Source: a virus (Duplodnaviria > Heunggongvirae > Uroviricota > Caudoviricetes). Taken from it: DNA of 64,000 nucleotides. The DNA is taken from IMG/VR virus record IMGVR_UViG_3300044712_001463. One strand, written 5' to 3'. The notes below the pieces were generated by a model. The model did not search any database, was not told the origin of the DNA, and saw nothing but the letters and a program-made list of their open reading frames with translations. Shown here piece by piece: positions 1-64,000 of this stretch. Each line of letters starts with the position of its first letter. Within the stretch, counting starts at the first letter, position 1. The translations under genes were made by a program, and so were the position numbers.

Positions 1-2
1 TC

Positions 3-950
3 TCTTATATAAGAGGAACGATTGAAGGAGTCAAATTAGTAAAGGATGCATTCAGATTTTATACAAACTATTATAGTAATGTTGAAAATGGAAGAGGTCG
101 ATTTTTTGTTAATAGATTCATAGGTGGGTATGCTGAAAATTCAAATGGCAGTAAGAAAAAAATAGAATCAGAAGTCAGTCAAAGAGATTCTGGAGAAATA
201 ACGGCTGGAAAATCTTTGGATTGGGATAAAGAAGATCTAAACCAATGCCTCGTTCAAAACAATTTCGAGAATCTTTGCTTTTCAAAGCAAATCGTAGAAT
301 CTTTTGATTTTATCAAAAGGTGGTATAACTCAAAAGAATGGTACAAAGAAAGGGGCATTCCCTGGAAGATTGGACTTCTTCTTCATGGCAAGCCTGGAAC
401 TGGCAAGTCTTCCTATGTAAGAAGCCTTGGGCAAGAGATAGATGTTCCAGTATTTGTTTTTGATATTGCAACAATGTCCAACTCTGAATTTTCAGAGTTT
501 TGGAGAGAAGCCCAATGTTTTTCTCCTTGTATCTGTTTGATTGAAGACTTTGATAGAGTCTTCGATAAGGATAAGAACACAGTAACAGCAGATCTTATGA
601 AGCAGAAGTTAACCCTAGATTGTATTCTAAATGAAATCTCTGGTGTTGAAAACGGAGATGGAATAGTTACAATCATTACGGCTAACAATGCTGATAGAAT
701 AGATGAATCATTGGGTCAAATAGGAACCGATGGCAAGGTTTCTAGACCAGGTCGTATTGATATGATTCTTGAGTTTGATATACTTGAGGAAGGTTGTAGG
801 AAAACCATTGCCGAAAGAATGCTCAAGGATAGCCCTGAACATATAGATAGGATTGTCAAAGAGGGCGATGGTGACACTGGTGCGCAGTTTGTCAATCGGT
901 GTTCTGTTTTTGCCCTTAATGATTATTGGAAGCACAAGAAACAAAAGTAA
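3..950 (+). CDS. AAA-family ATPase, 5' partial (frame open from window start; listed TTG start at 216 is an artefact)
   Basis: No stop in frame from nt 3; Walker A GKPGTGKSS, Walker B CLIEDFD, RPGRID second-region motif. Confidence 0.75.
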   Translation, partial: SYIRGTIEGVKLVKDAFRFYTNYYSNVENGRGRFFVNRFIGGYAENSNGSKKKIESEVSQRDSGEITAGKSLDWDKEDLNQCLVQNNFENLCFSKQIVESFDFIKRWYNSKEWYKERGIPWKIGLLLHGKPGTGKSSYVRSLGQEIDVPVFVFDIATMSNSEFSEFWREAQCFSPCICLIEDFDRVFDKDKNTVTADLMKQKLTLDCILNEISGVENGDGIVTIITANNADRIDESLGQIGTDGKVSRPGRIDMILEFDILEEGCRKTIAERMLKDSPEHIDRIVKEGDGDTGAQFVNRCSVFALNDYWKHKKQK

Positions 951-953
951 TAC

Positions 954-981
954 TTGACAAGTTTCGCAGAGTGGATATAAT
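954..981 (+). promoter_or_regulatory. consensus sigma70-type promoter TTGACA-16-TATAAT(A)
   Basis: acTTGACAagt...ggaTATAATAgag. Confidence 0.7.
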
Positions 982-1008
982 AGAGTTATATCCGCTCTGG
1001 AGATTACA

Positions 1009-2031
1009 ATGCAAGTGTGTGTAGCCATGAGCGGCGGCGTAGATTCTTCTACGACCGCCGCTTTGCTTAAGAGTCAAGGGCATGAAGTCTTAGGTCTTAC
1101 CATGAAGTTATTTCATGATAAGGACCAAAAGGTTTCTTGTGATAAGAAACTTTGTTGTGGTGATAAGGACCGGGGAGATGCCGTTTCTGTCGCTAGGCGC
1201 ATGGACTTCTCGCATTTCTCGGTCAATTATGAGAAAGAGTTCAAACAATTCGTCATTGATTATTTTATCGAGTCTTACAAGGTTGGAAGGACTCCAAACC
1301 CTTGTGTTCTTTGCAATGATAGGTTGAAGTTTGATTTTTTGCTCAAAAAGGCATTGGAATTGGGCAATGACAAACTTGCTACGGGTCATTATGCAAGGGT
1401 TGTTGAAAAGGATGGTAAGTTTCATCTTTATAAGGCAAAGCATCTTCCCAAGGATCAGTCTTATTTCCTTCATGGTGTAACCCAGGAGCAATTGTCAAAG
1501 ATTCTCTTTCCACTTGGCGAGTTTACCAAGGATGAAGTCAGAAAGATGGCTGAAGAATTTAATCTAGTCAACGCAAACAAGCCAGAGTCAATGGATATTT
1601 GCTTTGTTAGGGATGGAAACTACGCTAACTTGATTGGTTCTGTTGGCGACGGTTTGATTGTAGACAAGAGTGGCAAGGTTCTTGGAAAGCATAATGGTTT
1701 TTATCATTTCACCATTGGTCAGCGCAAGGGACTTGGTTTGAATGCTTTTGTTATTCAAATCATTCCAGACAAGAATATTGTAGTTGTTGGAGAAGAGTCT
1801 GACCTATATAAGAGTGAATGTTCTCTAAAAAGCATCAATTGGATTTCGGGAGAGACTCCTTCTAGTCCAGTTGAGTGTGAAGTTAAGATTAGAAGTGGAG
1901 CAGATGTTGTTCCCGCTATTGTAGATGGAATGACTGTTCGGTTCAAGAATCCAATCAAGTCAATAACACCTGGGCAGTTTGCCGTGTTCTATAATGGTGA
2001 CGAGTGTCTAGGTGGAGGGGAAATACAATGA
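1009..2031 (+). CDS. mnmA: tRNA 2-thiouridylase MnmA (s2U34 synthesis)
   Basis: PP-loop SGGVDSS near N-term; CVLCN, GHYAR and QSYFL motifs characteristic of MnmA/TrmU. Confidence 0.85.
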   Translation: MQVCVAMSGGVDSSTTAALLKSQGHEVLGLTMKLFHDKDQKVSCDKKLCCGDKDRGDAVSVARRMDFSHFSVNYEKEFKQFVIDYFIESYKVGRTPNPCVLCNDRLKFDFLLKKALELGNDKLATGHYARVVEKDGKFHLYKAKHLPKDQSYFLHGVTQEQLSKILFPLGEFTKDEVRKMAEEFNLVNANKPESMDICFVRDGNYANLIGSVGDGLIVDKSGKVLGKHNGFYHFTIGQRKGLGLNAFVIQIIPDKNIVVVGEESDLYKSECSLKSINWISGETPSSPVECEVKIRSGADVVPAIVDGMTVRFKNPIKSITPGQFAVFYNGDECLGGGEIQ

Positions 2032-2399
2032 GTCTAGAGCAATTCCTTAATGGTAAGTATGGAAAGGTTTTGGTTGAGGAACCCCATCCTCAATCAAGAG
2101 CATCTTTAGTTATGCTTAAAAAGCATCTTGCTATGCAGTTTGATCCTAAAGATGAAAAACTCCAGACTGTTAAATGGCTAGTCTTTCGAGATATAGTCTT
2201 AAAAGAGGTTCTTGCCAAGGAAGGGTCTCTTACTTGTCATTATTGCAAGCAAGAGAACCTTCTTATGGAATCTGTTGACTTAGACTTTCTTGCAACCCTT
2301 GACCATGTTGTTCCTGTGTCAAAGGGCGGAAAGGTGTATGATAGGGCGAACCTAGTTGTCGCTTGTCATAATTGCAACAATAACAAAGGAAACAAATAG
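2004..2399 (+). CDS. HNH endonuclease
   Basis: C-terminal HVVPVSKGG...ANLVVACHNCNNNKGN HNH motif; overlaps mnmA 3' end. Confidence 0.7.
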   Translation: MSRWRGNTMSLEQFLNGKYGKVLVEEPHPQSRASLVMLKKHLAMQFDPKDEKLQTVKWLVFRDIVLKEVLAKEGSLTCHYCKQENLLMESVDLDFLATLDHVVPVSKGGKVYDRANLVVACHNCNNNKGNK

Positions 2400-2402
2400 T
2401 AC

Positions 2403-2430
2403 TTGACAAGTTCTCGGACTTAGGTATAAT
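2403..2430 (+). promoter_or_regulatory. consensus promoter
   Basis: acTTGACAagt-16-TATAATgtag. Confidence 0.7.
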
Positions 2431-2503
2431 GTAGTCATGAGCCAGAGTCAACTCAACCGAAAGGAGACCAAAATGCTCGCCTGATTATTAGAACGGAGGA
2501 AAT

Positions 2504-3382
2504 ATGAGTCCTAGGAAGAAACCATCTAATAAACCACCACTATCTGGAGAATCAAAAATGGAAAAGCTCATTGGTTTCGGTATTGCACTGGCAATCGCTC
2601 TTATGCTTGCTTTCAGCACTTTCTTCACCGTTGATCCTGGTGCTGTGGGAGTCACCTTCAACCGCCTCACTGGTAAGACCGAAGTGTGTGAGCAGGGTGT
2701 TCACGGCAAGATTCCCCTTATCACGGCAGTTTGGGAGTATGATGTTCGGACTCAGAAGGACGAGCTTGAGGCTCAGAGTTCTTCCAAGGACTTGCAGAGC
2801 GTCAAGATTTCCCTCGCGGTCAACTACCACCTTCTGTATGACAAGGTGAACGAAATCCACACCAAGGTCGGTCCCGATTACGCTAACAGGGTTATTCATC
2901 CTGCCGTTTTCGAGTCCGTCAAGGCTGCTTCCGCGCTCTTCCCCGTTGAGCAGATTATCGTTCAGCGTGAGACTCTTAAGGGTCTTATCGAGAAGGCGTT
3001 GGGTGAGCGACTCACTGCTTATCACGTTGTTCTTGAGAGCGTCAACCTTGTGAATATCGAGTTCGACCCCGAGTTCTCCAAGGCTGTCGAGAGCAAGCAG
3101 ATTGAGGAGCAGAAGATTAAGACTGCCCAGTATCAGCGCCTCCAGGCAGAGGAATACAAGAAGAAGACCATTCTTGAGGCTGAGGCTGAATCGCAGAGCC
3201 AGAGGCTTCTCGCCTTGGCTACCACCAAGGACGTTATCGCCCTCAAGATGATTGAGAAGTGGGATGGTCAGATGCCGCAGATTATGACTGGTGGCGGCTC
3301 GAACATGCTGATGAACATCGGCAACCTTCCTACGAGGGCTCCGAAGCCAAAGTCGGAGTCTAAGGAAGCCGACAAGGAGTAA
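2504..3382 (+). CDS. SPFH/band-7 (prohibitin-like) protein
   Basis: N-terminal TM helix, SPFH core, coiled-coil QIEEQKIKTAQYQRLQAEE; good RBS. Confidence 0.7.
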   Translation: MSPRKKPSNKPPLSGESKMEKLIGFGIALAIALMLAFSTFFTVDPGAVGVTFNRLTGKTEVCEQGVHGKIPLITAVWEYDVRTQKDELEAQSSSKDLQSVKISLAVNYHLLYDKVNEIHTKVGPDYANRVIHPAVFESVKAASALFPVEQIIVQRETLKGLIEKALGERLTAYHVVLESVNLVNIEFDPEFSKAVESKQIEEQKIKTAQYQRLQAEEYKKKTILEAEAESQSQRLLALATTKDVIALKMIEKWDGQMPQIMTGGGSNMLMNIGNLPTRAPKPKSESKEADKE

Positions 3383-3403
3383 GTAGTTTAATTAAGCAAA
3401 TAA

Positions 3404-3433
3404 AAGCCCATGGCTAACGCTGTGGGCTTTTTT
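3404..3433 (+). terminator. rho-independent terminator
   Basis: agcccatgg...ctgtgggctttttt. Confidence 0.6.
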
Positions 3434-3435
3434 GC

Positions 3436-3463
3436 TTGACAAGTATCGCATCCTGGATATAAT
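3436..3463 (+). promoter_or_regulatory. consensus promoter
   Basis: gcTTGACAagt-16-TATAATAgag. Confidence 0.7.
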
Positions 3464-3497
3464 AGAGTCATGGAAGCAAACTCTCTAGGAGGAAGCC

Positions 3498-3788
3498 ATG
3501 ACTATCTTCTCGAAACTCCGTCAGGAAATGGAAAACACCTATCAATCAAAGCACCTTGCTCTTGTTAGGTTATACAGCCACAAGATAGTCTCAATGCAGG
3601 TGGCTGTATGGTCAATGTTGATTCTAGGAGCCCTTCTAGGGCTCTCTAGCCGCCTTGTAGAGGGCTTTAGCGGTGTTATCCTTATCGTTATCGGGTTTGC
3701 AGCCTGGATAGTAGCCTTCTTCTATCAAAGGGAGTTAGAAGAGGTCTTGGACCGGCTTATCAGGTTTAAGGAGAATTACAATCTTTAA
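3498..3788 (+). CDS. small membrane protein (2 TM helices)
   Basis: RBS aggagg; hydrophobic helices; own promoter and terminator. Confidence 0.5.
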   Translation: MTIFSKLRQEMENTYQSKHLALVRLYSHKIVSMQVAVWSMLILGALLGLSSRLVEGFSGVILIVIGFAAWIVAFFYQRELEEVLDRLIRFKENYNL

Positions 3789-3809
3789 AAACCGCATCGT
3801 GGAACCTAA

Positions 3810-3843
3810 AAAGAGAGGATAAATATCCTCTCTTTTTTTATTT
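3810..3843 (+). terminator. rho-independent terminator
   Basis: aagagaggat-aaat-atcctctcttttttttt. Confidence 0.7.
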
Positions 3844-3878
3844 AAAAATACTAAAAATTTAGTATAGTAGTAACAACC

Positions 3879-4097
3879 ATGGAGGATTTAAAAATGGCAA
3901 ATGATTTTGGTCTAAATGACATCATTTCCCCAATCTTGGAGACGGAGCATGGAAAAACCCAGTATGTTGTTTTTAAGATAGACTTGGTAAACAATGCCTT
4001 CTTCTTAAAAAACATGCATACTCAAGAAATCAAGATTGAATCCCAGGAAACAATGAACGCACAGTATTCAAAAGTATTCTCACGCTATAAGGAGTAA
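3879..4097 (+). CDS. hypothetical protein
   Basis: RBS ggagg upstream; 72 aa. Confidence 0.4.
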   Translation: MEDLKMANDFGLNDIISPILETEHGKTQYVVFKIDLVNNAFFLKNMHTQEIKIESQETMNAQYSKVFSRYKE

Positions 4098-4101
4098 TAA
4101 A

Positions 4102-4464
4102 ATGATTAAAGTAACCGTCGTTGAAAAGGAAGTTGGTAAGGAGTTCAGGATTAGCCTTGGTCTTGTTGACCAGAACACAAATGACATGGTCTGGAAGAAG
4201 GACGTTGTCGTTGTGAGGGTCGATGGAAAGGGTCCAAGGGTTTCTGGTCCCGCATTTGCCGACTTAAAGGTTGTTGAACTTGAAGGCTTCGCCGCCATCT
4301 TCCAGAAGGCTGTTCAAATCATAGAGTCGGATGGACACAACCTTTCTGGTATGCAGGTTGAAGTCGGTGGTGTTCCTAAGTCTGGAGAGGCAACTGCCCC
4401 TGCCGAAACTGCGCCCAAGAAGCGTGGTCGTCCAAAGAAGGTAGTTCTGGATGCCAAGGAGTAG
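4102..4464 (+). CDS. putative DNA-binding protein with C-terminal AT-hook (KKRGRPKK)
   Basis: GRP AT-hook core in basic tail. Confidence 0.5.
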   Translation: MIKVTVVEKEVGKEFRISLGLVDQNTNDMVWKKDVVVVRVDGKGPRVSGPAFADLKVVELEGFAAIFQKAVQIIESDGHNLSGMQVEVGGVPKSGEATAPAETAPKKRGRPKKVVLDAKE

Positions 4465-4467
4465 GAA

Positions 4468-4971
4468 ATGATAAGTTATAGGGAATCATCCTCTAATCCA
4501 ATACCATTGGATAAAAAAGTAGCACGACAACTTTCTAATGATTTATATAATTTGATTTATGAAAGAGTAAGCAAAAATAAATCAGATAAAATAGAAAGCC
4601 ATATCCAAAATGGTGAAACAATTTATACGGAAATAAACCTTAAAAATGTTAAGGGAGAGGATGTTTCCTGTAAGATAATAATCTTTTCAGAAAAAGAAGA
4701 AAGAAATGTTTTTGATGATGAGATTGTAGTTGGTTCTAATTTTTACAAAAAAGACAATGAAAACATAATAACAATAAACTTAAATACAAACAAAACTGGA
4801 AAAGAAATAGAAGACAACAAAGATGAAACAGAGAAACAGATATACTATAAATTACTTCATGAGATGACTCATTTAGTTGATGTTGATGTAAAAAATGACT
4901 ATCAAGATGATGGAAGAATAAACCCAGAGAAATACTTTAAAAATAAGTTTGAACAAAATGCATTTATTTAA
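4468..4971 (+). CDS. MISYRE-leader protein with HExxH (HEMTHLVD) zincin-like motif
   Basis: Starts MISYRE like array family but lacks NLFESLNKQ; HExxH motif. Confidence 0.5.
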   Translation: MISYRESSSNPIPLDKKVARQLSNDLYNLIYERVSKNKSDKIESHIQNGETIYTEINLKNVKGEDVSCKIIIFSEKEERNVFDDEIVVGSNFYKKDNENIITINLNTNKTGKEIEDNKDETEKQIYYKLLHEMTHLVDVDVKNDYQDDGRINPEKYFKNKFEQNAFI

Positions 4972-4989
4972 ACAATAGTTGAAGAGTTT

Positions 4990-5178
4990 TTGGATGAAAT
5001 AAAATTATCAAATGTTAAGTTTTCAGAATTGAGCCAAAATCAAAAGTATGATTTTATAAATAGAATACTATTTAACATTGAAGATTATCAGAATAATTTA
5101 AACATCCTAAATGAAGAAATAAAAAAGAGAATCATACAAGTAATATATCATCAATTGGATAAAAATGAAAAACGGTGA
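4990..5178 (+). CDS. hypothetical protein
   Basis: AT-rich small ORF. Confidence 0.35.
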   Translation: MDEIKLSNVKFSELSQNQKYDFINRILFNIEDYQNNLNILNEEIKKRIIQVIYHQLDKNEKR

Positions 5179-5455
5179 TATTTATAAATCAAAAAATAGC
5201 AATGAGTATATTAGAATAATAGGCTGTAATCCTATTGGCACAACTATTTTATCGAAAAAAACAGCCAAGAAAAACATGATAGAAAATGATGCGGATAGAT
5301 TTCTTCCTCCAAAGATATTGGCTTGTAAAGAGAATGGATCTTTAACATTGATTGGTTTTTCAAAAATGATTGAAGATTATGTTTTCTGCAATGAAAAGTT
5401 TGAAAAAGATTTTTGTTATCCTTCTATTTTTAAAAATGATAAAACTCCTCAATAA
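5165..5455 (+). CDS. hypothetical protein
   Basis: 96 aa ORF coupled to upstream. Confidence 0.4.
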   Translation: MKNGDIYKSKNSNEYIRIIGCNPIGTTILSKKTAKKNMIENDADRFLPPKILACKENGSLTLIGFSKMIEDYVFCNEKFEKDFCYPSIFKNDKTPQ

Positions 5456-5462
5456 AGACATA

Positions 5463-6029
5463 GTGATTACCGAGTTGCAGCATCAGAAATGCAGAGAGTT
5501 TGCAGAACAATCTGCCGCGACTCATTTTCAGCACTATGAAAAGAGGGGTCAGTCAGACCATAATAGGATTGTCGAGCAAATCCTTGTAGGCAAACTCGGA
5601 GAAGTTGCAGTATATAAGTTTCTGAGTCAATACAAGGATTGCTCGAAGCCTGATTTCAATATTTATCCAAGTGGTAAAACATTTGATTCAGATATAAAGT
5701 GGAGACACTATAGAGTTCATGTGAAGACTCAAGACAAAGAGTCCGCTGAACTATTTGGTTTATCTTGGACCTTTCAAAAGTCAAATGCTACTGGAAATGA
5801 CTCGCGTGGGCATAATGACCACGGAGTTTTTAAGAACTATGACAAGGATGATCTCATATTCTTTTGCAATATAAAAAACGATAGGCTTGTTAGAATTTGT
5901 GCATCAGTTGATGCAAAGACCCTCCATGAAAAACACCTGTTTGCCCTCCCAGTCAAACAATCTCTTCAAGAATCCAAACGCTGCGTCTATTATAATATGC
6001 TTGAAGAGTCCCTAAATGAAAAGCAATGA
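5463..6029 (+). CDS. putative PD-(D/E)xK (restriction-endonuclease-fold) nuclease; start uncertain (GTG 5463; alternatives TTG 5370 / ATG 5379)
   Basis: GKLGEVAV...SKPDFNIY...DSDIKW = E / PD / (D)xK spacing like Hjc-type nucleases; 3' end overlaps dam start. Confidence 0.45.
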   Translation: MITELQHQKCREFAEQSAATHFQHYEKRGQSDHNRIVEQILVGKLGEVAVYKFLSQYKDCSKPDFNIYPSGKTFDSDIKWRHYRVHVKTQDKESAELFGLSWTFQKSNATGNDSRGHNDHGVFKNYDKDDLIFFCNIKNDRLVRICASVDAKTLHEKHLFALPVKQSLQESKRCVYYNMLEESLNEKQ

Positions 6030-6825
6030 CCTCGGACATATTTTCCGCTATCCTGGCGGAAAAAAGAAACTCTTCCCTAAAATACAGCCTTTTCTATTTC
6101 CTTTAATAGAGAAGAATAAATCATTTGCCGAGCCATTTGTAGGTGGCGGTTCTGTTATGATTGAAGTTGCTAAGGCTTTCAATGATATCCCTATTTTCAT
6201 TAATGATAAAAACGAAGGAGTGTCTGCGTTTTGGGAAATGATTAATTCACCAGAAGAAGATGTTAACGCATTATTCGAATTAATAAAGAGGCGTCCGACT
6301 ATTGATATATTTAATCAGCTCAGAATAAATAGCCATAAAACGAAAATACAAAAGGCTTATAACCTATTATTCATGAACAGATGTTGTTTCAGTGGTATTG
6401 AAACTGCTGGTCCTATTGGCGGTATGGAGCAATCTAGTAAATGGAAAATTGATTGCAGATATAATGCCGATAAAATAATTGCGAGCATTAATTATCTAAG
6501 AGATTTATTAAAGGGAAGATTAATTGTCTCCAATGATGATGTAATTGATTTTATTAAAAGAAATAAACCGGCATTTTATTTAGATCCTCCCTATTATGAA
6601 AAGGGGGATTCTCTTTATCCAGTTAAAATGGACCATGATGAGCATTTGAAGTTAGCGGATTTACTTAAATCAAAAGAAGACTGGGTATTATCATATGATG
6701 AACATCCTGAAATAAGAAAGATTTATGACTTTGCAACAATAAAAGAAATTAATGCTCGATATTCAATTGACGGCAAAAAAGATAATTGGAAAAATACACA
6801 TGAATTAATTATTTATCGGGGATAA
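6016..6825 (+). CDS. dam: DNA adenine methyltransferase, Dam/D12 class
   Basis: YPGGKKKL, EPFVGGGS (SAM site), DPPY catalytic motif. Confidence 0.85.
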   Translation: MKSNDLGHIFRYPGGKKKLFPKIQPFLFPLIEKNKSFAEPFVGGGSVMIEVAKAFNDIPIFINDKNEGVSAFWEMINSPEEDVNALFELIKRRPTIDIFNQLRINSHKTKIQKAYNLLFMNRCCFSGIETAGPIGGMEQSSKWKIDCRYNADKIIASINYLRDLLKGRLIVSNDDVIDFIKRNKPAFYLDPPYYEKGDSLYPVKMDHDEHLKLADLLKSKEDWVLSYDEHPEIRKIYDFATIKEINARYSIDGKKDNWKNTHELIIYRG

Positions 6826-6827
6826 AT

Positions 6828-7403
6828 ATGAAAAAGATAATCAATGTAGGCTGTGATTTAGATGGTTGTGTATTTGATTTTTCTGATAATTTCAGGAAAA
6901 GCATGCTGAAGTATTATAGTACCGTTGCATTAAGTAGGGACCAGAAGAAATGCAGAGAATTATTAATGGCATTTATTGATGAACACACAAAAGAATGCTT
7001 TGAACTTCCTATTTATTCTGATTGTGATAAAGTATTATCCAAATTAAATAAAATGGGCAAGAAAATAACCTTTATTACGGCTAGGGGAACCCATAACAAG
7101 GGAAAGGTATTAAAAGAAATAAAACAAATTACAAAAAATAGTCTTAATAAAAAAATGAAATTCCCATATAAATTAAAATATAGCGATGAAAAATTCTTGT
7201 TTGCCAAAAATAAAAAGATTGATATAATGATTGAGGATGATATAGACAATGCAATTGCAATGAGTGAGTTTTGCCCAGTTATATTTTTTCCGAGACCGTG
7301 GAATTATGGAGAGAAAATAATAAATAAGAATATAATTCCAGTTACTAATTGGAGAGAGGTTTTATTTCTTTTAGAGAATTGGGAATTAATATATTATGAA
7401 TAG
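6828..7403 (+). CDS. HAD-family 5'(3')-deoxyribonucleotidase-like phosphatase
   Basis: N-terminal DLDGCVFDF (DxDG motif I), downstream ITFITARG and MIEDD motifs. Confidence 0.6.
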   Translation: MKKIINVGCDLDGCVFDFSDNFRKSMLKYYSTVALSRDQKKCRELLMAFIDEHTKECFELPIYSDCDKVLSKLNKMGKKITFITARGTHNKGKVLKEIKQITKNSLNKKMKFPYKLKYSDEKFLFAKNKKIDIMIEDDIDNAIAMSEFCPVIFFPRPWNYGEKIINKNIIPVTNWREVLFLLENWELIYYE

Positions 7404-7596
7404 ATACAAGTTTGTATTAAAAACAAAAAAAGAAGAAACATGTCCTTGGTGTGATGTTGAAATAAAGGACTGTAAGTGCTTTAAAAGAAAACCATTAAAC
7501 ATACCGGATTTAGATAAATACCAAATACCAGAAAATCTTAGAATTAAATTTCCACATACGGAGGAAGGTAATGATAAAGGCAAAAAAGAAGATTAA
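7396..7596 (+). CDS. small Cys-containing protein (CPWC...CKC)
   Basis: 66 aa; overlaps neighbours. Confidence 0.35.
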   Translation: MNRYKFVLKTKKEETCPWCDVEIKDCKCFKRKPLNIPDLDKYQIPENLRIKFPHTEEGNDKGKKED

Positions 7597-7942
7597 TTCT
7601 TATGGAATGAAGAATTATGAGATGATTTCCCTTGACACAATAAAAGGGACTAGCGGAATTACATTTTATTTAATGGACGATGACATTGTTCCTCCAAAGC
7701 CATATACGACCTATAGCGCCATTGAGGAGAGTTCTCAGAAGGCAATAGAGGTTCTTAGGAATAGAATGCTCCTTAATAAGGATGGTTCGGTATTTTTAAT
7801 GCCAGACCATGGTTGGCCTTTAATGGTAACGATGCCATGGCACCAAGAAGCCTGGATGGTTGGGTGTTGGCTTCATAAAGAAGAGTTCGAAAAGTGGGTT
7901 TTAGATGGTAAGATTGAAAAGAAGCAGATAGCGAAGTTTTGA
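7571..7942 (+). CDS. hypothetical protein
   Basis: 123 aa; followed by strong terminator. Confidence 0.4.
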   Translation: MIKAKKKINSYGMKNYEMISLDTIKGTSGITFYLMDDDIVPPKPYTTYSAIEESSQKAIEVLRNRMLLNKDGSVFLMPDHGWPLMVTMPWHQEAWMVGCWLHKEEFEKWVLDGKIEKKQIAKF

Positions 7943-7964
7943 TTGAAAAACAAGCAAAAACATA

Positions 7965-7998
7965 AGAGGGGATTCTTCGGAATCCCCTTATTTTTTTT
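7965..7998 (+). terminator. rho-independent terminator
   Basis: gaggggattc-ttcg-gaatccccttatttttttt. Confidence 0.75.
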
Positions 7999-8087
7999 AT
8001 AAAAAAGTAATAGTAAGAAGCCTTAAAATCTCTCAAAAAGGATTGAAATGAAACGGGAATCTTCCCTCAAGTCTTTAAAAGAGATAA

Positions 8088-8618
8088 ATGAATAAATCAT
8101 ACGAAGAAGAAGAAGTTGCAAGAAATCCAGAAACGCAAGCTTATAAACTCATCGAACTAAGCAGAAGCCTCAAGTCTCATGTTCGTGGGATTATAGCAAA
8201 AAACCCAAGCACCCCAAAGGATGTTCTTGGAAGACTTTCTAAGGACTCTGACTGGACCATTAGGGATGCTGTTGCTTGTAATGTTGAATGTCCGAGCAAG
8301 ATAATACAAGATTTGATTGAAGACGAAAATCTTAGAGTAAGACTTTCAGCTCTTAAGAATCCAAATTGCACAGCGAACATGTTATCAGAGTATGTGAATA
8401 GTGAAAATGTAAGAATAAGGTGTTCGGTCGCTTGCAACAAAAATCTTCTTCCAACTTCCTTGTTAGAACTTAGCAAGGATTCTAACTGGGAAGTCAGATT
8501 GTCGCTTGTTCACAATAAAGGACTTACAAGAGAAGCAATAGAAAATCTTACACAAGATGAATGTGAGTCTGTAAGAGAAGAAGCAAAAATAAAATTATTG
8601 GAGTTTGATAACAAATGA
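8088..8618 (+). CDS. HEAT/LRV-type alpha-helical repeat protein
   Basis: Repeated ~30 aa units (IRDAVACN, VRLSALKNPN, VRIRCSVACN, VRLSLVHN). Confidence 0.5.
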   Translation: MNKSYEEEEVARNPETQAYKLIELSRSLKSHVRGIIAKNPSTPKDVLGRLSKDSDWTIRDAVACNVECPSKIIQDLIEDENLRVRLSALKNPNCTANMLSEYVNSENVRIRCSVACNKNLLPTSLLELSKDSNWEVRLSLVHNKGLTREAIENLTQDECESVREEAKIKLLEFDNK

Positions 8619-9034
8619 TTTCTTACCGAGCAAATCTATTTGATAGTATAAAAAAGCAGATTCCATTGGAGCCTGGTGATTTGGTTATAATTCCTGGTTC
8701 AGATAGAGAATTTCAACACTATATTATTGTCGCTCCCCAAGGAGAATCAGTAGGAAAAAGACAATGTAAAAAAGATGAGATATATGCATACTATTTTAAT
8801 CTCGGATCAAAAGCAAGCGCATGGTTAGAACCGCTCGAAGTAAGAAAAATTAAAAAAGTAAATCCTATAAATATTGGCAGACCAAAATATAGAGTTAGGC
8901 AAAAGATAGGCAAAGAAATAATTCAAGCTCTAACATTTGATAAGGGATGGAAATATCTTTTTTGTACTAATAATAATGAGTCTTGCGAATGGATAAGAGA
9001 ACAGAGCCTAGAATTAGGAGCAAATCCAATATGA
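8615..9034 (+). CDS. MISYRANLF(E/D)S-leader family protein (first array member)
   Basis: N-term MISYRANLFDSIKKQ; ATGA overlap with upstream gene. Confidence 0.65.
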   Translation: MISYRANLFDSIKKQIPLEPGDLVIIPGSDREFQHYIIVAPQGESVGKRQCKKDEIYAYYFNLGSKASAWLEPLEVRKIKKVNPINIGRPKYRVRQKIGKEIIQALTFDKGWKYLFCTNNNESCEWIREQSLELGANPI

Positions 9035-9486
9035 TTTCTTACCGTAATGCAAACCTATTCGAGTCGTTGAATAAACAGCTTTCGGACCCAAAAGAAATTG
9101 GGGCAATATTTGTATTTGATGACGAAGAAGAAGGTTATATTGATTTCATTCAAACTTCTTATAAGGGAGCGAATAACTTTTATAGACTGAACTATGGGAA
9201 AAACATATTTAAGGAAAATGGATTTTATGATGAGGTAAAAACTACCACTGCTCAATTTTCCCAGCAAAACTTATGTAAGCTTTTCAAAATAAAACCATCA
9301 GATGTTGACAGAATTGAATTTGGATGGGATTCGGATACTCATGAGGAATTTTTGAGAGAAATAAGAGAAAAGAATGGAATCATAGAAAAAGCTAAGCATC
9401 TTAAGATGCTTAACAACATATCATTTTATACGAAAAAAGGAAAGAGAATTTATACTAATAAAGGGACGGTCGAAGGAAATGATTAA
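9031..9486 (+). CDS. leader family protein (MISYRNANLFESLNKQ)
   Basis: Start set at internal ATG 9031 with ATGA coupling; listed 8983 start overlaps upstream. Confidence 0.65.
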   Translation: MISYRNANLFESLNKQLSDPKEIGAIFVFDDEEEGYIDFIQTSYKGANNFYRLNYGKNIFKENGFYDEVKTTTAQFSQQNLCKLFKIKPSDVDRIEFGWDSDTHEEFLREIREKNGIIEKAKHLKMLNNISFYTKKGKRIYTNKGTVEGND

Positions 9487-9841
9487 CAAAACTATAAAAA
9501 AAATAAAAGAAACCTCTGATGCGATTGCAGCGATACTAAAAGATTTCGCTAGTATAGTTGCTAGCATAGCTGCTATAGGAACGGCGTCTATAACTGGATA
9601 CATAGAAATTAAGAAACTAACAGTTGTCGCTCTTCAAACAAGAAAAGAAACCAACAAACAAATAAAAGAAATCAGAAGTTCTAGTCCTCTAGGGCACGCA
9701 ACATCTACCACAGAAACCGCTGCGATAGTTGGGATTCCTTCTCCAATCGAAACATATAAGATGGACTACAATACTGGAATACTCGCCTTCTCTCTGCTTG
9801 TCATTCCTGTCATCTGGTTCTTCAAGAAAAAGAAGTCATGA
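9479..9841 (+). CDS. membrane protein (N-amphipathic, C-terminal TM)
   Basis: Hydrophobic C-term LAFSLLVIPVIWFF + KKKK. Confidence 0.45.
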   Translation: MINKTIKKIKETSDAIAAILKDFASIVASIAAIGTASITGYIEIKKLTVVALQTRKETNKQIKEIRSSSPLGHATSTTETAAIVGIPSPIETYKMDYNTGILAFSLLVIPVIWFFKKKKS

Positions 9842-10269
9842 ACTTAATCTCCTTCAGAAAAATTGGAAGTTCTGTTGAGTTATTTTCTTTAGGAGAAAGC
9901 AAGGATACTAGTTGGATTGGCTATGGCGTCTACTTTACAGACAATATTGATAAGATAAAAGAAAAAGGCTTGAGTGACATATTCTCAATTTATATTCCAA
10001 ATAAAGATCGTTTTTTGAACTTAGATAAATCATTAAAAGAACAAAGTGATTATATAAAAGAACTTTTGTCTAAGTTTGATTCAGAAATCTCTGGTAGCCA
10101 ATTATATGATTCGTTTCGCAGGTCTATGGGTAGCGCAGAAAATGTTTCTAAGCATTTGAATGATTTAGGAATTAACGGACTATATACAAGCAGAGATAAT
10201 TCCTTATGGTCCACAATGTTTGTGATATGGGACGATTCAATTCTTGAAAACATGAGGAGAGTAGAATGA
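9838..10269 (+). CDS. hypothetical protein
   Basis: 143 aa coupled ORF. Confidence 0.45.
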   Translation: MNLISFRKIGSSVELFSLGESKDTSWIGYGVYFTDNIDKIKEKGLSDIFSIYIPNKDRFLNLDKSLKEQSDYIKELLSKFDSEISGSQLYDSFRRSMGSAENVSKHLNDLGINGLYTSRDNSLWSTMFVIWDDSILENMRRVE

Positions 10270-11564
10270 GAATTGACCCAATTGTTTTTAAGAACAACCC
10301 ATTGGAGGTTCCTCCAATCAAAGAGATTGAATCTCCTAAGATAAAGAAAAAGAAACAGGATTCAAAAAAACAAAACTTTAAAGATGAATTTCAAGAAGCA
10401 GTTGATAAAATAAAGAAACACTCAAACAGGAAGATAAACAAATACGCTTCGTCAAACAACAAAGGAGAGAATCAAATGAAGAACCAAAGGGATGAAAGAA
10501 TTGAGGAGATGAATAGGATATTTGCGGTGAGCAATATTGAGCACTTGTTTGCTCTTGCTGCCAAGAAAAAAGATGACGACGAAGAAGAGGAAGATACATG
10601 GAGAGAGGAAAAGGATCCTACTGAACTAGAAGACGAAGATGTTGTGATAGAAGATGAAGAAGAGAATCCAGTAGACACTCTTGCTATAGACGCCGACAAA
10701 GAGACTGGAACCGCCGACCCAGTAGATGGCAAAGGAGCGTTTGATGAAGCCGATCATTTTAGCCGCATGCAAGAGAGGCTTGAGACAATAAAGCGTCTTC
10801 TGAACAAGCGCAAGAAGAAGGAAGAGGGAAAGCCAGTTGAGCATGGTCCAGAATCTTCTTTGGAAACCATTCTCAATGAGACTCCAGAAGAAACCAAAAA
10901 GCGTCTTGAAGAACAAGGGCTTACTGTAAAGCCTAAGCGCGATGAGAATGCGATTGAAGAGATGGAAAAGTGGAAGAAGGAAAGATTGGATGCATTTGAT
11001 GCCAAGGTTAAGAGAGAGAAAGAGACAGGAGTGGTAGAAGAACCAAAAGACGAGTTCGATGATAGTATTTTTGAGGAAACTGAGACAGCAGAAGATGAGG
11101 ATGTCTCAGGTAAAAAGAAAAGACAGGAAGTTAACATCCAGTCAAATCTTTTACCAATTGAAGAAGTCATAGAGTTAGCCATTGGAGAAGGAGTTCTAGA
11201 AGACGCAGACGATGCGGTTACGAATGAGTCTAAAGATAAACTAAAAGAAACCCTAGATGAGATTTATGACTTGCTCAAAGAAAACGCAAAAATTTCAAAG
11301 AGACATAAGAGTGAAGAGAGCAAGGGTAAGCACCTAGCACATCTAGATGAAGTGCTTGCCGAAGAAAAAAAGAAAATAGAAGCACAGGTTGACAAAGAAG
11401 ATGTATGTCAATATCTGTTAGCCTACTATCGTAGACAATTAAGATCTCTTAGAATGGAAGAGGACCGAGCATTGCTTATGAGCATAGATGCAGATAAAAA
11501 GACAAAGAAAACCGAAGAGGAGACGGAGCCTCCCAAAGAAGAGGAACCTAAAGAAGAGGAATAA
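10266..11564 (+). CDS. highly acidic KE-rich coiled-coil protein
   Basis: 432 aa, long E/D/K runs (EEEEDTWREEKDPTELEDED). Confidence 0.5.
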   Translation: MRIDPIVFKNNPLEVPPIKEIESPKIKKKKQDSKKQNFKDEFQEAVDKIKKHSNRKINKYASSNNKGENQMKNQRDERIEEMNRIFAVSNIEHLFALAAKKKDDDEEEEDTWREEKDPTELEDEDVVIEDEEENPVDTLAIDADKETGTADPVDGKGAFDEADHFSRMQERLETIKRLLNKRKKKEEGKPVEHGPESSLETILNETPEETKKRLEEQGLTVKPKRDENAIEEMEKWKKERLDAFDAKVKREKETGVVEEPKDEFDDSIFEETETAEDEDVSGKKKRQEVNIQSNLLPIEEVIELAIGEGVLEDADDAVTNESKDKLKETLDEIYDLLKENAKISKRHKSEESKGKHLAHLDEVLAEEKKKIEAQVDKEDVCQYLLAYYRRQLRSLRMEEDRALLMSIDADKKTKKTEEETEPPKEEEPKEEE

Positions 11565-11565
11565 T

Positions 11566-12270
11566 ATGTATTTTGAAATAAAAGACCAAATAAAGATAAT
11601 CGCAGCATTGTCCCTAGCAGATAAAAAGACTGCTAGGGACAATGGCATTTCTTATCGTGAAGCAAATTTATTTGAATCAATTAATAAAATAACCAATACG
11701 TCTAAGAGTGGTGACTATTATTTTAATCCAAAGACTAGAGCTTTTATGATACTCATGCCGCCTAGCAAGGATGCCGAAGCAGAAGATAAAAGCGGTAAGC
11801 CTAAGTGGAAATACATAGAAAGATTGCTAGGAAGAGGTGGAAGAGGTATTTCTGATAACGAGGCGCCGGCAGAGTTTGTTGCTGCTTTAAAAAAACCAGA
11901 ATACTACAAGGGAAATATTATAGAAGCTGGAACCCAAGAAATTAAAGATAAAATTATTCCAGGAAAAGAATATAAATTTAGATTTAAAGAGCCAGATGAG
12001 GAACAGGAAGAAGAAGATTCTATTATAAGAGTAATATTTGAAAGAGTTGGAATGTCAAGAGGCTGGTATAATGCTGGCTCAATATTTTCTCATATAAATG
12101 AACCTGAGAGACTCTACAGATATTTTGGACCAGAATACTATTATAAGTTTAAAACACCAGAAGATGGTATAAAATATAATGCGGTTCCTTTTTCACGGGG
12201 AAATTCATTTGATGGTGGAGTAGACTTAAATGATTACATCTTAAGAGATTATATTGAGGCAGATAAATGA
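11566..12270 (+). CDS. leader family protein with 24-aa N-terminal extension (…GISYREANLFESINK)
   Basis: Leader motif internal at aa ~25; start chosen after upstream stop. Confidence 0.5.
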   Translation: MYFEIKDQIKIIAALSLADKKTARDNGISYREANLFESINKITNTSKSGDYYFNPKTRAFMILMPPSKDAEAEDKSGKPKWKYIERLLGRGGRGISDNEAPAEFVAALKKPEYYKGNIIEAGTQEIKDKIIPGKEYKFRFKEPDEEQEEEDSIIRVIFERVGMSRGWYNAGSIFSHINEPERLYRYFGPEYYYKFKTPEDGIKYNAVPFSRGNSFDGGVDLNDYILRDYIEADK

Positions 12271-12725
12271 TTTCTTATAGAGAAAGAGTTATCAATTTAG
12301 TCAACGATCTCTTGAAAGAAAGAGGAATTAATTATTTGCGCCTTAATGACATTAAATTTGAAGAACCGCCAGCGGTTAGGCTCTCAGAATTTCTTTGGAA
12401 CAAACTTAAATGGGTAGGTAATTCAAAAACAGTCCCAGCTGAAGGCATTCTTTTTATTAAGGGCAACCATAAACTAGAGCCAGGTTGGGAAATTCATGAA
12501 AAAACACATCTTGAGAATCCCGTAGAAGAAGTCACAGACAAATATCCAATAAATGAACAAGAGATAAGACCATTTACAGAACAAATAAAGTTTTATTTAA
12601 CCAAGGGGCTTTCTAAATGGCATATTATTGATTTAATAAAGCAGGATTATGGAAATGATTGGAAAAAAGAATGGGAATCAGTTTTCTCGGATTTAATTGA
12701 TTCAATTAGAGAGGGCTCAAAATGA
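12267..12725 (+). CDS. MISYRE-variant family protein (lacks NLFESLNKQ)
   Basis: N-term MISYRERVINL; ATGA coupling. Confidence 0.6.
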   Translation: MISYRERVINLVNDLLKERGINYLRLNDIKFEEPPAVRLSEFLWNKLKWVGNSKTVPAEGILFIKGNHKLEPGWEIHEKTHLENPVEEVTDKYPINEQEIRPFTEQIKFYLTKGLSKWHIIDLIKQDYGNDWKKEWESVFSDLIDSIREGSK

Positions 12726-13174
12726 TTTCCTATAGAGCAAATCTATTTGAGTCTTTGAATAAGCAAATAGATAATAGCATAAAAATCGGAGACATTTTAT
12801 TTAATAAAGAAAAATGCTCTGTTTTATTTTATCAGGCGCCAGAAAATAGCTACTTTTATTCCTTTGCTATAATCTCTCCAAAAACAAGAAGATTTGTTCC
12901 AGAAGAGACCAATGCAAATAATTTGCTAAATGACAAATCGTATAAAAAAATAGGAAATATATTCCAAATTAAAAACGTTGACATCAATAAATGCGCAGCA
13001 GTTCAGTTCAAATCCCTTATTAATCTTGCTAGTCTTTTAACAAATATAAGTGAGGACACGGAAATAACTCCAGAAATTATAATTAATTATCTTAGACACC
13101 ACTATAAATCGGCTAATTTTATATCAAAAGACCATTTTAAAAAATTAAATGAAATATATGGAGAGAAGAAATGA
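12722..13174 (+). CDS. leader family protein
   Basis: MISYRANLFESLNKQIDNS; ATGA coupling. Confidence 0.7.
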   Translation: MISYRANLFESLNKQIDNSIKIGDILFNKEKCSVLFYQAPENSYFYSFAIISPKTRRFVPEETNANNLLNDKSYKKIGNIFQIKNVDINKCAAVQFKSLINLASLLTNISEDTEITPEIIINYLRHHYKSANFISKDHFKKLNEIYGEKK

Positions 13175-13641
13175 TTTCCCACAGAGCAAATCTATTTGAG
13201 TCTTTGAATAAACAGATTAAAGTTAATATAGGAGAGGACTGGATTGAAATAATAAATCCCTCATCCTTTATTAGTCTTGGAATACATGAGTCACTTGCTG
13301 TAAAATCGGTCCCATTTCTAGTGGGATATAAAGACTTGCGTGAAGTAAATAGCGTTGTCACTCTGATGTCGAATCAAGGGATACATGGAAATTGGAGTAA
13401 TCATCAAATAGATATAGAAGGGTTTTTGAAAATACCATTTTCTTCATATAAAAAAATAAACCCACCAATAAAATATGCTTTTAAAATCAATGAAGAGGTT
13501 ATTTACAAAACCAAGAAACAAAAAACAAAAATCATAAGCCATGTAACTGGAGCCCATGGATGGGGAAATCCAGAATATCTTTTGGATATACAAAATATTG
13601 GCGGTCCCCAGGACGAAGAAAGAATCGAGAGAGTAAAATGA
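13171..13641 (+). CDS. leader family protein, subtype A (WIEII...PIKYAFKINEEV)
   Basis: MISHRANLFESLNKQ; ATGA coupling. Confidence 0.7.
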   Translation: MISHRANLFESLNKQIKVNIGEDWIEIINPSSFISLGIHESLAVKSVPFLVGYKDLREVNSVVTLMSNQGIHGNWSNHQIDIEGFLKIPFSSYKKINPPIKYAFKINEEVIYKTKKQKTKIISHVTGAHGWGNPEYLLDIQNIGGPQDEERIERVK

Positions 13642-14135
13642 TTTCCTACAGAGCAAATCTATTTGAGTCTATAAATAAACAGATTACCATACAGCGCGGC
13701 GCTGTATATGAATGCACAGTATCGTTTTGGGCAAAAGCAGTCAACGAATTGATTACTGGAAATGCTAATAGGTCAATCAATACAAAGGTTTCAGAAAAAT
13801 ATTTATGCATTGGAGGCAAAGACGGAAAGTCATTTTTAAGAGAAAAAATGAATTATGGGCTTGTTCTTTCCGTTGATTCTGTTCAATTAAAAAATAACTT
13901 TAAAAAAATAGGACAATTTAATCTAGATAAATTTAAAAAAGGTGATGAGGTAATTTGGAGTTCTGAAAAGTTTATTTTCTTGGATTATGGATTAAATCCA
14001 GATGGCGAATTAAAAAGTTACTTAATATACAAAAAAGACTATAGAGATAACTCTGACTTATTATTTCTTTCTCCTTCTGCTAATCCAGATGTCAAATATA
14101 TTAAAAAAGAAGGAGATTCAAATGATCTCCTATAG
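13638..14135 (+). CDS. leader family protein
   Basis: Start at internal ATG 13638 (MISYRANLFESINKQ), listed start overlaps upstream. Confidence 0.7.
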   Translation: MISYRANLFESINKQITIQRGAVYECTVSFWAKAVNELITGNANRSINTKVSEKYLCIGGKDGKSFLREKMNYGLVLSVDSVQLKNNFKKIGQFNLDKFKKGDEVIWSSEKFIFLDYGLNPDGELKSYLIYKKDYRDNSDLLFLSPSANPDVKYIKKEGDSNDLL

Positions 14136-14550
14136 AGTCTCAAATCTATTTGAATCACTCAATAAGCAAATGCCGGAAAAAGCACAAGATGCTCCTGGAA
14201 GCATTTATTGGAATGGGTCCAATGGCAGTCTTTATATTAAACTGTATGGTGATGTTTGGGAGACATATCATTACGATTACGATGAACAGTCTTATAGGCA
14301 ATCTGTTAGTTTCGATGGAGTAGATTTGAACGGATTCAAATATATAGGAAATGTTTTTATTCTGAAGAAAACAAAAATCACTAAAGAAATAAAGGGCATA
14401 AATCTTACAGCCGTAGCAGTATTAGAATTAAAAACATTTTTAAATCGAAATAGAAATAAAATGGATATAGAAAATTTGAAGGAAACTATTAAAAATGCTC
14501 TTTTCACAATAGAGTATTTAGATGGAAAAATGGGGAGCTTTAAACAGTGA
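14122..14550 (+). CDS. leader family protein, subtype C (GSIYWNG)
   Basis: MISYRVSNLFESLNKQ; RBS aaggag. Confidence 0.7.
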   Translation: MISYRVSNLFESLNKQMPEKAQDAPGSIYWNGSNGSLYIKLYGDVWETYHYDYDEQSYRQSVSFDGVDLNGFKYIGNVFILKKTKITKEIKGINLTAVAVLELKTFLNRNRNKMDIENLKETIKNALFTIEYLDGKMGSFKQ

Positions 14551-15047
14551 TTTCCTATAGAACCTCAAATCTATTCGATTCTTTGAATAAACAAGTCCCA
14601 AAAATGATTTTTGGACAGACTTGGATTGAAATTATAGATTATAATCCTTTCATTAAAATGCCAGGAGTATCTAGAGTTGCAAATGGAGATATATTCCTTG
14701 TGTCTTATAGAAGAAGGCGCCATATAATAGAGAAACGTCTAGTGCTAATGGGTTTAAAAGAAGAAAATTTCATATGGGATGAGCATGAATTAAGTGTAGA
14801 AGAATTTAATTCATTGCCAAAAACTTCATATAGAATTGTGCCATCTCCGTTGAATTATAAGTTCAAGATAGGTCAAGAAGTAAGGTATGAAGCACTTATG
14901 TATGGAACAGATATAATACCTTATGGAAAAGTAATTAGTTATGCTACTGGTATTGGAAGAGTTGAAGCAAAGTGTTATTTGGTTGAAAAGTCGCCTCAAG
15001 ATGAGCCAATTTTAGAAGATGAATTAATAGCAATGGGTGAAAAATGA
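14547..15047 (+). CDS. leader family protein, subtype A (FGQTWIEIID...NYKFKIGQEV); GTG start
   Basis: GTGA overlap; MISYRTSNLFDSLNKQ. Confidence 0.65.
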   Translation: MISYRTSNLFDSLNKQVPKMIFGQTWIEIIDYNPFIKMPGVSRVANGDIFLVSYRRRRHIIEKRLVLMGLKEENFIWDEHELSVEEFNSLPKTSYRIVPSPLNYKFKIGQEVRYEALMYGTDIIPYGKVISYATGIGRVEAKCYLVEKSPQDEPILEDELIAMGEK

Positions 15048-15499
15048 TCTCCTATAGAACCTCAAATCTATTTGATTCTTTGAATAAACAAATAAGTCCC
15101 TTTAAACTAGGTGACGTATTTACTGTTAAAGAAAATAAAAATGTAACTCTAAATAGTGGTTTCACAGTTTATTCATCAGGAGAATATATTTATTCTCATA
15201 ATGCAAACGGCAAACTTGTATTTCAAATATGTAGAAATTATAAAGATTATGGACTAGTTGATTTATCAGAAGTAAATATGTTTTTTAATAAAATAGGACA
15301 TGCTGAGTTGTATGGCTTCAAGGTTGGAGACCAAATATCTGCTGGTCAAAAAACCGCTAGCATCGATGGTCTATATATAGCGAGAATAGGGTTTACTATT
15401 GATTCAGGACCCAAATTTACTGCTAGAGCATACTTATCTGATACAAAAGACTCAGAAGTCCCAGTTCATGGATGGGATCTTAAGGATGTAAAACGATGA
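15044..15499 (+). CDS. leader family protein, subtype B (LGDVF...FGFKVGD)
   Basis: MISYRTSNLFDSLNKQ. Confidence 0.7.
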   Translation: MISYRTSNLFDSLNKQISPFKLGDVFTVKENKNVTLNSGFTVYSSGEYIYSHNANGKLVFQICRNYKDYGLVDLSEVNMFFNKIGHAELYGFKVGDQISAGQKTASIDGLYIARIGFTIDSGPKFTARAYLSDTKDSEVPVHGWDLKDVKR

Positions 15500-16362
15500 T
15501 TTCCTACAGAGCAAATCTATTTGAGTCTTTGAATAAGCACCTTGGCGGATTTCGGCTTGGGGATATATTTGAAAATAGCGGAAATTCGCATCATTCGCTT
15601 TTTGTATATTCACATAATGTTTCCAATAAAGCAATTTTTATAAGACAGGACCATTCCCAAGACGTTATGGAAATAGATTTAAAAGAAATAAAAGAAGAAT
15701 CCTTAAAAAACCATAATCTTAAATTTGTTAGACATGGAGATTACCAAGGAATAAAAGTTGGTGACCAATATACTTTGAATGAATTAAATTATTTTGTTAT
15801 TGGGCTTGGATTGAATGAATCAGAAGTAGAAAAATTATATCTCAGTTTAGGCAAAATGATTAATATTACAGAAAAAAACACAGTTAGTGTTGCTAGAGAA
15901 GGAATTGAATTCGCGACTTTACCGACTAAAAAAACCGCAAACCTATTTGATTCTATAAATAAGCATCTACAAACTCAAGTGCCGAAGGAGCCACAGGCTG
16001 GCGACATTTTTTGGAATAAGCACTCAGAGAAGATTTGCATATGTTATGCTCCTAAAAATAGATTTTGGTATAGATGGGCAATAATATCGGGTAATGTTCG
16101 CGTTGACCATCAAGATTATAACTCAGACCTAGAAGGATTTACTTATTTGGGAAATATATTCAAAATTCGTCCCGAAGGTGAGAAATTTAAAAAAGAAGGA
16201 TTTGATGCGTGCGGCTTTGAGGACAGTTCCAATGAGGTGCTAGATTGGGTAAGAAGAACAGGAATTGAAAATGTAACAGGTCAAGGTATTATTCAATTTA
16301 TAAAAGATACTGACAAAATTATATGGAAAAATTCCTCAAGCGGAGACATTCAAGAGCCATGA
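15496..16362 (+). CDS. two-module leader family protein (B-like + C-like); internal motif KKTANLFDSINKHL at ~15937
   Basis: Leader core repeated internally after KK. Confidence 0.7.
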   Translation: MISYRANLFESLNKHLGGFRLGDIFENSGNSHHSLFVYSHNVSNKAIFIRQDHSQDVMEIDLKEIKEESLKNHNLKFVRHGDYQGIKVGDQYTLNELNYFVIGLGLNESEVEKLYLSLGKMINITEKNTVSVAREGIEFATLPTKKTANLFDSINKHLQTQVPKEPQAGDIFWNKHSEKICICYAPKNRFWYRWAIISGNVRVDHQDYNSDLEGFTYLGNIFKIRPEGEKFKKEGFDACGFEDSSNEVLDWVRRTGIENVTGQGIIQFIKDTDKIIWKNSSSGDIQEP

Positions 16363-17222
16363 TCTCCTACAGAGCAAACCTATTTGAATCCTTGAATAAG
16401 TTAAATGTTCCACAACTCGGAGACATAGTTGAGACTATTACACCGAATGGAATAAAAATAGCTGGAATAGTTGCGACTGAGGATGGGGCGGACATTGATA
16501 AATCATATGAAGGGAAAAAAGGATATATCTATGTTTATCAGTTTCATTTCTATGATAAGAGTGGATCAGGATTATTTAGAGTTCCAATAAATAGTTTAAA
16601 AAAAATACCAGGAAAACAATTACCAACAAGACCTAAATATTCACCCGGACAGGAAATTGGTCGTGCAAAAATATTAGCAGTAAATTATTCAACAACTGAT
16701 TATCACTATCTTTGTGATGACAGAGGAAATAACAGGATTTGGGTGTATGAAAGTGATTTTGATAAAATCAAATTAAACAAAAAAGCCAATCTATTTGATT
16801 CCTTAAATAAACAAATAAATCCATTTAAGCCAGGCGATGTCTTCGTTCTCAAAAGCTCGAACTTTTTAAATGGAAAAGAATATCCATCTAATTCAATGTG
16901 GATTTATTCTCACAATAATAAATCCACGGGCTTGGCAGTTATGCAAATGAAGCATAGTGAAGAAGATGTTATTGAGATTAGTACTTCAAAAATAGGCTCC
17001 TTATTTAAATTTGTAAGACACTGCGATTTAATGGGATTCGAAATTGGGGATAAGGTAAGGTCTCCGCATGGTGAAGAATATTATATAAAATCCTTTGGCA
17101 TGAACGAAGTCGGAGATGGACAAGCCAAGGCTTATTGTTATAATTCTTTTCGTGGAATTAATCAAAAAGGATATGCGGATTGTGATGCCCAGTTATCCGA
17201 GTTAAAGAAGGTAAAAGAATGA
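16359..17222 (+). CDS. two-module leader family protein (D + B); internal KKANLFDSLNKQI at ~16785
   Basis: Start at ATG 16359; leader repeated internally. Confidence 0.7.
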   Translation: MISYRANLFESLNKLNVPQLGDIVETITPNGIKIAGIVATEDGADIDKSYEGKKGYIYVYQFHFYDKSGSGLFRVPINSLKKIPGKQLPTRPKYSPGQEIGRAKILAVNYSTTDYHYLCDDRGNNRIWVYESDFDKIKLNKKANLFDSLNKQINPFKPGDVFVLKSSNFLNGKEYPSNSMWIYSHNNKSTGLAVMQMKHSEEDVIEISTSKIGSLFKFVRHCDLMGFEIGDKVRSPHGEEYYIKSFGMNEVGDGQAKAYCYNSFRGINQKGYADCDAQLSELKKVKE

Positions 17223-17581
17223 TCTCCTACAGAGCAAATCTATTTGAGTCTCTTCAGAAACAAGTGCCTGTAAAATTTACTACAGGGGATATTATTTATA
17301 TTCCAAACAAAGAAATAGGTGTTTATTATAATGAAAATAGGATGTTTGTTCTTGATAGTGTCTTTGACAATAGAAGACATTCAATTCAAAACTTATTACC
17401 AGGCACTATTGATTCTAGAATAAATTGTCCTAAAGTAGCTTCAAATATAAATCAAAACTATGGCTTTCACTTTACTAACCTTGTTGTGAAATATAATCTA
17501 CATGGAAAAAACGTAGACACAAATATACAAAGATTAAAAGAAATGGCCAAAGACTTTGAAAATGAAAATTTCGAGGCATAA
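17219..17581 (+). CDS. leader family protein (MISYRANLFESLQKQ)
   Basis: ATGA coupling. Confidence 0.7.
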   Translation: MISYRANLFESLQKQVPVKFTTGDIIYIPNKEIGVYYNENRMFVLDSVFDNRRHSIQNLLPGTIDSRINCPKVASNINQNYGFHFTNLVVKYNLHGKNVDTNIQRLKEMAKDFENENFEA

Positions 17582-17583
17582 GA

Positions 17584-18558
17584 ATGATCTCCCATAGAGC
17601 AAATTTATTTGAGTCTATAAATAAACAAATGCCAAAAGTTGTTTTTGGACAAACTTGGATTGAGATAATTGACCCTAAGCCTTTCAATGAAATTTCTGAT
17701 TCTGATAACTACAAATCCAAACAAGTTTATTTACTTGGGTATGCTGGAATCGAATATATTGATGCACATAGAATTCAATTAATGGGAATAACCGATGAGA
17801 CACAACTTTGGGCAGAACATGAGATGGAAGAGGATAATTTTAATAAAATACCAAAAACAGCTTATAGAATAATATCATCACCATTACAATACAAATATAA
17901 AATAGGACAGCTAGTTTATAGTGATAGACAAGGGAACATATGGGAGATAGTAGGTTTTGTAACTGGAGAGCATTCTCCTGAATCAAAGGAATATTTGTGC
18001 AAAGATGTTGTAAGAGATGGTTTAGATACTGTTGTGCGAGAACAAGTAATATATGATCAATTAAAAAAATTAGGTCCAGCCAAAAAAGAGATTCGCAATG
18101 CAAATCTATTTGAATCTCTTAACAAGCATACAAATGCTTATCAGCCTGGGGATGTATTTGAAGCCAAAGGAACAAAGATAGTTAATGGGCTTTGGCATAT
18201 CTCAACAAAATATAGATATGTTTTTTCTCATAAAACTCTCCTAGGTAATATCATAATGCAAAGAGGCGGACACTCAAATGATTGGTCTGTCTTAAGCCTA
18301 GACCAAATAAAAGAATATTTTATTAAAGTTGGTCATGTAGAACTTTATGGATTCAAAGTAGGTGACTTTATACCGAAAGAACCTAATGCCTCCGAATCAG
18401 TATTGAGAAGAGAAATTATTGAAAAGTATCTTATAAGAATAGGTCTTGATTCAAATGACCTTAATTTAGCTAGAGGTTATTTCTCTCCTGAAAAAAATTC
18501 TGATGTGGCTACAGATGGCGTTGCTTTATTATTTATAAAGGACATAAAAAAACAATGA
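17584..18558 (+). CDS. two-module leader family protein (A + B); internal RNANLFESLNKH at ~18100
   Basis: MISHRANLFESINKQ; FGQTWIEIID. Confidence 0.7.
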   Translation: MISHRANLFESINKQMPKVVFGQTWIEIIDPKPFNEISDSDNYKSKQVYLLGYAGIEYIDAHRIQLMGITDETQLWAEHEMEEDNFNKIPKTAYRIISSPLQYKYKIGQLVYSDRQGNIWEIVGFVTGEHSPESKEYLCKDVVRDGLDTVVREQVIYDQLKKLGPAKKEIRNANLFESLNKHTNAYQPGDVFEAKGTKIVNGLWHISTKYRYVFSHKTLLGNIIMQRGGHSNDWSVLSLDQIKEYFIKVGHVELYGFKVGDFIPKEPNASESVLRREIIEKYLIRIGLDSNDLNLARGYFSPEKNSDVATDGVALLFIKDIKKQ

Positions 18559-19034
18559 TCTCCTACAGAGCAAATCTATTTGAGTCACTTCAGAAGCATA
18601 TAAATCTTTATACACCTGGAGATTTATTTGAATCTATTGTTGAATATAAGGAATTCCCACATCAAGGCGATATCGCTGGTAATATTAGAAAGGAAAAAGG
18701 CTACGCTTACCTTTTTTCACATATGAGCGTTGGTAAAATGATTTTAGTTCAAAGAAATCATGGGGCGAATATTATTGACCTAGACCCAAAAGATGTAAAA
18801 AAATATTTAAAGATTATAAGTCATATTGATTTTCTAGGATTCAAGGTTGGTGATGAAATTGTTCAAACTAATTATGAATTAACTGGCAGGCATTATAAAA
18901 TAACCTGCCTAGGACTAAGGTCTGATAATACACCTAAAGCCTATTGTCATGATGCAAGAGATAATGTTTTATATAGATGGGATCCTACTAGAAGTTGCAC
19001 TGAAATAGATCTTTCATTATATAAGAAGGTATAA
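18555..19034 (+). CDS. leader family protein, subtype B
   Basis: MISYRANLFESLQKH; GFKVGDEI. Confidence 0.7.
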   Translation: MISYRANLFESLQKHINLYTPGDLFESIVEYKEFPHQGDIAGNIRKEKGYAYLFSHMSVGKMILVQRNHGANIIDLDPKDVKKYLKIISHIDFLGFKVGDEIVQTNYELTGRHYKITCLGLRSDNTPKAYCHDARDNVLYRWDPTRSCTEIDLSLYKKV

Positions 19035-19038
19035 TCAA

Positions 19039-19491
19039 ATGATTTCTTACAGAACCTCAAATCTATTTGACTCCATTAAGAAACAAATGAATCCATTTAA
19101 GCCTGGAGATGTATTCACGGCTAAAGAAAAATTTCGTTTCCGTGATAGATTTGTTATAGAGCCAGGAATTAATTATATTTTTTCGCATATGAAAGATGAT
19201 AAAATTGTAATGCAAGAACAGGCAGAATGGAGAAGTTGGGGAGAGATTTCTCCTCAAGAAGTCATGAAGTATTTTAATAAAGTAGGAGAAGCAAACTTAT
19301 TTGGCTTTAAGGTAGGAGATAAAGTTGATATTCCTAGTGGAAGTGTAGTAAATCCACGTATAAATGGTTTATATATCATAAGAATAGGGCTTGCTGGTGG
19401 AGAGCCGTTTTCTGCAAGAGGATATTTTAATAGAGGAAAAGAATCAGAAACTCCAGATTATGGATATGATCTTAAGGACATAAAAAAATGA
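19039..19491 (+). CDS. leader family protein, subtype B
   Basis: MISYRTSNLFDSIKKQ; FGFKVGDKV. Confidence 0.7.
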   Translation: MISYRTSNLFDSIKKQMNPFKPGDVFTAKEKFRFRDRFVIEPGINYIFSHMKDDKIVMQEQAEWRSWGEISPQEVMKYFNKVGEANLFGFKVGDKVDIPSGSVVNPRINGLYIIRIGLAGGEPFSARGYFNRGKESETPDYGYDLKDIKK

Positions 19492-19934
19492 TTTCTTACA
19501 GAGCAAATTTATTTGAATCACTTAATAAGCAATTAAATCTCGGTCTTCAAGATGGAGACTTTATAGAATTTAGGGGAAGAACCTATGTTGTCATGCAAAA
19601 TTATATATGGCAACAAGGGAAAGAATTGTTTTTAGAATGTATGGACGATACTGGTAAAAATATTGCGATTAAAAAAGAAGACCTTGAAAAGGAAAAATAT
19701 AAAAAAATAAATCCGCCAATAAAGCCTGCACACAAAGTAGGAGACATGATTGATGGTTGGAAGATAATATCAATTCTATATTCAATTGGTTCTAAAAAAT
19801 TTCAATATGCCGCTATAAATGATGAATTAAAAGAAGCCGTAGAGTTTTATGATTTTGAAGATTTGAAAAGAAAGAAAAGGTCTAATTATAGTAGCCATTA
19901 TTACACAACTTATAAAGAATGGACTTCAAGATGA
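19488..19934 (+). CDS. leader family protein
   Basis: MISYRANLFESLNKQ; PPIKPAHKVGDMI. Confidence 0.7.
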   Translation: MISYRANLFESLNKQLNLGLQDGDFIEFRGRTYVVMQNYIWQQGKELFLECMDDTGKNIAIKKEDLEKEKYKKINPPIKPAHKVGDMIDGWKIISILYSIGSKKFQYAAINDELKEAVEFYDFEDLKRKKRSNYSSHYYTTYKEWTSR

Positions 19935-20374
19935 TTTCCTATAGAGCAAACCTATTTGATTCGATTAGAAAACAAACGTTCTTTAATGGAGAGCCTAAGA
20001 TAGGTGATATATTCTGGGACGGTAAAAATATACATATTTATTTGTGTGAATTGAATGATCATAATTGGACATGGGTTCATTATCTTTATTCAAAAGATCT
20101 TAAAAACTATAGTTATCTTAGCAACGATGAAAAACCACAAAATCTTAAAAATTACAGATTAATAGGAAATGTATATAAGTTAAAAAATATAGAAAGCAGA
20201 AGGGATTCCACCTTCGGCTTAGCGTCATTTCCAGGATTTTCAGATTTTATCGCATGGTTAAATCTAAATGAAGATAAAAATCTAAAAGAACAAGATATAT
20301 TAAACAAAATAAAAGAACTTCCATTTATGATTTGGGCAGCAAAAACACCAAATCGTTATGAGGAAATTAAATGA
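19931..20374 (+). CDS. leader family protein, subtype C (GDIFWDGKN)
   Basis: Start at ATG 19931. Confidence 0.7.
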   Translation: MISYRANLFDSIRKQTFFNGEPKIGDIFWDGKNIHIYLCELNDHNWTWVHYLYSKDLKNYSYLSNDEKPQNLKNYRLIGNVYKLKNIESRRDSTFGLASFPGFSDFIAWLNLNEDKNLKEQDILNKIKELPFMIWAAKTPNRYEEIK

Positions 20375-20874
20375 TTTCTTACAGAGCAAATTTATTTGAG
20401 TCTTTGAATAAACAAATACCAAAGGTCATCTTTGGGCAAACCTGGATTAAGATAATTAATCCTGAATTATTCAATAAATATTCAAATGCCTTGTCTAGTC
20501 TCCAGACTTATAAAGCTGGCGAAGTTTATCTTATCAGTTCTACTGCAAGGCTAAAGAAATCTGGTAAGATAATACTCATGGGTATTGTAAGTACAATGTG
20601 GGCTTCGCATATTTTAAAGGAAGAAGACTTTAATAAAATACCCAAACAAGATTATTTAATAGTACCATCTCCATTAGACTATAAATACAAAATAGGACAA
20701 AAGGTTAGATTCGGTGCCGTAAGAATAGAATATAAGATTATCTATTTCGCCACGGGCAATAAGCGCCCAGGCTCTAAGGATTATGCTATACAATCTGCCG
20801 AGGAAGAGCGTAATAATGATTTTTCTATAACCTCTGAGGAGACTTTAACTCCTTGGGAGGAGAGCGCACAATGA
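20371..20874 (+). CDS. leader family protein, subtype A
   Basis: MISYRANLFESLNKQIPKVIFGQTWIKII. Confidence 0.7.
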   Translation: MISYRANLFESLNKQIPKVIFGQTWIKIINPELFNKYSNALSSLQTYKAGEVYLISSTARLKKSGKIILMGIVSTMWASHILKEEDFNKIPKQDYLIVPSPLDYKYKIGQKVRFGAVRIEYKIIYFATGNKRPGSKDYAIQSAEEERNNDFSITSEETLTPWEESAQ

Positions 20875-21356
20875 TTTCTTACAGAGCCAACCTATTTGAG
20901 TCCCTTAATAAACAAATACCAAGAGTTGTCTTTGGACAAACGTGGATTGAGGTAATTGATCCAAAATCATTTGAACCATTTATCTCAGAGCGATACGCCA
21001 ACAAAGGCGTGCCATTTTTAGTGGGAGCACCATATATAGGTGATTTCCAAAGAAAAAGAATAACACTAATGGCGGCTAGTGGTTCTGCGGCTGATTGGAG
21101 TAATCGTAGTTTATCATTTGAAGATTTCCAAAAAATACCAAAGCAAGCCTACAAAATAGTGCCCTCTCCAATACCATATAAATTTAAAATTGGCGACGAG
21201 GTCATGTCAAATGTAGTTGGCAATAAAGGAAAAGTTGTTGCTTATTATTGTAATGGACAGAAAAGTGAAAACAAGCAAGCATATTGGATACAATTAAATG
21301 ATGGGACTAAGATGCAGAAATATGAAGAACATATTACAGGAGTATCTAATTCATGA
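20871..21356 (+). CDS. leader family protein, subtype A
   Basis: Start at ATG 20871; FGQTWIEVID...PYKFKIGDEV. Confidence 0.7.
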   Translation: MISYRANLFESLNKQIPRVVFGQTWIEVIDPKSFEPFISERYANKGVPFLVGAPYIGDFQRKRITLMAASGSAADWSNRSLSFEDFQKIPKQAYKIVPSPIPYKFKIGDEVMSNVVGNKGKVVAYYCNGQKSENKQAYWIQLNDGTKMQKYEEHITGVSNS

Positions 21357-21817
21357 TTTCCTACAGAGCAAATTTATTTGATTCCTTGAATAAACAAATA
21401 AATCCCTATAAGTCAGGAGATTTATTTAAGGCTATTGATTTTTTTAATATTAATGGCATGATAGATAAAAGAGGTAGAAATGTTAATAAAAATGATATAT
21501 TTATTCTGTCACACAAAATAGGAAATAAGTGTGTAATGCAAAGACAAGACTGTGAAGGTTGTGTTGTTTTATTTGACAAGAAGCAAATAGATGAACATTT
21601 TAAGTTATATAAACATGAGGATTTTGGACAATTTTCCATAGGGCAGAAGGTTTGCCCAAGAGATTTGTCAGATCGTCGCGCAGGAGAAGCAAGATATATC
21701 ATTAGATTTGGATTAACAGGAGAATTAGAACCTAAAGCCTATTTAGCATGGAGTCCTAGCGAAAATACTGCGGATGCTGGAGACTATAAACTTATAGATT
21801 TGAGGATTATAGAATGA
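21353..21817 (+). CDS. leader family protein, subtype B
   Basis: MISYRANLFDSLNKQ. Confidence 0.7.
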   Translation: MISYRANLFDSLNKQINPYKSGDLFKAIDFFNINGMIDKRGRNVNKNDIFILSHKIGNKCVMQRQDCEGCVVLFDKKQIDEHFKLYKHEDFGQFSIGQKVCPRDLSDRRAGEARYIIRFGLTGELEPKAYLAWSPSENTADAGDYKLIDLRIIE

Positions 21818-22479
21818 TTTCCTACAGACATTCAAACCTATTTGAATCCATTAAGAAGCAAATGCCCGCGAATCCAAAAATCGGGGATATTTATTATTGT
21901 CCTACAAGAAAATCCTTTGCTATTTTAAGATCGATAAGGGATATGTCCTGGGCCATCGTATATCGGGTAAGGGATAATAGATATACTACATGGAATAATA
22001 AGTCTTTAAACATCCCGGGTAGTATGTCCAAAATAGGAAATATGTTCGAATTAAAAAATTTGGAAATCCCTGAGCCGCCATATATAATATCATCTTTATC
22101 TTTATCATCTATGGTAAGAAAAATACGACAAGGCCAAGACCCTACAAAAGAATGGGTTCTTGATGAATTTAAAAACCTAACAAGCGCAGAAATCGCAAAA
22201 GAGGTCTTAGGCCAAGAGCATTATGAAAGAGAAGATAAAAAGACAGTAGCCAACCTATTTGAATCTCTTAATAAACATATAAATCATAAATATGTTATTA
22301 TAGGTCGGTATAATCCTAAGTCTCCTGATATATATTACTTTGGAAAAGAAAGAGGAACAAAGACATATACCTACGACATACAACTAGCAAAGGTATTCAA
22401 TAGTAGGGCAGAGGCCGAGAAAATTTTGAACAGTATATCGGATAAAAGATATTACAGAATCATAGAGGTCAATTCATGA
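21814..22479 (+). CDS. two-module leader family protein; internal KKTVANLFESLNKHI at ~22249
   Basis: MISYRHSNLFESIKKQ. Confidence 0.7.
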   Translation: MISYRHSNLFESIKKQMPANPKIGDIYYCPTRKSFAILRSIRDMSWAIVYRVRDNRYTTWNNKSLNIPGSMSKIGNMFELKNLEIPEPPYIISSLSLSSMVRKIRQGQDPTKEWVLDEFKNLTSAEIAKEVLGQEHYEREDKKTVANLFESLNKHINHKYVIIGRYNPKSPDIYYFGKERGTKTYTYDIQLAKVFNSRAEAEKILNSISDKRYYRIIEVNS

Positions 22480-23387
22480 TTTCTTACAGAGCAAACCTAT
22501 TTGAGTCCCTTCAGAAGCAAATGCCTGTCAATCTAGGAGATATAGTTGAAACTACTGCTACTGGTGGATATAGAATAGTTGGAATAGTTGCCACTAGAGA
22601 AGGGCAAGATATAAGTGACAAAAACAAAGGTGAAAAGGGATATGTATATATTTATGGATTTAATACAAAACTCAAGGAAGGTAATGGATTATTTCTAGTG
22701 CCAATAAGTAGTTTGAAAAAAATACCAGGTGAGCAATTGCCAACAAGACCCAAATACTCCCCAGGCCAAACGATTGGGAACAACATAAAAATCATTGCGG
22801 TTAATTATGCAAAAGATGATTATAGTTATCTTTGTGATAGTAGTGAAGATGGTCGGCGTTGGGGTCGGTGTTGGTATGATGAAAAAGAAATCGATCAAAT
22901 GCAATTATCCAAGAAGGCCAACCTATTTGAATCTATTAAGAAACAAATACCTAATGTTATCTTTGGAGAGACTTGGATTGAGATAATCGATCCAAAGCCA
23001 TTTAATTCGGCTAACATGCATAATTCATTTAATAATGGAGATGTATATTTAGTATCTTATCATGATAGAGAAAATATAGAAAGAGGATTGCTTTATTTAA
23101 TGGGAATAACTAGCAGGACATTCTCATGGGGTGAACACGAACTTACAAAAGAGCAATTTAATAAAATTCCTAAATCAGCTTATAAAGTAATACCATCGCC
23201 ATTAGAATATAAATATAAGATAGGCCAAGAGTTTAATGATTATGAACTAACTTTTAAAATAATCGCCCTCGTAACTGGATACAATGGAATAGAGCATCAA
23301 GATTATCTATGCGAGCAAGTAGGCTCTAGGGAAACTAGAATTTACAAACAAGAGGTTATTGATGGGCTTATGGGAGAGAACCAATGA
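22476..23387 (+). CDS. two-module leader family protein (D + A); internal KKANLFESIKKQI at ~22917
   Basis: MISYRANLFESLQKQ; FGETWIEIID. Confidence 0.7.
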   Translation: MISYRANLFESLQKQMPVNLGDIVETTATGGYRIVGIVATREGQDISDKNKGEKGYVYIYGFNTKLKEGNGLFLVPISSLKKIPGEQLPTRPKYSPGQTIGNNIKIIAVNYAKDDYSYLCDSSEDGRRWGRCWYDEKEIDQMQLSKKANLFESIKKQIPNVIFGETWIEIIDPKPFNSANMHNSFNNGDVYLVSYHDRENIERGLLYLMGITSRTFSWGEHELTKEQFNKIPKSAYKVIPSPLEYKYKIGQEFNDYELTFKIIALVTGYNGIEHQDYLCEQVGSRETRIYKQEVIDGLMGENQ

Positions 23388-23848
23388 TATCCTACAGGGC
23401 AAATCTATTCGAATCACTTAATAAGCAAAATCCAGTAATCTTTGGACAGACCTGGATTAAAATAATCGACTCTAAGCCTTTCCTTGAAATTCCAAATGTA
23501 AAGGATATTAGTGATGGAGATATTTTTCTTGTTTCTTATAAAAGTAAAGTTGATATGAGGGATGGTATTATATCACTTATGGGACTGAAGGTCGAAAACC
23601 TTATATGGGATAATCATAGTTTAAGAATAGATAGATTTAAATCTATATCTAGATCCGCATATAGAATCGTGCCATGCCCATTGAATTATAAATACAAAAT
23701 AGGGCAGACGGTTTATACTGGTCGCCCTGACAAGGTAATATCCCTTGCAACTGGCATCGGAGAACCAGAAACAAAATGTTATTTATTAGAACATAGTGCC
23801 CCTTATCCTATCCAAGAAAGTCAATTATCGGAAAGGGCTAGGAAATGA
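23384..23848 (+). CDS. leader family protein, subtype A
   Basis: MISYRANLFESLNKQNPVIFGQTWIKII. Confidence 0.7.
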   Translation: MISYRANLFESLNKQNPVIFGQTWIKIIDSKPFLEIPNVKDISDGDIFLVSYKSKVDMRDGIISLMGLKVENLIWDNHSLRIDRFKSISRSAYRIVPCPLNYKYKIGQTVYTGRPDKVISLATGIGEPETKCYLLEHSAPYPIQESQLSERARK

Positions 23849-24336
23849 TCTCTTACCGAGCAAATCTATTTGAGTCTCTTAATAAGCAAATAAATACCCT
23901 TAGGCCAGGGGACATACTTGAGCCTAAGTCTAATATTATGGAGGCTATTATTTCCAAAAAAGGGATAAGATGGGTTTTAGCTCCTAATGATATGTACAAC
24001 ATATCGCATATAAAAGGGAATTATTCAGTATTCGTAATAAACGGCAGTAGACAGACTTGGATTGAATTAACGCCAGAAGAAATACATAAATACTATAACA
24101 AAATAGGTGAGGCCAACCTATATGGATTTAAGGCAGGGGATAAGATTCCAATTTCTTGTGTTGAGAGAATGACAAATGTTCGGACACCTACAAATGAACT
24201 ATTTTTATATGAAATAATGGTTGTTGGAAAAGAAAGCCCACTATCAATTGGATTATTAGGAGCGGAAAATAGATTAGACCAAGCTTTTGCAACCTATCTT
24301 CCCCTAGAAGATCTAGCAAAGAGGTGTGGTAAATGA
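23845..24336 (+). CDS. leader family protein, subtype B
   Basis: MISYRANLFESLNKQ; YGFKAGDKI. Confidence 0.7.
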   Translation: MISYRANLFESLNKQINTLRPGDILEPKSNIMEAIISKKGIRWVLAPNDMYNISHIKGNYSVFVINGSRQTWIELTPEEIHKYYNKIGEANLYGFKAGDKIPISCVERMTNVRTPTNELFLYEIMVVGKESPLSIGLLGAENRLDQAFATYLPLEDLAKRCGK

Positions 24337-24794
24337 TCTCCTATAGAAATTCAAACCTATTTGAATCTATTAAGAAACAAATACTTCCTACTCCTGGGAT
24401 TATTTATCAGCCTATTGAAGATAAGCCTTGGCCTAACCCCTATTTAAATGTTAGTTTTTCAAAACAATGTTTTTATTTGTTCTCGCATATTAGGGATGGT
24501 AAGATGGTTCTTATTAGGAGAATGGCAGGAGATTGGGTTTTCGAAGTAAGTCATGATGAGATAAATAGTATTTTAAAGCCCGTAGGCCAAGCCGATTTAA
24601 AGGGTTTCAAAGTCGGGGATAAGATTCGCCGTAAAGGATTAAGTGAAATATTTATAATAGTAGGATTCGGCTTGACTGGCGATAATACCCCGAAAGCCTA
24701 TTGTATTCAAGAAGGAGCAGATATTGAACCTATCTGGGACTTCCATTTTACTAGTGCAATTTCATTAATGGTAATGGAAAAGGTATCCCAATGA
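24333..24794 (+). CDS. leader family protein, subtype B (PWPNP)
   Basis: MISYRNSNLFESIKKQ; KGFKVGDKI. Confidence 0.7.
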   Translation: MISYRNSNLFESIKKQILPTPGIIYQPIEDKPWPNPYLNVSFSKQCFYLFSHIRDGKMVLIRRMAGDWVFEVSHDEINSILKPVGQADLKGFKVGDKIRRKGLSEIFIIVGFGLTGDNTPKAYCIQEGADIEPIWDFHFTSAISLMVMEKVSQ

Positions 24795-25267
24795 TCTCCT
24801 ACCGGACCTCAAACCTATTCGATTCTATTAAGAAACAAATACCCTTTAGGTCAGGGGACATACTCAAACCTATTTCACCTACCAAAATGGATTGGAACGG
24901 ATGGGAGATAAATCCCGATAGGCCATACAATGTTTCGCATATAACGGAGAATGGATTAGTAGTCGTTCAAAATGGATTCTTATCTAGTGATTTCGCCAAA
25001 CTAACACTAGAAGATGCAAAATTGCTATTTGAAAAAATAGGTGAGTCCAACCTCTATGGTTTCAAGGTAGGGGATATGGTCTGTCCTGAATATGTTCGCG
25101 GGGTAAGGCAAACTGAAAAGACTTGTTATTACCTAAATAAAATACTTGTCAACGCAGCAGGTAAAGCATTTGGATTCTTTACTAAAGATAATAATAATGA
25201 TGCTAAGAAATTTGATTCATATTGTGAATTATCTAAATTGCAAAAACAAGGCGGTTCTGTCCAGTAA
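24791..25267 (+). CDS. leader family protein, subtype B
   Basis: MISYRTSNLFDSIKKQ; YGFKVGDMV. Confidence 0.7.
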   Translation: MISYRTSNLFDSIKKQIPFRSGDILKPISPTKMDWNGWEINPDRPYNVSHITENGLVVVQNGFLSSDFAKLTLEDAKLLFEKIGESNLYGFKVGDMVCPEYVRGVRQTEKTCYYLNKILVNAAGKAFGFFTKDNNNDAKKFDSYCELSKLQKQGGSVQ

Positions 25268-25584
25268 TCGGGTTTTACCCCGTAGGCCAAAGCATTAATT
25301 TTGTCCGGCGATTGGAAACATTGTAAAACTTTATAAGAAACTAGTAGTGTGTGGTAAAGTAATAAAAGCCCATAGGCCAAAGGATAAATTGAGTAATTGT
25401 TGCAAATGGTCTATTGTGGTTTATTGTGGGTAGGAATAGGATAGATTGGATAAGAGGGGAGGTGTAGTGTCATTCACCTCTCTTAATAAGATCTACAAAT
25501 CACCACCCTACCCTGGTTTGTTAAGTCATATTAAGTTTTGTCTATCGTTAATTAATAAATCTTAATAAGAAGGATTTATACAAC

Positions 25585-26118
25585 ATGATAAGTTATAGGA
25601 ATGCAAATATATTTGAATCATTAAAGAAGCAGATGTATCCTCTTGTTGGAGGCATATATATTTGTTTAGAGGATAAGCCCTGGCCTAACCCACGGAACAG
25701 GCATTTGGCTATTATAGAAGGTGAGAGATATATCTTTTCACATGTAAGAGATGGCAAGATGGTTCTAGTGCAAAAGATGCAGGGTGGGAATGTTTTCGAG
25801 GTAGGTCCAGGGGATATAAAAAAATACTTTAGTTTTCTTGACCAGGGTGATTTAAGAGGTTTCAAAGTAGGAGACATGGTTGTAAGGGGAGACGTTGAGG
25901 TTCTTGAAGTTCCAGGTAGAATGCATGAGGCCGGCAGGTCAATTCCTAGATATAAAATAATGGCATTCGGATTAGGAATAAGACTAGCACCCAAGGCATA
26001 TTGTTTAAGAGAGGGCTCTGGAACTGAAGAGGGAATTGGACTAGAATATTTGAAATGGAGTTTCGCCCATTGCGACTCAGAACTTCTTTTAGAACAGATA
26101 AAGAAGGCTGACAAATGA
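25585..26118 (+). CDS. leader family protein, subtype B (PWPNP); first gene after internal non-coding gap
   Basis: MISYRNANIFESLKKQ. Confidence 0.7.
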   Translation: MISYRNANIFESLKKQMYPLVGGIYICLEDKPWPNPRNRHLAIIEGERYIFSHVRDGKMVLVQKMQGGNVFEVGPGDIKKYFSFLDQGDLRGFKVGDMVVRGDVEVLEVPGRMHEAGRSIPRYKIMAFGLGIRLAPKAYCLREGSGTEEGIGLEYLKWSFAHCDSELLLEQIKKADK

Positions 26119-26591
26119 TCTCTTACAGAGCAAATCTATTCGAATCTATTAATAAGATAAATGCGCCTAGGCCCGGGGTTGTTTATGAAGGTATTGTGAA
26201 TAAGGATTGGCCTAACCCGAGGCACAATGATATTGGGATTACAGAAGGGGAGCAATATATTTTCTCTCATATGAGAAATGGCAAGATGGTTCTTGTTAGA
26301 AAAATGGCTGGTTCTTGGATTTTTGAAGTAAGTCCTAACGAGATAAATAAATACTTTAAACCCATAGGCCAAGCAAACTTACAGGGGTATGAAATAGGAG
26401 ATAAGATATATAGTGAAATGTATGGCAATGGAACCATAACAGGGTTCGGCCTAGCGGATATTGAAAGAATAAAAGCATATATAATTAGAGAAGGGATTGT
26501 TGAGGATGAGGATGACAAATGGGATTTTATATCTGGTAACGGTCACGATGATCCTTTATTGAGCAGAGTAGAAAAAGGATGGAAGAAATGA
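26115..26591 (+). CDS. leader family protein, subtype B
   Basis: MISYRANLFESINKI; KPIGQANLQGYEIGDKI. Confidence 0.7.
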   Translation: MISYRANLFESINKINAPRPGVVYEGIVNKDWPNPRHNDIGITEGEQYIFSHMRNGKMVLVRKMAGSWIFEVSPNEINKYFKPIGQANLQGYEIGDKIYSEMYGNGTITGFGLADIERIKAYIIREGIVEDEDDKWDFISGNGHDDPLLSRVEKGWKK

Positions 26592-27073
26592 TTTCTTATC
26601 GTAAGTCCAACTTATTTGAATCCTTAAACAAAATGAACATCTGTAGTCCAGGTGATATTTTTGAAGGCATTGCAAATATGCCCTGGCCTCATAGCGAAAA
26701 GCAGGTATGGATATGGAAGGGAACTCGTTATATATTTTCACATATGTATAATGGTAAGATGGTTCTCATACAGAAGAACGAAGGTAGCAGGATTTTCTTT
26801 GTATCACCTAGCGAATTAAATAAATATTTTAAGCGCATAGGCCATGCTGATTTTCAAGGACTTAAAGTAGGGGATTATGTTTATACTGAGAGCAGGGAGA
26901 CTGGGACTTTCAGGCATTATATAATAACTGCCCTGGGCCTATACGATGATGACAGTCCGATGCCCTGGTGTAGGTGGATACATGATTCAGTTCCATTTAA
27001 TCCAGAGAGGCCAACAAACAGAGCAGAAAGATTTTACTTAAAAGAGATTATTAAGAATCCACATCAGGGGTAG
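26588..27073 (+). CDS. leader family protein, subtype B
   Basis: Start at ATG 26588; MISYRKSNLFESLNKM. Confidence 0.7.
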   Translation: MISYRKSNLFESLNKMNICSPGDIFEGIANMPWPHSEKQVWIWKGTRYIFSHMYNGKMVLIQKNEGSRIFFVSPSELNKYFKRIGHADFQGLKVGDYVYTESRETGTFRHYIITALGLYDDDSPMPWCRWIHDSVPFNPERPTNRAERFYLKEIIKNPHQG

Positions 27074-27078
27074 GCCAA

Positions 27079-27618
27079 ATGATTTCTTATCGTGCAAATT
27101 TATTTGAATCCTTGAACAAGGTTGTCAAAAAGATTACTGAGTCTGGGCAATACTGCGTAGGCCCAGACGGAATTGTTTATTTTGTTAATGCTGGCGAAAA
27201 CATAGGGGACTTTTATTTAATGTCCGAAAAGGGTAATGTTACTAAGACCACGAACCTTGATGAGATTAATAAGAATTATCAATATACGACACCTAGGCCA
27301 GGGTGGGTAACTAAGAAAGTCAAAGACGGAACTCGATATGCTCATTATCCTCATAGGGCTGGGGATAAATATGAGGCAAGAGGTGCTGACGGAAGCTATA
27401 GGCTTATATGGATTTCATGCGGTTGCTATATAACTTCATTTAAGAATTTTTCTAAGATGATGTTAAGTTATAGAGCTGCAACTATGCCAAATCCGGAAGC
27501 AAGGAAGCCAGAAAGAAAACCTAGTTCGATAACGCACGAAGATGTTCTCATCAAAGATATATTGGATGATAATAATCAATGGGTTAATAATGATACAAGA
27601 GGCCCAGGGGGATACTGA
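27079..27618 (+). CDS. leader family protein
   Basis: MISYRANLFESLNKV; internal MMLSYRAA echo. Confidence 0.65.
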   Translation: MISYRANLFESLNKVVKKITESGQYCVGPDGIVYFVNAGENIGDFYLMSEKGNVTKTTNLDEINKNYQYTTPRPGWVTKKVKDGTRYAHYPHRAGDKYEARGADGSYRLIWISCGCYITSFKNFSKMMLSYRAATMPNPEARKPERKPSSITHEDVLIKDILDDNNQWVNNDTRGPGGY

Positions 27619-27621
27619 TAA

Positions 27622-28059
27622 ATGATTTCTTATCGTGCAAATTTATTTGAATCCTTAAAGAAGCAAATCAACCCTGGGCCTCCTAGGGTTGGTGATTTCT
27701 TTTGGGATAGCGAGAACCAGGTATTTATTCTCAAGACATGTGACCAGAACAATTCAAAATATGTTTTCGGACAGGCTTATAAAGATAGGGAAGATGGTGA
27801 GTTCCTATATAAATTCAGAGATAATGCTACTATCACTGGCAGACGTTTGGGCAATGTTCTAGATATGAATCCTAAAGCGGCTGAGGCTTTTAAAAGGAAT
27901 GAGATAAATTGCATAGAAACATTCAAGTTCATACAAAACCTTTGTGAATGGCTTGACAAGGCAAATATAACCGAGCGTGGTATCATAGAATATGTAAGAG
28001 CCTATAAGTTCGGCTGGATTAAAATAACTGCTGGTGGTGAAGCAGGAGTAGAACTATGA
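27622..28059 (+). CDS. leader family protein, subtype C (GDFFWDSEN)
   Basis: MISYRANLFESLKKQ. Confidence 0.7.
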   Translation: MISYRANLFESLKKQINPGPPRVGDFFWDSENQVFILKTCDQNNSKYVFGQAYKDREDGEFLYKFRDNATITGRRLGNVLDMNPKAAEAFKRNEINCIETFKFIQNLCEWLDKANITERGIIEYVRAYKFGWIKITAGGEAGVEL

Positions 28060-28502
28060 TTTCTTACCGGGCAAACTTATTTGAATCCTTGAACAGGGTG
28101 GTGGCTAAACAGTATCAGCCTGGGGATGTATTTAAGGAAAGTGGTATTGCTGATAGTTTTTCCATCTTAATGATTGAACGGGTAGGTAGAGAAAGAGGTG
28201 GACAAACTCTTTATTGGCTTCATAGAAAAGGTCTTCCCGATCAGAACATAAAGCTTACCCAGAAACAATTAGATGACAAGGCTAGTTTTAATTATATTAG
28301 GCACTTGGACTTGGGTGACTGGAAGGTAGGAGACTTTTGTAAATTAAACGAATCCTTCCAGGGAGATCAAGAAACATATAAAATAGAAACAATATTCCTA
28401 GATAACTTCGATATGGTCAGGGTAGGCTTAAATAAAAACTGGAGTTATCATAATGTTGCTGAAAAAACCGTGCTGCTTGTCCATATAAAAAAGCCTTCCT
28501 AG
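28056..28502 (+). CDS. leader family protein (last array member)
   Basis: MISYRANLFESLNRV; ATGA coupling. Confidence 0.7.
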   Translation: MISYRANLFESLNRVVAKQYQPGDVFKESGIADSFSILMIERVGRERGGQTLYWLHRKGLPDQNIKLTQKQLDDKASFNYIRHLDLGDWKVGDFCKLNESFQGDQETYKIETIFLDNFDMVRVGLNKNWSYHNVAEKTVLLVHIKKPS

Positions 28503-28646
28503 TTCTTGGTAAGATTTTTTAGCACAGGCTAAAGGCTTTTTCGGACTAGAACCTGACATAATACATATAATATGCACACAAAGAAGACTGCTCTGTAACA
28601 GCAGTCTTTTTCTTTGTCTGGGGATCTTCTGGGGATCATATTAGAA

Positions 28647-28666
28647 CCTACTTAAATATAAGTAGA
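28647..28666. repeat. inter-cassette palindrome CCTACTTA-AATA-TAAGTAGa (imperfect right arm)
   Basis: Member of 14-copy family. Confidence 0.7.
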
Positions 28667-28691
28667 ATGCGGATAGCCTAGGCTAGGTGTC

Positions 28692-28719
28692 TTGACATGT
28701 GTCCTAGGGCGAGTATAAT
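28692..28719 (+). promoter_or_regulatory. promoter (TTGACAtgt variant)
   Basis: -35/-10 consensus. Confidence 0.6.
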
Positions 28720-28889
28720 CAGGGTATGAATCAACCACTTCTCAGGAGGCTCTCATGGCGACTTTTAGGAAAGTTCATAAGAAGGGGACTTGGCGATAAA
28801 AGGTGTTTATTTATTACTCCTTTTTTGATATAATTTGATCCAGGAGGTAGTTCTCCATTTCGGAGGACGGATCAAAAAGGGGCAATCAA

Positions 28890-29141
28890 ATGAGAAACCT
28901 ATATCGCTGGGTTCTAGAAAAGGAGATAAAGAGGATAGGCTTGCATGAGGGCTCGGTCTGCATTGTTCCTTTGGGCAAGGATGTCTATCTAGTTGGGGAC
29001 GGCAACAGATTCATTGAAGCCAAGGGGCATAAGATTCTTAGAATCCTTAAGAAGGTGCCTAATAAGGCTGGATACGATTTTCTGTGGCAGTCATTGAAGC
29101 CACTGCGGAAGCCAAAGAAAGTAGCTGACAAAACAAGATAA
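28890..29141 (+). CDS. hypothetical small basic protein (first GC-rich cassette)
   Basis: Promoter 28692; terminator downstream. Confidence 0.5.
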   Translation: MRNLYRWVLEKEIKRIGLHEGSVCIVPLGKDVYLVGDGNRFIEAKGHKILRILKKVPNKAGYDFLWQSLKPLRKPKKVADKTR

Positions 29142-29152
29142 TTGAGTATAAT

Positions 29153-29192
29153 AAGGGGTGAGGCTATTCGGCTTTCACCCCTTCTTATTTTA
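29153..29192 (+). terminator. rho-independent terminator
   Basis: aaggggtgaggc...gctttcaccccttcttatttt. Confidence 0.6.
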
Positions 29193-29203
29193 GGAGTACA
29201 TAT

Positions 29204-29512
29204 ATGGGAACCGCAACTGAGACTTTGAGGAACATCATCTACAGGTGGAGGATCTCCCGGGATGAGGCTGATGCCATCAACCTGGTAGACAAGGGCGACG
29301 AGTTTGGGGCTCCTCAGACCACCTACATTCTGATGACCGACGAAGAGAATGGCGCTGCTGTTTGGATCGGAACTGAGAGGGGCGAGATCAGACGCTTCCT
29401 CAGGTTCTATGATGACAAGACACGAGCCATACGTTGGGCTGTCCGCGAAGCCGAGAAGTATGTTAGAGAGCGGAACATCCCTGAAGCCTCACCAGATGCA
29501 ACGAACGACTAA
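29204..29512 (+). CDS. hypothetical protein
   Basis: RBS taggag; terminator downstream. Confidence 0.5.
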   Translation: MGTATETLRNIIYRWRISRDEADAINLVDKGDEFGAPQTTYILMTDEENGAAVWIGTERGEIRRFLRFYDDKTRAIRWAVREAEKYVRERNIPEASPDATND

Positions 29513-29537
29513 GATTCACACAGGGAATTAGGAATTA

Positions 29538-29573
29538 AAGAGCCGCTCTCTTTACGGGAGTGGCTCTTTTTTC
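29538..29573 (+). terminator. rho-independent terminator
   Basis: agagccgctctc...gagtggctctttttt. Confidence 0.6.
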
Positions 29574-29602
29574 TTGACAAGATGGGTAGGCTTATGCATA
29601 AT
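29574..29602 (+). promoter_or_regulatory. cassette promoter (-10 CATAAT)
   Basis: ctTGACAaga...tgCATAATg. Confidence 0.6.
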
Positions 29603-29621
29603 GTAGGCAAGGAGGTGTGAT

Positions 29622-29846
29622 ATGAGACGCAAGCGTTGTCCTGTATGTGGAGACCTTCCCGAGTATTGTTGCAGTGGAGATAAGATCGGTTTCTATGGTC
29701 ACTTCTTGGAGTGCCCTAGACATAGGTGTAGGCTCAGGACCCAGTATTATGATCATCCAGACAAAGCATTGCAAGCCTGGAACGAACGACTCGCACTCTG
29801 TTATGCAGGAAAGTTAGCTGACCTGAAGCCTAAGAGGAAGTCATGA
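29622..29846 (+). CDS. Cys-rich zinc-finger-like protein (CPVCG...CPRHRC)
   Basis: Promoter 29574, RBS aaggagg; ATGA coupled to tilS. Confidence 0.55.
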   Translation: MRRKRCPVCGDLPEYCCSGDKIGFYGHFLECPRHRCRLRTQYYDHPDKALQAWNERLALCYAGKLADLKPKRKS

Positions 29847-30475
29847 TCCGTTTTGAAAAGCGACTAGTGGATAAGAGCAAGCATGTGCACGTAGCGTGCT
29901 CAGGTGGAGTTGACTCCATGGCAGTGTGTGACTTCCTGAAGAGGGGTGGCTTCAATGTCCGCCCCGTCTTCTTCAACCATGGCACTGAGACGAGTCGTGC
30001 GGCGGAGATCTTCCTGGAGAACTATTTCACTGTAGGCTTCACCAAAGGCAAGTTGTATGGCGAGAAGCCTAAGGATAAGTCCTGGGAGGAATACTGGCGC
30101 GATGAGCGCTATAAGTTCTTCAACAGCCTAGGCTTGGAGACAATTGTCACTGCGCATCACCTAGATGACTGTGTCGAATCTTACGTCTTCAGTGCACTGC
30201 ATGGGAATGCCAAACTTCCCATGGTTCACCGTAGGCTCGGGCGCAGTATCGTCGTCCGCCCCTTCATGATGACCTCGAAGAGCGACCTAGTCGCCTGGGC
30301 TAAGCAGCATAATGTGCCCTGGATGGAAGATGCTAGCAACTTCGATGTCTCAGTGGGAACCCGGAACTACGTGCGGCATGCGTTGATGCCTGGCATCCTT
30401 CGAGTCAACCCTGGTATTTCCAAGGTGGTGGCTAAGAAGGTTAGAGAATTATACTTGACAAGTTTGGCGAAGTGA
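29843..30475 (+). CDS. tilS: tRNA(Ile)-lysidine synthetase TilS-like (N-terminal catalytic domain only, 210 aa)
   Basis: PP-loop ACSGGVDSMAV; FNHGT; TAHHLDDCVESYVFSALHG; RPFMM..K.DLVAWAK.H..PWMEDASN. Confidence 0.75.
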   Translation: MIRFEKRLVDKSKHVHVACSGGVDSMAVCDFLKRGGFNVRPVFFNHGTETSRAAEIFLENYFTVGFTKGKLYGEKPKDKSWEEYWRDERYKFFNSLGLETIVTAHHLDDCVESYVFSALHGNAKLPMVHRRLGRSIVVRPFMMTSKSDLVAWAKQHNVPWMEDASNFDVSVGTRNYVRHALMPGILRVNPGISKVVAKKVRELYLTSLAK

Positions 30476-30482
30476 GTATAAT
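30455..30482 (+). promoter_or_regulatory. cassette promoter driving tRNA(CAT)
   Basis: Overlaps tilS 3' end. Confidence 0.7.
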
Positions 30483-30493
30483 AGTAAGTGTTC

Positions 30494-30570
30494 GGGAACC
30501 TAGCTCAATTGGTTAGAGCAAGCGACTCATAATCGCTAGGTTCAGGGTTCAAGTCCCTGGGTTCCCACCA
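30494..30570 (+). tRNA. tRNA with CAT anticodon (Met elongator or Ile2/lysidine substrate)
   Basis: Cloverleaf, acceptor GGGAACC/GGTTCCC, loop CTCATAA, CCA encoded; directly downstream of tilS and promoter 30455. Confidence 0.8.
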
Positions 30571-30595
30571 CCTTTTCTTCTTCTAGGAGTCCGCA

Positions 30596-30739
30596 ATGCG
30601 CAAGTATTCTGCAAACAAGGGTCGGGAAGCCGCACTGAAGGCGTGGAAGACCATCCGCCGCAAGAAGGCTGCTGAAGCCAAGAAGTGGCGTGAGGCTGGG
30701 CTCAAGGCATGGAAGACCCGCAAGCGCAACGGCAACTAA
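30596..30739 (+). CDS. small basic protein (47 aa) with AALKAWKT / AGLKAWKT internal repeat
   Basis: RBS taggagt; not in ORF track (<60 aa); terminator follows. Confidence 0.45.
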   Translation: MRKYSANKGREAALKAWKTIRRKKAAEAKKWREAGLKAWKTRKRNGN

Positions 30740-30758
30740 AGAAGGCAAATCAAGGCAG

Positions 30759-30797
30759 AAAAGACCAGGGGCTAGCAACCTCTGGTCTTTTTGTTTG
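30759..30797 (+). terminator. rho-independent terminator
   Basis: aagaccagg...cctctggtctttttgtttg. Confidence 0.65.
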
Positions 30798-30800
30798 GGC

Positions 30801-30828
30801 TTGACAAGTGGTCTGGGAAGTGTATAAT
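30801..30828 (+). promoter_or_regulatory. cassette promoter
   Basis: consensus. Confidence 0.7.
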
Positions 30829-30856
30829 AGAGCCATACCTACTTTAGGAGGAAGTC

Positions 30857-31063
30857 ATGGACAACAAGATGAATAAGTTGCTTGAAAGGGTCAAGAAGGA
30901 ACTGAAGGAAGAGAAGGTGAAATACGCTGACAGGACCAAGCAACGCGAAGAGGACCCTGAGTTGGACTGCGACCACGAATTCATGGACTCCTACATCGCT
31001 CAAGAGGGCTACATCGTCGCCCTCGAAGAGATGATCAAGTGGATTCGCTACTACGGGAGGTAG
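30857..31063 (+). CDS. hypothetical protein
   Basis: Promoter 30801; RBS taggagg. Confidence 0.5.
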   Translation: MDNKMNKLLERVKKELKEEKVKYADRTKQREEDPELDCDHEFMDSYIAQEGYIVALEEMIKWIRYYGR

Positions 31064-31065
31064 TC

Positions 31066-31266
31066 ATGGCTGGTAAATACGGCAACTATACCTTCACCAT
31101 TACCATCGGAGCATATGGCAATGGACCTGACGACGCCTTCAACAGCGCCGTCCAGATGCTCTGCGAGGACCCTGGAGCCACCCCTGAGGACTACGAGTTT
31201 GAGGAAGATGAAGAGAGTGACGAGGACGACGAGGAGACCGAAGACGGGGAGGACGACCATGACTAA
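31066..31266 (+). CDS. small protein with poly-acidic C-terminus
   Basis: Start at ATG 31066 (ggagg upstream). Confidence 0.5.
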   Translation: MAGKYGNYTFTITIGAYGNGPDDAFNSAVQMLCEDPGATPEDYEFEEDEESDEDDEETEDGEDDHD

Positions 31267-31576
31267 GCCCTATAAGCCTAAGATGTTTTTCCGATACAGA
31301 ATCGTTGGGATGTCTAATTCCCCTTGGTTTGCCACTCTCGTTCAAAAGATTGAGCGGCAATGGGGAAAGTTTGATTCAAAGAGTAAAGAAAAGCGCTATG
31401 GGCAGTGGCTAGCGGATGAAGAGGGACACAATATCGAATGGCAGTTTACCAATAAACTCCCAAAGAAAGAATGGGAGCAACTTAAGGACCAACTTAAAGA
31501 TAGAATGGAAGATGCCAAGTCTGACTATAACGCAATCATGGACCACAAACTTTATGGAAAGGTGGTGAAGTCATGA
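31259..31576 (+). CDS. hypothetical protein
   Basis: Start at ATG 31259 overlapping upstream stop. Confidence 0.45.
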   Translation: MTKPYKPKMFFRYRIVGMSNSPWFATLVQKIERQWGKFDSKSKEKRYGQWLADEEGHNIEWQFTNKLPKKEWEQLKDQLKDRMEDAKSDYNAIMDHKLYGKVVKS

Positions 31577-32007
31577 CTAGGGATGAAGCCAAGAAGGTTT
31601 ACGACGAGGCTGAGGCACTCCTGACTGCCCTTGCTGCAAAGCATGGGTTTCAACTAGACCGTGGTGTTGGTGGCACGTTCGGCATCGATGAACTGAACCT
31701 GCGTGCCAGGTTTACTTCTGCGGTCAGTCCTGAACAGAAGGAAGAGAAGCGCAAGAGGGACTTCGAATTCAACTGCTTCCATTATGGGGTTGACAAGAAG
31801 CATTACCGTGCGACTCTGCTGTATGGTGGAAAGAGGTATCTCCTGGTGGGATTCAATACTCGGAAGCCGAAGTATTGCGTCATGGCTGAGGATGTTGCGA
31901 CAGGCAAGGTCTGGGGTCTTCCCGAGTTAGCGCTCGGCAAACTTCAGAAGAAGGGTTTCCGTGACCTCGATGACGAGGCTTGGAAGGCAGAGGGAAAGGC
32001 ATCTTAG
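31573..32007 (+). CDS. hypothetical protein
   Basis: ATGA coupling; 144 aa. Confidence 0.5.
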   Translation: MTRDEAKKVYDEAEALLTALAAKHGFQLDRGVGGTFGIDELNLRARFTSAVSPEQKEEKRKRDFEFNCFHYGVDKKHYRATLLYGGKRYLLVGFNTRKPKYCVMAEDVATGKVWGLPELALGKLQKKGFRDLDDEAWKAEGKAS

Positions 32008-32010
32008 CCC

Positions 32011-32038
32011 TTGACAAGTTTTACGAATCGGATATAAT
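32011..32038 (+). promoter_or_regulatory. cassette promoter
   Basis: consensus. Confidence 0.7.
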
Positions 32039-32073
32039 AGGTCTATCAGACTTCTCTCTTTAAGAGGTGTGTC

Positions 32074-32340
32074 ATGGCGAAGACCAAGGTCAACATCGAC
32101 ATCTACTACACACTGAATTCGGGCTCCTTGGCTGATTCACGCGCCAAGAAGATCTTGAAGGAGTTCCTGTTCTTCAAGGGTCTGGGAAAGCCCAGGCTCC
32201 TGGAGCAGGGCTCTGGCTTCTGCTTCCTGAACAAGGAGCGGGACATCTCGTTCTGCACCACGGTCAACAAGTCCCTCCCTCGGAACATCGTCGGCAAGAC
32301 CTACAAGAACCTGCGCATCTACATAAGGAAGGCGGTCTAG
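32074..32340 (+). CDS. hypothetical protein
   Basis: Promoter 32011; leader ctctttaagaggtgtgtcATG. Confidence 0.5.
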   Translation: MAKTKVNIDIYYTLNSGSLADSRAKKILKEFLFFKGLGKPRLLEQGSGFCFLNKERDISFCTTVNKSLPRNIVGKTYKNLRIYIRKAV

Positions 32341-32342
32341 CC

Positions 32343-32519
32343 ATGATGCGCAAAGCGAAAGTCGGAGATGTTGTCCAGGTCTCTGGCTATGTAGATACTG
32401 CTACTGTCGTTGATGTCCTCAAGGATGTTCCTGGCGGGGTTCGTCTCGACAAGTACATCGGTGATTTCAGGTATTGGAACATCGATGAACTTACTCTTGT
32501 GTGGAGGAAGAGGTCATGA
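32343..32519 (+). CDS. small protein (58 aa)
   Basis: ATG follows upstream stop; not in ORF track. Confidence 0.4.
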   Translation: MMRKAKVGDVVQVSGYVDTATVVDVLKDVPGGVRLDKYIGDFRYWNIDELTLVWRKRS

Positions 32520-32746
32520 TGAAACAGGAACTCTACGATGTTTGCTTTGGCTCTGGTGTCATGGCGGTCGCCGTCATCAACATAAACGATGATAAGCCCT
32601 TTGATTGGGGAGCCTATATCGGAGTCCAGGCTACTGGGGACCAGATGCTCGACAGGGAGCACATTGCGAAACACGGAGTCAAGCTGACCAAGAAGGTGGC
32701 TGAGGCTATCTTTCCTTTCGGCGGAATCGTGAAATACCGCGATTAG
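32516..32746 (+). CDS. hypothetical protein
   Basis: ATGA overlap. Confidence 0.45.
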   Translation: MMKQELYDVCFGSGVMAVAVININDDKPFDWGAYIGVQATGDQMLDREHIAKHGVKLTKKVAEAIFPFGGIVKYRD

Positions 32747-32749
32747 CTC

Positions 32750-32777
32750 TTGACAAGTTTCCCAAAAGGCATATAAT
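32750..32777 (+). promoter_or_regulatory. cassette promoter
   Basis: consensus. Confidence 0.7.
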
Positions 32778-32815
32778 ATACCTTGACAGACAAAACTCTC
32801 TCTAAGAGGTCGGTC

Positions 32816-33073
32816 ATGGCGAAGAAAAAGGTCGAGAAGGTCAAGAAGTATGTCCCAGGTCGCCACATCAAGAGGGGCTTCTCGGTCCTGAAGCAGGCTG
32901 AGGGCGGTCCCTGCCTGACCAACGCTGACCTCAAGTGCTTCGCTCGCATCACCAAGGGCATCGTGTCCATCAAGCGGGTTTACTCCTGCTACGTCGGGCA
33001 CACGGGTATCGAGGTCTGCGGGACCCCCAAGGCTGTCAACAAGTGGGCTCTCGACTACCTCGGCTTCAACTAA
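32816..33073 (+). CDS. hypothetical basic protein
   Basis: Promoter 32750; leader ctctctaagaggtcggtcATG. Confidence 0.5.
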   Translation: MAKKKVEKVKKYVPGRHIKRGFSVLKQAEGGPCLTNADLKCFARITKGIVSIKRVYSCYVGHTGIEVCGTPKAVNKWALDYLGFN

Positions 33074-33080
33074 CATCTTC

Positions 33081-33157
33081 GTCCCTGTAGCTCAGTTGGA
33101 TAGAGTACTGGTTTCCTAAACCGGGGGTCGCGTGTTCGAATCACGCCGGGGACACCA
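33081..33157 (+). tRNA. tRNA-Arg (anticodon CCT)
   Basis: Cloverleaf; acceptor GTCCCTG/CGGGGAC; TTCGAAT T-loop; CCA encoded. Confidence 0.75.
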
Positions 33158-33175
33158 TCTTCTAAGAGGTCTCAG

Positions 33176-33436
33176 ATGAAGGATGTCAAGTGGGTCATCG
33201 AGAACGTCATCAACCAGGGCAAACACGCCTGCTACGATGGTGAGGACATCAAGGGCGGCTTCCACAGCGCTCTTGAGGCTGAACTCAGGCGCCAAGGCTG
33301 GACGTATCACGAGACGGGATCGTATTGCACCAAGGCTTCGGGCGAGACGCATCTTCAGAAGGATGGGTTGGCTGTCGAGATTATCTCAGCCAGTTTCCTG
33401 GGCTCCTTCACTCAGATTCATACGGTGCGTATCTAG
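33176..33436 (+). CDS. hypothetical protein
   Basis: RBS aagagg; abuts next tRNA. Confidence 0.5.
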   Translation: MKDVKWVIENVINQGKHACYDGEDIKGGFHSALEAELRRQGWTYHETGSYCTKASGETHLQKDGLAVEIISASFLGSFTQIHTVRI

Positions 33437-33511
33437 GCTCTTGTAGGCTAATGGATAAACCTGGGGGCTCCGAACCTCCGATTCCAAGTTCGATTCTTGG
33501 CAAGAGCACCA
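33437..33511 (+). tRNA. tRNA-Arg (anticodon CCG), somewhat non-canonical D-arm
   Basis: Acceptor GCTCTTG/CAAGAGC, T-arm CCAAG-TTCGATT-CTTGG, CCA. Confidence 0.6.
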
Positions 33512-33519
33512 AATAAAGC

Positions 33520-33547
33520 TTGACAAGTTCCTGAAAGTAAGTATAAT
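33520..33547 (+). promoter_or_regulatory. cassette promoter
   Basis: consensus. Confidence 0.7.
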
Positions 33548-33615
33548 GAAGACAAAGGGTAAGGCTTTCCCCTTCTAACGAAAGCCAACAAAGAACATCT
33601 CTCTACGAGGCAGTC

Positions 33616-33852
33616 ATGTCGAACGAGACCCCCCGCAAGGCAGGTCGTCCCGCTGAGTGGACGGAGACCGAGGTCAACGCGGTTCTCACGCTCAGCACCG
33701 ATCGCAACATCTCCTGCAAGAAGGCTTGCGCGATGGCGCACAAGTCCTACCCCTCCTTCGTCTCCGCTGCGCATCGGCTGAACATCGCCCTCCCCAAGCG
33801 CGGTCGGCGTCCGGTGGTCAAGGCTGAGAAGACCCCCGAGGTCGCAGCCTGA
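33616..33852 (+). CDS. small putative DNA-binding protein, paralog of 40785
   Basis: Shared GRP...RNISC(K/Q)KACAM.HKSY...SAAHR...LP.RGRR with 40785..41027. Confidence 0.55.
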   Translation: MSNETPRKAGRPAEWTETEVNAVLTLSTDRNISCKKACAMAHKSYPSFVSAAHRLNIALPKRGRRPVVKAEKTPEVAA

Positions 33853-33882
33853 AGATCCAACACAACTGAATATAGACAAGTT

Positions 33883-33920
33883 CAAGCCCTTGGAGAAATC
33901 CGAGGGCTTTCTTGTTTTTG
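33883..33920 (+). terminator. rho-independent terminator (duplicate of 44802)
   Basis: aagcccttggagaaatccgagggctttcttgtttttg. Confidence 0.6.
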
Positions 33921-33974
33921 CTATGCATCTCCAGGAGGATCAATACGATCGATCATATGTCCCTGGGTATATAA

Positions 33975-33998
33975 AACCTACTTAAATATAAGTAGGTT
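33975..33998. repeat. inter-cassette palindrome AACCTACTTA-AATA-TAAGTAGGTT
   Basis: 10 bp perfect arms. Confidence 0.8.
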
Positions 33999-34040
33999 CT
34001 GAAGAGGCGCCGCTGTAACTTCAACATCTTAAAATAGTAG

Positions 34041-34068
34041 CTGACAAGCACAAGAATCTGCGTATAAT
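34041..34068 (+). promoter_or_regulatory. degenerate cassette promoter (CTGACA -35)
   Basis: gctgacaagc-16-TATAATA. Confidence 0.45.
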
Positions 34069-34112
34069 ATAAGGGAATCGATGATGACGAAACTCCACAT
34101 ATGAGGTGTAAC

Positions 34113-34349
34113 ATGCACATCCTTCAGGCACTAGAACTTAAGAAGAGTTACGACGCAGGAAAGCCATCACCAGAGGTGTGGTATCTTGGGCAGCCAGGGG
34201 AGATTACCGATGCTGACCAGGACGGAAATACCGTATCCTTCTGGTGGGTATCCAAGAATGGGCTCAAATTCGGTCAATATTCATATAAAGAACTCACTTT
34301 GTATGACGAAAATAGTCCTAGGAAACAACCTAAACCAGTAATTGACTAG
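34113..34349 (+). CDS. hypothetical protein
   Basis: Start ATG 34113 with GAGGTG SD. Confidence 0.45.
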   Translation: MHILQALELKKSYDAGKPSPEVWYLGQPGEITDADQDGNTVSFWWVSKNGLKFGQYSYKELTLYDENSPRKQPKPVID

Positions 34350-34380
34350 GAATAAAACCCCATACATTGAGGAGAATACA

Positions 34381-34491
34381 ATGGCAAAGGCTAATACAAC
34401 TAAGAACATTTACGTGTATGTGAACATTCGACCAGGTTACAACAAGACTTCCAAACGCAAACCCATCACGGAACTTGAAAACAAGAAATAA
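34381..34491 (+). CDS. small protein (36 aa)
   Basis: RBS gaggag; not in ORF track. Confidence 0.35.
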   Translation: MAKANTTKNIYVYVNIRPGYNKTSKRKPITELENKK

Positions 34492-34494
34492 ATC

Positions 34495-34522
34495 TTGACA
34501 AGTTCCCTAATGTGAGTATAAT
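34495..34522 (+). promoter_or_regulatory. cassette promoter driving tRNA cluster
   Basis: consensus; 14 nt upstream of tRNA-Lys. Confidence 0.7.
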
Positions 34523-34535
34523 AAAGCTCACAGAT

Positions 34536-34611
34536 GGGTGTGTAGCTCAGTTGGTAGAGTAGCGGACTTTTAATCCGTTTGTCGTGAGTTCGATCCTCAC
34601 CGCACCCACCA
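34536..34611 (+). tRNA. tRNA-Lys (anticodon TTT)
   Basis: Cloverleaf, loop CTTTTAA, CCA; own promoter 34495. Confidence 0.8.
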
Positions 34612-34937
34612 TATCTTTGAACCAGGGAATCCCTCCTGGTAATCAGTCCTAGGGGAGACCATCGAGTTCGTCGTCGTAAGAGGTGCGGTGGGAGACCAAA
34701 TAAGCCTTTCAAGCTCTGGGTATGAGAAGTGATATCCCTCATATCATAGCCTTGATAGCATGTGTCCTCCCACCCACAGCCCATGGTGTAATACTCTCCA
34801 AGAGTAGCAAGTAAAACGCGGCGTCGGTACACGCCGACCCTAGGACAGGGTGAATAGATTTACCCAGGACTCGGTTCTTTAAGGCAGCGAGTTGGTGCCT
34901 ACGAGGAATCGGTGCTTCTGAGTCTTGGGCGTATTTT

Positions 34938-35012
34938 GCAGGCTTAATTCAGTGGTAGAATGTCTCGTTGCCAACGAGAATGTCACCGGTTCGAGCCCGG
35001 TAGCCTGCTCCA
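34938..35012 (+). tRNA. tRNA-Gly (anticodon GCC)
   Basis: Acceptor GCAGGCT/AGCCTGC, loop TTGCCAA, CCA. Confidence 0.75.
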
Positions 35013-35020
35013 ATAGTTTC

Positions 35021-35096
35021 GCCGCGATAGCTCAGTTGGTAGAGCACCTGCCTGAAGAGCAGGGTGTCGGGGGTTCGACTCCCTCTTGCGGCACCA
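35021..35096 (+). tRNA. tRNA-Phe (anticodon GAA)
   Basis: Acceptor GCCGCGA/TTGCGGC, loop CTGAAGA, CCA. Confidence 0.75.
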
Positions 35097-35106
35097 AAAG
35101 TTATGA

Positions 35107-35183
35107 TGCGGGATAGAGCAGCCCGGTAGCTCGTCAGGTTCATACCCTGAAGGTCGCTGGTTCAAATCCAGCTCCCGCACCCA
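35107..35183 (+). tRNA. tRNA with CAT anticodon (Met or Ile2), U1-A72
   Basis: Acceptor TGCGGGA/TCCCGCA, loop TTCATAC, T-loop TTCAAAT, CCA. Confidence 0.65.
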
Positions 35184-35477
35184 ATATTCCAAGAAGTAAA
35201 ACACATACTCGTTTTCATAGGTGCTCACATGGGATGCATGCCACATTTTAATTAGTAAGGTGCCCTTAGAGTTCTCTTCCAGAGCCTGGGGACCAAAGTC
35301 AGCGACCGCCCCTGAAGCGACGGTATCGGGACAGAGGTTCTAGTCAGGGACAGTGAAGAGAGTGTCAACGGTGTCGAGCCGGGGTAAAATCCGTAGAGAC
35401 GCAACCGCTTTGAGAGGGAGTCCTGCCCCAATAGGTATAGTATCAAAAATTAGGTCTAGGAAGACTTTCTTAGACGA

Positions 35478-35556
35478 GACTCCCTGGTAGTTTAGTGGCA
35501 AAACGCCCGCATTATAAGCGGGAAACGTCCGGCATCGAAGCCGAACCCTAGGAGTA
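35478..35556 (+). pseudogene. tRNA-like remnant with TAT anticodon loop (possible degenerate tRNA-Ile UAU)
   Basis: Good D-arm (GTTT/AAAC) and anticodon arm (CCCGC-ATTATAA-GCGGG) but defective T-arm and acceptor; embedded in long hairpin. Confidence 0.3.
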
Positions 35557-35671
35557 GTCTTAGAAAGCACAACACCTAGAAGCCTTATGGCTCTTCGAGT
35601 CGTTGAGAGACGGAGAGAAGTCCTAAGTTTTGATACTCAATTATGTTTATATATAATACTATGGAAGACAA

Positions 35672-35712
35672 TAAGCCCTCGGACGCATTAGCGACTGTGG
35701 GCTTTTATTTTG
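35672..35712 (+). terminator. rho-independent terminator ending tRNA-cluster transcript
   Basis: aagccctcgg...ctgtgggcttttatttt. Confidence 0.55.
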
Positions 35713-35715
35713 CCC

Positions 35716-35743
35716 TTGACAAGTAGGCTAGGATATGTATAAT
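35716..35743 (+). promoter_or_regulatory. cassette promoter
   Basis: consensus. Confidence 0.7.
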
Positions 35744-35768
35744 AGAGCCATCACTCAAGGAGGCTGCG

Positions 35769-36095
35769 ATGTCAGACCGTCGAATCATCGAGTATGAAGA
35801 CTTGCTTCACCCTGGCACTCTTGTTCGGCTCTATTACAAGGGTTCGGTTCTTCAGAACATGACCGAGATGGTGAAACTCGATGCGCCTGGCACCGATTGG
35901 GTGGTTCGCAGGACGAACTCCAATTCCTACCAGCGGCGCAGGGTTGCAGACAATGCTCGCAGGAAGCATGAGGCTGAGGTCTACGGGGATCAGACGCCCC
36001 CGAAGAAGAAGGAGATGCCATTGGATGCGGCTGAGATCATGAAGGCTTTTGAGGCGGCGGGTTCGCCTCCTCCAACCCCAGAGGTTGCGGCATAA
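35769..36095 (+). CDS. hypothetical protein
   Basis: Promoter 35716; RBS aaggagg. Confidence 0.5.
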   Translation: MSDRRIIEYEDLLHPGTLVRLYYKGSVLQNMTEMVKLDAPGTDWVVRRTNSNSYQRRRVADNARRKHEAEVYGDQTPPKKKEMPLDAAEIMKAFEAAGSPPPTPEVAA

Positions 36096-36116
36096 AAGGG
36101 GGTAGAAAGGTAAGTC

Positions 36117-36482
36117 GTGAAAAACTTCATTGACTACAAAATGGATCCCTACGTTGAGTATGACTACTCCCATAATTTCTTTAAGACAGATGGGATGGAT
36201 AGTTTTTTGAAAAGTATCCCAACTAGGGAGGCTAAGATGAACAGGAAATCGGGCAAGGCTGTCAGGGCTACGGTTAGCGGCACGGTTCCGCTGACCTTGA
36301 CCGAGAGCATCAACAAGATCACCAAGTCGGTGGGAAAGAAACATCCCAACGTCAAGGTCCAGGTGGTTCTTGAGGGAATCGTCACCGTGACCTACAAGGT
36401 TATCGGGACGAGCCTTGACAAGGCAGAGGTCGAAGCCTTTACCCAGGACTTGGTTGGCAAAATTAAGTCAGCCATCGCCTAA
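36117..36482 (+). CDS. hypothetical protein (start uncertain: GTG 36117, ATG 36141 or ATG 36237 with AGGGAGG SD)
   Basis: 121 aa frame. Confidence 0.4.
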   Translation: MKNFIDYKMDPYVEYDYSHNFFKTDGMDSFLKSIPTREAKMNRKSGKAVRATVSGTVPLTLTESINKITKSVGKKHPNVKVQVVLEGIVTVTYKVIGTSLDKAEVEAFTQDLVGKIKSAIA

Positions 36483-36489
36483 AAAAGAC

Positions 36490-36517
36490 TTGACAAGTTC
36501 CGAGAAACAGGTATAAT
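36490..36517 (+). promoter_or_regulatory. cassette promoter
   Basis: consensus. Confidence 0.7.
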
Positions 36518-36536
36518 AGTATCATCACCTTCATTC

Positions 36537-36782
36537 ATGGAGAACATCGTGGCAGATGTGTTGGCTACTCCGGCTACGGAGCAGAAGAAAGAACCGAAGC
36601 AGTCGTGGAACGCCCCCAAGGTGGCTGTCTATCCAGGCTACCGCAACACCAAGTTCGACAAGATCTTGATCGGAGCCAAGGGCGACAAGAACCGCAAGGG
36701 CTGGTATCGCCTGATGAACCAGGGTTGGGGTGAGGCTATCCCTGCCCGCAGGCGTGGTCCGGGTCAGCGCAGGACTGTGTAA
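36537..36782 (+). CDS. hypothetical basic protein
   Basis: Promoter 36490; weak SD. Confidence 0.45.
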   Translation: MENIVADVLATPATEQKKEPKQSWNAPKVAVYPGYRNTKFDKILIGAKGDKNRKGWYRLMNQGWGEAIPARRRGPGQRRTV

Positions 36783-36986
36783 GTTGGGAGTAGACCAGAT
36801 AGGATGTCCGAGACCGGGCACCTGAGCGCGAATGCTGGCTACCGTGCGCTACATTCTGAAAGCGCCACATCTTCGAGTCCTCGTAGGGAAACGGTCCAAC
36901 CCTGTTAAGAGCAGGTATCGAAAAATGCGGAAGCCCTCCGTTCCCTTCGGGGCGATAATAGAGGAAACCACTACGAGAGATAGGGA

Positions 36987-37016
36987 GAGGAGCCATTAGA
37001 GGCTCCTCTTCTTTGT
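36987..37016 (+). terminator. rho-independent terminator
   Basis: agaggagccattagaggctcctcttctttg. Confidence 0.6.
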
Positions 37017-37018
37017 AC

Positions 37019-37046
37019 TTGACAAGTTAGCGAGTCCGTGCATAAT
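37019..37046 (+). promoter_or_regulatory. cassette promoter (-10 CATAAT) driving ORF-less RNA
   Basis: acTTGACAagt...tgCATAATg. Confidence 0.6.
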
Positions 37047-37290
37047 GGAGTTGTAAGCACACAGGCTCCCTCGGGCTCAACTAGGCGAATCGCTGAGGGC
37101 ATTGAAGGGAGCCATTCGATACTGAGGCTCGTCATGAGCATAATTCGGAAAGCCAAAGGAGTCAAAGTCAAGGTGCGGTCTGGCGGACGCCCTTTACTTA
37201 TCTCCAAGTAAAGTCTTCGAGGGGCTACCTTCGGAGTGGTGCGCGAGGCGCTAGAGCCCTGGGAAATACTCCTGGGGCTCTATGCTTTTG
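37047..37290 (+). ncRNA. candidate small structured RNA (promoter + terminator unit with no ORF)
   Basis: Promoter 37019, terminator 37253-37290, no +-strand ORF >=60 aa, multiple UUCG-loop hairpins. Confidence 0.4.
37253..37290 (+). terminator. rho-independent terminator of ORF-less RNA unit
   Basis: agagccctgggaaatactcctggggctctatgcttttg. Confidence 0.6.
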
Positions 37291-37292
37291 TC

Positions 37293-37320
37293 TTGACAAG
37301 TAGCCCTAGATATGTATAAT
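37293..37320 (+). promoter_or_regulatory. cassette promoter
   Basis: consensus. Confidence 0.7.
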
Positions 37321-37349
37321 AGAGTCATCCTTCTTCTAAGAGGCTAGCC

Positions 37350-37811
37350 ATGTTCTTCAAGGACCTGCCAGGCGATGTCAAAGCCATCGTGGGTATCGCC
37401 AAGACCAACCTTGAAAGCGACGGTGAGTTGGTTCCTGTTGTCTTCTTGGGATGTAGGGGCTCCGTCAAGATTGTCCCTCTTGACATGTTCAATGATGAAA
37501 CCAAGTCTCTGATGGTCAGGACGGTCAGCATGCTCTACAAGGAGTCCAAGCCTGAGTGGGCTCTGCACATCTCTGAGTGCTGGATGAAGAAGTTCGAGAA
37601 GGATGAGGCTGTCCCTGAAAATGGTCGGGTCAGGGATGTCCCTGGTCGCATCGAGGCTGTCCTGTTTCATCTGAAGGTGAAAGACAAGTGCTACTTGGCT
37701 ACGGCTCCTATCATCGAAAACGCTGGCGAAAAGACCTTCACCATCGATGACATCGAGTTCATCGATGCCGATGGAATGGGTGGCAACTTTGCCGACATGT
37801 TTAAGGAGTAG
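37350..37811 (+). CDS. hypothetical protein
   Basis: Promoter 37293; leader ttcttctaagaggctagccATG. Confidence 0.55.
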   Translation: MFFKDLPGDVKAIVGIAKTNLESDGELVPVVFLGCRGSVKIVPLDMFNDETKSLMVRTVSMLYKESKPEWALHISECWMKKFEKDEAVPENGRVRDVPGRIEAVLFHLKVKDKCYLATAPIIENAGEKTFTIDDIEFIDADGMGGNFADMFKE

Positions 37812-37814
37812 GTC

Positions 37815-38006
37815 ATGACCAAACAGGAGATGGAGAAGGAACTTCAGGAACAAGCAAGGCTCCTCGGCATCAGCGGGAGTCGGGAAGCGGCTTTGATGGC
37901 AAAGAACGACGAACTCAGAAAGGCTCTTAGGCAGATTGCCAAATTGGATGCGAAGGTTCACCCGACATCCGTGGCAATCCTCATTGCTGAAGAGGCGCTT
38001 AAGTAG
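37815..38006 (+). CDS. small coiled-coil protein
   Basis: RBS aaggag; terminator follows. Confidence 0.5.
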   Translation: MTKQEMEKELQEQARLLGISGSREAALMAKNDELRKALRQIAKLDAKVHPTSVAILIAEEALK

Positions 38007-38027
38007 AATACTTCCCTCCCTGTGAAC

Positions 38028-38069
38028 AAAGAGAGCCCTGGGCGTAATAGCCTGGGGCTCTTTTGTTTG
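38028..38069 (+). terminator. rho-independent terminator
   Basis: agagccctgggcgtaatagcctggggctcttttgtttg. Confidence 0.65.
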
Positions 38070-38113
38070 TACTGGCGGAGGTCAGGACATTCTGCTGTGG
38101 CGCCTTCAATAGA

Positions 38114-38133
38114 ACTACTTATATATAAGTAGG
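38114..38133. repeat. inter-cassette palindrome aCTACTTA-TATA-TAAGTAGG
   Basis: Flank agaactactt identical to copy at 53464. Confidence 0.75.
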
Positions 38134-38166
38134 ATTAAGATCCTAGCTCTCCGGGAAGCTTTCTTC

Positions 38167-38194
38167 TTGACAAGCCAGGCTATTTGTGTATAAT
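38167..38194 (+). promoter_or_regulatory. cassette promoter
   Basis: consensus. Confidence 0.7.
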
Positions 38195-38212
38195 ATACCT
38201 AGGAGGTTAGCC

Positions 38213-38968
38213 ATGGAACTCAACATCTTCCATACATCGGACAATCACGGCAAGATGAAGAAGGGTGTGTCTTCCAAGTGGGAGGCTAAGCCCATTGACC
38301 TTGCTCTCCTTTCCGGGGATCACTGTCCGAACTATGTCCGGAACTTCTCCTTTGACCAGCACTACCTGCGCCATGTGAATCGCGATGAGGAGAAGATCCT
38401 TCAGCGCTCCTGGAACAAGAAGGTTCTGAAGTCATGGTTAGCCAGGAAGGGATGGCTTGATAAGACGGTCATCTGTCCGGGAAATCATGACTTCGCTGCC
38501 TTCCATGAGTTCCCAAACACTGTTGCTACTGGATCCAAGACCATCACCCTGGATATCAAAGGCGTGCAGGTGAAGATTGGCATCCTGGTGGGGACTAACA
38601 TCATCCCCACAGGAGGCATAGCCGGTGGCTGGTATGAGGAAGTTGATGAGTCGGAGTTCGAGCGTCGGATCTACGCGCTTGATTCCGATATCGATATCCT
38701 GCTGAGTCATCGCCCTCCATATGGCATCCTGGATATGGGATACGGCGAGCACATCGGTAGCCAACATCTGACTCGTGCCATCTTCGGCGGTGTCTTTGGA
38801 TCTACAGCACCGCACTTCAGCAAGTTGAAGTTGCACTGTTTTGGGCACGCACATGAATCCGGTGCCCAGAGGTTGCATCACAGCTTTGCCGGAGATGACC
38901 GGAGAAAGGGATCCATACTCTTCAGTAACGCTGCGTGCAGTTATGAGTTCCTGAGCATCGAAGTGTAG
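38213..38968 (+). CDS. calcineurin-like metallophosphoesterase
   Basis: FHTSDNHG, GDHCPNY, GNHDFAAF, GHAHE motifs; start ATG 38213 with aggagg SD. Confidence 0.7.
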   Translation: MELNIFHTSDNHGKMKKGVSSKWEAKPIDLALLSGDHCPNYVRNFSFDQHYLRHVNRDEEKILQRSWNKKVLKSWLARKGWLDKTVICPGNHDFAAFHEFPNTVATGSKTITLDIKGVQVKIGILVGTNIIPTGGIAGGWYEEVDESEFERRIYALDSDIDILLSHRPPYGILDMGYGEHIGSQHLTRAIFGGVFGSTAPHFSKLKLHCFGHAHESGAQRLHHSFAGDDRRKGSILFSNAACSYEFLSIEV

Positions 38969-38990
38969 TTCAATAAAATCAAGGCAATCC

Positions 38991-39027
38991 AAGAAGACCA
39001 TCTCCTAACCGAGGTGGTCTTCTTACG
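38991..39027 (+). terminator. terminator-like hairpin (weak U-tract)
   Basis: aagaagaccatctcctaaccgaggtggtcttctt. Confidence 0.4.
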
Positions 39028-39057
39028 TACGTGAACGATCATTTATGGGTCCTAATT

Positions 39058-39083
39058 AAACCTACTTAAATATAAGTAGGTTT
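39058..39083. repeat. inter-cassette palindrome AAACCTACTTA-AATA-TAAGTAGGTTT
   Basis: 11 bp perfect arms. Confidence 0.8.
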
Positions 39084-39135
39084 GATGTCCGGGCAGCCCA
39101 GTAACCCAGAACTTCTGGGGAGATGAGAGTTCTCC

Positions 39136-39163
39136 TTGACAAGTTCCAGAGAATATGTATAAT
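39136..39163 (+). promoter_or_regulatory. cassette promoter
   Basis: consensus. Confidence 0.7.
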
Positions 39164-39191
39164 AGGGTTACACTCACTCAAGAGGTTTATC

Positions 39192-39746
39192 ATGAAGGCT
39201 AGAGTTATGGTTACTCTTAACTGCAATCGGAAGTGTGATGGATGTTGCAATAAAGGTCCAGTCTTTAATTTACACCAAGTTGCCGAGAATCTTGATGAGA
39301 TTCTGAAGGCAGATGAAATTATGATTACTGGTGGTGAACCCATGCTTTTACCGATTAAGGTTTTTGAATTCATCAAGATGTTGCGCTATCATAGGCAATA
39401 CAAGGGAAAGATTTATCTCTACTCTGCCTACTATCCTTCAACGGATAGAGAAAAAGAACACTTCTGGTATTGTGCAGACCTTTGCGATGGTGTGCATTTT
39501 ACCTTGCACGCTGAGGCTACGGACAGGGATGTGGCGGACCTTAAAAGGCTGTCAGAAGATTTAGGGGAGTGGGATAAAAAGCACCGCTCTTTCCGTCTTG
39601 CCATTGACAAGCGCCTCTATGAAAAGTTTGATTTCTCCAACATTGATTTCACCTTTTGGGATGTGGTCAGAAAGTTAGTTTGGATGACTGACTGCCCTCT
39701 GCCTAAAGATGAGAAACTATTCCTTTATGACTTGACAAGTCTTTAA
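39192..39746 (+). CDS. small radical-SAM domain protein (NrdG- or QueE-like)
   Basis: CNRKCDGC = CxxxCxxC; ITGGEPML glycine-rich SAM motif; start ATG 39192. Confidence 0.6.
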   Translation: MKARVMVTLNCNRKCDGCCNKGPVFNLHQVAENLDEILKADEIMITGGEPMLLPIKVFEFIKMLRYHRQYKGKIYLYSAYYPSTDREKEHFWYCADLCDGVHFTLHAEATDRDVADLKRLSEDLGEWDKKHRSFRLAIDKRLYEKFDFSNIDFTFWDVVRKLVWMTDCPLPKDEKLFLYDLTSL

Positions 39747-39759
39747 GAATATGTATAAT
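39732..39759 (+). promoter_or_regulatory. cassette promoter (unit near-identical to 54441)
   Basis: consensus; overlaps upstream stop. Confidence 0.7.
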
Positions 39760-39788
39760 AAAGTTACACTCAAACAAAGGAGGCTGTC

Positions 39789-40160
39789 ATGCGCGGTGCG
39801 GTCGTAGTCACCATCAAGCAGGAAGGCATGGTTGCAGAGAACGAGGTCTTCCTAGTCGGTCATCGCGGTCGTGGCTCGAAGGCGACCTGGAACAAGGCTA
39901 TGGGATACTTCATCCACAGCATCGAGTTCGCCTTCAAGAACGCTGACGACCTTTCTGGTCTTCGGGAGTTTCGGAAGCAGTTGAAGGCGAAGACCGAAAT
40001 GACTTCCGAGTTCGAGGAGTCAGAGGACGGTGGATGGCACAAGGTCGTCAAGCCTCTCTACGCTAGCGAGGATGAGTGGTTCGAGGACATCTTTGGGGAT
40101 GGCTTGTATGAACTCCCCAACGGTGAGGAAATCACCATCGCTTGGGCTAGCGTCAAGTAA
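39789..40160 (+). CDS. hypothetical protein
   Basis: Promoter 39732; RBS aaggagg. Confidence 0.5.
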   Translation: MRGAVVVTIKQEGMVAENEVFLVGHRGRGSKATWNKAMGYFIHSIEFAFKNADDLSGLREFRKQLKAKTEMTSEFEESEDGGWHKVVKPLYASEDEWFEDIFGDGLYELPNGEEITIAWASVK

Positions 40161-40179
40161 CCCTATTCAGGAGTCTGTC

Positions 40180-40689
40180 ATGGGCTGGATCAAGATGGGT
40201 GAGTTTGAGGTTGCTTCCAAGCGAGTCATGATCAGTGACCCCTGCTATGAGTCAGGGCAATCCCTCACGGCACTCAACGGAACCTACGATGCCTACATCT
40301 TCAAGAACAAGGAAGGTCGGGTCATGAAGTTGAAGGCGGTCAGGAAGGGATCCAAGGTCGTGGGTGGAATGCAGGAGGCTAGGATTGCAGGCGTGGACTC
40401 AGGTCAGATGAGCATCACGGACTACCTGCAATACCGCGAGAGCAACCCCAATGACCTGCGCCTGGTCACTTCGCTCTGGCAGGACACGCTCAAGGATCCT
40501 GATGGTGGTCAGTTCTACGCCGTGTGTTGCTCCCTGACCTGTGGCGATGACAACGGTCAGACCCAGCAGGGAGGCGTCTTCGCTAGTGGGTGCGTTTCGC
40601 AGTCAGGCTATGGGGATGGGGGATATCCCATTTTCTATGGTGAGGATGAGAACGGCGATTCGGTGGCTTTTGAGGTCAGGTTCAAATAA
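40180..40689 (+). CDS. hypothetical Gly/Cys-rich protein
   Basis: Start ATG 40180 with caggag SD. Confidence 0.45.
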   Translation: MGWIKMGEFEVASKRVMISDPCYESGQSLTALNGTYDAYIFKNKEGRVMKLKAVRKGSKVVGGMQEARIAGVDSGQMSITDYLQYRESNPNDLRLVTSLWQDTLKDPDGGQFYAVCCSLTCGDDNGQTQQGGVFASGCVSQSGYGDGGYPIFYGEDENGDSVAFEVRFK

Positions 40690-40692
40690 AGC

Positions 40693-40720
40693 TTGACAAG
40701 TTTCCAAAAGTAAGTATAAT
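40693..40720 (+). promoter_or_regulatory. cassette promoter
   Basis: consensus. Confidence 0.7.
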
Positions 40721-40784
40721 CATACTTACAAGAGGCAAGGGTTCCCCTCTCCACAAGTGAATCCACTCTCTCTAGGAGGTCGTC

Positions 40785-41027
40785 ATGTCCGAGAACACCC
40801 CGCAGGTCGAGCAGGCTCCCCGCAAGGTCGGTCGTCCCGTCACCATGACCAAGGAGGAGGTCGAGAAGATCCTCTCCCTGGGCGCCGAGCGCAACATCTC
40901 GTGTCAGAAGGCGTGCGCCATGGTCCACAAGAGCTACAGCACCTTCATCAGCGCGGCTCACCGCTACGGCGTGGCTCTCCCCGCCCGTGGTCGCCGGTCG
41001 AGCAAGAAGGATGAGGTCGCCGCCTAA
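40785..41027 (+). CDS. small putative DNA-binding protein, paralog of 33616
   Basis: Promoter 40693; shared motifs with 33616. Confidence 0.55.
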   Translation: MSENTPQVEQAPRKVGRPVTMTKEEVEKILSLGAERNISCQKACAMVHKSYSTFISAAHRYGVALPARGRRSSKKDEVAA

Positions 41028-41054
41028 CAACCGGTCACAGCCGAGAAACACCCA

Positions 41055-41090
41055 AAGGGAGGCAGAGAAATCTGCCTCTCTTTATTTTAT
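41055..41090 (+). terminator. rho-independent terminator
   Basis: gggaggcagagaaatctgcctctctttatttt. Confidence 0.6.
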
Positions 41091-41111
41091 AAATAAGTAA
41101 TTAAATAGGGC

Positions 41112-41139
41112 TTGACAAGTCCTAGGGAATAGATATAAT
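41112..41139 (+). promoter_or_regulatory. cassette promoter
   Basis: consensus. Confidence 0.7.
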
Positions 41140-41157
41140 AGAATCAGGAGGAAAGTC

Positions 41158-41982
41158 ATGAGTCTTTTTGACGCGCTCAACAAACATCTGAAACCCACGT
41201 TCGAGGTCGGAACCTTCTTTGTCTGGGAGGGCTCCGTATTCTTTATTTGCGGCAAACAGAATACGCAGTATTTGATTGAGTTGGTTGACAAGGGAGAAAA
41301 CAGAAGGGTTCATATCTGCAATTGTGAATCTTCGAATGGATTTGCCTGGTATATCAACGAAGGCACACATGAAAGCATAGACATTGTAAAGAAAGACGGA
41401 ACCGAGATTCGTAAAACTATTAAAGAGATAAAAGCAGATAACACCAAGACATATCCGCATTCCCTTCCAGCATTTAAGATTGGCGAAAAAGCAATGCGTG
41501 GTCGTGCAGGAAAGAAAACTATTGTAATAGTAAAATACAATCCTGCTGATGACTCTTTCTATTATGGTGATGGAGTTGAGAGCACTTTCGGCAGTCATAA
41601 CGACAGATTTAATTATGGGCGTAACGAATACAAGGAATCTGAATACTCGAAGATAGAGGAACCAAAGCCCGAGGCTCCAGCCGCCGTAACTCCAATGCGT
41701 GTAATATCTCCCATGGCTGTGACCCCCATTTCGCATAGGGAAACTCCTGACCATGGTGCAGGAGCAGGTTACAGGCGTGACGCCATATCAGGACTTGGTC
41801 GTTACGAAATGACTGAGAATGGTCATAACAAGTTCTGGTCTATCCGCCAACTTCCTTCAGGAAACTACGAAGCCACCTGGGGAAGGATTGGAACGGCTGG
41901 TCAGTCTATTATTTATTCAGCCGTAGAAGCAGCAAAGAAAATCAGAGAGAAAATAGCCAAAGGCTATGTTTTCGTGGAGTAA
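41158..41982 (+). CDS. MSLFDALNKH-leader protein with C-terminal WGR domain
   Basis: Leader variant; PAFKIGEKA; C-term FWSIRQL...YEATWGRIGTAGQ...AKKIREKIAKGY = WGR. Confidence 0.6.
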   Translation: MSLFDALNKHLKPTFEVGTFFVWEGSVFFICGKQNTQYLIELVDKGENRRVHICNCESSNGFAWYINEGTHESIDIVKKDGTEIRKTIKEIKADNTKTYPHSLPAFKIGEKAMRGRAGKKTIVIVKYNPADDSFYYGDGVESTFGSHNDRFNYGRNEYKESEYSKIEEPKPEAPAAVTPMRVISPMAVTPISHRETPDHGAGAGYRRDAISGLGRYEMTENGHNKFWSIRQLPSGNYEATWGRIGTAGQSIIYSAVEAAKKIREKIAKGYVFVE

Positions 41983-42478
41983 TGCCGTGAGCCTATTTGA
42001 TGCTATTAACAAACAACTTAAGCCTGTCATTGAAGCAGGGAACATGTTTTCCATAGATGGAAACGTGTTTCTTATTTGCTATATGCCAGAAAACGATACC
42101 GTTTTATTGCAGATAGTCGAAAGGAAAAGTCAAGACCTTGCTATGTATAGGCACAATCCTAATCCTGGAGACGCATGGTATAGCGGCGATTGTTCGAATA
42201 GAATGTATTGGTTTAGGATTGATGGCAAACAGTATTTCTATAAGGACGTAAAGCAACAGGCAAAACCAGTCTTTAATTATCCGAAATCCCCTTTCAAGAT
42301 TGGGGAAAGGGTAAGGGTTAAAAATCCTAAAAAGGTTAACAGCAATCGTGAGGAATTTGTTATTGTATCCTGCCACTTCGAAAATGGTAAATACTACTAT
42401 TCAGCGGGCGACTTTAACACCCATGTCGCCAACTATCCCCATCACTATAATTCCCAAGATGAGTTAGAAAAGGCTTGA
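41966..42478 (+). CDS. MSLFDAINKQ-leader protein (GC-rich family homologue); probable GTG start at 41987
   Basis: VSLFDAINKQLKP; PFKIGERVRV SH3-like motif. Confidence 0.5.
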   Translation: MFSWSNAVSLFDAINKQLKPVIEAGNMFSIDGNVFLICYMPENDTVLLQIVERKSQDLAMYRHNPNPGDAWYSGDCSNRMYWFRIDGKQYFYKDVKQQAKPVFNYPKSPFKIGERVRVKNPKKVNSNREEFVIVSCHFENGKYYYSAGDFNTHVANYPHHYNSQDELEKA

Positions 42479-42502
42479 CAAGTTCCAGTTATTCGGTATA
42501 AT
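42475..42502 (+). promoter_or_regulatory. cassette promoter
   Basis: consensus; -35 overlaps upstream TGA. Confidence 0.7.
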
Positions 42503-42544
42503 AGGATACATGAGAAGTTTCAAACCCATTCTTATGAGGCGGTC

Positions 42545-42934
42545 ATGGACGAGAAGGAGATGGTGAAGTTCCTGGATCAGCGCATCGTGGAGATCAAGGC
42601 GCTCACGGACGACAGCCCCCAGGGTGTCAACAAGTTCCTTGAGTTGGCTCAGGCGGTCGGCACGGAGCACATCCTGCGGGCAACCTTCTTCAAGGACAAG
42701 GAAGTGGTCATGAAGGCGGCGGAGTATCTCTGCGAGGTCGCTGACATGATGAACCGCTTCGAACTCGATGCTCGGATGCAGCAGGTCGGTCCGGGCGTCC
42801 TCGCCCTCGCGGTTGGCAAGAAGGGTGCCTTCGATGCCCAGCCCAAGGAGCCCGTCAAGGCAACGGACGAGGCGCTCAGGGCTCTCCTCGCCCAGGCGCT
42901 CAAGGAGAACGAGAAGCCCGACACGGCTGCTTAA
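42545..42934 (+). CDS. hypothetical protein
   Basis: Promoter 42475; leader cttatgaggcggtcATG. Confidence 0.5.
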   Translation: MDEKEMVKFLDQRIVEIKALTDDSPQGVNKFLELAQAVGTEHILRATFFKDKEVVMKAAEYLCEVADMMNRFELDARMQQVGPGVLALAVGKKGAFDAQPKEPVKATDEALRALLAQALKENEKPDTAA

Positions 42935-42956
42935 GAACCAAATCCCAAGCGAGAAC

Positions 42957-42997
42957 GAGAAGACCCAGGTGCAACTAGCCTGGGTCTTTTTGTTTGT
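42957..42997 (+). terminator. rho-independent terminator
   Basis: agacccaggtgcaactagcctgggtctttttgtttg. Confidence 0.65.
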
Positions 42998-43036
42998 CAC
43001 GACGGAGGACTTCTGACTCAGTCGGGTACCTACTCG

Positions 43037-43056
43037 CCTACTTAAAAATAAGTAGG
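43037..43056. repeat. inter-cassette palindrome CCTACTTA-AAAA-TAAGTAGG
   Basis: Lies inside a shadow ORF; partial extra half-site upstream (acctactcg). Confidence 0.75.
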
Positions 43057-43090
43057 TCTGAAGTACCCCAGCCCTGTAGATCAAAAGAGC

Positions 43091-43118
43091 TTGACAAGTA
43101 TCCAGGTTTATATATAAT
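43091..43118 (+). promoter_or_regulatory. cassette promoter
   Basis: consensus. Confidence 0.7.
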
Positions 43119-43137
43119 AGAGTCATGGAGGAAAGCC

Positions 43138-43659
43138 ATGAGTCTCTTTGATGCCATAGCCAAACATACCAAGAAAGAGGTTGATTGGAATAAGGCTGGC
43201 GAGTTTTTCGAACTCGATGGCGTTATCTTTTCAATCAATCATATTTCTGACATTGGCAGTCACAACCAATCTGCGTATGTAGGCGTTCATTCCAATCCCC
43301 TTAAGAAAAAGGTCATGGTTGGGAGGTTCAGGTCTGGAGATTTTTCAGGACAACATGATTTGACTAGGATTACGGCAGGCGAAGGTAATTGCCATATGTA
43401 TAAAAGCGCATCGGATGGACCCAACGCCATTCAGGTTGATGGGAAAGTCTTTGTTATTGGCAGAGACATGTTCACTTCCTGCACTAAAAGGTTCCCTCTG
43501 TTTGGGCTCTTCGGCAAGACAATGAGGATCAAGGGAGGCGGCTACGGCGACTTTAAGGTTCAGACTGCCTGGTTGATGCCTGATGGCACTTGGCTGTGTT
43601 CAGCGGGACAGCATCCTAGGCGCTCACATAAAGTCAGCGATCTTGAAGTTATAGATTGA
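43138..43659 (+). CDS. MSLFDAIAKH-leader protein
   Basis: Promoter 43091; SD ggagga; start at ATG 43138. Confidence 0.55.
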   Translation: MSLFDAIAKHTKKEVDWNKAGEFFELDGVIFSINHISDIGSHNQSAYVGVHSNPLKKKVMVGRFRSGDFSGQHDLTRITAGEGNCHMYKSASDGPNAIQVDGKVFVIGRDMFTSCTKRFPLFGLFGKTMRIKGGGYGDFKVQTAWLMPDGTWLCSAGQHPRRSHKVSDLEVID

Positions 43660-43683
43660 CAAGTAAAGGGATTTAGATATAAT
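43656..43683 (+). promoter_or_regulatory. cassette promoter (ATTGACA)
   Basis: -35 overlaps upstream stop. Confidence 0.65.
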
Positions 43684-43701
43684 AGAGTCATGGAGGAAGT
43701 C

Positions 43702-44211
43702 ATGAGTCTTTTTGATGCACTCGCCAAACAACTTGTTTTGCCCTTCTCTACGAAAGAGAGTGAAGGGCGTATTCTGACCATCCCTGGAACGAAAATCAAG
43801 TTCCTTTTTCGTGTTTATGACCATAGCGATAACACCTGCTATCTTCAAATTTACAAGATGCCCGAAGATGTGAAATATATTCATGGCTTTATTAAGGGTA
43901 GTGATGACAATGTGGTTTGCAAGTGGGATGAAGAAGGGGAATGCCAATGGGTTAATCTTGCTCAAACAGACCTTGCTATTGTTTACAAGAACAAGAAGGT
44001 TAAAAAACTCTCGATTCAGGATGGCAGAGAAGGGTTTATTGTTGACCTGCAAGACCCGAAACCCAAGTTTTGGCACCAGAAGGTCAAGTTTGTCAATTCA
44101 AAGAAGCGGGCTTTTAAGATTGAAGAATATCGGATTAATGACGGAGTGTTTGAATACAGGGACTTCGATGGAAACTGGCAACAGGAAGAAAACCTCAAGG
44201 CGGCGGAGTAG
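43702..44211 (+). CDS. MSLFDALAKQ-leader protein
   Basis: Promoter 43656; SD ggaggaag; start ATG 43702. Confidence 0.55.
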   Translation: MSLFDALAKQLVLPFSTKESEGRILTIPGTKIKFLFRVYDHSDNTCYLQIYKMPEDVKYIHGFIKGSDDNVVCKWDEEGECQWVNLAQTDLAIVYKNKKVKKLSIQDGREGFIVDLQDPKPKFWHQKVKFVNSKKRAFKIEEYRINDGVFEYRDFDGNWQQEENLKAAE

Positions 44212-44214
44212 GTC

Positions 44215-44490
44215 ATGGGTAAGTTAAAGGTTGGCAAGCCCATCATCATTCAGCGTCCCATCTACGCAATCCTGCCGCCTAATGCCACACCTGAACAGTC
44301 TAGGCGATACCAGGAGGCTCTTGCCGCCCTTCGCAAGAGATACCCGAAGCCCTTTGAACCTAGCCTGAATCAAAAGTATCATCCTGATGCCATCGAAAAT
44401 ACACATGATACATTCGAGGAATATGTAAGCGCCTTAACTAAAGCCGCAATCAAAGAAGGAAAGATTCTATTCCCGTATCTTTGCTCTTGA
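44215..44490 (+). CDS. hypothetical protein
   Basis: SD ggagtagg; 91 aa. Confidence 0.45.
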   Translation: MGKLKVGKPIIIQRPIYAILPPNATPEQSRRYQEALAALRKRYPKPFEPSLNQKYHPDAIENTHDTFEEYVSALTKAAIKEGKILFPYLCS

Positions 44491-44514
44491 CAAGTTTCCT
44501 GAAATAGATATAAT
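44487..44514 (+). promoter_or_regulatory. cassette promoter
   Basis: consensus. Confidence 0.7.
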
Positions 44515-44545
44515 AACATCATCACCCATTCATAGGAGGTCGGTC

Positions 44546-44773
44546 ATGAAGCATTTGACACCGCCAGAGATGGTGGCGCGGAAGATGGTGCTGGACCAGA
44601 TCAAGGAGTTGACCGCCACGGTCGCCTCCAAGCCCGAGAACGAGAAGTTCATGATCGCCCTGCACTACGCCGCCTTCATCGGGTTCGTCCGCGAACAGCA
44701 GGACAAGGAAGCGGAGCAGGTCGGCATCGCCCTCTACAAGGAACTCGGCGTCGAGATCCCCGCCGAACTCTGA
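44546..44773 (+). CDS. hypothetical protein
   Basis: Promoter 44487; leader cataggaggtcggtcATG. Confidence 0.5.
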   Translation: MKHLTPPEMVARKMVLDQIKELTATVASKPENEKFMIALHYAAFIGFVREQQDKEAEQVGIALYKELGVEIPAEL

Positions 44774-44801
44774 GATCCTCCACAACTCATGAAAGACCCT
44801 T

Positions 44802-44835
44802 GAAGCCCTCGGAGAAATCCGGGGGCTTTCTGTTG
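44802..44835 (+). terminator. rho-independent terminator (duplicate of 33883)
   Basis: gaagccctcggagaaatccgggggctttctgttg. Confidence 0.55.
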
Positions 44836-44880
44836 TACTCTTCAGAACTCTCCGGCAACTACTTGCGGCGCCTGGATAGT

Positions 44881-44900
44881 TCTACTTATATATAAGTAGG
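44881..44900. repeat. inter-cassette palindrome tCTACTTA-TATA-TAAGTAGG
   Basis: family member. Confidence 0.75.
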
Positions 44901-44944
44901 TCTTAATATGATCGTACGATGAGTGCATCTCCGGCAAAACACTG

Positions 44945-44973
44945 CTTTAAAAACCCCTATATTTTGGTATAAT
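44945..44973 (+). promoter_or_regulatory. weaker promoter (TATAAT -10 at 44968, poor -35)
   Basis: ggTATAATAaaatag. Confidence 0.35.
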
Positions 44974-45004
44974 AAAATAGACCATAAACTCAAAGGAGCC
45001 CCAT

Positions 45005-45544
45005 ATGTTTAGAGATATCGCATTCTTCACGAGCATGTCATCGCACGATAAGAACATCCAGAAGGTAATCGATGACAGCTTCATAAACTACCTTACGAAG
45101 AGAGTTGTTGATGTGAAGAACTCGAAGGAGATCTTCCTCATCTTGTCCATGATTGAGATGCAGAACAAATACACGCGTGCGATGGAGTTGCTCAGGTCTA
45201 TCGAACTCGCAGTGCCGATGCTAGCAACTGTTCTCATCATGGCAGCAGGTGGCAAAAGTCTTCCGTTCTGGTTGTTCTTGCCTCTAGTGCTTGCCATCTT
45301 CTGGTCGTTCGATTTCTTTATCATGCGCCCAATCAAAATCCAGGTCATCCAGGGCTACCAGTTCAGGTTGATGTGCGATCTCACGCAGCAAGAAGACGCA
45401 GTCATCTGCCGGGAAGACTCAACTGATGACAGCAAGATTATAGTCAATAAAGACCCTGAGAAATCAGTGTATCTCCAGGAGTTCATTTCCAATGGTGAGA
45501 AGCTCCTCGAACAGTTCCGGCAAGACCTACTTAAAGGTAAGTAG
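45005..45544 (+). CDS. membrane protein (2 TM)
   Basis: RBS aaaggagcc; weaker promoter (-10 at 44968). Confidence 0.5.
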   Translation: MFRDIAFFTSMSSHDKNIQKVIDDSFINYLTKRVVDVKNSKEIFLILSMIEMQNKYTRAMELLRSIELAVPMLATVLIMAAGGKSLPFWLFLPLVLAIFWSFDFFIMRPIKIQVIQGYQFRLMCDLTQQEDAVICREDSTDDSKIIVNKDPEKSVYLQEFISNGEKLLEQFRQDLLKGK

Positions 45545-45653
45545 GCAGTCAATCTGCATTCACGGGCGCACACTGAGCAATGTCTGCAAAGCTTGCTTTG
45601 ACTCAGTGTGGCGTTCGGGGGAAGTTGCTGGATTCAAATATGATTTCACCAAG

Positions 45654-45830
45654 ATGGGCATCCCCAAAACATTCATGTGGGGTATGCGGTTGGTGTACGA
45701 AGAGAGTTCGGGTATAACCTGGACGATTAATACTGAGCGTTTGGATTCAGCCCCGGCGGATGTCGGGACTAATCATTTAGATGTCATCCTGGAAATCATT
45801 AAACTCTACTTGACAAGTTTGCGAGAATAG
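45654..45830 (+). CDS. possible small ORF (start unclear; GTG 45606 alternative)
   Basis: No SD; low support. Confidence 0.25.
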   Translation: MGIPKTFMWGMRLVYEESSGITWTINTERLDSAPADVGTNHLDVILEIIKLYLTSLRE

Positions 45831-45837
45831 ATATAAT
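45810..45837 (+). promoter_or_regulatory. cassette promoter
   Basis: consensus. Confidence 0.7.
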
Positions 45838-45860
45838 AGGAACTGTGAGATGCAGCAGGT

Positions 45861-45954
45861 GGTAGGGAGAAACGCTAGCGGTTATCACGGTCGAAGAACA
45901 TTCTCCGCCGACGGGAGACAAGGATAACCAAGACCTAGATTCCCTACCACCATC
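45861..45954 (+). promoter_or_regulatory. structured 5' leader: 11 bp inverted repeat GGTGGTAGGGA ... TCCCTACCACC enclosing ~72 nt, upstream of Cys-rich protein gene
   Basis: Between promoter 45810 and ATG 45974; no ORF. Confidence 0.4.
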
Positions 45955-45973
45955 CAAAACATTGAGGTTTCAA

Positions 45974-46261
45974 ATGTATAACTGTTGCAAGTGTGGGCGC
46001 AAGGGCATCACCTACGATGAAGATGTTCTTCGTGAAAACTGTCATGACTGTGGGGCAAAGGTCGGTCGGTGCCATAAGGCGGGATGCGATGTTGAGCGTT
46101 GTTCGGTCTGCAAGGGTCAGCGCCTCGGATGCGACTGTAAGGGTCATTCCCGCAAAGCCTCCAAGTGGACAGGTTTTTGGCCAGGAACCAAGGAAGCCGC
46201 CGCCAAGAAAATCTGTCTGAACTGCCTGACCATTGATGAAATGACAGGAGCCCAATCATGA
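45974..46261 (+). CDS. Cys-rich putative zinc-binding protein
   Basis: 14 Cys in CxxC-like pairs; structured 5' leader. Confidence 0.5.
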   Translation: MYNCCKCGRKGITYDEDVLRENCHDCGAKVGRCHKAGCDVERCSVCKGQRLGCDCKGHSRKASKWTGFWPGTKEAAAKKICLNCLTIDEMTGAQS

Positions 46262-46626
46262 AATCCCTTCGCATCGGTCTGACCATCCTGAATTGGCTCA
46301 TCATCATTGGCATTGTCGCCCTGCACAGGCATTACAATGTCCCTGCTAGCATTGGCTTTTTTAGCATCATGGCTGGCATGGCTATTCTTGGTTTAGGGAT
46401 GGTCATTGATGATTGTAAAAAGCAGGAGAGGAATGACAAGAAACAGTTATACATTAACGCCTACCATGCGGCAAAGGAACGGGTTCAGAAGGAAATGGCT
46501 GAATTTCCGAGACCTACTACTCCAGAAAAGTGTGAATGGGCGCAGGTTTCACATATTCATGATACTAATCTTGTCACACTCCTTCACAAGAAGGCGTGTG
46601 AACTTCAAGACAAGAAGGAGGATTAG
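46258..46626 (+). CDS. membrane protein
   Basis: ATGA coupling; 2 TM helices. Confidence 0.5.
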   Translation: MKSLRIGLTILNWLIIIGIVALHRHYNVPASIGFFSIMAGMAILGLGMVIDDCKKQERNDKKQLYINAYHAAKERVQKEMAEFPRPTTPEKCEWAQVSHIHDTNLVTLLHKKACELQDKKED

Positions 46627-46628
46627 CC

Positions 46629-47015
46629 ATGCTGGTCCAGCGTATCATCGCCCTTTCCTTTCTTGGTCTTATCATCTGGTTCTTTGTTTGGGTCTTCAAG
46701 AGCGCGGCAAAAGATAGGAGTAAGGCGATTGCCGACTTCAACCTTCAGGTTGCAGAATTCGCCGCTGAAGCAAGGATTATTCTTGCCAAGGCAAACATCA
46801 GTCTTTACGAAGTCTCTGAACCGAGCAAGATTCTTGGCGATGCCCCCATCGATTACTTCAAGGTTAACATTACTCCGAAAACCAGCCGCATGTTTCGGAA
46901 GGACAGGATAGGGCTCTTTTCTTTCAAGGCGTATGTATATGGCGTGGCTGATGCCCTGCAAACCCAAGAGCAACGCGATGATTTGGAAGAGCAAAAGAAG
47001 TCTCTTGACAAGTAA
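46629..47015 (+). CDS. membrane-anchored protein
   Basis: N-terminal TM; RBS aggagg. Confidence 0.5.
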   Translation: MLVQRIIALSFLGLIIWFFVWVFKSAAKDRSKAIADFNLQVAEFAAEARIILAKANISLYEVSEPSKILGDAPIDYFKVNITPKTSRMFRKDRIGLFSFKAYVYGVADALQTQEQRDDLEEQKKSLDK

Positions 47016-47032
47016 ACGGATATAGATATAAT
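47005..47032 (+). promoter_or_regulatory. cassette promoter
   Basis: consensus. Confidence 0.7.
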
Positions 47033-47060
47033 AGAGCCATACCCCAACTTAGAGGGCGTC

Positions 47061-47225
47061 ATGGTTGCCTTTCTCTCACTCGTAGTCGGTCTGCTCGTTG
47101 GCGCTGGGAGCACTTTCATCTTCGTTCTCCGTCCGCCTCGCCATCAGGTCAAGGCGACAGCCCCCATCGGTTTCGTGCCTGTGGCGGCAACGACAGCCTC
47201 CCGCAAGTCTACCATCGGTTTCTGA
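47061..47225 (+). CDS. small hydrophobic peptide (54 aa)
   Basis: Promoter 47005; leader cttagagggcgtcATG; not in ORF track. Confidence 0.4.
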   Translation: MVAFLSLVVGLLVGAGSTFIFVLRPPRHQVKATAPIGFVPVAATTASRKSTIGF

Positions 47226-47268
47226 GGTAGCCATGACCCGTCCATTCTATGATGGTGAGAGGTAATTC

Positions 47269-47769
47269 ATGAAAAAGATCCGTCCCATGACCATGAAGCA
47301 ATACAAGAAGATGGAAGCCTCTTCCATGCGGGTTCACGAAACCTTCCATGGGCTCTATGCCTATTTGAAGCGTTTCCCTGAATACTGCGATCTGCAACAT
47401 GGCACGCTTTGCAAGACGGTCTTCACCAAGAATCCCATTCCCACCAAGCGGCAATACCGAGTCCTGAACCCTGCCAAGATTCACGGCTACAGGGCAATGC
47501 TCCGTGTCAAGCGCTACGCCCAGAAGCACCCGAAGGAAGTCATCGAATGCCATGTGGATGATGCCTTTCATGCAGGTTCGAGCGTCTTTCTCATCGCTCA
47601 TCGGGACAGGAAGTCTAGGAAGGGTCATTGGATGGGCGTCACTGCTCTTTACATCCCGCAGTGCACTACCCAACAGAATGAGTTCTTCCTCTACCCTGGT
47701 GATCTTCAGGGGCTCATTGCTGGTCTTCAGCAGATGCAGAAGTTGCAAGGCAAGGATGAAGATGTCTAG
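47269..47769 (+). CDS. hypothetical protein
   Basis: SD gagagg; 166 aa. Confidence 0.5.
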   Translation: MKKIRPMTMKQYKKMEASSMRVHETFHGLYAYLKRFPEYCDLQHGTLCKTVFTKNPIPTKRQYRVLNPAKIHGYRAMLRVKRYAQKHPKEVIECHVDDAFHAGSSVFLIAHRDRKSRKGHWMGVTALYIPQCTTQQNEFFLYPGDLQGLIAGLQQMQKLQGKDEDV

Positions 47770-47806
47770 AATCCGAATCAAATCAAAGAGAAAAATGCGC
47801 TAGCCC

Positions 47807-47846
47807 AAAGGAGCCACCTCTAACCCAGGTGGCTCTTCTGTTTTCC
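47807..47846 (+). terminator. rho-independent terminator
   Basis: ggagccacctctaacccaggtggctcttctgttttcc. Confidence 0.6.
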
Positions 47847-47877
47847 GGCGACCGCCAGTCGGGTACCCGATGTCTAG

Positions 47878-47897
47878 CCTACTTACTTTTAAGTAGG
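47878..47897. repeat. inter-cassette palindrome CCTACTTA-CTTT-TAAGTAGG
   Basis: family member. Confidence 0.75.
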
Positions 47898-47942
47898 TGG
47901 TCACAGATCGTTACCGGCTAGCCAGGCGCCTTGAGTTCACTC

Positions 47943-47970
47943 TTGACAAGTCGCTCGCTTTGGATATAAT
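47943..47970 (+). promoter_or_regulatory. cassette promoter
   Basis: consensus. Confidence 0.7.
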
Positions 47971-47994
47971 AGAGATACACTCAAGGAGGCGGTC

Positions 47995-48159
47995 ATGGAA
48001 AAGTTATGGGTTTGGATTTCGCTTTACGGCTGCACTTTTTGCGGAATACTCATCGGGTTGGGCGTAGCCAAGTCCAATCCCAGGTTGGTTTTGTGCGGTA
48101 TCTTCATGGCGCTGATTTACTCTTTGATTGCTTTATTCAACCTGAACAAACTCAAGTAA
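47995..48159 (+). CDS. small TM peptide (54 aa)
   Basis: Promoter 47943; RBS aaggagg. Confidence 0.4.
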   Translation: MEKLWVWISLYGCTFCGILIGLGVAKSNPRLVLCGIFMALIYSLIALFNLNKLK

Positions 48160-48170
48160 GGAGAGTCGTC

Positions 48171-48365
48171 ATGCACCTCATCTGCCCCAAGAACAAGAAA
48201 CACAAGTTGTTCAGTGTCACGGCGCACGAAGTTCACGACTGGACCGTGGATGAAGATGGCGAGTTCGTTGCCGACATGGGCTGTTCCGAGATGGCTCACC
48301 GCCCTGATGCCAACGACTCCTACCATTGCCTCAAATGTGGGGCGGTGGCTAAAGTTCGCTCTTGA
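48171..48365 (+). CDS. small zinc-ribbon-like protein (CPKNKKH...CLKCG)
   Basis: RBS aaggag. Confidence 0.45.
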   Translation: MHLICPKNKKHKLFSVTAHEVHDWTVDEDGEFVADMGCSEMAHRPDANDSYHCLKCGAVAKVRS

Positions 48366-48389
48366 CAAGTTCTCCCGAATAGATATAAT
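48362..48389 (+). promoter_or_regulatory. cassette promoter
   Basis: consensus. Confidence 0.7.
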
Positions 48390-48421
48390 AAAGTCATAAC
48401 CCTTCACTCAAGAGGTCGGTC

Positions 48422-48613
48422 ATGGCTCGGAACAAGAAGATCCGCATCTCGGAACAGGACTTCAAGCGGTATGTGCGGGTTCAGATGAGCGGCGTCACCA
48501 ACATGTTCGCCATCGACACCGTGCGGCGTCTGACGGGTCTGACCGAGCAGAAGATCAAGTCCATCATGGACAACTACGACTCCCTCTGCGATGCCTACCC
48601 TTCGGTCGGGTAA
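48422..48613 (+). CDS. hypothetical protein
   Basis: Promoter 48362; leader ctcaagaggtcggtcATG. Confidence 0.5.
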   Translation: MARNKKIRISEQDFKRYVRVQMSGVTNMFAIDTVRRLTGLTEQKIKSIMDNYDSLCDAYPSVG

Positions 48614-48656
48614 GTCAGCACCTCGTTCTAGTTCCGAGGATACCAAGCAACTAGCA

Positions 48657-48697
48657 AGAAAGACCTCTCTTAACCGAGAGGTCTTTTTGTTTGTCTT
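48657..48697 (+). terminator. rho-independent terminator
   Basis: agacctctcttaaccgagaggtctttttgtttg. Confidence 0.65.
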
Positions 48698-48753
48698 CAG
48701 TTATCTGGAATTTCCGGATACCTGCCACCTCCGTCGTAACCCCGGTCTCATCT

Positions 48754-48776
48754 AACCTACTTATTTTTAAGTAGGT
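48754..48776. repeat. inter-cassette palindrome ACCTACTTA-TTTT-TAAGTAGGT
   Basis: family member. Confidence 0.8.
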
Positions 48777-48828
48777 GCCTGCTAGCGACGCGCTCTTCAG
48801 AATTCTGGAGCAATTGTTGTATAAACCC

Positions 48829-48856
48829 TTGACAGGTTTTCATATCTATGTATAAT
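48829..48856 (+). promoter_or_regulatory. cassette promoter (TTGACAggt)
   Basis: consensus hexamers. Confidence 0.65.
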
Positions 48857-48900
48857 ACAACTATCAGCCCTGAATCACTTCTCTCTAAAGAGGCATCGTC

Positions 48901-49749
48901 ATGGCAAAGGACAGGTTCAACAGCGGGGACGAAGGAAAGAAGATGGACTGGCGGGCTCTTGAGTTGATTCAGGTCGAGAAGGTTCTCGGTTCCATTCCCA
49001 AGGGTCAGGTGTATGTGAGCCTCACCCACAAGTTCATGAAGCACGGCAAGATTGACCCCAAGTCGGAAGTCGGCATGGGGATTCGCCTTGGCATCTTCAG
49101 CCCCAAGCAGGTTGTGAGCGTGGATATGAATCCCTCTATCTGCGTTCTCAATCACCTTGGCAACCGTCAGGGAGTCAGCATCAAGCAGGGCGACCTCGCT
49201 CATGTGGTCAAGCGTCTTGTCGCGCAGGGCGTCAAGATTGCTTGGGTGTCGGCAGACCTCATGGCAATGCCCAAGAAGGTTGCTCCGTGGATTGCTTCCA
49301 TCATGGAGAGCCTGAACACCAAGGGACAGCCCGAAAAGGCAGGGCTGTTCGTCAACGCGGTGTCGCAGTCCCATGCCTACGATGTTCGGCACACCACCAT
49401 CCACAAGGTCATGGTGGCAGAGAGCGAAGAATTCAGGGCGGCATACCGCAAGTCGTCCTGCAAGCCCTCGGAGTGGCAGGAAGAAGATTGTCTGCTCTCC
49501 CACATCAACCACAGGACGGCAAAGGAGTGGATGCAGTCAGCCCTCTACATCAAGACACCCAACAAGGGATACAATCCCAACAAGAAGGTCGAACCCCCCA
49601 AGGCATCCGTTTACGCCATGCTCAAGAACGGGCAAAAGAAGCGCTACACGCGCATCGTCAACGAAATCGAGTGCCTCCGTTCTTCGGGCAAGAAAGCCGC
49701 CCGCCGCAGGTATCTCAACAGCCTCGTTGCAGGTTGGCTCGGCAAGTAA
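48901..49749 (+). CDS. hypothetical protein (282 aa, largest cassette gene)
   Basis: Promoter 48829; leader ctctctaaagaggcatcgtcATG; terminator. Confidence 0.55.
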   Translation: MAKDRFNSGDEGKKMDWRALELIQVEKVLGSIPKGQVYVSLTHKFMKHGKIDPKSEVGMGIRLGIFSPKQVVSVDMNPSICVLNHLGNRQGVSIKQGDLAHVVKRLVAQGVKIAWVSADLMAMPKKVAPWIASIMESLNTKGQPEKAGLFVNAVSQSHAYDVRHTTIHKVMVAESEEFRAAYRKSSCKPSEWQEEDCLLSHINHRTAKEWMQSALYIKTPNKGYNPNKKVEPPKASVYAMLKNGQKKRYTRIVNEIECLRSSGKKAARRRYLNSLVAGWLGK

Positions 49750-49769
49750 GCCCCAAACATCCTGAAGCA

Positions 49770-49810
49770 AACCAAGACCTTCCTAAATCGGGAAGGTCTT
49801 TTTCTTTCCC
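49770..49810 (+). terminator. rho-independent terminator
   Basis: agaccttcctaaatcgggaaggtctttttctttcc. Confidence 0.65.
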
Positions 49811-49847
49811 GGTCATCGCTGCGACTGGAGTGGCGCCTGGTCTCATC

Positions 49848-49872
49848 TGACCTACTTAAATATAAGTAGGTC
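49848..49872. repeat. inter-cassette palindrome GACCTACTTA-AATA-TAAGTAGGTC
   Basis: family member. Confidence 0.8.
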
Positions 49873-50038
49873 TTATCCGGGCAGCCCGCTGCAACTGATG
49901 TCCCAGGTGAGTAGTACTTTATTCTGAGGGCTCCCCTAATCTAGGTTCAAAACCTACTATAGATAGTTAGGGAATAATGTCCTACCCCTGCCCTTTATAT
50001 ATCAGGAAGACAAAACAACCCATTCTCTGAGGTGAGTC

Positions 50039-50353
50039 ATGTGGCACTACTCCATCAAGCAGTTCAACTACCAGACGGGGCAGTTCGAGTTTTACTCCCA
50101 CGGAGTCTCGACAGAGCACGAGGGGTGGGAGGTCGTCTTTGCCAATGCCGAGCAGTTCAGGTTGGTGGAGGCACCCCGGAAGTTCGGGCAGGTGCGACAC
50201 GGTATGCGTGCCACACTGACGGATAGGGCAACGCGGGAGGTAGTCTTTGTCGCACGGGTCTTTGAGGACGGAAACCCTGAGCAGCACGAACCCCTTCCTG
50301 GCGAGCCGCTCGAATACGAAGACCTCGCATCTCCCCTGGATTCTGAAGACTAG
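50039..50353 (+). CDS. hypothetical protein
   Basis: SD gaggtgag; no consensus promoter upstream. Confidence 0.45.
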   Translation: MWHYSIKQFNYQTGQFEFYSHGVSTEHEGWEVVFANAEQFRLVEAPRKFGQVRHGMRATLTDRATREVVFVARVFEDGNPEQHEPLPGEPLEYEDLASPLDSED

Positions 50354-50362
50354 TAGTCAAGT

Positions 50363-50397
50363 AAAAGAAGCCCCTAGAAATAGGGGCTTTTCTTTTG
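50363..50397 (+). terminator. rho-independent terminator
   Basis: gaagcccctagaaataggggcttttcttttg. Confidence 0.65.
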
Positions 50398-50444
50398 CGC
50401 AAACAACCAGGCGTCAGTTTGCCGGAGCTCCTGGGGACTCATAT

Positions 50445-50466
50445 ACCTACTTATATATAAGTAGGT
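50445..50466. repeat. inter-cassette palindrome ACCTACTTA-TATA-TAAGTAGGT
   Basis: family member. Confidence 0.8.
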
Positions 50467-50520
50467 CAGATGTCTCCTCCGCCAGCTAGCCGGGATCGAT
50501 CTGACTGGCGTCATCTCTTC

Positions 50521-50548
50521 TTGACAAGTTCTCATATTCATGTATAAT
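50521..50548 (+). promoter_or_regulatory. cassette promoter
   Basis: consensus. Confidence 0.7.
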
Positions 50549-50577
50549 AGACTTACACCCAAACCAAGGAGTAAGTC

Positions 50578-50751
50578 ATGGGATGCGATAACTGCAAATA
50601 CCTTAAGAGGCAGATATACGGTCTTCGCATGGATGGAACTGTTGATACTATCGGTTCCTGTATGTTCCTCGTCAATGGCATCAAGATTCGTGGCGCTAAG
50701 AAAGAAACCGACACCTGCGCCGACTTCGAAGAAACCCCAACCAAGGAGTAA
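50578..50751 (+). CDS. small Cys-containing protein (57 aa)
   Basis: Promoter 50521; SD aaggagtaag. Confidence 0.4.
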   Translation: MGCDNCKYLKRQIYGLRMDGTVDTIGSCMFLVNGIKIRGAKKETDTCADFEETPTKE

Positions 50752-50754
50752 GTC

Positions 50755-50991
50755 ATGAACAATCAAGAGCGCCAAGCCCTCATCAACGAACTGAACGCCA
50801 ACCTCAAGTCCATCCACAAGTGCTCCCGCCACACCCGCCGTGAACGGGCAGTCAGCGCAATGAAGGTCTGCCTTGCGCTCGGCAAGGACACGGACAACCG
50901 TGAGGATGGCGTCATCGACCTCTGCAAGAGCATCGTCAAGGCATCGGGGTATGCCTACGAGCGAATCGTCAACCTCGCCTTCATCCTCTGA
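50755..50991 (+). CDS. hypothetical protein
   Basis: SD aaggagtaag. Confidence 0.5.
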   Translation: MNNQERQALINELNANLKSIHKCSRHTRRERAVSAMKVCLALGKDTDNREDGVIDLCKSIVKASGYAYERIVNLAFIL

Positions 50992-50998
50992 GCAGGTC

Positions 50999-51175
50999 AT
51001 GGAAATCGTCATCCTCGAAAAATACACAGGCGGCAACCTCGTCAAGAAAGAACTTGCCGCCTTGAAGCAGGGGAAGAATCCGTGGAAGGGAGTAAGCGGA
51101 TTGAGCCCCTTGGTTAAGAAGATACAAAAGAGGAATGAAAAACTTCAGAACTTCAAAAAGCAATTCTCTTACTAG
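50999..51175 (+). CDS. small protein (58 aa)
   Basis: ATG after upstream stop. Confidence 0.35.
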   Translation: MEIVILEKYTGGNLVKKELAALKQGKNPWKGVSGLSPLVKKIQKRNEKLQNFKKQFSY

Positions 51176-51185
51176 GAGCGCCATC

Positions 51186-51425
51186 ATGCAAATCCACCTG
51201 TTGGTCATGGAAGAGATGAAACCCATCCCCAAGAACATCAAGGTTCTGTTTGACTGGGATGAAGTGGGCATCGTCACGGACAAGAAAACCACCGTCTCGG
51301 GGACGCACATGATGGTGGAAGGCACCGAGGAAGCGCTCAAGGCATGGCTGTCGCCGTTCGATGCTGTCTGGGTGGGCAAGGGAGCGCCCCAACTTCAGAA
51401 CTTCCAAGTCATGCACATCGCCTAG
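51186..51425 (+). CDS. hypothetical protein
   Basis: SD taggag. Confidence 0.45.
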   Translation: MQIHLLVMEEMKPIPKNIKVLFDWDEVGIVTDKKTTVSGTHMMVEGTEEALKAWLSPFDAVWVGKGAPQLQNFQVMHIA

Positions 51426-51436
51426 GGAGCCCTGTC

Positions 51437-51712
51437 ATGGAAATTACCAACATCGAGCAGTTGTATGACACCATGAGGGATTGCGGCATCTGCACCCCTG
51501 GTGAACGTTGGGCAGGTGGTCTTTCCCATCATCCCAAGTCCATCGCACTGTTCAATGCGCTTTCCGTCATCGATATGGTGACGAACAAGGGCGAAGGGGA
51601 TTGGACCTCTGGTGGTGACGGAGACAACGGAGAGCAGTTGATGTATCTTTTCGACATCATTTTCGAACTCGAAGGACTCGGATATACCGTCAGCAAAGAT
51701 GCGTGGATGTAG
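51437..51712 (+). CDS. hypothetical acidic protein
   Basis: SD tagggag. Confidence 0.45.
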   Translation: MEITNIEQLYDTMRDCGICTPGERWAGGLSHHPKSIALFNALSVIDMVTNKGEGDWTSGGDGDNGEQLMYLFDIIFELEGLGYTVSKDAWM

Positions 51713-51759
51713 TCATGGCACATATCCGACTTAGGTCAACCCGAAAAATGCGCTGAACT

Positions 51760-51800
51760 AAAAGAGGGCTCTCTTAACTGGGAGCCCTCTTCAGTTTTCC
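51760..51800 (+). terminator. rho-independent terminator
   Basis: agagggctctcttaactgggagccctcttcagttttcc. Confidence 0.6.
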
Positions 51801-51831
51801 GGTCATCTCCTCCCGGGGATCACCGGTAATA

Positions 51832-51854
51832 GACCTACTTACTTTTAAGTAGGT
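51832..51854. repeat. inter-cassette palindrome GACCTACTTA-CTTT-TAAGTAGGT
   Basis: family member. Confidence 0.8.
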
Positions 51855-51896
51855 ATAGCCTACCTAGCCAGGGAACCCGACCTGGTCATCTCGAGC

Positions 51897-51924
51897 TTGA
51901 CAAGTTCAAAGATTTCGGTATAAT
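51897..51924 (+). promoter_or_regulatory. cassette promoter
   Basis: consensus. Confidence 0.7.
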
Positions 51925-51944
51925 AGAATCAAGGAGATAGCCCA

Positions 51945-52352
51945 ATGCAAATCCACCAAACAATCGGCAAGGTGCGTAGCGCTCTAGAGATTTATGCTAG
52001 CCGCCATCATCTGCTCGGAGCAGACGAAAGTCTGACCTGCTGGTGTGCCATTGGGTCATCCGTTCTCAAGCGCATCCTGAAGGAAAAGCACAATCTCAAT
52101 CCCAAGTTTGTCCGAGGTGCGTGTCTCAATGGCAATCACTGCTGGATTGAATTAGAGGAATACGCGATTGATATAACCGCGTCGCAGTTCTTCAATCAGA
52201 AGGTAAAGATATTCAAGACCAAGAAATACAACAAGGATGAATACGACCCTATCGAAGTCCTAGAGAACGAATACAAACTTGATTGGGGAGACCAAGCACC
52301 CAAACCCAAGCACCTCAAGGCAGTAAAGGCAATCCTCAAAACCCTCTCTTAA
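51945..52352 (+). CDS. hypothetical protein
   Basis: Promoter 51897; SD aaggag. Confidence 0.5.
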   Translation: MQIHQTIGKVRSALEIYASRHHLLGADESLTCWCAIGSSVLKRILKEKHNLNPKFVRGACLNGNHCWIELEEYAIDITASQFFNQKVKIFKTKKYNKDEYDPIEVLENEYKLDWGDQAPKPKHLKAVKAILKTLS

Positions 52353-52375
52353 TCGGAGAGGGTTTTCTCTTTCCC
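52339..52375 (+). terminator. rho-independent terminator
   Basis: aaccctctcttaatcggagagggttttctctttcc. Confidence 0.65.
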
Positions 52376-52411
52376 GGCGATCTCTTCCGGTACGCGTGCA
52401 GCACTGCCAAA

Positions 52412-52433
52412 ACCTACTTATCTTTAAGTAGGT
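52412..52433. repeat. inter-cassette palindrome ACCTACTTA-TCTT-TAAGTAGGT
   Basis: family member. Confidence 0.8.
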
Positions 52434-52476
52434 GCCTGCCACCACCAGGATGTCCTCCCAGCGGGCGACTTTCTCC

Positions 52477-52504
52477 TTGACAAGTTCGCCTATTTATGTA
52501 TAAT
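52477..52504 (+). promoter_or_regulatory. cassette promoter (unit near-identical to 53528)
   Basis: consensus. Confidence 0.7.
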
Positions 52505-52534
52505 ATAATCATACCCAAACAAAGAGGTGCTCAA

Positions 52535-52756
52535 ATGAATCCGTGGGTTTCCTCAATCATCTTCCTCTCCTTCATCCTCATCTGCGCCAAGGACAAGATT
52601 CTTGCTCTGTTCTGTATCCTGCTCTTCATCGCAGAGAACACCTACTTCGGGTGGAACCTGCATCCTTCCTGCACAGGGGAAGAGGTCTGCGACTTGTTCG
52701 TTCTCATCGTTGGCATCTTTGCCCTCTTCCACGAACCCAAGACAAAGGAGAATTAA
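52535..52756 (+). CDS. small membrane protein
   Basis: Promoter 52477; start ATG 52535. Confidence 0.5.
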   Translation: MNPWVSSIIFLSFILICAKDKILALFCILLFIAENTYFGWNLHPSCTGEEVCDLFVLIVGIFALFHEPKTKEN

Positions 52757-52758
52757 CC

Positions 52759-53169
52759 ATGTCCATCCTCAAGCAAGCGCTCGACCTGTCAGGCGTCATC
52801 GACAAGAACGAAACAGCGAAGCAGGTGAATGAAGTCATCGACACCCTCGACCTTCACAGCAAGGAAGGAACCGCTGTCGGCAAGAACCTCGGTGTCCTGC
52901 TCTCGGCAACCAAGTTCGCTCATCACCTCGGAACCTTCAAGGCACTCTTCATCGTCATCCTCAACCTCGCTCTCTACAACAACATCCCTAATCACCTGCT
53001 CGCCATCTCTCTCGCCGTCCTCATCGACTTCCTCTTTCTCAGGTCTATGAAGTCCGTCCAAGAACGGTTCATGGTGGTCTGCATGGCATGGACTACCGAC
53101 TTCACCCTCGGCAGGTTCGACATGGAAGGCAATTCAGTCAAGACCTACACGAAGTTGATTCGGAAGTAG
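52759..53169 (+). CDS. membrane protein
   Basis: SD aaggag; start ATG 52759. Confidence 0.5.
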   Translation: MSILKQALDLSGVIDKNETAKQVNEVIDTLDLHSKEGTAVGKNLGVLLSATKFAHHLGTFKALFIVILNLALYNNIPNHLLAISLAVLIDFLFLRSMKSVQERFMVVCMAWTTDFTLGRFDMEGNSVKTYTKLIRK

Positions 53170-53382
53170 GACCATCGCAGTTCAGGTGTCCCTTCACAGG
53201 GTAAGACGACAAAAGGGTTCGCGTTTCATGGTAACGTCGAAGGATGTGGGTTCCTATTAGGAATTGCTAGGGACCAAGGTTAGAACCCCATTACCTACTT
53301 CACATCCGCAAGGGTAAGATAATCCCTGCATCTGACAAGCGTAATCTCATTCCCGTTCTGAGAAAACCAAGCAACGGGCAAT

Positions 53383-53420
53383 AATGAAACCCTCTCCTGC
53401 AAGAGAGGGTTTTTTGTTTG
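53383..53420 (+). terminator. rho-independent terminator
   Basis: aaaccctctcctgcaagagagggttttttgtttg. Confidence 0.7.
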
Positions 53421-53463
53421 TCAGCAGTCCCCACTGGTACCGGACATCTCCGACGGCAATAGA

Positions 53464-53483
53464 ACTACTTATATATAAGTAGG
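53464..53483. repeat. inter-cassette palindrome aCTACTTA-TATA-TAAGTAGG
   Basis: family member. Confidence 0.75.
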
Positions 53484-53527
53484 TAGGACATCCCAAGAAG
53501 TTCTCCTCCCAGGGGACTACTTCGCCC

Positions 53528-53555
53528 TTGACAAGTATTCGAATTTATGTATAAT
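53528..53555 (+). promoter_or_regulatory. cassette promoter
   Basis: consensus. Confidence 0.7.
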
Positions 53556-53585
53556 ATAATCATACCCACCAAACAGGAGACTTCC

Positions 53586-53825
53586 ATGACCAAGAACATC
53601 TTCAATGCAATCGTCATCACCTACATGCTCATCGCCATCGCTGTCTCCTGCTACTGCAATATCATCAAGGGGTTCCGAATCTTCGACCTGCCCATGCAGT
53701 TTCGGGAAGAGGTCTACACCGCTTCAGGTCTGCTGTGGAACCACATCACCACCGATTTCGCCCTGCTCTGCCTGATTCCCACCCTGCTTGTTGGGGTCTA
53801 CATCATCTTCTTTGTGAAGGACTAG
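53586..53825 (+). CDS. small membrane protein
   Basis: Promoter 53528 with leader near-identical to 52477 unit; start ATG 53586. Confidence 0.5.
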   Translation: MTKNIFNAIVITYMLIAIAVSCYCNIIKGFRIFDLPMQFREEVYTASGLLWNHITTDFALLCLIPTLLVGVYIIFFVKD

Positions 53826-53827
53826 TC

Positions 53828-54046
53828 ATGTTGACCTTCAAGGAAAACGTCAAGAAGTTCGGCAAACCCATTCAGGGCAAGGTCTATGACTGCAAACTCC
53901 AAAGTTTCACCTCGGGCAAGATTGTCGAGGAAAAGTTAGTCGCGGTCTTCAAGGATGACTGTGCGTGGAGAACGGCAGATGACTTCTCGGAAATCAACGA
54001 GATGAATTGGAACGTCATCGAATGGCATCTTGCCAAGGAGAAGTAG
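53828..54046 (+). CDS. hypothetical protein
   Basis: SD gaagga. Confidence 0.4.
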   Translation: MLTFKENVKKFGKPIQGKVYDCKLQSFTSGKIVEEKLVAVFKDDCAWRTADDFSEINEMNWNVIEWHLAKEK

Positions 54047-54048
54047 TC

Positions 54049-54294
54049 ATGAGCAATCCTCTGCGACAGGACAGACTTCCCAAGGACAAGAAGACCAAGC
54101 GGTGCCCTGCTTACATCCGTGAGAAGTATGGACTTGACAGGAGGGGCAAGGGGAAGAACGGGGAACTCTCCCTGCTTCAGGCATCCCACATCCTCGCTCA
54201 CCGCCCTGAACCTACCCTGCGTGAACACATCGAAACCTTCATCGCCAAGGTTTTCGGATATGAAGGCAACCTTCCTTGGAATGAGAGGATGTAA
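54049..54294 (+). CDS. hypothetical basic protein
   Basis: SD aaggag. Confidence 0.45.
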   Translation: MSNPLRQDRLPKDKKTKRCPAYIREKYGLDRRGKGKNGELSLLQASHILAHRPEPTLREHIETFIAKVFGYEGNLPWNERM

Positions 54295-54437
54295 TGACTA
54301 CCTTCGTTCTTATCCTCATAGTGTTTGCTTCCCTTACCTTCCTCTTTGGCATGATTGGTCTTGCCTTGTGGGGAATGGGGTTCATCAAGGGAACCATGCC
54401 CCTAACCAAAGCAAACACTGTTGGTCTTCGCCTTTAA
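54294..54437 (+). CDS. small TM peptide (47 aa)
   Basis: TAATG overlap; hydrophobic. Confidence 0.3.
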   Translation: MTTFVLILIVFASLTFLFGMIGLALWGMGFIKGTMPLTKANTVGLRL

Positions 54438-54440
54438 TCC

Positions 54441-54468
54441 TTGACAAGTCTTTAAGAATAGATATAAT
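54441..54468 (+). promoter_or_regulatory. cassette promoter
   Basis: consensus. Confidence 0.7.
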
Positions 54469-54498
54469 AAAGATACACCCCAACAAAGGAAGTCAGTC

Positions 54499-54744
54499 AT
54501 GAAACTCACGTGGACAGTCTCTAAGGTTCCTGGGTGCTCCTCCAAACACTACATCTCCAATCCGCACCCCATGGTCAAGTTCGTCATCACCACTGCCTGT
54601 GGTTCATCCAAGGAAGGAAGGGTCTACATGTTCGGGGGTTGCATTCCCCACATCGGGTTCGGCAGTCTAGACAACTGCAAGAAAGCATGCGAAGATTTCT
54701 ACAACGGTCTCCTCGCTCTCTCTTCCCCTCCCTCAGGAGTCTAA
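54499..54744 (+). CDS. Cys-containing hypothetical protein
   Basis: Promoter 54441 (near-identical to 39732 unit); SD aaggaag. Confidence 0.5.
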   Translation: MKLTWTVSKVPGCSSKHYISNPHPMVKFVITTACGSSKEGRVYMFGGCIPHIGFGSLDNCKKACEDFYNGLLALSSPPSGV

Positions 54745-54815
54745 CATGTCCGTCGTCCGAGTCACTTCCCATCGCAAGATGCACTAGAATCCTGGAAAAC
54801 CCTTGTAACTCAAGC

Positions 54816-54846
54816 ACAAAGCCCCAGAAATGGGGCTTTTTTGCGT
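54816..54846 (+). terminator. rho-independent terminator
   Basis: aaagccccagaaatggggcttttttgcg. Confidence 0.65.
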
Positions 54847-54912
54847 GCCATAGACTGCCATAAGGCGCCTTATGACCTGTACCGGCTAGAAATGCGGGCA
54901 AAATACTTCATT

Positions 54913-54932
54913 TCTACTTAAATATAAGTAGT
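54913..54932. repeat. inter-cassette palindrome tCTACTTA-AATA-TAAGTAGt (last copy, at GC-rich/AT-rich boundary)
   Basis: family member. Confidence 0.7.
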
Positions 54933-55028
54933 TTTAACTGGAGAAAAAGGGCTTGATCTGGATAAGAAATTCGAGTTTTCTGAGGAAAGCGAGCCAGGTC
55001 CCCATATCCACGCTTTATAACTTTTCGT

Positions 55029-55158
55029 CAAAAGTTTTGTCCAATGCAAATCAATAAATGTACTTGGCTATTTAAAAAATTTTGCCATTAGAAATCAAAA
55101 CCTTTTGTCCAAAAAGTAGTTCGCTATTTTTTTATTGGGAAAATTTCGCGCCAAAACC
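55029..55158. repeat. four iteron-like direct repeats aaa(N)TTTTG(T/C)CCAa in AT-rich non-coding DNA
   Basis: caaaagttttgtccaa; aaaaaattttgccatt; aaaaccttttgtccaaaaa; gaaaatttcgcgccaaaacc. Confidence 0.5.
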
Positions 55159-55209
55159 CTTTTATAATAGCACCTAGTCCAAACCCCGTCCTTATCAGTT
55201 CTTGGCAAA

Positions 55210-55253
55210 GTGTGACACCAGTACTGTTATGGGTAGTATGTATGGTGTCACAC
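55210..55253. repeat. 10 bp perfect inverted repeat GTGTGACACC-N24-GGTGTCACAC
   Basis: Read directly; at boundary between cassette array and AT-rich operon. Confidence 0.7.
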
Positions 55254-55329
55254 TAATTAAAAATCTTTTAAAAGGTAAGAAAATTGAGTATAGTAGAAAG
55301 CGAGAACTTCTAACTTTCGGGGGCTACAG

Positions 55330-55650
55330 ATGGTTATTGCATTTGCATATGTATTGTTTTTAATAGTGATGTCCATTATAACCAAGGTATGGTATAAATG
55401 GTATAAAATGAAGTTGGATAGTTCGAATTCATTTTATATGGACATGCCTAGGATACATAGGCAGATTTATTCTGTGCTTGAGGATATAGCAGATGACATG
55501 TTCATTATATATGTTTTGCTTATGCCTATTTTTTTAATAGGCTTTTTGGTTATTGGTATCTTTGTATTATTCGTTTATGTAATAGATTTATTATCAGAAA
55601 AGATTTTTATTATAGCGACATCTAAAAATAAATTAAATAAGAAGGGGTAG
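55330..55650 (+). CDS. small membrane protein
   Basis: 2 TM helices. Confidence 0.45.
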   Translation: MVIAFAYVLFLIVMSIITKVWYKWYKMKLDSSNSFYMDMPRIHRQIYSVLEDIADDMFIIYVLLMPIFLIGFLVIGIFVLFVYVIDLLSEKIFIIATSKNKLNKKG

Positions 55651-55652
55651 AC

Positions 55653-55901
55653 ATGCATTTGCCGTATAAGGGCAAAATCCTAGCCTTCGATTCTGACGGG
55701 TTTGTTTATAGGACCGACCAAGAGGGCGAGTTTAGTATAATAAAGGGTTTAAAGGGCAACTGGATGCCAAATAGCGTGTATGTGGAAGGGGATTGGACGG
55801 TCTATTTATCAGAAGGAATAACAATAAATCAAGTAACAGAATGGCAGGGGACTTGGATACTTGAAAACTTAAGAAATCCACCTGGGACTAGCAATGGCTA
55901 A
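55653..55901 (+). CDS. hypothetical protein
   Basis: Coupled ORF. Confidence 0.45.
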   Translation: MHLPYKGKILAFDSDGFVYRTDQEGEFSIIKGLKGNWMPNSVYVEGDWTVYLSEGITINQVTEWQGTWILENLRNPPGTSNG

Positions 55902-56106
55902 GCGTGTATATCGAAAGGTTATTGGCAAGACATTTGTTATCAAGAAAAAGCATCGTAGTAAAATCATTGATTTTACTACTGGGGATGTTATTAATAGAAT
56001 AAAGATTATAGGTTTTCTAGACAATGGTTATGAAGGGTTTTTTAAAAGAAACCTTATTTACAAGATGACCTACTATCAATTGAAAAAGTATTATAAAGAG
56101 GTCTAG
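55894..56106 (+). CDS. hypothetical protein
   Basis: Overlap coupling. Confidence 0.4.
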   Translation: MAKRVYRKVIGKTFVIKKKHRSKIIDFTTGDVINRIKIIGFLDNGYEGFFKRNLIYKMTYYQLKKYYKEV

Positions 56107-56109
56107 ACC

Positions 56110-56349
56110 ATGCGCATACTTGGCGAGATGTTTAAATGCAGGATGAATGTAGATGAATTATCTGATTGTATGCCTAAGTATGTTCTTGTCATGCGTCGAG
56201 AGACCCATGCATCTAGAGGCAAGGCATATCATATTCTTTTTGCCGATGACAAGCAAACGCTTTTAAAGCGAACCCATCGTCGGGATTTTCTTTACGCTCG
56301 GATATCGCCATATATCCTAAAGACTTACTATGATAGGGTCAAAAGGTGA
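56110..56349 (+). CDS. hypothetical protein
   Basis: Coupled ORF. Confidence 0.4.
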   Translation: MRILGEMFKCRMNVDELSDCMPKYVLVMRRETHASRGKAYHILFADDKQTLLKRTHRRDFLYARISPYILKTYYDRVKR

Positions 56350-56367
56350 GAAAATTTTTAATTTTTT

Positions 56368-56604
56368 GTGTTTCGGATGAATTTGTATATACCCCGACCC
56401 TCGGATGATATAACAATGGCTTCCAAGAGACACATTAGAAGAAAGATGTGCAACGGCAAGACCGCATACAAAGAGCAGCAATTTGCTGTGCTAGCGCTTA
56501 TTAATATGAAACGTAATGACGATTGCGAAAATATGTGCTCCTATAAATGTTCATTTTGCAAACAATGGCACATTGGACATTTTGATCCAAAGAGAAGGCA
56601 ATGA
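56368..56604 (+). CDS. small Cys4 zinc-ribbon-like protein
   Basis: CENMCSYKCSFCKQWH. Confidence 0.4.
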   Translation: MFRMNLYIPRPSDDITMASKRHIRRKMCNGKTAYKEQQFAVLALINMKRNDDCENMCSYKCSFCKQWHIGHFDPKRRQ

Positions 56605-56834
56605 AGATAATCGGAAAAGTATTCAAAAGAGTCGGTGGCTCCCATAGATGGAAGTATATGAAGGTTCAATCAAGAACCTTCTATGGAGGTTTGGGAGCCG
56701 CTGCCGGATACAGTGCAGGGAAATACAGCTATAATGTTCGTTGCTCTGATAAGATCAGTGAACTTAATGAAGTCGATGGCTCATGGGATTTTCTTTCATA
56801 TTACGAACTAAAAAGAGATTACATACCAGTATAG
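56601..56834 (+). CDS. hypothetical protein
   Basis: ATGA coupling. Confidence 0.4.
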   Translation: MKIIGKVFKRVGGSHRWKYMKVQSRTFYGGLGAAAGYSAGKYSYNVRCSDKISELNEVDGSWDFLSYYELKRDYIPV

Positions 56835-56933
56835 GAGAATTGAAAATGATAAGAGAATTCCTGGAAGCAATCGGCAAAACCAAAGAACAGCATTATCAAG
56901 AATGCTTTGATAATTTTCACTTAGAGGTCTCGT

Positions 56934-57155
56934 GTGAATAAGCTAATGTTAGCATTTGCTTTGGTTCTGATGCTGAGAGTGACCTGGACCGACAGTCCTC
57001 CCATCGGGAAAAATTCAGACATGGATGGCGTGGTTGTTGGGTCGCTTGCCATTGCAAATGTGCCTCATTTTCTAGTCAGAACTGATGATGGCAAGATTCA
57101 TCAGGTTGTTGTTGATTATATTTATAGTAGCAAATGGGCGGAGGTAAAGCAATGA
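56934..57155 (+). CDS. secreted small protein (signal peptide), paralog of 61360
   Basis: LMLRVTWT signal segment; shared motifs with 61360. Confidence 0.45.
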   Translation: MNKLMLAFALVLMLRVTWTDSPPIGKNSDMDGVVVGSLAIANVPHFLVRTDDGKIHQVVVDYIYSSKWAEVKQ

Positions 57156-57367
57156 AGAAACTATTGAAGAAGTTTGATGGCGACTTATGGATATATAACG
57201 ATGACTTTGTTAATAAGAACTTCAATGAGGCCGACAAGCGGGATATTATCTTTTGGCGCTGGGAGATTAGAGTTCTCAAACTTATATTTTTTGTTACTAT
57301 GACTGCATCTGTATTAGGAATGATCTATTGCCTTTACAAACTTTTCAAGGGGATGATTCATGGATAA
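57134..57367 (+). CDS. membrane protein
   Basis: TM helix. Confidence 0.4.
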   Translation: MGGGKAMKKLLKKFDGDLWIYNDDFVNKNFNEADKRDIIFWRWEIRVLKLIFFVTMTASVLGMIYCLYKLFKGMIHG

Positions 57368-57629
57368 TAAAGAAATTCAAGAGTTGTCAAGAATCTTCGC
57401 ATTCGAAATTATTAATAAAATGAATGAACGAAGCAGATGGGGATGGGATTATCTAAACTTTGAAATTGGACCCCTTATTCCAGAAGAAGCCATCAAGGGC
57501 GTTGTTGCTTTCTTAAATGACCCTGGAAGATGCGAACACCTAGCAACAGGAAAAGAAATCGCCTATCGTGGCGTTCACTATACCAATGGTGAAACAAAGA
57601 ATTGGCTGATAAGTATTTCCTGGGCTTAA
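57360..57629 (+). CDS. hypothetical protein
   Basis: Coupled ORF. Confidence 0.4.
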   Translation: MDNKEIQELSRIFAFEIINKMNERSRWGWDYLNFEIGPLIPEEAIKGVVAFLNDPGRCEHLATGKEIAYRGVHYTNGETKNWLISISWA

Positions 57630-57646
57630 CCTAAAGGAGAAATTAA

Positions 57647-57946
57647 ATGAATATGTGCGCCGTTAAAAAGACTGCAAGGGATTTTGGTGTTTTTTTTGGA
57701 ATAACTGCTGGGATTTTTTTATTTGGCGGGCTATTAGTTTCCTGGGTCAATTTTTGCGTCGAACATAAATGGGGTCCATTTATTGGGCTTATTCCCATGT
57801 ATCCAATTTGTGCTTTTCTTTGTTTTATGGTTATTAAAGCTGAATATAATCACAATGTTATGTTATGCGAATGTGCCGCTGAACGAGAAAAGCAATATGC
57901 AGAACGAGAGAAGAAGGCAAACAAAAAGAAGAGGAGTAAGCGATGA
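57647..57946 (+). CDS. membrane protein
   Basis: RBS aaggag; 2 TM. Confidence 0.45.
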   Translation: MNMCAVKKTARDFGVFFGITAGIFLFGGLLVSWVNFCVEHKWGPFIGLIPMYPICAFLCFMVIKAEYNHNVMLCECAAEREKQYAEREKKANKKKRSKR

Positions 57947-58425
57947 AGAATTTTAAAGTTTTAGGTATATCTATATTGGCTATTTTTTTAATTTTATTAT
58001 CTGTAATATTGTTTAATAAAACTCACAAGAAAATGTTTGATGTAAAACTTATCGACAGTCCTTTTGTAGACGAAGCCATGGATGCCCAAAAGCATAAACT
58101 GACTTACACCGAACGGCTTGGCGATATCTATGGTGGAAAAATTATTGGAAAGTATTACGACAGAGGAGACCAGGACTCATGTATGATGGTAACTGATAGG
58201 CGTTGGGGAATAGTGGCTAGTGATAAGAACTTCTTGATTGATACCAATGTTGGCGATAAGGTCTGGTTTCACTATGACTACAGCAGAAACATCTGGTATA
58301 CCAAAACAGAGAAAAGTGCAATCGAATACAAACATCCAATTATGAATGGAATTGATGGCGGAGCTGGGATATCCGAAATTACAAAAGAACAATTCAATAA
58401 GATTAAAGCAAAAACGGAGAAATAA
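57943..58425 (+). CDS. signal-anchored protein
   Basis: N-terminal TM; ATGA coupling. Confidence 0.45.
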   Translation: MKNFKVLGISILAIFLILLSVILFNKTHKKMFDVKLIDSPFVDEAMDAQKHKLTYTERLGDIYGGKIIGKYYDRGDQDSCMMVTDRRWGIVASDKNFLIDTNVGDKVWFHYDYSRNIWYTKTEKSAIEYKHPIMNGIDGGAGISEITKEQFNKIKAKTEK

Positions 58426-58426
58426 G

Positions 58427-58651
58427 ATGAATAAGACTATTAAAACCAGCATCAGTGGACCTCGCTGGGCAAATATTACTAACTTCCTTTTTCAAGCCAG
58501 TGTTGCTTATGGTTTTGATTTAGAGATACTTTATCGTGACAAAGGCTGGTTTAGGGAAGAAGTATTTTTTAAGATGAGTGGAGAGAGGAATATGGTAGAA
58601 GGTGCTTATAATGAAATAGTCAGACAACTTGAGGAGCATAACAAATCATGA
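58427..58651 (+). CDS. hypothetical protein
   Basis: Start ATG 58427. Confidence 0.4.
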   Translation: MNKTIKTSISGPRWANITNFLFQASVAYGFDLEILYRDKGWFREEVFFKMSGERNMVEGAYNEIVRQLEEHNKS

Positions 58652-58869
58652 GTAAACTAGATGCGCTTATATCAGAAATAGAGAAAAAAGGTTTTGATTG
58701 GAAATATGATTCCTTACATGGATGTGCTGAAATATGTAAATATAATAAAACTAGTTGTACATATTATGATGGTGAAGGCAAGAGTTGTTTAGAAGCCCTA
58801 GAAGATGCTTATAAAAAGTATAAGCAAAAAAAGGGAATCAAATCAGGTCCAGGAGATTGGGCGTTATAA
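58648..58869 (+). CDS. small Cys-containing protein
   Basis: ATGA coupling. Confidence 0.4.
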   Translation: MSKLDALISEIEKKGFDWKYDSLHGCAEICKYNKTSCTYYDGEGKSCLEALEDAYKKYKQKKGIKSGPGDWAL

Positions 58870-58882
58870 AAGGAAAATCAAA

Positions 58883-59074
58883 ATGAAAACCATCCTATTA
58901 GTATTGTCTTTAGTTCTGCTTTCTGGCTGTGTTACAGTGAAGCCAGTCCAGCCAATTACTAGACAACAACTGGTTTCCAATATGGTTGCTGAGATGATTT
59001 ATTGTTGGGACCGTGGATATCTAGATCAATGTCAGTGTTATAAAAACCTATTGAACAAACCATGCTCGGAGTAG
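58883..59074 (+). CDS. putative lipoprotein (lipobox LLSGC)
   Basis: Signal peptide + Cys lipobox. Confidence 0.45.
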   Translation: MKTILLVLSLVLLSGCVTVKPVQPITRQQLVSNMVAEMIYCWDRGYLDQCQCYKNLLNKPCSE

Positions 59075-59078
59075 TAAA

Positions 59079-59297
59079 ATGAAAGCCATCATTTGTAAGT
59101 GCGGACATGAGGAATGGAAACACGATGATGGTTTTATAGATCAAGAATGTGGGGTTATTTATCAGGAAAAAGGTTGTAGGGAGTGTGATTGCAAAGAAGG
59201 TTATGAACAACTTATTATCGAGCGCCTTGAATCACTTGAAACCGAAAACGAAGAACTCAAGACTAAATTAAATACAAAGCAAGGAGTAGCAAAATGA
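59079..59297 (+). CDS. zinc-ribbon + coiled-coil protein, paralog of 60838
   Basis: MKAIICKCGHEEWKHDD...GCRECDCKEG. Confidence 0.5.
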   Translation: MKAIICKCGHEEWKHDDGFIDQECGVIYQEKGCRECDCKEGYEQLIIERLESLETENEELKTKLNTKQGVAK

Positions 59298-59536
59298 AAA
59301 TTATCCTACTAGCACTCCTATTATCACTTGGCATTGGTCTAGCCGCTCAAGATGTTAAAGTAGTTTGTTCCACTGGATCATTTTTTGGGCTAGAGGATGA
59401 ATTAAATAACAAATTAGTTAAGCTTATTAAATCTGGATATAAAGCGCAGGGAGGCGTTTCGGTTTCAGTATGCAATCTTGATCTAGGTGGTGGTTTTAGA
59501 TATATAATCTGCCAAACAATGGTAAAGGAGAAATAA
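59294..59536 (+). CDS. secreted small protein
   Basis: Signal peptide. Confidence 0.45.
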   Translation: MKIILLALLLSLGIGLAAQDVKVVCSTGSFFGLEDELNNKLVKLIKSGYKAQGGVSVSVCNLDLGGGFRYIICQTMVKEK

Positions 59537-59537
59537 A

Positions 59538-59876
59538 ATGGGATTCCTATCAAAACTATTCCCTCCAGATCCGCCACATGTTCCGAAGTGGTATGCTATG
59601 TCAAGGAAGCGATATGAAGAATATGATAAAAGGCATTTGGAGGAATGCGGGAGTGTCATTAAAAAGAATATATATACAATTTCTAGAAATCAATCATTCG
59701 TAATATATTTCAATGGAAGTAAGGAGATTGATCGTGGATATATTACAGACATAAGTAATATGGACTTTGAAGAAGTAACTGACAAAGAGGCTATAAAGAG
59801 ACTAGATAAGATTTATGCTGATTTTAAAAAGAAGACAGAGCAGGAATATAGAAAACACATGCTTGCGGAGGATTGA
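59538..59876 (+). CDS. hypothetical protein
   Basis: Coupled ORF. Confidence 0.4.
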   Translation: MGFLSKLFPPDPPHVPKWYAMSRKRYEEYDKRHLEECGSVIKKNIYTISRNQSFVIYFNGSKEIDRGYITDISNMDFEEVTDKEAIKRLDKIYADFKKKTEQEYRKHMLAED

Positions 59877-60245
59877 GTGACGCCAAAATTTACAGCAACT
59901 ATAGGTAATATACGTTTTGGACAGACTCCTATGGGAACCGGTCCACATGGAGGTCATGCCGGAGATCAATGGATGGGTGACGTTTTTATAAGGAAAGATA
60001 AAAAAACAGTTAAGGTAATTAAAAATGTAGTCATTGATTATAATAGCGACGAGACTATTGCGCCTTCGGAAAGCAAGTTAAAAAGCAGGTGCGCCGACAA
60101 ACTACATGATTACATTCGAAACATTGAGTCTGAAAAACTAGAAGAACAATTTGAAGTCGATTATAAACGAAAGAAGAGGATGGCAAAACAGAAGGCTAAT
60201 GATATCGCAAAAACAGTAAAAGTTGAAATCGGAGGATTAAAATGA
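59877..60245 (+). CDS. hypothetical protein (GTG start)
   Basis: TGAGTG junction. Confidence 0.35.
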   Translation: MTPKFTATIGNIRFGQTPMGTGPHGGHAGDQWMGDVFIRKDKKTVKVIKNVVIDYNSDETIAPSESKLKSRCADKLHDYIRNIESEKLEEQFEVDYKRKKRMAKQKANDIAKTVKVEIGGLK

Positions 60246-60652
60246 ATAATAAATATGTACTAATTTTGATTTTTATTACTGTCGCTATTTTAGCCATCGG
60301 TTTAAATTATTATAAGAATCATCCAAAAGTTCAAACCATATCAATCATGAAAGACGAAAACTCCACACCATTGCCAAACCTAGAAGCCCTTAAGTGGTAT
60401 TGTGTAGGGCTCAATCAAGCCGCATGTTATGTTGTAGACGATAAAAAGAAGTATAAGGACTTGTCAATTATATTCATCAATGATGGTCCTGGATTTAACT
60501 TTGATAGAAAAGAAATACAGGAAATCATTGAGTTAGGTCGTTATGATATCTCAAGAACAGTTGAGGCTCCAGTAAAGCTTAACGACTACACCGTAAATGC
60601 GACTGGATACTTTCTTAAGGAGAAAAAAAATGAACATAGAAACCGTCGTTAG
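60242..60652 (+). CDS. signal-anchored protein
   Basis: N-terminal TM. Confidence 0.45.
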   Translation: MNNKYVLILIFITVAILAIGLNYYKNHPKVQTISIMKDENSTPLPNLEALKWYCVGLNQAACYVVDDKKKYKDLSIIFINDGPGFNFDRKEIQEIIELGRYDISRTVEAPVKLNDYTVNATGYFLKEKKNEHRNRR

Positions 60653-60836
60653 TGTAAGCAACAAGGATTTGAAAGATTCTGCAAAAGATAAGCAAGTTGG
60701 AGATGTTTCATTTTTTGACTTTACAGTTCCAATTGAACTTTTTGAAAAAGCAGACAGGGTAATATATGAAGGAGATAATTTTAGAAAGATTATAAAGGAT
60801 AGACGCAATTCAGTTGGTGTTATTTTTAGGAGTTGA
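60630..60836 (+). CDS. hypothetical protein
   Basis: SD aaggag; start ATG 60630. Confidence 0.4.
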   Translation: MNIETVVSVSNKDLKDSAKDKQVGDVSFFDFTVPIELFEKADRVIYEGDNFRKIIKDRRNSVGVIFRS

Positions 60837-60837
60837 A

Positions 60838-61194
60838 ATGAAACCGATTATCTGTAAGTGCGGGCATGATTGGTGGCGACATGATGAAGCCAACTCTGAT
60901 CTTGAGCAGAAAAAAGGTTGCAGAAAATGTGATTGTAAAAAAGGAGACGATGAACTTATCTTTGAAAGAATAGAGTCTCTAGAAAATAGAGTAAGGGCTT
61001 ATAGAAAGGCTTGGGCTGACAAACGGTTACATTGGAAAATTGCCGATAACTGTGCAAAACAATTCGTTAAATCAAATATGAACCTTATTGATAAAAATAG
61101 TAAATTAGAAGCAAAGTTAAATCCTAAATGCACTTGTCAAAAGTGTTCGGGTCTACCAGAAGAACTTAGTGATGCCAATCTTTACAAGGAGTAG
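60838..61194 (+). CDS. zinc-ribbon + coiled-coil protein, paralog of 59079
   Basis: MKPIICKCGHDWWRHDE...GCRKCDCKKG. Confidence 0.5.
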   Translation: MKPIICKCGHDWWRHDEANSDLEQKKGCRKCDCKKGDDELIFERIESLENRVRAYRKAWADKRLHWKIADNCAKQFVKSNMNLIDKNSKLEAKLNPKCTCQKCSGLPEELSDANLYKE

Positions 61195-61198
61195 TAAG

Positions 61199-61360
61199 GT
61201 GAAATATATTTATATTGTCAAAAATAAACATAATCCCTTGGCTTATTTTACTACAAAAGAATTAGCTGAAGAATTCATCGAAATGAATGACTGGGCTTGC
61301 AATATGTGGATTACCAAAGAAGAAATTGATGCACCAATTGAAAAAATGGAGTTGGCGTAA
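61199..61360 (+). CDS. hypothetical protein (GTG start)
   Basis: SD aaggag. Confidence 0.35.
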   Translation: MKYIYIVKNKHNPLAYFTTKELAEEFIEMNDWACNMWITKEEIDAPIEKMELA

Positions 61361-61584
61361 TGAAAACTCTGCTTTCAGTTCTCTTACTGACTGTTATGCT
61401 TCGTGTTTGGTGGACAGAGCACGACCACTTAGGAATGCATTACAAAGCTGGTAGTGGTATTTTGATAAATGTAGGAGGCTATGGTCTTCTTTATGTGGTA
61501 AATGATAGTGGTGGTCTTATAACAATAAAATCAAAGGTTATTAATAAAATGAAATGGGTTGAAGTTAATGCTGAGAAGTCATAA
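61360..61584 (+). CDS. secreted small protein, paralog of 56934
   Basis: VMLRVWWT signal segment. Confidence 0.45.
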   Translation: MKTLLSVLLLTVMLRVWWTEHDHLGMHYKAGSGILINVGGYGLLYVVNDSGGLITIKSKVINKMKWVEVNAEKS

Positions 61585-61867
61585 AGTTTTGAAAAGGAGT
61601 AGTTATGCATTTTGGACACTTTAGTTTTACGCACTTCTTTGAGTTCCTGGCGGCTATCATTGCTTCGAGGATTGTCTGGCATTATATCAGAAAGTATCTA
61701 CCATAGGAGAATAAAATGTACGTATTCGTTGTTATAGGAAAGCCATGGGAAGAGCCAGTCGTATTTGCCGAAAGGGAAAAGGCTGAAATGTATTGCGAAG
61801 ATGCAAATGGATATGAAGAATTGAATGATGGTTTCGAATATAAAGTCTTTCCTTGTGAGGTGATAAA

Positions 61868-62152
61868 ATGAAATGGTCATACGAGGCTCCGCAGCAAGCA
61901 AATCCAAAATACTTTCCAGGTTGCCATTGGTTTAGCGTGGAAGACAAGAAGTTTCATATCTCCTTTCTAGTAGAAGTCCTTGTGTTTCCCAAAGAGGTCT
62001 ATAAAGCAAATGTTGGTTTTAAATCTCCAGAACATATTGAAAGTATTTATCAAAAGCAGTTTAAAGATTTGAACGCCGCAAAGAAATGGTGTGAAAGCAA
62101 AGTTCGTAGCACTATTGCCAATATGTTAAAACAGGTCCCGAAGACATTATGA
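61868..62152 (+). CDS. hypothetical protein
   Basis: 94 aa. Confidence 0.4.
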   Translation: MKWSYEAPQQANPKYFPGCHWFSVEDKKFHISFLVEVLVFPKEVYKANVGFKSPEHIESIYQKQFKDLNAAKKWCESKVRSTIANMLKQVPKTL

Positions 62153-62391
62153 TTAAGTCGATAAGACAATTCTTTTCAGGATGTCTTACTCCGATTTTAT
62201 TTTCGGCAGTATTTGTTATTGTATTTAACATTGGCGATATAGCAAAAAACCCCATGGTTTTCTTTAAAAGGTTTATAGAGCTTTGGGTAATCATAATAAC
62301 GGTTCTTTGGAAGTTCGTTTCTTTCTATTCAGTTTGGATTGTAACACATTTAGATGATATTCAAAATTGGTTAAGGAGCGCATTCCTATGA
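62149..62391 (+). CDS. membrane protein
   Basis: 2 TM. Confidence 0.4.
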   Translation: MIKSIRQFFSGCLTPILFSAVFVIVFNIGDIAKNPMVFFKRFIELWVIIITVLWKFVSFYSVWIVTHLDDIQNWLRSAFL

Positions 62392-62648
62392 ACAGGTTCG
62401 CAATGCTAAATAAAACAAAAGAAAGTGAATTAATAATTGCCCTAAAGACAAGAGTTGCTGAATTGGAAAAAGAAATACTGATTTTAAAAAATGAAAAAAG
62501 AGAATTAGAAGTAGCAAGGATAATAAATAGAGCTAGCACCAATAGGGCAACTTATGAATACAAACAAAGTGACGCCATGTCATCAAGGGATGATATGTCA
62601 AATCCTTTCAGTAATTTTAATGGAGGTCAAAATGAAGACGGTAGATGA
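62388..62648 (+). CDS. coiled-coil protein
   Basis: Start ATG 62388 (ATGA). Confidence 0.4.
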   Translation: MNRFAMLNKTKESELIIALKTRVAELEKEILILKNEKRELEVARIINRASTNRATYEYKQSDAMSSRDDMSNPFSNFNGGQNEDGR

Positions 62649-62898
62649 ACTCTGGAAGTCTTTTGAGAAGGCAATTATACCAGAAGGTGCGCCTGATTTA
62701 CAAAGGCGTGAAATGAAGAAGGCTTTCTATGGTGGTGCCTGGAGCATGATGCATACTTTTCTTGCAATGACTGAGATTGCGGAGAAGCTTGAAAAAGAAA
62801 ATAAGGGACAAGAAGCAAAGGAACAAGCAATGAATCAATTGGATGCAATAATGAAAGAGATGGAAGAATACATTTCATCTGAATCAAAGGGAGCATAG
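62632..62898 (+). CDS. hypothetical protein
   Basis: SD ggaggt; start ATG 62632. Confidence 0.4.
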   Translation: MKTVDELWKSFEKAIIPEGAPDLQRREMKKAFYGGAWSMMHTFLAMTEIAEKLEKENKGQEAKEQAMNQLDAIMKEMEEYISSESKGA

Positions 62899-62899
62899 A

Positions 62900-63133
62900 A
62901 TGATAACAAAAGATGATATCGTTCCAGGCGCAAGACTATATCTAGAGACAGATGAGATTAAGACCATCATATCTGTTAGCGAAATAACAGATGATGGTAA
63001 GGTTAATGGTGGAGTCATAACAAACTATAAGACTGGCAGATATGCTGGGGCTCATAGAATGTCTATGCTCGGTGCTGAAAACACCGTTGAGGAATGCGCT
63101 GAAATTTGGAAGGATTTCTCAAAGGGTGATTGA
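62900..63133 (+). CDS. hypothetical protein
   Basis: 77 aa. Confidence 0.4.
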   Translation: MITKDDIVPGARLYLETDEIKTIISVSEITDDGKVNGGVITNYKTGRYAGAHRMSMLGAENTVEECAEIWKDFSKGD

Positions 63134-63744
63134 TGCAAGCCAATAGAATTTACGATGTTTTTAATCGAGATTATGTCAAGAGGCTTTTTACAAAGAAAAA
63201 GTCTAGACAATTTTTATTGCCGCAAGGCTGTGTTTCTCCAAACGATGTAAAGGTGTATTCTCGTACATTTTCTATTACAGTAGCACGATTTATGCCCATG
63301 TCAGATTGGCAATTCAAAAGATGGTTTTATAAAAAAGTAAATAAACTTATAGATGCCGTTCATAGCGATAAGAATGCTGACACCTTTTATCATCGCGGTC
63401 TTTTAAATATTGAAACTAGGAATAATGTAAAATCCTTTAAGATACACTTTCAAATATATATAATTGGAGAATGGGCTCCAAAAGGATTCATTAAGAGAAA
63501 TAATAGGAAAATTAAGAACCAAGTTTTTACAGATGTTAATGGAAAGGTAATCAAGATTGTTGGCTACGATAATGGTTATTACATTACAGAACAAAAAGAG
63601 ATGATAAGCAGAAAAGACTTTAAACATTACCATAACATAACTCCTATTGTCAACGCACTTAAGAAACCATTGATGCGAGAAGTTTTATATCCCTCCGTCT
63701 CTAGGATTTTAAATGAAAATCATATCAAACAAAGTAAATCATAG
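63130..63744 (+). CDS. hypothetical protein
   Basis: 204 aa. Confidence 0.45.
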   Translation: MMQANRIYDVFNRDYVKRLFTKKKSRQFLLPQGCVSPNDVKVYSRTFSITVARFMPMSDWQFKRWFYKKVNKLIDAVHSDKNADTFYHRGLLNIETRNNVKSFKIHFQIYIIGEWAPKGFIKRNNRKIKNQVFTDVNGKVIKIVGYDNGYYITEQKEMISRKDFKHYHNITPIVNALKKPLMREVLYPSVSRILNENHIKQSKS

Positions 63745-64000
63745 TTTCAGGCGTGATGAGATTGTATGTCCTTATTGTCATAGTAAAAAGCATACCTATT
63801 CTCAATCTCATACACAAACTTTAGTTGGCGGAACTCCAGATCCAAATCATCACACTTTGATTTGCTTTTGTTCTTTTTGTGCCAAAAAGTTTGTAATGGA
63901 ATACAAGCATGCTAATGTTTGGTATTCAGAGCAGATGCCTGGTAGCAAGGATTTAAAACTACTTGCTGGTATCCCAAACTGTTTCGAAGATTGGGTTTAT
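63713..64000 (+). CDS. zinc-ribbon-like protein, 3' partial (runs off window)
   Basis: CPYCH...CFCSFC. Confidence 0.35.
   Translation, partial: MKIISNKVNHSFRRDEIVCPYCHSKKHTYSQSHTQTLVGGTPDPNHHTLICFCSFCAKKFVMEYKHANVWYSEQMPGSKDLKLLAGIPNCFEDWVY

Follow-up and report, generated by a model that had tools for sequence, protein, structure and literature searches.

The window, by which we mean the whole 64,000-nucleotide stretch of DNA analysed here, probably belongs to a large phage. Its GC content was approximately 32–38% across 4–28 kb compared to approximately 50% across 30–54 kb. The AT-rich part carries an array of genes on the + strand (4468..28502), which AUA and AAA decoding presumably serves, and from 8.6 to 28.5 kb this array includes a 30-member paralogue family. 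When the 30 paralogues were compared with known families no match was found, leaving the designation of the array genes as ‘effectors’ in the preliminary description unsupported. Its observation held up: mnmA, tilS, seven tRNA genes and a weak UAU tRNA-like element were all present at the positions given below.

A compact transcription unit containing tilS and a tRNA gene spans approximately 29.57–30.79 kb on the + strand. It opens with a terminator-like hairpin (29537–29569) and, directly after it, an 11/12 promoter (29574–29602). These are followed by a 74-aa zinc-ribbon ORF resembling Lar restriction-alleviation proteins (29622..29846), which overlaps the tilS start and is therefore co-transcribed with it; nothing points to a role of this ORF in tRNA modification. 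The tilS gene (29843..30475) encodes 210 aa comprising the PP-loop catalytic domain only (PF01171, TIGR02432), without the C-terminal tRNA-binding domains. The 3′ end of tilS, stop codon included, overlaps with a perfect consensus promoter, TTGACA-N16-TATAAT (30455..30482). The end of this promoter is separated by 11 nt from a CAU tRNA found by ARAGORN and Rfam (30494..30570), and a terminator-like hairpin (30767..30790) closes the unit. The earlier claim that a CAU tRNA with its own promoter lies directly downstream of tilS was thus confirmed, with a gap of 18 nt.

Analysis of identity determinants revealed that this tRNA, the proposed TilS substrate, is of the Ile2 type. It has G3:C70, C29:G41, the loop CUCAUAA, A73 and an encoded CCA, and it lacks A11 and G12. 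The G3:C70 pair is a published Ile-only discriminator, reported as always absent from Met and fMet tRNA genes (PMC1635315). In global alignments the tRNA was closer to E. coli ileX (76%) than to metT (69%), and 16 of 17 bases in the anticodon arm were the same as in ileX. By its sequence determinants, then, the tRNA is a tRNA-Ile2 and not a tRNA-Met.

The tilS product scored 99.2 bits against TIGR02432 (lysidine_TilS_N; cutoff 93.6), and in Pfam it matched the PF01171 PP-loop only. The motifs SGGxDS, HHLDD, EDxSN and RNxIR were invariant or almost so among 31 homologues. A search of PDB sequences with the family profile returned only the three TilS proteins of solved structure (five entries), through their N-terminal domains only, and an AlphaFold model (pLDDT 94.6) gave TilS structures as top fold matches (TM-score 0.77–0.79). 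The best match in both sequence and structure was the type II TilS of Aquifex aeolicus (PDB 1WY5, 2E21, 2E89), which shares the PP-loop and TilS motifs and whose residues 24–229 align along the entire length of the phage protein (28% identity, same TM-scores). The 210-aa protein is hence a lysidine synthase catalytic domain by identity, predicted to form lysidine. Every characterised TilS binds and discriminates tRNA with at least one C-terminal domain; type II has CTD1 and type I has CTD1 and CTD2, all of them tRNA-contacting (PMC12514573), whereas the phage clade has neither. We found no separate CTD-like ORF within the window, and no partner gene was common to all tilS lineages. The clade with the catalytic domain only was almost exclusively phage: besides the PA5oct/MIJ3 phages, it took in no fewer than 422 IMG/VR contigs, and cellular homologues were 295–460 aa long with at most 35% identity. 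A TilS of 210 aa is therefore unusual, as had been remarked, in comparison with cellular enzymes, but it is the normal form within this large phage clade.

The arrangement was compared in 80 IMG/VR tilS loci, approximately 480 kb altogether, plus L007 and L008/L009. We found a CAU tRNA 8–66 nt past a short tilS in the window, L007, L008/L009 and 10 of the 80 IMG/VR loci, while at L100 the gap was 310 nt. The pair occurred in 11 divergent phage lineages, window included, and TilS identity among ten cassette lineages was 43–73%, save one pair at 99%. The IMG/VR loci held 14 tRNAs in total, of which 11 were CAU tRNAs and ten lay directly after tilS. All distinct cassette tRNAs (n=11) had a purine3:pyrimidine70 pair, A73 and the loop CUCAUAA. 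At L059 and L064, whose TilS are 99% identical, the adjacent tRNA has been replaced with its anticodon arm unchanged. No tRNA was present within 3 kb at 70 of the 80 loci; TilS therefore does not require an adjacent tRNA, and host tRNA-Ile2 may also be a substrate. Such loci may come from tRNA-carrying genomes, because the Ile2-type tRNA of phage MIJ3 sits elsewhere in its genome.

Codon tables were consistent with a demand for AUA decoding. AUA was used at 42.5 per 1000 in the AT-rich genes and 6.7 per 1000 in the GC-rich genes, and AAA at 64.6 and 20.1 per 1000, respectively. Ranked by enrichment in the array against the window’s own GC-rich block, AUA came first (5.9-fold) and AAA third, in agreement with the proposed over-use of both codons; CGG was among the most depleted. 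Over-use of these codons thus goes together with a tilS-adjacent tRNA free of clear Met identity elements, as the preliminary description had anticipated. AUA made up 48% of Ile codons in the array, with an observed/expected ratio of 1.13 there and 0.57 in the GC-rich block. At other tilS loci the median ratio was 0.68, showing that AUA use is not high throughout. The window had no tRNA for UUA, AGA, CUA, AAU or UAU, each enriched about as much as AAA in the array.

ARAGORN identified seven tRNAs in the window, all on the + strand, and Rfam supported all seven at 51–72 bits. In addition to tRNA-Ile2 and tRNA-Lys(UUU), these are tRNA-Arg(CCU) (33081..33157), tRNA-Arg(CCG) (33437..33511), tRNA-Gly(GCC) (34938..35012), tRNA-Phe(GAA) (35021..35096) and a second CAU tRNA (35107..35183). 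The last is initiator-like, with A11:U24, G12:C23 and approximately 84% identity to one copy of the E. coli initiator gene, although it departs from an initiator in U1:A72 and in an anticodon stem with only two of three G:C pairs; given this type, it is unlikely to be a further TilS target. A degenerate UAU tRNA-like element (35481..35554, + strand; loop AUUAUAA) scored 32.1 bits in Rfam (gathering score 29) and was not called when ARAGORN was run on the window. Its T arm is aberrant and its acceptor stem contains two mismatches; it is probably a pseudogene, a decayed remnant. The Arg-CCG, Arg-CCU and Gly-GCC tRNAs decode codons favoured in the GC-rich block, and Phe-GAA decodes UUC, another codon that this block prefers, as well as UUU, which the array prefers; the tRNAs other than Ile2 and Lys serve G/C-ending codons or start codons. 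Hence, the idea of a decoding kit matched to the AT-rich genes holds for the AUA unit but not for the whole set, five of seven tRNAs being off the array’s bias.

The mnmA gene (1009..2031, + strand) lies 28 nt downstream of a perfect sigma-70-type promoter, TTGACA-N16-TATAAT (954..981, + strand), and encodes a full-length tRNA 2-thiouridine(34) synthase. The product scored 410.5 bits against NCBIfam NF001138 (equivalog cutoff 284), has all three Pfam domains and retains an intact C-type cysteine motif, CC ... CVLC ... DIC (CC-CxxC-C; classes as defined in PMC11784392). Its nearest relatives were diverse bacterial genes (46–54% identity), and it directly adjoins a gene for an HNH endonuclease. 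The possible substrate tRNA-Lys(UUU) (34536..34611, + strand), with the canonical loop CUUUUAA, follows a perfect consensus promoter (34495..34522, + strand) by 13 nt. The two genes are 32.5 kb apart, and neither synteny nor comparison revealed any linkage, so the proposed pairing of MnmA with this tRNA amounts to co-occurrence. Since tRNA-Lys(UUU) decodes AAG as well as AAA, and Lys accounts for 9–10% of residues in the AT-rich and GC-rich compartments alike, this tRNA is not AAA-specific evidence.

Related systems are already known, and both viral TilS genes (phage, chlorovirus) and the AUA-supply idea have been published. The Pseudomonas jumbo phages PA5oct/MIJ3 (Wroclawvirus) encode a TilS of approximately 200 aa, catalytic domain only, with 42.7% identity to that of the window. 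MIJ3 is AT-rich like the array (30% GC at the sampled locus), with AUA at 62 per 1000, and has three CAU tRNAs: an Ile2-like one carrying G3:C70, another carrying C3:G70, and a third that is initiator-like. Unlike in the window, its tRNAs lie 7–10 kb upstream of tilS. T4, to our knowledge, has no tilS, and its tRNA-Ile, reliant on host TilS, retains C4:G69 and C5:G68, pairs that are both A:U in the window tRNA. T4-like phages resemble the window in encoding a minor Ile tRNA for AUA, tRNA-Ile2 being present in every T4-like genome that has tRNAs (PMC1524935). A review (PMC13191261) records the detection of lysidine (k2C34) on the tRNA(CAU) of a vibriophage. A 2019 report described the Pseudomonas jumbo phage gene as a putative lysidine synthase of unknown role (PMC6892783), leaving the CAU tRNAs unclassified and the missing C-terminal domains unremarked, with no tie to AUA use. 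Chlorovirus TilS and tRNA clusters follow the same logic as the window unit, and the accessible parts of these accounts of eukaryotic algal viruses describe no conserved enzyme–tRNA gene pair. Neither a conserved tilS–tRNA cassette nor a TilS without tRNA-binding domains was found in the searchable literature.

We considered whether the tRNAs might instead be spares for host tRNAs cut by anticodon nucleases or lost at shut-off, with the enzymes only speeding maturation and codon usage secondary. PrrC, RloC and PARIS target Lys tRNA, colicin-D-like nucleases Arg tRNA and VapC fMet tRNA, and the set indeed holds Lys(UUU), two Arg tRNAs and an initiator-like tRNA, with five of seven out of step with the AT-rich codon bias. 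However, the tRNA with conserved enzyme linkage is Ile2, for which we know of no specific nuclease, the tRNA-Lys loop carries no changes that might evade cleavage, and the AUA enrichment agrees with a supply role. This account is unlikely, even though phage tRNAs can keep translation going during host RNA degradation (review PMC13191261). It is also rather improbable that the short TilS works mainly on host tRNAs, either adding lysidine to tRNA-Ile2 or converting tRNA-Met as a takeover, with the adjacent tRNA a bystander. The many loci without a nearby tRNA fit this idea, as does the loss of the domains by which cellular TilS rejects tRNA-Met. Against it, tRNAs near tilS are almost always Ile2-type CAU tRNAs directly downstream, across 11 lineages with TilS identities falling below 50%, the G3:C70 tRNA of MIJ3 lies elsewhere in its genome, and the L059/L064 swap preserved the anticodon arm.

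There would be no AUA unit if the tilS-adjacent tRNA were an elongator tRNA-Met and the PP-loop protein another ATPase, such as a TtcA/TtuA-like thiolase. ARAGORN labelled the tRNA as Met, but the program is unable to tell CAU tRNA classes apart; the best E. coli blastn match was tRNA-Met (74–77%), C4:G69 and C5:G68 are missing, and TtuA structures ranked directly below TilS in the fold search. The G3:C70 pair, the closer global alignment to ileX, the passing of the TilS-specific NCBIfam cutoff and a PDB profile search that gave TilS alone all argue the other way, and motif comparison of the 31 homologues showed that the phage family lacks a conserved cysteine cluster for an Fe–S centre, making this interpretation very unlikely. 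Least credible is that tilS and mnmA are recent passengers without selected function in this phage. The diverse bacterial kin of mnmA and the adjoining HNH gene would suit such an origin, whereas the ORFs are intact, the tilS–tRNA unit and mnmA each have consensus promoters, and the tilS clade is large, almost wholly phage and invariant in its catalytic motifs.

The explanation that we favour, with a probability of roughly 65%, is that the window is an early region with a self-contained AUA-decoding unit, in which a minimal TilS and tRNA-Ile2 supply the AT-rich array. The early genes would be transcribed by host RNA polymerase, and the phage TilS, with ATP and lysine, would turn C34 of tRNA-Ile2 into lysidine. 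The tRNA would thereby cease to accept Met and read AUG and would instead accept Ile and read AUA, and the resulting capacity would serve translation of the array. Judging from enzyme specificity and co-occurrence, the most likely target for thiolation by MnmA is U34 of the phage tRNA-Lys(UUU); the enzyme probably also acts on host Lys, Glu and Gln tRNAs, and this activity would aid the making of very Lys-rich proteins. Without its own enzyme, the strongly promoted phage tRNA-Ile2 would have to rely on a host TilS adapted to a codon presumably rare in the host, and it lacks the 4:69 and 5:68 pairs that E. coli-type TilS needs. From these comparisons tilS and its CAU tRNA look like a portable AUA-decoding unit, and such a paired enzyme and tRNA would stay functional across different hosts.

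ARAGORN found seven tRNA genes in the window, all on the plus strand between 30.5 and 35.2 kb and all confirmed by Rfam: a CAU tRNA (30494-30570), Arg-CCU (33081-33157), Arg-CCG (33437-33511), Lys-UUU (34536-34611), Gly-GCC (34938-35012), Phe-GAA (35021-35096) and a second CAU tRNA (35107-35183). The first of these starts 18 nt 3′ of tilS (29843-30475). The tilS unit begins at an 11/12 promoter (29574-29602) that directly follows a terminator-like hairpin (29537-29569); a perfect promoter at 30455-30482 puts the predicted transcript start a few nucleotides 5′ of the adjoining tRNA, and a further terminator-like hairpin (30767-30790) lies 3′ of the unit. Perfect promoters were also found directly upstream of mnmA and directly upstream of tRNA-Lys. 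A 74-aa zinc-ribbon ORF (29622-29846), with similarity to the restriction-alleviation protein Lar (phrog_599, E = 1.7e-6), runs into the start codon of tilS and probably shares its transcript.

GC content is ~32-38% at 4-28 kb and 55-64 kb, and ~50% at 30-54 kb. The window holds 32 perfect TTGACA-N16-TATAAT promoters, on the plus strand only, which span 954-54468 and lie mostly within 28692-54468. They share the extended consensus TTGACAAGT, often with a purine preceding TATAAT, and in the GC-rich block one stands at nearly each small ORF, an unusually high density of the perfect consensus. The low-GC region carries 30 paralogous ORFs (8615-28502; ~32-38% GC), mostly of ~150 aa and many beginning with MISYRANLFESL, in a head-to-tail order in which stop and start codons overlap; the eight members tried had no match in Pfam or PHROGs. 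Megablast against INPHARED returned no close phage relative, only short tRNA matches, and a Pfam scan of 20 additional ORFs revealed no further translation-related gene. The layout, PHROG matches and relatives of the window suggest that it is part of a large phage's early region.

The CAU tRNA beside tilS was classified using rules from a survey of 234 bacterial genomes, in which Met and fMet tRNA genes never carry G3, A3, C70 or T70, so that these bases mark tRNA-Ile(CAT), while A11:T24 with G12:C23 marks the initiator (PMC1635315). We found that this tRNA has G3:C70, a 3:70 pair other than C:G, and carries C11 and U12, so that the initiator pairs A11:U24 and G12:C23 are absent. Its loop is CUCAUAA (CAU, with A37), position 73 is A, and it scored 72.1 bits as an Rfam tRNA. 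The anticodon arm, AGCGA-CUCAUAA-UCGCU, is one base off that of E. coli ileX, and global alignment gave 76% identity to ileX versus 69% to metT. The best E. coli blastn match was to tRNA-Met, which was dropped as uninformative because identity was low (74-77%), global alignment favoured ileX and the published discriminators were clearer. The tRNA has A4:U69 and A5:U68 rather than C4:G69 and C5:G68. E. coli TilS uses the latter two pairs as its dominant identity elements (PMC12514573), and many Ile2 genes have them, though not all (PMC1635315, PMC12514573); T4 tRNA-Ile, in contrast, keeps both. On these sequence features we classify the tRNA as tRNA-Ile2. The G3:C70 pair, C11/U12 and the likeness to ileX thus bear out the proposal of the preliminary description that the CAU tRNA next to tilS is of the AUA-reading type.

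Two features define initiator tRNAs: positions 1 and 72 are mismatched, and three G:C pairs in a row stand at 29-31:39-41. The second CAU tRNA is initiator-like in having A11:U24 and G12:C23 but is atypical, with U1:A72 (a weak pair, not a mismatch) and A29:U41, so that these two initiator features are lacking. Its identity to one E. coli initiator gene copy is ~84%, a figure relative to that copy, in which position 29 is A and not the canonical G. Its loop is UUCAUAC and it has C73. Further downstream, a UAU tRNA-like element (35481-35554, plus strand, loop AUUAUAA) scored 32.1 bits in Rfam against a gathering score of 29. In the Rfam alignment it has two non-standard acceptor pairs and a T arm of 16 nt where 13 are expected, and it carries G73 and no encoded CCA, with a folding z-score of only -1.9. 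ARAGORN made no call there, a complete canonical cloverleaf is absent, and an exact-match search of IMG/VR with the anticodon arm found no relatives. UAU tRNAs are charged poorly by E. coli-type IleRS (PMC3575796). The element is probably a pseudogene; its earlier designation as a degenerate remnant agrees with the acceptor mismatches, oversized T arm and missing ARAGORN call.

The 210-aa product of tilS matched the PP-loop domain only (PF01171, E = 2.6e-25) and passed the lysidine_TilS_N model TIGR02432 (99.2 bits versus a cutoff of 93.6). Both the ATP-binding PP-loop motif (SGGxDS) and the signature of the TilS catalytic domain are present, and among 31 homologues SGGVDS, HHLDD, RP, EDxSN and RNxIR were invariant or nearly so; the same alignment held no conserved cysteine cluster of the TtuA/TtcA kind. 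The AlphaFold model (pLDDT 94.6) superposed best on the A. aeolicus and E. coli enzymes, which indicates a predicted fold of the TilS N-terminal domain, and the best five Foldseek matches in the PDB were all TilS (2e21, 1wy5, 1ni5, 2e89; TM-score 0.77-0.79). Within the PDB, a family profile likewise matched only the three TilS proteins with solved structures, over their N-terminal domains. The predicted activity of the protein is formation of lysidine at C34 of tRNA-Ile2 with ATP and lysine.

A 2025 study recognizes only two TilS types, type I with CTD1 and the acceptor-stem-reading CTD2, and type II with CTD1 only; the domains contact tRNA, and all characterised lysidine synthases require their C-terminal domains to bind tRNA-Ile2 and reject the tRNA-Met of the same anticodon (PMC12514573). 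Over its whole length the phage protein aligned with the N-terminal domain alone, so the C-terminal tRNA-binding domain CTD1 is absent; CTD2 is absent as well, and the full-length equivalog NF007942 gave 59 bits versus a cutoff of 606. With a profile of 74 C-terminal regions from cellular proteins, no such ORF was detected in the window (best E = 0.17). A search for a conserved partner ORF that could replace the missing domains found no universal neighbour; the neighbouring genes group by phage lineage only.

A protein-database search with the window TilS returned ~1000 relatives, of which the best 120 were 178-248 aa long, contained PF01171 only, were ~50% identical to the window protein and came from metagenomic contigs as long as 363 kb. 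Scanning IMG/VR with the single protein gave no matches, whereas an alignment-based scan found relatives on at least 422 contigs. Among deposited phage records the short TilS occurred in the Pseudomonas phage PA5oct/MIJ3 group (42.7% identity) and in two uncultured phages of ~640 kb. In a cellular survey of one genome per species (185,579 prokaryotic species; best 80 matches kept), the sole match of at least 45% identity, and the only one to fall in the phage TilS clade, was a gene of 206 aa on the 7-kb contig L100 of a Pelagibacteraceae single-cell assembly, probably a phage contig sorted along with a SAR11 cell. All remaining matches among the best 80 were at most 35% identical to the window TilS, and those measured comprised 13 of 295-460 aa and one of 655 aa. 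By these sequence comparisons, the catalytic-domain-only TilS forms a clade that is nearly confined to phage sequences.

The tilS-tRNA pairing extended beyond the window. The gap is 66 nt in one sampled locus (L007) and 9 nt in the two contigs L008 and L009, and on L100 a CAU tRNA with G3:C70 lies 310 nt downstream of tilS, with one small ORF between. In a sample of 80 IMG/VR tilS loci (~480 kb in total) we found 14 tRNAs, 11 of them CAU and ten directly 3′ of tilS, with gaps of 8-63 nt and seven distinct tRNA sequences. Counting the window and all of these loci, the tilS-linked tRNAs comprise 11 distinct sequences, each with a purine3:pyrimidine70 pair (G:C or A:T), A73 and the loop CUCAUAA, while positions 4:69 and 5:68 varied freely. 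In two loci, L059 and L064, TilS is 99% identical, yet the adjoining CAU tRNAs (3640-3715 and 3640-3713) are only 72% identical and share an identical anticodon arm, GTCGT-CTCATAA-ACGAT. The tRNA body appears to have been replaced naturally between them, a sequence pattern that would fit recognition by way of the anticodon arm.

Two further tRNA arrangements were observed. Two CAU tRNAs of MIJ3 (10199-10275 and 10680-10756) are identical over positions 8-65 and differ in their acceptor stems, one being Met-like (C3:G70, beginning C1:G72) and the other Ile2-like (G3:C70); they may be a duplicated pair with split identities. In L008 (10694-10768) and L009 (4731-4805) a CUA-anticodon tRNA, called by ARAGORN as Pyl/amber suppressor, follows the tilS-linked tRNA-Ile2 by 5 nt and may be a sign of TAG recoding in that phage.

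The ORF at 1009-2031 encodes a full-length MnmA (NF001138, 410.5 bits versus a cutoff of 284; TIGR00420, 340.7 versus 236.95) with the three-domain architecture PF03054, PF20259 and PF20258. Its translated cysteine motifs KLCCGD, NPCVLCN and MDICF give the C-type pattern CC-CxxC-C, one of two classes of catalytic or cluster-binding cysteines, the other being the D-type C-DxxC-C (PMC11784392). Co-occurrence of mnmA and tRNA-Lys(UUU) was found in one genome only, where they lie 32.5 kb apart; the single phage-like mnmA relative (contig L097, 54% identity) had no tRNAs near mnmA, and most tblastn matches resembled bacterial fragments. A candidate precedent in Microcystis phage MaAM05 (MW495066.1, 67331-80380) was rejected, its neighbours, an amino-acid permease and an oxidoreductase, being bacterial-looking. 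An HNH endonuclease ORF (2004-2399) overlaps the mnmA 3′ end, which suggests a homing-endonuclease insertion beside a captured mnmA. An SPFH/Band-7 gene (2504-3382) lies close to mnmA, and another (12401-13312) lies ~2 kb from tilS in L010, an unrelated 150-kb phage contig.

The GC-rich phage block served as an internal proxy for the host in the codon comparison. AUA ranked first of 61 codons in enrichment, at 42.5 per 1000 in the AT-rich array (4468-28502; 48% of Ile codons) and 6.7 per 1000 (12%) in the GC-rich block, and AAA ranked third (64.6 versus 20.1 per 1000). Relative to expectation from third-position base composition, AUA has an observed/expected ratio of 1.13 in the array, which shows no avoidance, and of 0.57 in the GC-rich block, which does. 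tRNA-Lys(UUU) decodes AAA and AAG alike, and 9-10% of residues in either compartment are Lys. The preliminary description had seen in mnmA with tRNA-Lys, and tilS with its tRNA, a matched decoding kit for the AT-rich genes. The AUA and AAA enrichment upholds this in part, but the other tRNAs fit codons of the GC-rich block, where AGG, CGG, GGC and UUC are favoured, and the window has no tRNA for UUA, AGA, CUA, AAU or UAU. The whole tRNA set is thus not tuned to the AT-rich genes.

We favour, with a probability of about 0.65, a self-contained AUA-decoding unit; its catalysis, its choice of tRNA and any gain for the phage are inferred. The minimal TilS would lysidinylate the adjoining co-encoded tRNA-Ile2, the lysidinylated tRNA would support heavy AUA use, and MnmA would probably thiolate host tRNAs as well as the phage tRNA-Lys. 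That the phage tRNAs instead stand in for host tRNAs removed by anticodon nucleases or during host shut-off is unlikely, though the leading alternative; the tRNAs suited to the GC-rich block speak for it, the first-ranked enrichment of AUA in the array against it. Action of TilS mainly on host tRNAs comes next and is also unlikely. In its favour, 70 of the 80 IMG/VR loci lack any tRNA in the 3 kb around tilS; against it stand the direct cassettes and MIJ3, in which an Ile2-type tRNA sits 9 kb upstream of tilS. Misclassification of the tRNA or the enzyme is improbable; the 4:69 and 5:68 pairs speak for it, the 3:70 pair and the TIGR02432 score against it. That the genes are passengers without selected function is the most improbable of the four. 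Among the ten cassette lineages in which the tRNA directly follows tilS, the TilS proteins are 43-73% identical (one pair 99%) and the tRNAs 65-86% identical, indicating that the linkage was kept through extensive divergence.

Within the favoured AUA-decoding unit, the enzyme might represent a third, minimal TilS architecture that recognizes tRNA by the anticodon arm alone and co-evolves with a dedicated adjoining tRNA-Ile2. This proposal, which we hold tentatively and at somewhat less than even odds, draws on the identical anticodon arms of L059 and L064 despite the replaced body and on the freely varying 4:69 and 5:68 pairs. T4-like phages are well known to carry tRNA-Ile2 genes (PMC1524935), a tRNA of a vibriophage has been found to bear lysidine (PMC13191261), and phage TilS proteins were reported in MIJ3/PA5oct, with function left open (PMC6892783), and in RsoM2USA (PMC8504454); for chloroviruses, a viral TilS has already been proposed to aid AUA reading (bioRxiv 10.1101/2020.07.06.190819). 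In the searchable literature we found no report of a conserved enzyme-tRNA gene pair or of a phage-encoded MnmA, and no prior recognition of an almost phage-only clade of TilS without any tRNA-binding domain.

If the third-architecture proposal is true, the enzyme and tRNA would be a portable, host-independent and possibly orthogonal pair for AUA decoding, which could serve synthetic biology as a compact module. A widespread catalytic-domain-only enzyme, often encoded beside its likely substrate, offers a natural minimal system in which one can ask how tRNA-Ile2 is discriminated from tRNA-Met without C-terminal domains. The cassette is also a testable case of a phage carrying a tRNA plus the enzyme that defines the identity of that tRNA, and such a combination would free phage codon usage from the decoding capacity of the host.

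What the first reader, a model, noticed from the sequence alone, without database searches (positions are those of the whole stretch)
5463..7403. A PD-(D/E)xK-like nuclease translationally coupled to Dam, followed by a 5'-deoxyribonucleotidase
The gene just upstream of dam overlaps the dam start. It shows an E / PD / (D)xK arrangement (GEVAV...SKPDFNIY...DSDIKW) typical of restriction-endonuclease-fold nucleases. A HAD-family nucleotidase follows. Three readings are possible. It could be a phage-borne R-M-like pair, a methylation-protected host-DNA degradation module, or a nuclease plus nucleotide salvage. The salvage reading has the nuclease break host DNA down to dNMPs and the nucleotidase release nucleosides.
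Basis: inference. Interest (0 to 1): 0.6.

Follow-up and report, generated by a model that had tools for sequence, protein, structure and literature searches.

The report
Phage GGCC-cutting nuclease with methylase partner
The gene in front of the supposed "dam" gene belongs to a large, undescribed family of phage nucleases whose presence goes with complete loss of the four-letter word GGCC from the phage's own DNA, so it is most likely a restriction enzyme that phages turn against host or rival DNA, here paired with a protective GGCC methylase rather than Dam.

Summary
The three overlapping or abutting + strand genes are real. Gene 1 (5436/5463-6029) has no Pfam, PHROG, NCBIfam or PADLOC match. 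A confident AlphaFold model matches almost only restriction-endonuclease-fold (PD-(D/E)xK) proteins. Its family has at least 1,353 clusters in metagenomes, with E47, D77 and K88 conserved in 153-154 of 154 members.

Gene 2 is a D12-class methyltransferase but not Dam. It fails the Dam model cut-off, and its nearest solved relative is M.CbeI, an N4-cytosine methylase of GGCC.

The decisive result is site loss. In 52 non-redundant viral loci with the nuclease alone, GGCC occurs 0 times against 470 expected. With nuclease plus methylase (37 loci) it is 47 against 467. Loci with neither gene have normal counts. Cultured phage RM378 has 0 against 158 genome-wide. Of 41 loci holding a close relative of the methylase, 37 have the nuclease gene directly upstream.

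Best reading: a GGCC-specific restriction-modification pair carried by a phage. In many other phages the nuclease stands alone and self-protection comes from site loss.

The HAD gene is not part of the conserved module, and the salvage reading is unsupported. Cleavage and methylation specificities are inferred, not measured.

The parts
5436..6029 (+). Nuclease gene 'ORF-A', 197 aa from ATG 5436 or 188 aa from GTG 5463. PD-(D/E)xK fold. Inferred GGCC-specific endonuclease. Residue numbers in this report count from the GTG 5463 start.
6016..6029 (+). 14-nt overlap between the nuclease stop codon and the methyltransferase ATG. This layout permits translational coupling.
   Evidence: Read directly from the sequence. 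Overlaps of 8-13 nt also occur in L134, L141, L147 and L121. In other loci the gap reaches about 760 nt.
6016..6825 (+). D12-class (alpha-class) DNA methyltransferase with FVGGGS and DPPY motifs. Of the M.CbeI/DmtB type. Inferred to methylate GGCC at N4 of cytosine. Not Dam.
   Evidence: Pfam PF02086 4e-27. Below the TIGR00571 dam cut-off. Best solved relative M.CbeI 1.7e-22. Profile of its clade: M.CbeI 1e-36 over the full length, DpnM 5.7e-14, E. coli Dam about 1e-10 over the N-terminal half only. M.CbeI and DmtB are GGCC m4C enzymes (PMC3425538).
6828..7403 (+). HAD-like phosphatase of unknown substrate. It sits in the same transcription unit but is not a conserved partner of the pair.
   Evidence: Weak family matches only. 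No solved relative. No relatives in GenBank phages or IMG/VR. Absent next to the pair elsewhere.
3808..3837 (+). Terminator-like hairpin at the upstream edge of the + strand gene block that holds the pair.
   Evidence: This is a consensus scan only.
7966..7989 (+). Terminator-like hairpin at the downstream edge of the same gene block.
   Evidence: This is a consensus scan only.
21951..27677 (.). GGCC island: 28 of the window's 33 GGCC sites. These are the sites that would need methylation if the nuclease cuts GGCC.
   Evidence: Over 21.8-27.7 kb there are 29 sites against 6 expected from base composition. The other roughly 58 kb holds 4-5 sites against about 150 expected.

Best explanation
The first two genes form a phage-borne restriction-modification pair directed at GGCC. 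Gene 1 is a small PD-(D/E)xK endonuclease of a previously undescribed family. It is inferred to cut unmethylated GGCC in host DNA, and possibly in the DNA of competing phages. Gene 2 is a methyltransferase of the M.CbeI/DmtB type. It is inferred to convert GGCC to GGm4CC on the phage's own DNA. The 14-nt overlap allows the methylase to be translated together with the nuclease.

The phage has also lost nearly all of its GGCC sites. The methylase covers the remainder, which is mainly a 5.7-kb island holding 28 sites. In many other phages the same nuclease stands alone, and self-protection is complete loss of GGCC.

Shown here: the fold, residue conservation, gene linkage, and the GGCC statistics.
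Inferred: cleavage specificity, methylation specificity, the target (host DNA), and translational coupling.

For: 2. Active site. E47, D77 and K88 are present in 153-154 of 154 representatives. E47, D77 and H86-x-K88 parallel the E50 / WD / QVK active site of NhoI.

3. GGCC statistics over 139 non-redundant loci:
- Nuclease only: 52 loci, 0 GGCC against 470 expected; all 52 have zero.
- Nuclease plus methylase: 37 loci, 47 against 467; 14 loci are non-zero.
- Methylase only: 668 against 786.
- Neither gene: 1764 against 2016.
- CCGG and GCGC occur at expected levels.
- Of all 4-mers, GGCC is the only one absent; the next lowest observed/expected ratio is 0.61.

4. Matched negative control. L084 has a polA 49% identical to that of the nuclease-carrying clade and no nuclease gene. 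It holds 30 GGCC against 33 expected.

5. Whole genome. Cultured phage RM378 carries a solitary homologue (p099) and has 0 GGCC against 158 expected, with no D12 methylase.

6. Linkage. Of 41 viral loci with a methylase at least 39% identical to the window's, 37 have the nuclease gene directly upstream on the same strand. Of 16 loci with more distant methylases, only 2 do. All three long contigs picked through the methylase alone also had the nuclease gene upstream. In L035 the gene order is reversed. In L032 the nuclease gene lies between two DNA methylase genes.

7. Independent pointer to GGCC. The methylase clade's nearest solved relative is M.CbeI (1e-36), ahead of DpnM (5.7e-14) and E. 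coli Dam (about 1e-10). M.CbeI and its relative DmtB are GGCC N4-cytosine enzymes.
Against: - No biochemistry. The specificities of both enzymes are inferred.
- The window's methylase gives only an 83-bit match to M.CbeI, an E-value of 1.7e-22. Specificity can change at that distance.
- The loci are not phylogenetically independent. Most nuclease-only loci belong to a few clades.
- There is only one close nuclease-negative relative (L084).
- GGCC loss could in principle be driven by host GGCC restriction systems. RM378 also lacks CTAG entirely, which shows that complete loss of a 4-mer occurs for other reasons too.
- Most loci are 5-14 kb samples, not whole genomes.
- The family is unusually well conserved for a restriction endonuclease.
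- Even with the methylase present, GGCC is about 10-fold depleted. Protection by methylation therefore looks incomplete, or the methylase has another role.
Confidence: 0.75

Rival explanations
1. Host-driven avoidance. The phages lack GGCC because their hosts carry HaeIII-type restriction systems. The nuclease has a different job, for example a structure-specific nuclease in replication or recombination. Its correlation with GGCC loss comes from shared ancestry or shared hosts.
Against: - The correlation holds across many unrelated backbones: RM378, contigs of 179-450 kb, 40-kb polA phages, and the window.
- Zero GGCC is universal only where the methylase is missing, and is relaxed where it is present (Fisher p = 8e-7). 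That pattern is what a self-encoded GGCC nuclease predicts.
- This reading does not explain why the nuclease is welded to a GGCC-type methylase.
- The nuclease-negative relative L084 has normal GGCC.
Confidence: 0.12
2. Modification-dependent nuclease, like the BisI family or DpnI. It would cut methylated GGCC. The phage methylase would mark host DNA for destruction, and the phage would escape by having no sites.
For: Three of the four best structural matches are modification-dependent enzymes: NhoI, Eco15I and DpnI.
Against: - This reading predicts the strictest site loss where the methylase is present. The opposite is seen: 14 of 37 methylase-linked loci and the window itself (33 sites) keep GGCC, while 52 of 52 nuclease-only loci have none.
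- The pairing also occurs in contigs from genome bins with polysaccharide-synthesis genes, which may be cellular (L032, L035). There it would be self-destructive.
Confidence: 0.06
3. Free-standing homing endonuclease that has landed next to various DNA-metabolism genes, including this methylase gene.
Against: - Homing endonucleases recognise long sites and would not purge a 4-mer genome-wide.
- Fixed gene order and tight linkage to one methylase clade.
- Highly conserved size and residues across at least 1,353 clusters.
Confidence: 0.03
4. Nuclease plus nucleotide salvage. The nuclease degrades host DNA to nucleotides and the HAD enzyme dephosphorylates dNMPs. The three genes would act as one module.
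For: The three genes abut or overlap within one + strand block bracketed by terminator-like hairpins. There is a weak match to a deoxyribonucleotidase PHROG, 2.8e-3.
Against: - The HAD gene is never found beside the pair elsewhere.
- It has no detectable relatives in GenBank phages or IMG/VR.
- Its best family match has unknown function, and no Pfam match reaches its cut-off.
- A 4-bp cutter gives fragments, not mononucleotides.
Confidence: 0.04

Closest known systems
CbeI / M.CbeI of Caldicellulosiruptor bescii, with the solitary methylase DmtB of Anabaena: GGCC-directed, alpha-class N4-cytosine methylation
   Same: The window's methyltransferase and its clade are nearest to M.CbeI among solved structures. 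They share the D12 annotation and the DPPY motif described for M.CbeI. The inferred target is the same, GGCC, with an adjacent nuclease gene.
   Different: CbeI is described as a HaeIII-like enzyme (title of the reference cited). The window's nuclease and 59 relatives match no Pfam family. The pair here is in phages. The nuclease is often solitary. The match to M.CbeI is distant (83 bits, E = 1.7e-22).
BisI-family enzymes NhoI and Eco15I, and PvuII: small dimeric PD-(D/E)xK restriction endonucleases
   Different: No detectable sequence similarity. BisI enzymes need methylated cytosines in GCNGC. The GGCC pattern here argues for cutting of unmethylated sites.
Virus-encoded restriction-modification systems of chlorella viruses, such as CviAI with M.CviAI (from my own knowledge, not checked here)
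   Same: A virus carries both a restriction endonuclease and its methylase, degrades host DNA early in infection, and protects its own genome by methylation.
   Different: Those are viruses of eukaryotic algae with unrelated enzymes and other target sites. Protection there is by methylation, not by genome-wide site loss with a solitary nuclease.
T4 endonucleases II and IV (DenA, DenB), which degrade host DNA (from my own knowledge)
   Same: Phage nucleases that destroy host DNA while the phage's own DNA is immune. A DenB-annotated protein is a weak structural hit (Foldseek E = 0.013).
   Different: T4 immunity comes from hydroxymethylcytosine, not from site loss or site methylation. There is no sequence relationship to the window's nuclease.
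PD-lambda-5 defence system, described as a compact prophage 'RM+Abi' system
   Same: The window's methyltransferase gives its best PADLOC match to PD-Lambda-5_B, 1.5e-56. The authors regard that system as R-M-like.
   Different: The nuclease matches no PADLOC model, including the partner protein of PD-lambda-5.

Membership tests
PD-(D/E)xK (restriction-endonuclease-like) nuclease superfamily | Core alpha/beta fold shared with solved members | tested here: met
PD-(D/E)xK (restriction-endonuclease-like) nuclease superfamily | Conserved acidic residues and a lysine placed as helix-E, strand-D and (D/E)xK | tested here: inconclusive
E47, D77 and K88 are present in 153-154 of 154 members. The middle position is H86 (127 of 154) rather than D or E, comparable to Q in NhoI. 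Placement was judged from the order of secondary-structure elements only, without coordinates.
Type II restriction-modification system | Nuclease and methyltransferase genes linked in the genome | tested here: met
   37 of 41 loci with a close methylase relative have the nuclease gene upstream. 3 of 3 long-contig look-ups agree. Both gene orders occur.
Type II restriction-modification system | Sequence-specific cleavage of the unmodified site, blocked by the cognate methylation | not testable with these tools
   Indirect evidence only. GGCC is absent from all 52 nuclease-only loci and tolerated only where the methylase is present.
Dam (GATC N6-adenine methyltransferase; TIGR00571 and PRK10904) | Score above the curated family cut-off | tested here: not met
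   92.5 bits against a cut-off of 114.85, and 24.6 against 441. E. coli Dam aligns only over the N-terminal half, at about 1e-10. GATC is not absent from any related locus.
D12-class / alpha-class DNA methyltransferase (Pfam PF02086) | Pfam match above the gathering score; FxGxG and (D/N/S)PP(Y/F) motifs | tested here: met
   96 bits against a cut-off of 22. FVGGGS and DPPY are present in the translation.
M.CbeI/DmtB-type GGCC N4-cytosine methyltransferases | Closer to M.CbeI than to adenine methylases of the same class | tested here: met
   Clade profile: M.CbeI 1e-36 over the full length, DpnM 5.7e-14, Dam about 1e-10, T4 Dam 1.5e-5.
M.CbeI/DmtB-type GGCC N4-cytosine methyltransferases | Produces m4C at GGCC | not testable with these tools
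   Inferred from homology and from the GGCC statistics.
HaeIII-like restriction endonucleases (the family to which CbeI is assigned) | Sequence match to the family model | tested here: not met
   No Pfam family is matched at E of 1 or below by the window's protein, and none is shared by its 59 relatives.
HAD-superfamily 5'(3')-deoxyribonucleotidase | Match to a nucleotidase family model; HAD motifs I-IV | tested here: inconclusive
   Motifs visible by eye are DLDGCV, FITAR and IEDD. Pfam HAD_2 is below its cut-off (E = 0.037). The deoxyribonucleotidase PHROG gives 2.8e-3, against 7e-14 for a PHROG of unknown function. No solved relative was found.

The most novel reading that the evidence does not exclude
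A very large group of uncultured phages (at least 1,353 protein clusters at 50% identity) practises 'restriction without modification'. Each carries a solitary GGCC-cutting endonuclease and has removed every GGCC from its own genome. The nuclease can then shred host and rival DNA at no risk to the phage. Larger genomes such as this one add an M.CbeI-type methylase and can then keep some sites. The 5.7-kb GGCC-rich island inside the array of paralogous genes may be a deliberately retained, methylation-dependent feature.
Probability: 0.6. Interest if true: 0.85.

Novelty: new variant of a known kind. Interest (0 to 1): 0.78.

Why it matters
If the reading is correct, four things follow.

- It defines a new restriction-endonuclease family. 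The specificity was predicted purely from genome statistics and can be tested at once with RM378 p099, a gene from a cultured thermophilic phage.
- It shows that a gene routinely annotated "DNA adenine methylase (Dam)" in phage genomes is probably a GGCC cytosine-N4 methylase.
- It points to a common phage strategy of using a restriction enzyme offensively, with immunity by site loss rather than by modification.
- It gives a simple rule for reading oligonucleotide avoidance in viral metagenomes: a site can be missing because of the phage's own nuclease, not only because of host restriction.

Tried and rejected
- **Dam/GATC reading: rejected.** The gene is below the Dam model cut-off, M.CbeI is the nearest solved relative, and GATC is not absent from related loci.
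K79 is K in only 39 of 154 members.
- **Sequence searches of the nuclease found nothing useful:** Pfam, PHROGs, NCBIfam and PADLOC, a profile search against PDB sequences, and Pfam on 60 family members.
- **tblastn against 50,697 GenBank phages found only RM378**.
- **Recoding of stop codons** does not explain the shortage of long ORFs at 28-54 kb. The region does hold small real genes.
- **Aquificales genome hits (L012-L016)** are only a distant partial match, within a protein of about 320 aa, and are not informative.
- **HAD gene:** no relatives in GenBank phages or IMG/VR.
- **Literature searches** for GGCC avoidance linked to a phage nuclease found no report. That is not proof that none exists.
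- **Readings considered and ranked low:** homing endonuclease, resolvase and modification-dependent nuclease. Reasons are given under the rival explanations.
Full report
**What is in the sequence**

Between 5.1 and 7.9 kb the window carries a run of + strand genes that abut or overlap.
Its stop codon lies 14 nt inside the next gene, whose ATG is at 6016.
- That second gene ends at 6825.
- A third gene runs from 6828 to 7403.
- Terminator-like hairpins at 3808-3837 and 7966-7989 bracket the block. Promoter-like matches are no more frequent than chance.

**The nuclease (ORF-A)**

The 188-aa protein matches nothing in Pfam, PHROGs, NCBIfam or PADLOC. A profile of its family matches no PDB sequence.

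A word-indexed search found only five relatives, and GenBank phages hold a single one, p099 of Rhodothermus phage RM378. An exhaustive profile search, however, found 1,353 cluster representatives, 944 of them below 1e-10. Nearly all of the 150 listed are 170-230 aa long. None of 60 members scanned matches a shared Pfam family.

The motif assignment is only partly right. Across 154 representatives:
- E47, D77, K88, S101 and D119 are present in 153 or 154 of 154.
- D64, K72 and K172 are nearly invariant.

In NhoI and Eco15I the active site is a glutamate on the first helix, the aspartate of a degenerate 'PD' motif, and QVK or QIK in place of (D/E)xK. By the order of secondary-structure elements, the equivalents here are E47, D77 and H86-V-K88. 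This mapping is an inference, because I could not inspect coordinates.

**The methyltransferase is not Dam**

It is a D12-class enzyme by Pfam, but it scores below the curated cut-off for the Dam family, 92.5 against 114.85 bits. Its best solved relative is 7M6B (1.7e-22), far ahead of DpnM (8.8e-6). E. coli Dam and T4 Dam were not retrieved at all.

7M6B is M.CbeI of Caldicellulosiruptor bescii. M.CbeI was annotated as a D12 adenine methylase and has a DPPY motif. It was nevertheless shown to make N4-methylcytosine at GGCC and to protect against CbeI, which cuts GG/CC. Its relative DmtB of Anabaena also methylates GGCC.

A profile of the window's methylase clade confirms the order:

| Solved structure | E-value | Coverage |
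|---|---|---|
| M.CbeI | 1e-36 | full length |
| DpnM | 5.7e-14 | near full length |
| E. coli Dam | about 1e-10 | N-terminal half only |
| T4 Dam | 1.5e-5 | most of the protein |

**The GGCC signal**

- GATC is only about 2-fold depleted.
- GGCC is nearly absent: 33 sites in 64 kb, of which 28 lie in one 5.7-kb stretch. There is 1 site against about 100 expected at 29-54 kb.

I then counted the same words in every locus that carries a relative of the nuclease. GGCC was absent from all the phage loci, while other palindromes were close to expectation. An unbiased scan of all 4-mers shows that GGCC is the only word missing; the next lowest observed/expected ratio is 0.61. RM378, the one cultured phage with a homologue, has 0 GGCC against 158 expected over 129,908 bp and has no D12 methylase.

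**Matched control**

I used the polA gene that lies next to the nuclease gene in a clade of roughly 40-kb phages to fetch 80 viral loci.
- 52 loci carry the nuclease. All 52 have zero GGCC (0 against 460 expected), with CCGG and GCGC at expected levels.
- 28 loci lack the nuclease. None of them has zero GGCC (1761 against 1934 expected).
- The closest nuclease-negative relative, L084, has 30 against 33 expected. It shows no trace of the gene even with all search filters switched off.

**Linkage to the methylase**

Among loci found through the nuclease, a homologous D12 methylase gene is adjacent in several separate lineages.
- In the L035 group the gene order is reversed.
- In the L032 group the nuclease gene sits between two methylase genes, with 4-nt overlaps on both sides.

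In the other direction, three long contigs chosen only because they encode close relatives of the methylase all carry the nuclease gene upstream. Among 57 viral loci found with the methylase, 37 of the 41 whose methylase is at least 39% identical to the window's have the nuclease directly upstream on the same strand. Only 2 of the 16 with more distant methylases do. Spacing between the two genes ranges from a 13-nt overlap to about 760 nt.

**Combined tally**

After removing redundant loci, 139 remain:

| Class | Loci | GGCC observed | GGCC expected | Loci with zero GGCC |
|---|---|---|---|---|
| Nuclease only | 52 | 0 | 470 | 52 |
| Nuclease plus methylase | 37 | 47 | 467 | 23 |
| Methylase only | 18 | 668 | 786 | 1 |
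| Neither | 32 | 1764 | 2016 | 1 |

- The single zero among 'neither' is L088, which has a divergent copy of the nuclease gene (E = 2.5e-10).
- The single zero among 'methylase only' is L161, where only about 1 site is expected.
- Fisher tests give p = 8e-7 for nuclease-only against nuclease-plus-methylase, and p = 4e-22 for nuclease present against absent.
- These p-values overstate the evidence, because the loci share ancestry. Both states do occur in at least eight sequence clusters each.

**Interpretation**

The simplest account is that the nuclease cuts unmethylated GGCC. A phage that carries it alone must have no GGCC at all. A phage that also carries the GGCC methylase can keep some sites. 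Two independent lines point to the same four bases: site loss tied to the nuclease, and homology of the linked methylase to the GGCC enzyme M.CbeI. The likely use is destruction of host DNA and perhaps of co-infecting phages; that step is inferred. The overlap of the two genes would tie methylase synthesis to nuclease synthesis, which is also inferred.

**Rivals**

- *Host-driven avoidance with an unrelated role for the nuclease.* This fits the gene's position in replication modules. It does not explain the link to a GGCC-type methylase, or why zero GGCC is universal only where the methylase is absent.
- *A modification-dependent nuclease.* This is suggested by the top structural hits, but it predicts the opposite dependence on the methylase.
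- *A homing endonuclease.* This would not purge a 4-mer from a whole genome.
- *The salvage idea.* It fails on conservation. The HAD gene has no detectable relatives, is never beside the pair, and has only weak, mixed family matches.

**Novelty**

Restriction-modification pairs and the PD-(D/E)xK fold are known kinds.
- The nuclease family is absent from the four protein-family libraries searched.
- Its frequent solitary state, with complete site loss as the apparent means of immunity, is something I could not find described in the searchable literature.
- I could not check REBASE, and I could not obtain the CbeI sequence.
- All statements about specificity remain predictions until tested. RM378 p099 offers a direct route.

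Noticed in passing
window 4468-28502, + strand: 33 genes begin with MISYR. In 31 of them the first 15 or so residues are close to MISYRANLFESLNKQ. They form a near-continuous tandem array of paralogues of about 150-300 aa (25-53% identical) from 12267 to 28502. The three members tested match no Pfam or PHROG family.
   Followed up: partly
window 21951-27677: A GGCC island. 28 of the window's 33 GGCC sites lie in the last ten or so genes of the paralogue array, in no fixed reading frame. Over 21.8-27.7 kb there are 29 sites against 6 expected from base composition, in a genome otherwise almost free of GGCC. Unexplained.
   Followed up: partly
window 28000-54000: A block with G+C near 50%, against about 33% elsewhere. 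It holds 7-8 tRNA genes (30.5-35.6 kb) and only short genes; no ORF exceeds 300 aa under any single stop-codon reassignment. Some genes are real: a PP-loop, TilS-like protein at 29843-30475, a metallophosphoesterase at 38186-38968, a radical SAM protein at 39123-39746 and a WGR-domain protein at 41158-41982. GGCC is missing here too (1 against about 100 expected), so the block belongs to the same genome.
   Followed up: partly
window 216-3382 and 8088-8618: An AAA ATPase (216-950), an MnmA-like tRNA 2-thiouridylase (1009-2031), an SPFH/Band 7 protein (2504-3382) and a HEAT/LRV-repeat protein (8088-8618) lie around the operon. Related contigs of 270-450 kb carry PARP/WGR, 2OG-Fe(II) oxygenase, SET and Thg1 genes near the same nuclease-methylase pair (L121-L123).
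   Followed up: no
whole window: GTAC and AGCT are about 3-fold depleted and GATC about 2-fold depleted against a second-order Markov expectation. This suggests pressure from further restriction systems.
   Followed up: no
L118-L120 (Rhodothermus phage RM378, NC_004735.1, whole genome): Besides GGCC (0 against 158 expected), CTAG is also completely absent (0 against 115). GGAC/GTCC are depleted to about 0.3 of expectation, which hints at avoidance of GGWCC.
   Followed up: partly
family members P0117 and P0033: P0117 is a nuclease-family protein fused to a C-terminal LAGLIDADG homing-endonuclease domain. P0033 carries an extra N-terminal domain of about 95 aa with a cysteine- and histidine-rich motif.
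   Followed up: no
L010 4127-6148; L122 2700-3011; L123 2375-3004: In some relatives one or two small genes are inserted beside the nuclease gene or between it and the methylase gene. In L010 a cysteine-rich 281-aa gene lies upstream of the nuclease gene and a 109-aa gene lies between the two. The pair therefore tolerates insertions while keeping its order and strand.
   Followed up: no
L032 3111-5379: A three-gene unit: an N6_N4-type methylase gene, the nuclease gene and the D12 methylase gene, with 4-nt overlaps at both junctions. It sits in a 105-kb contig among glycosyltransferase genes. The two-methylase layout recalls the DpnII system (from memory, not checked).
   Followed up: no
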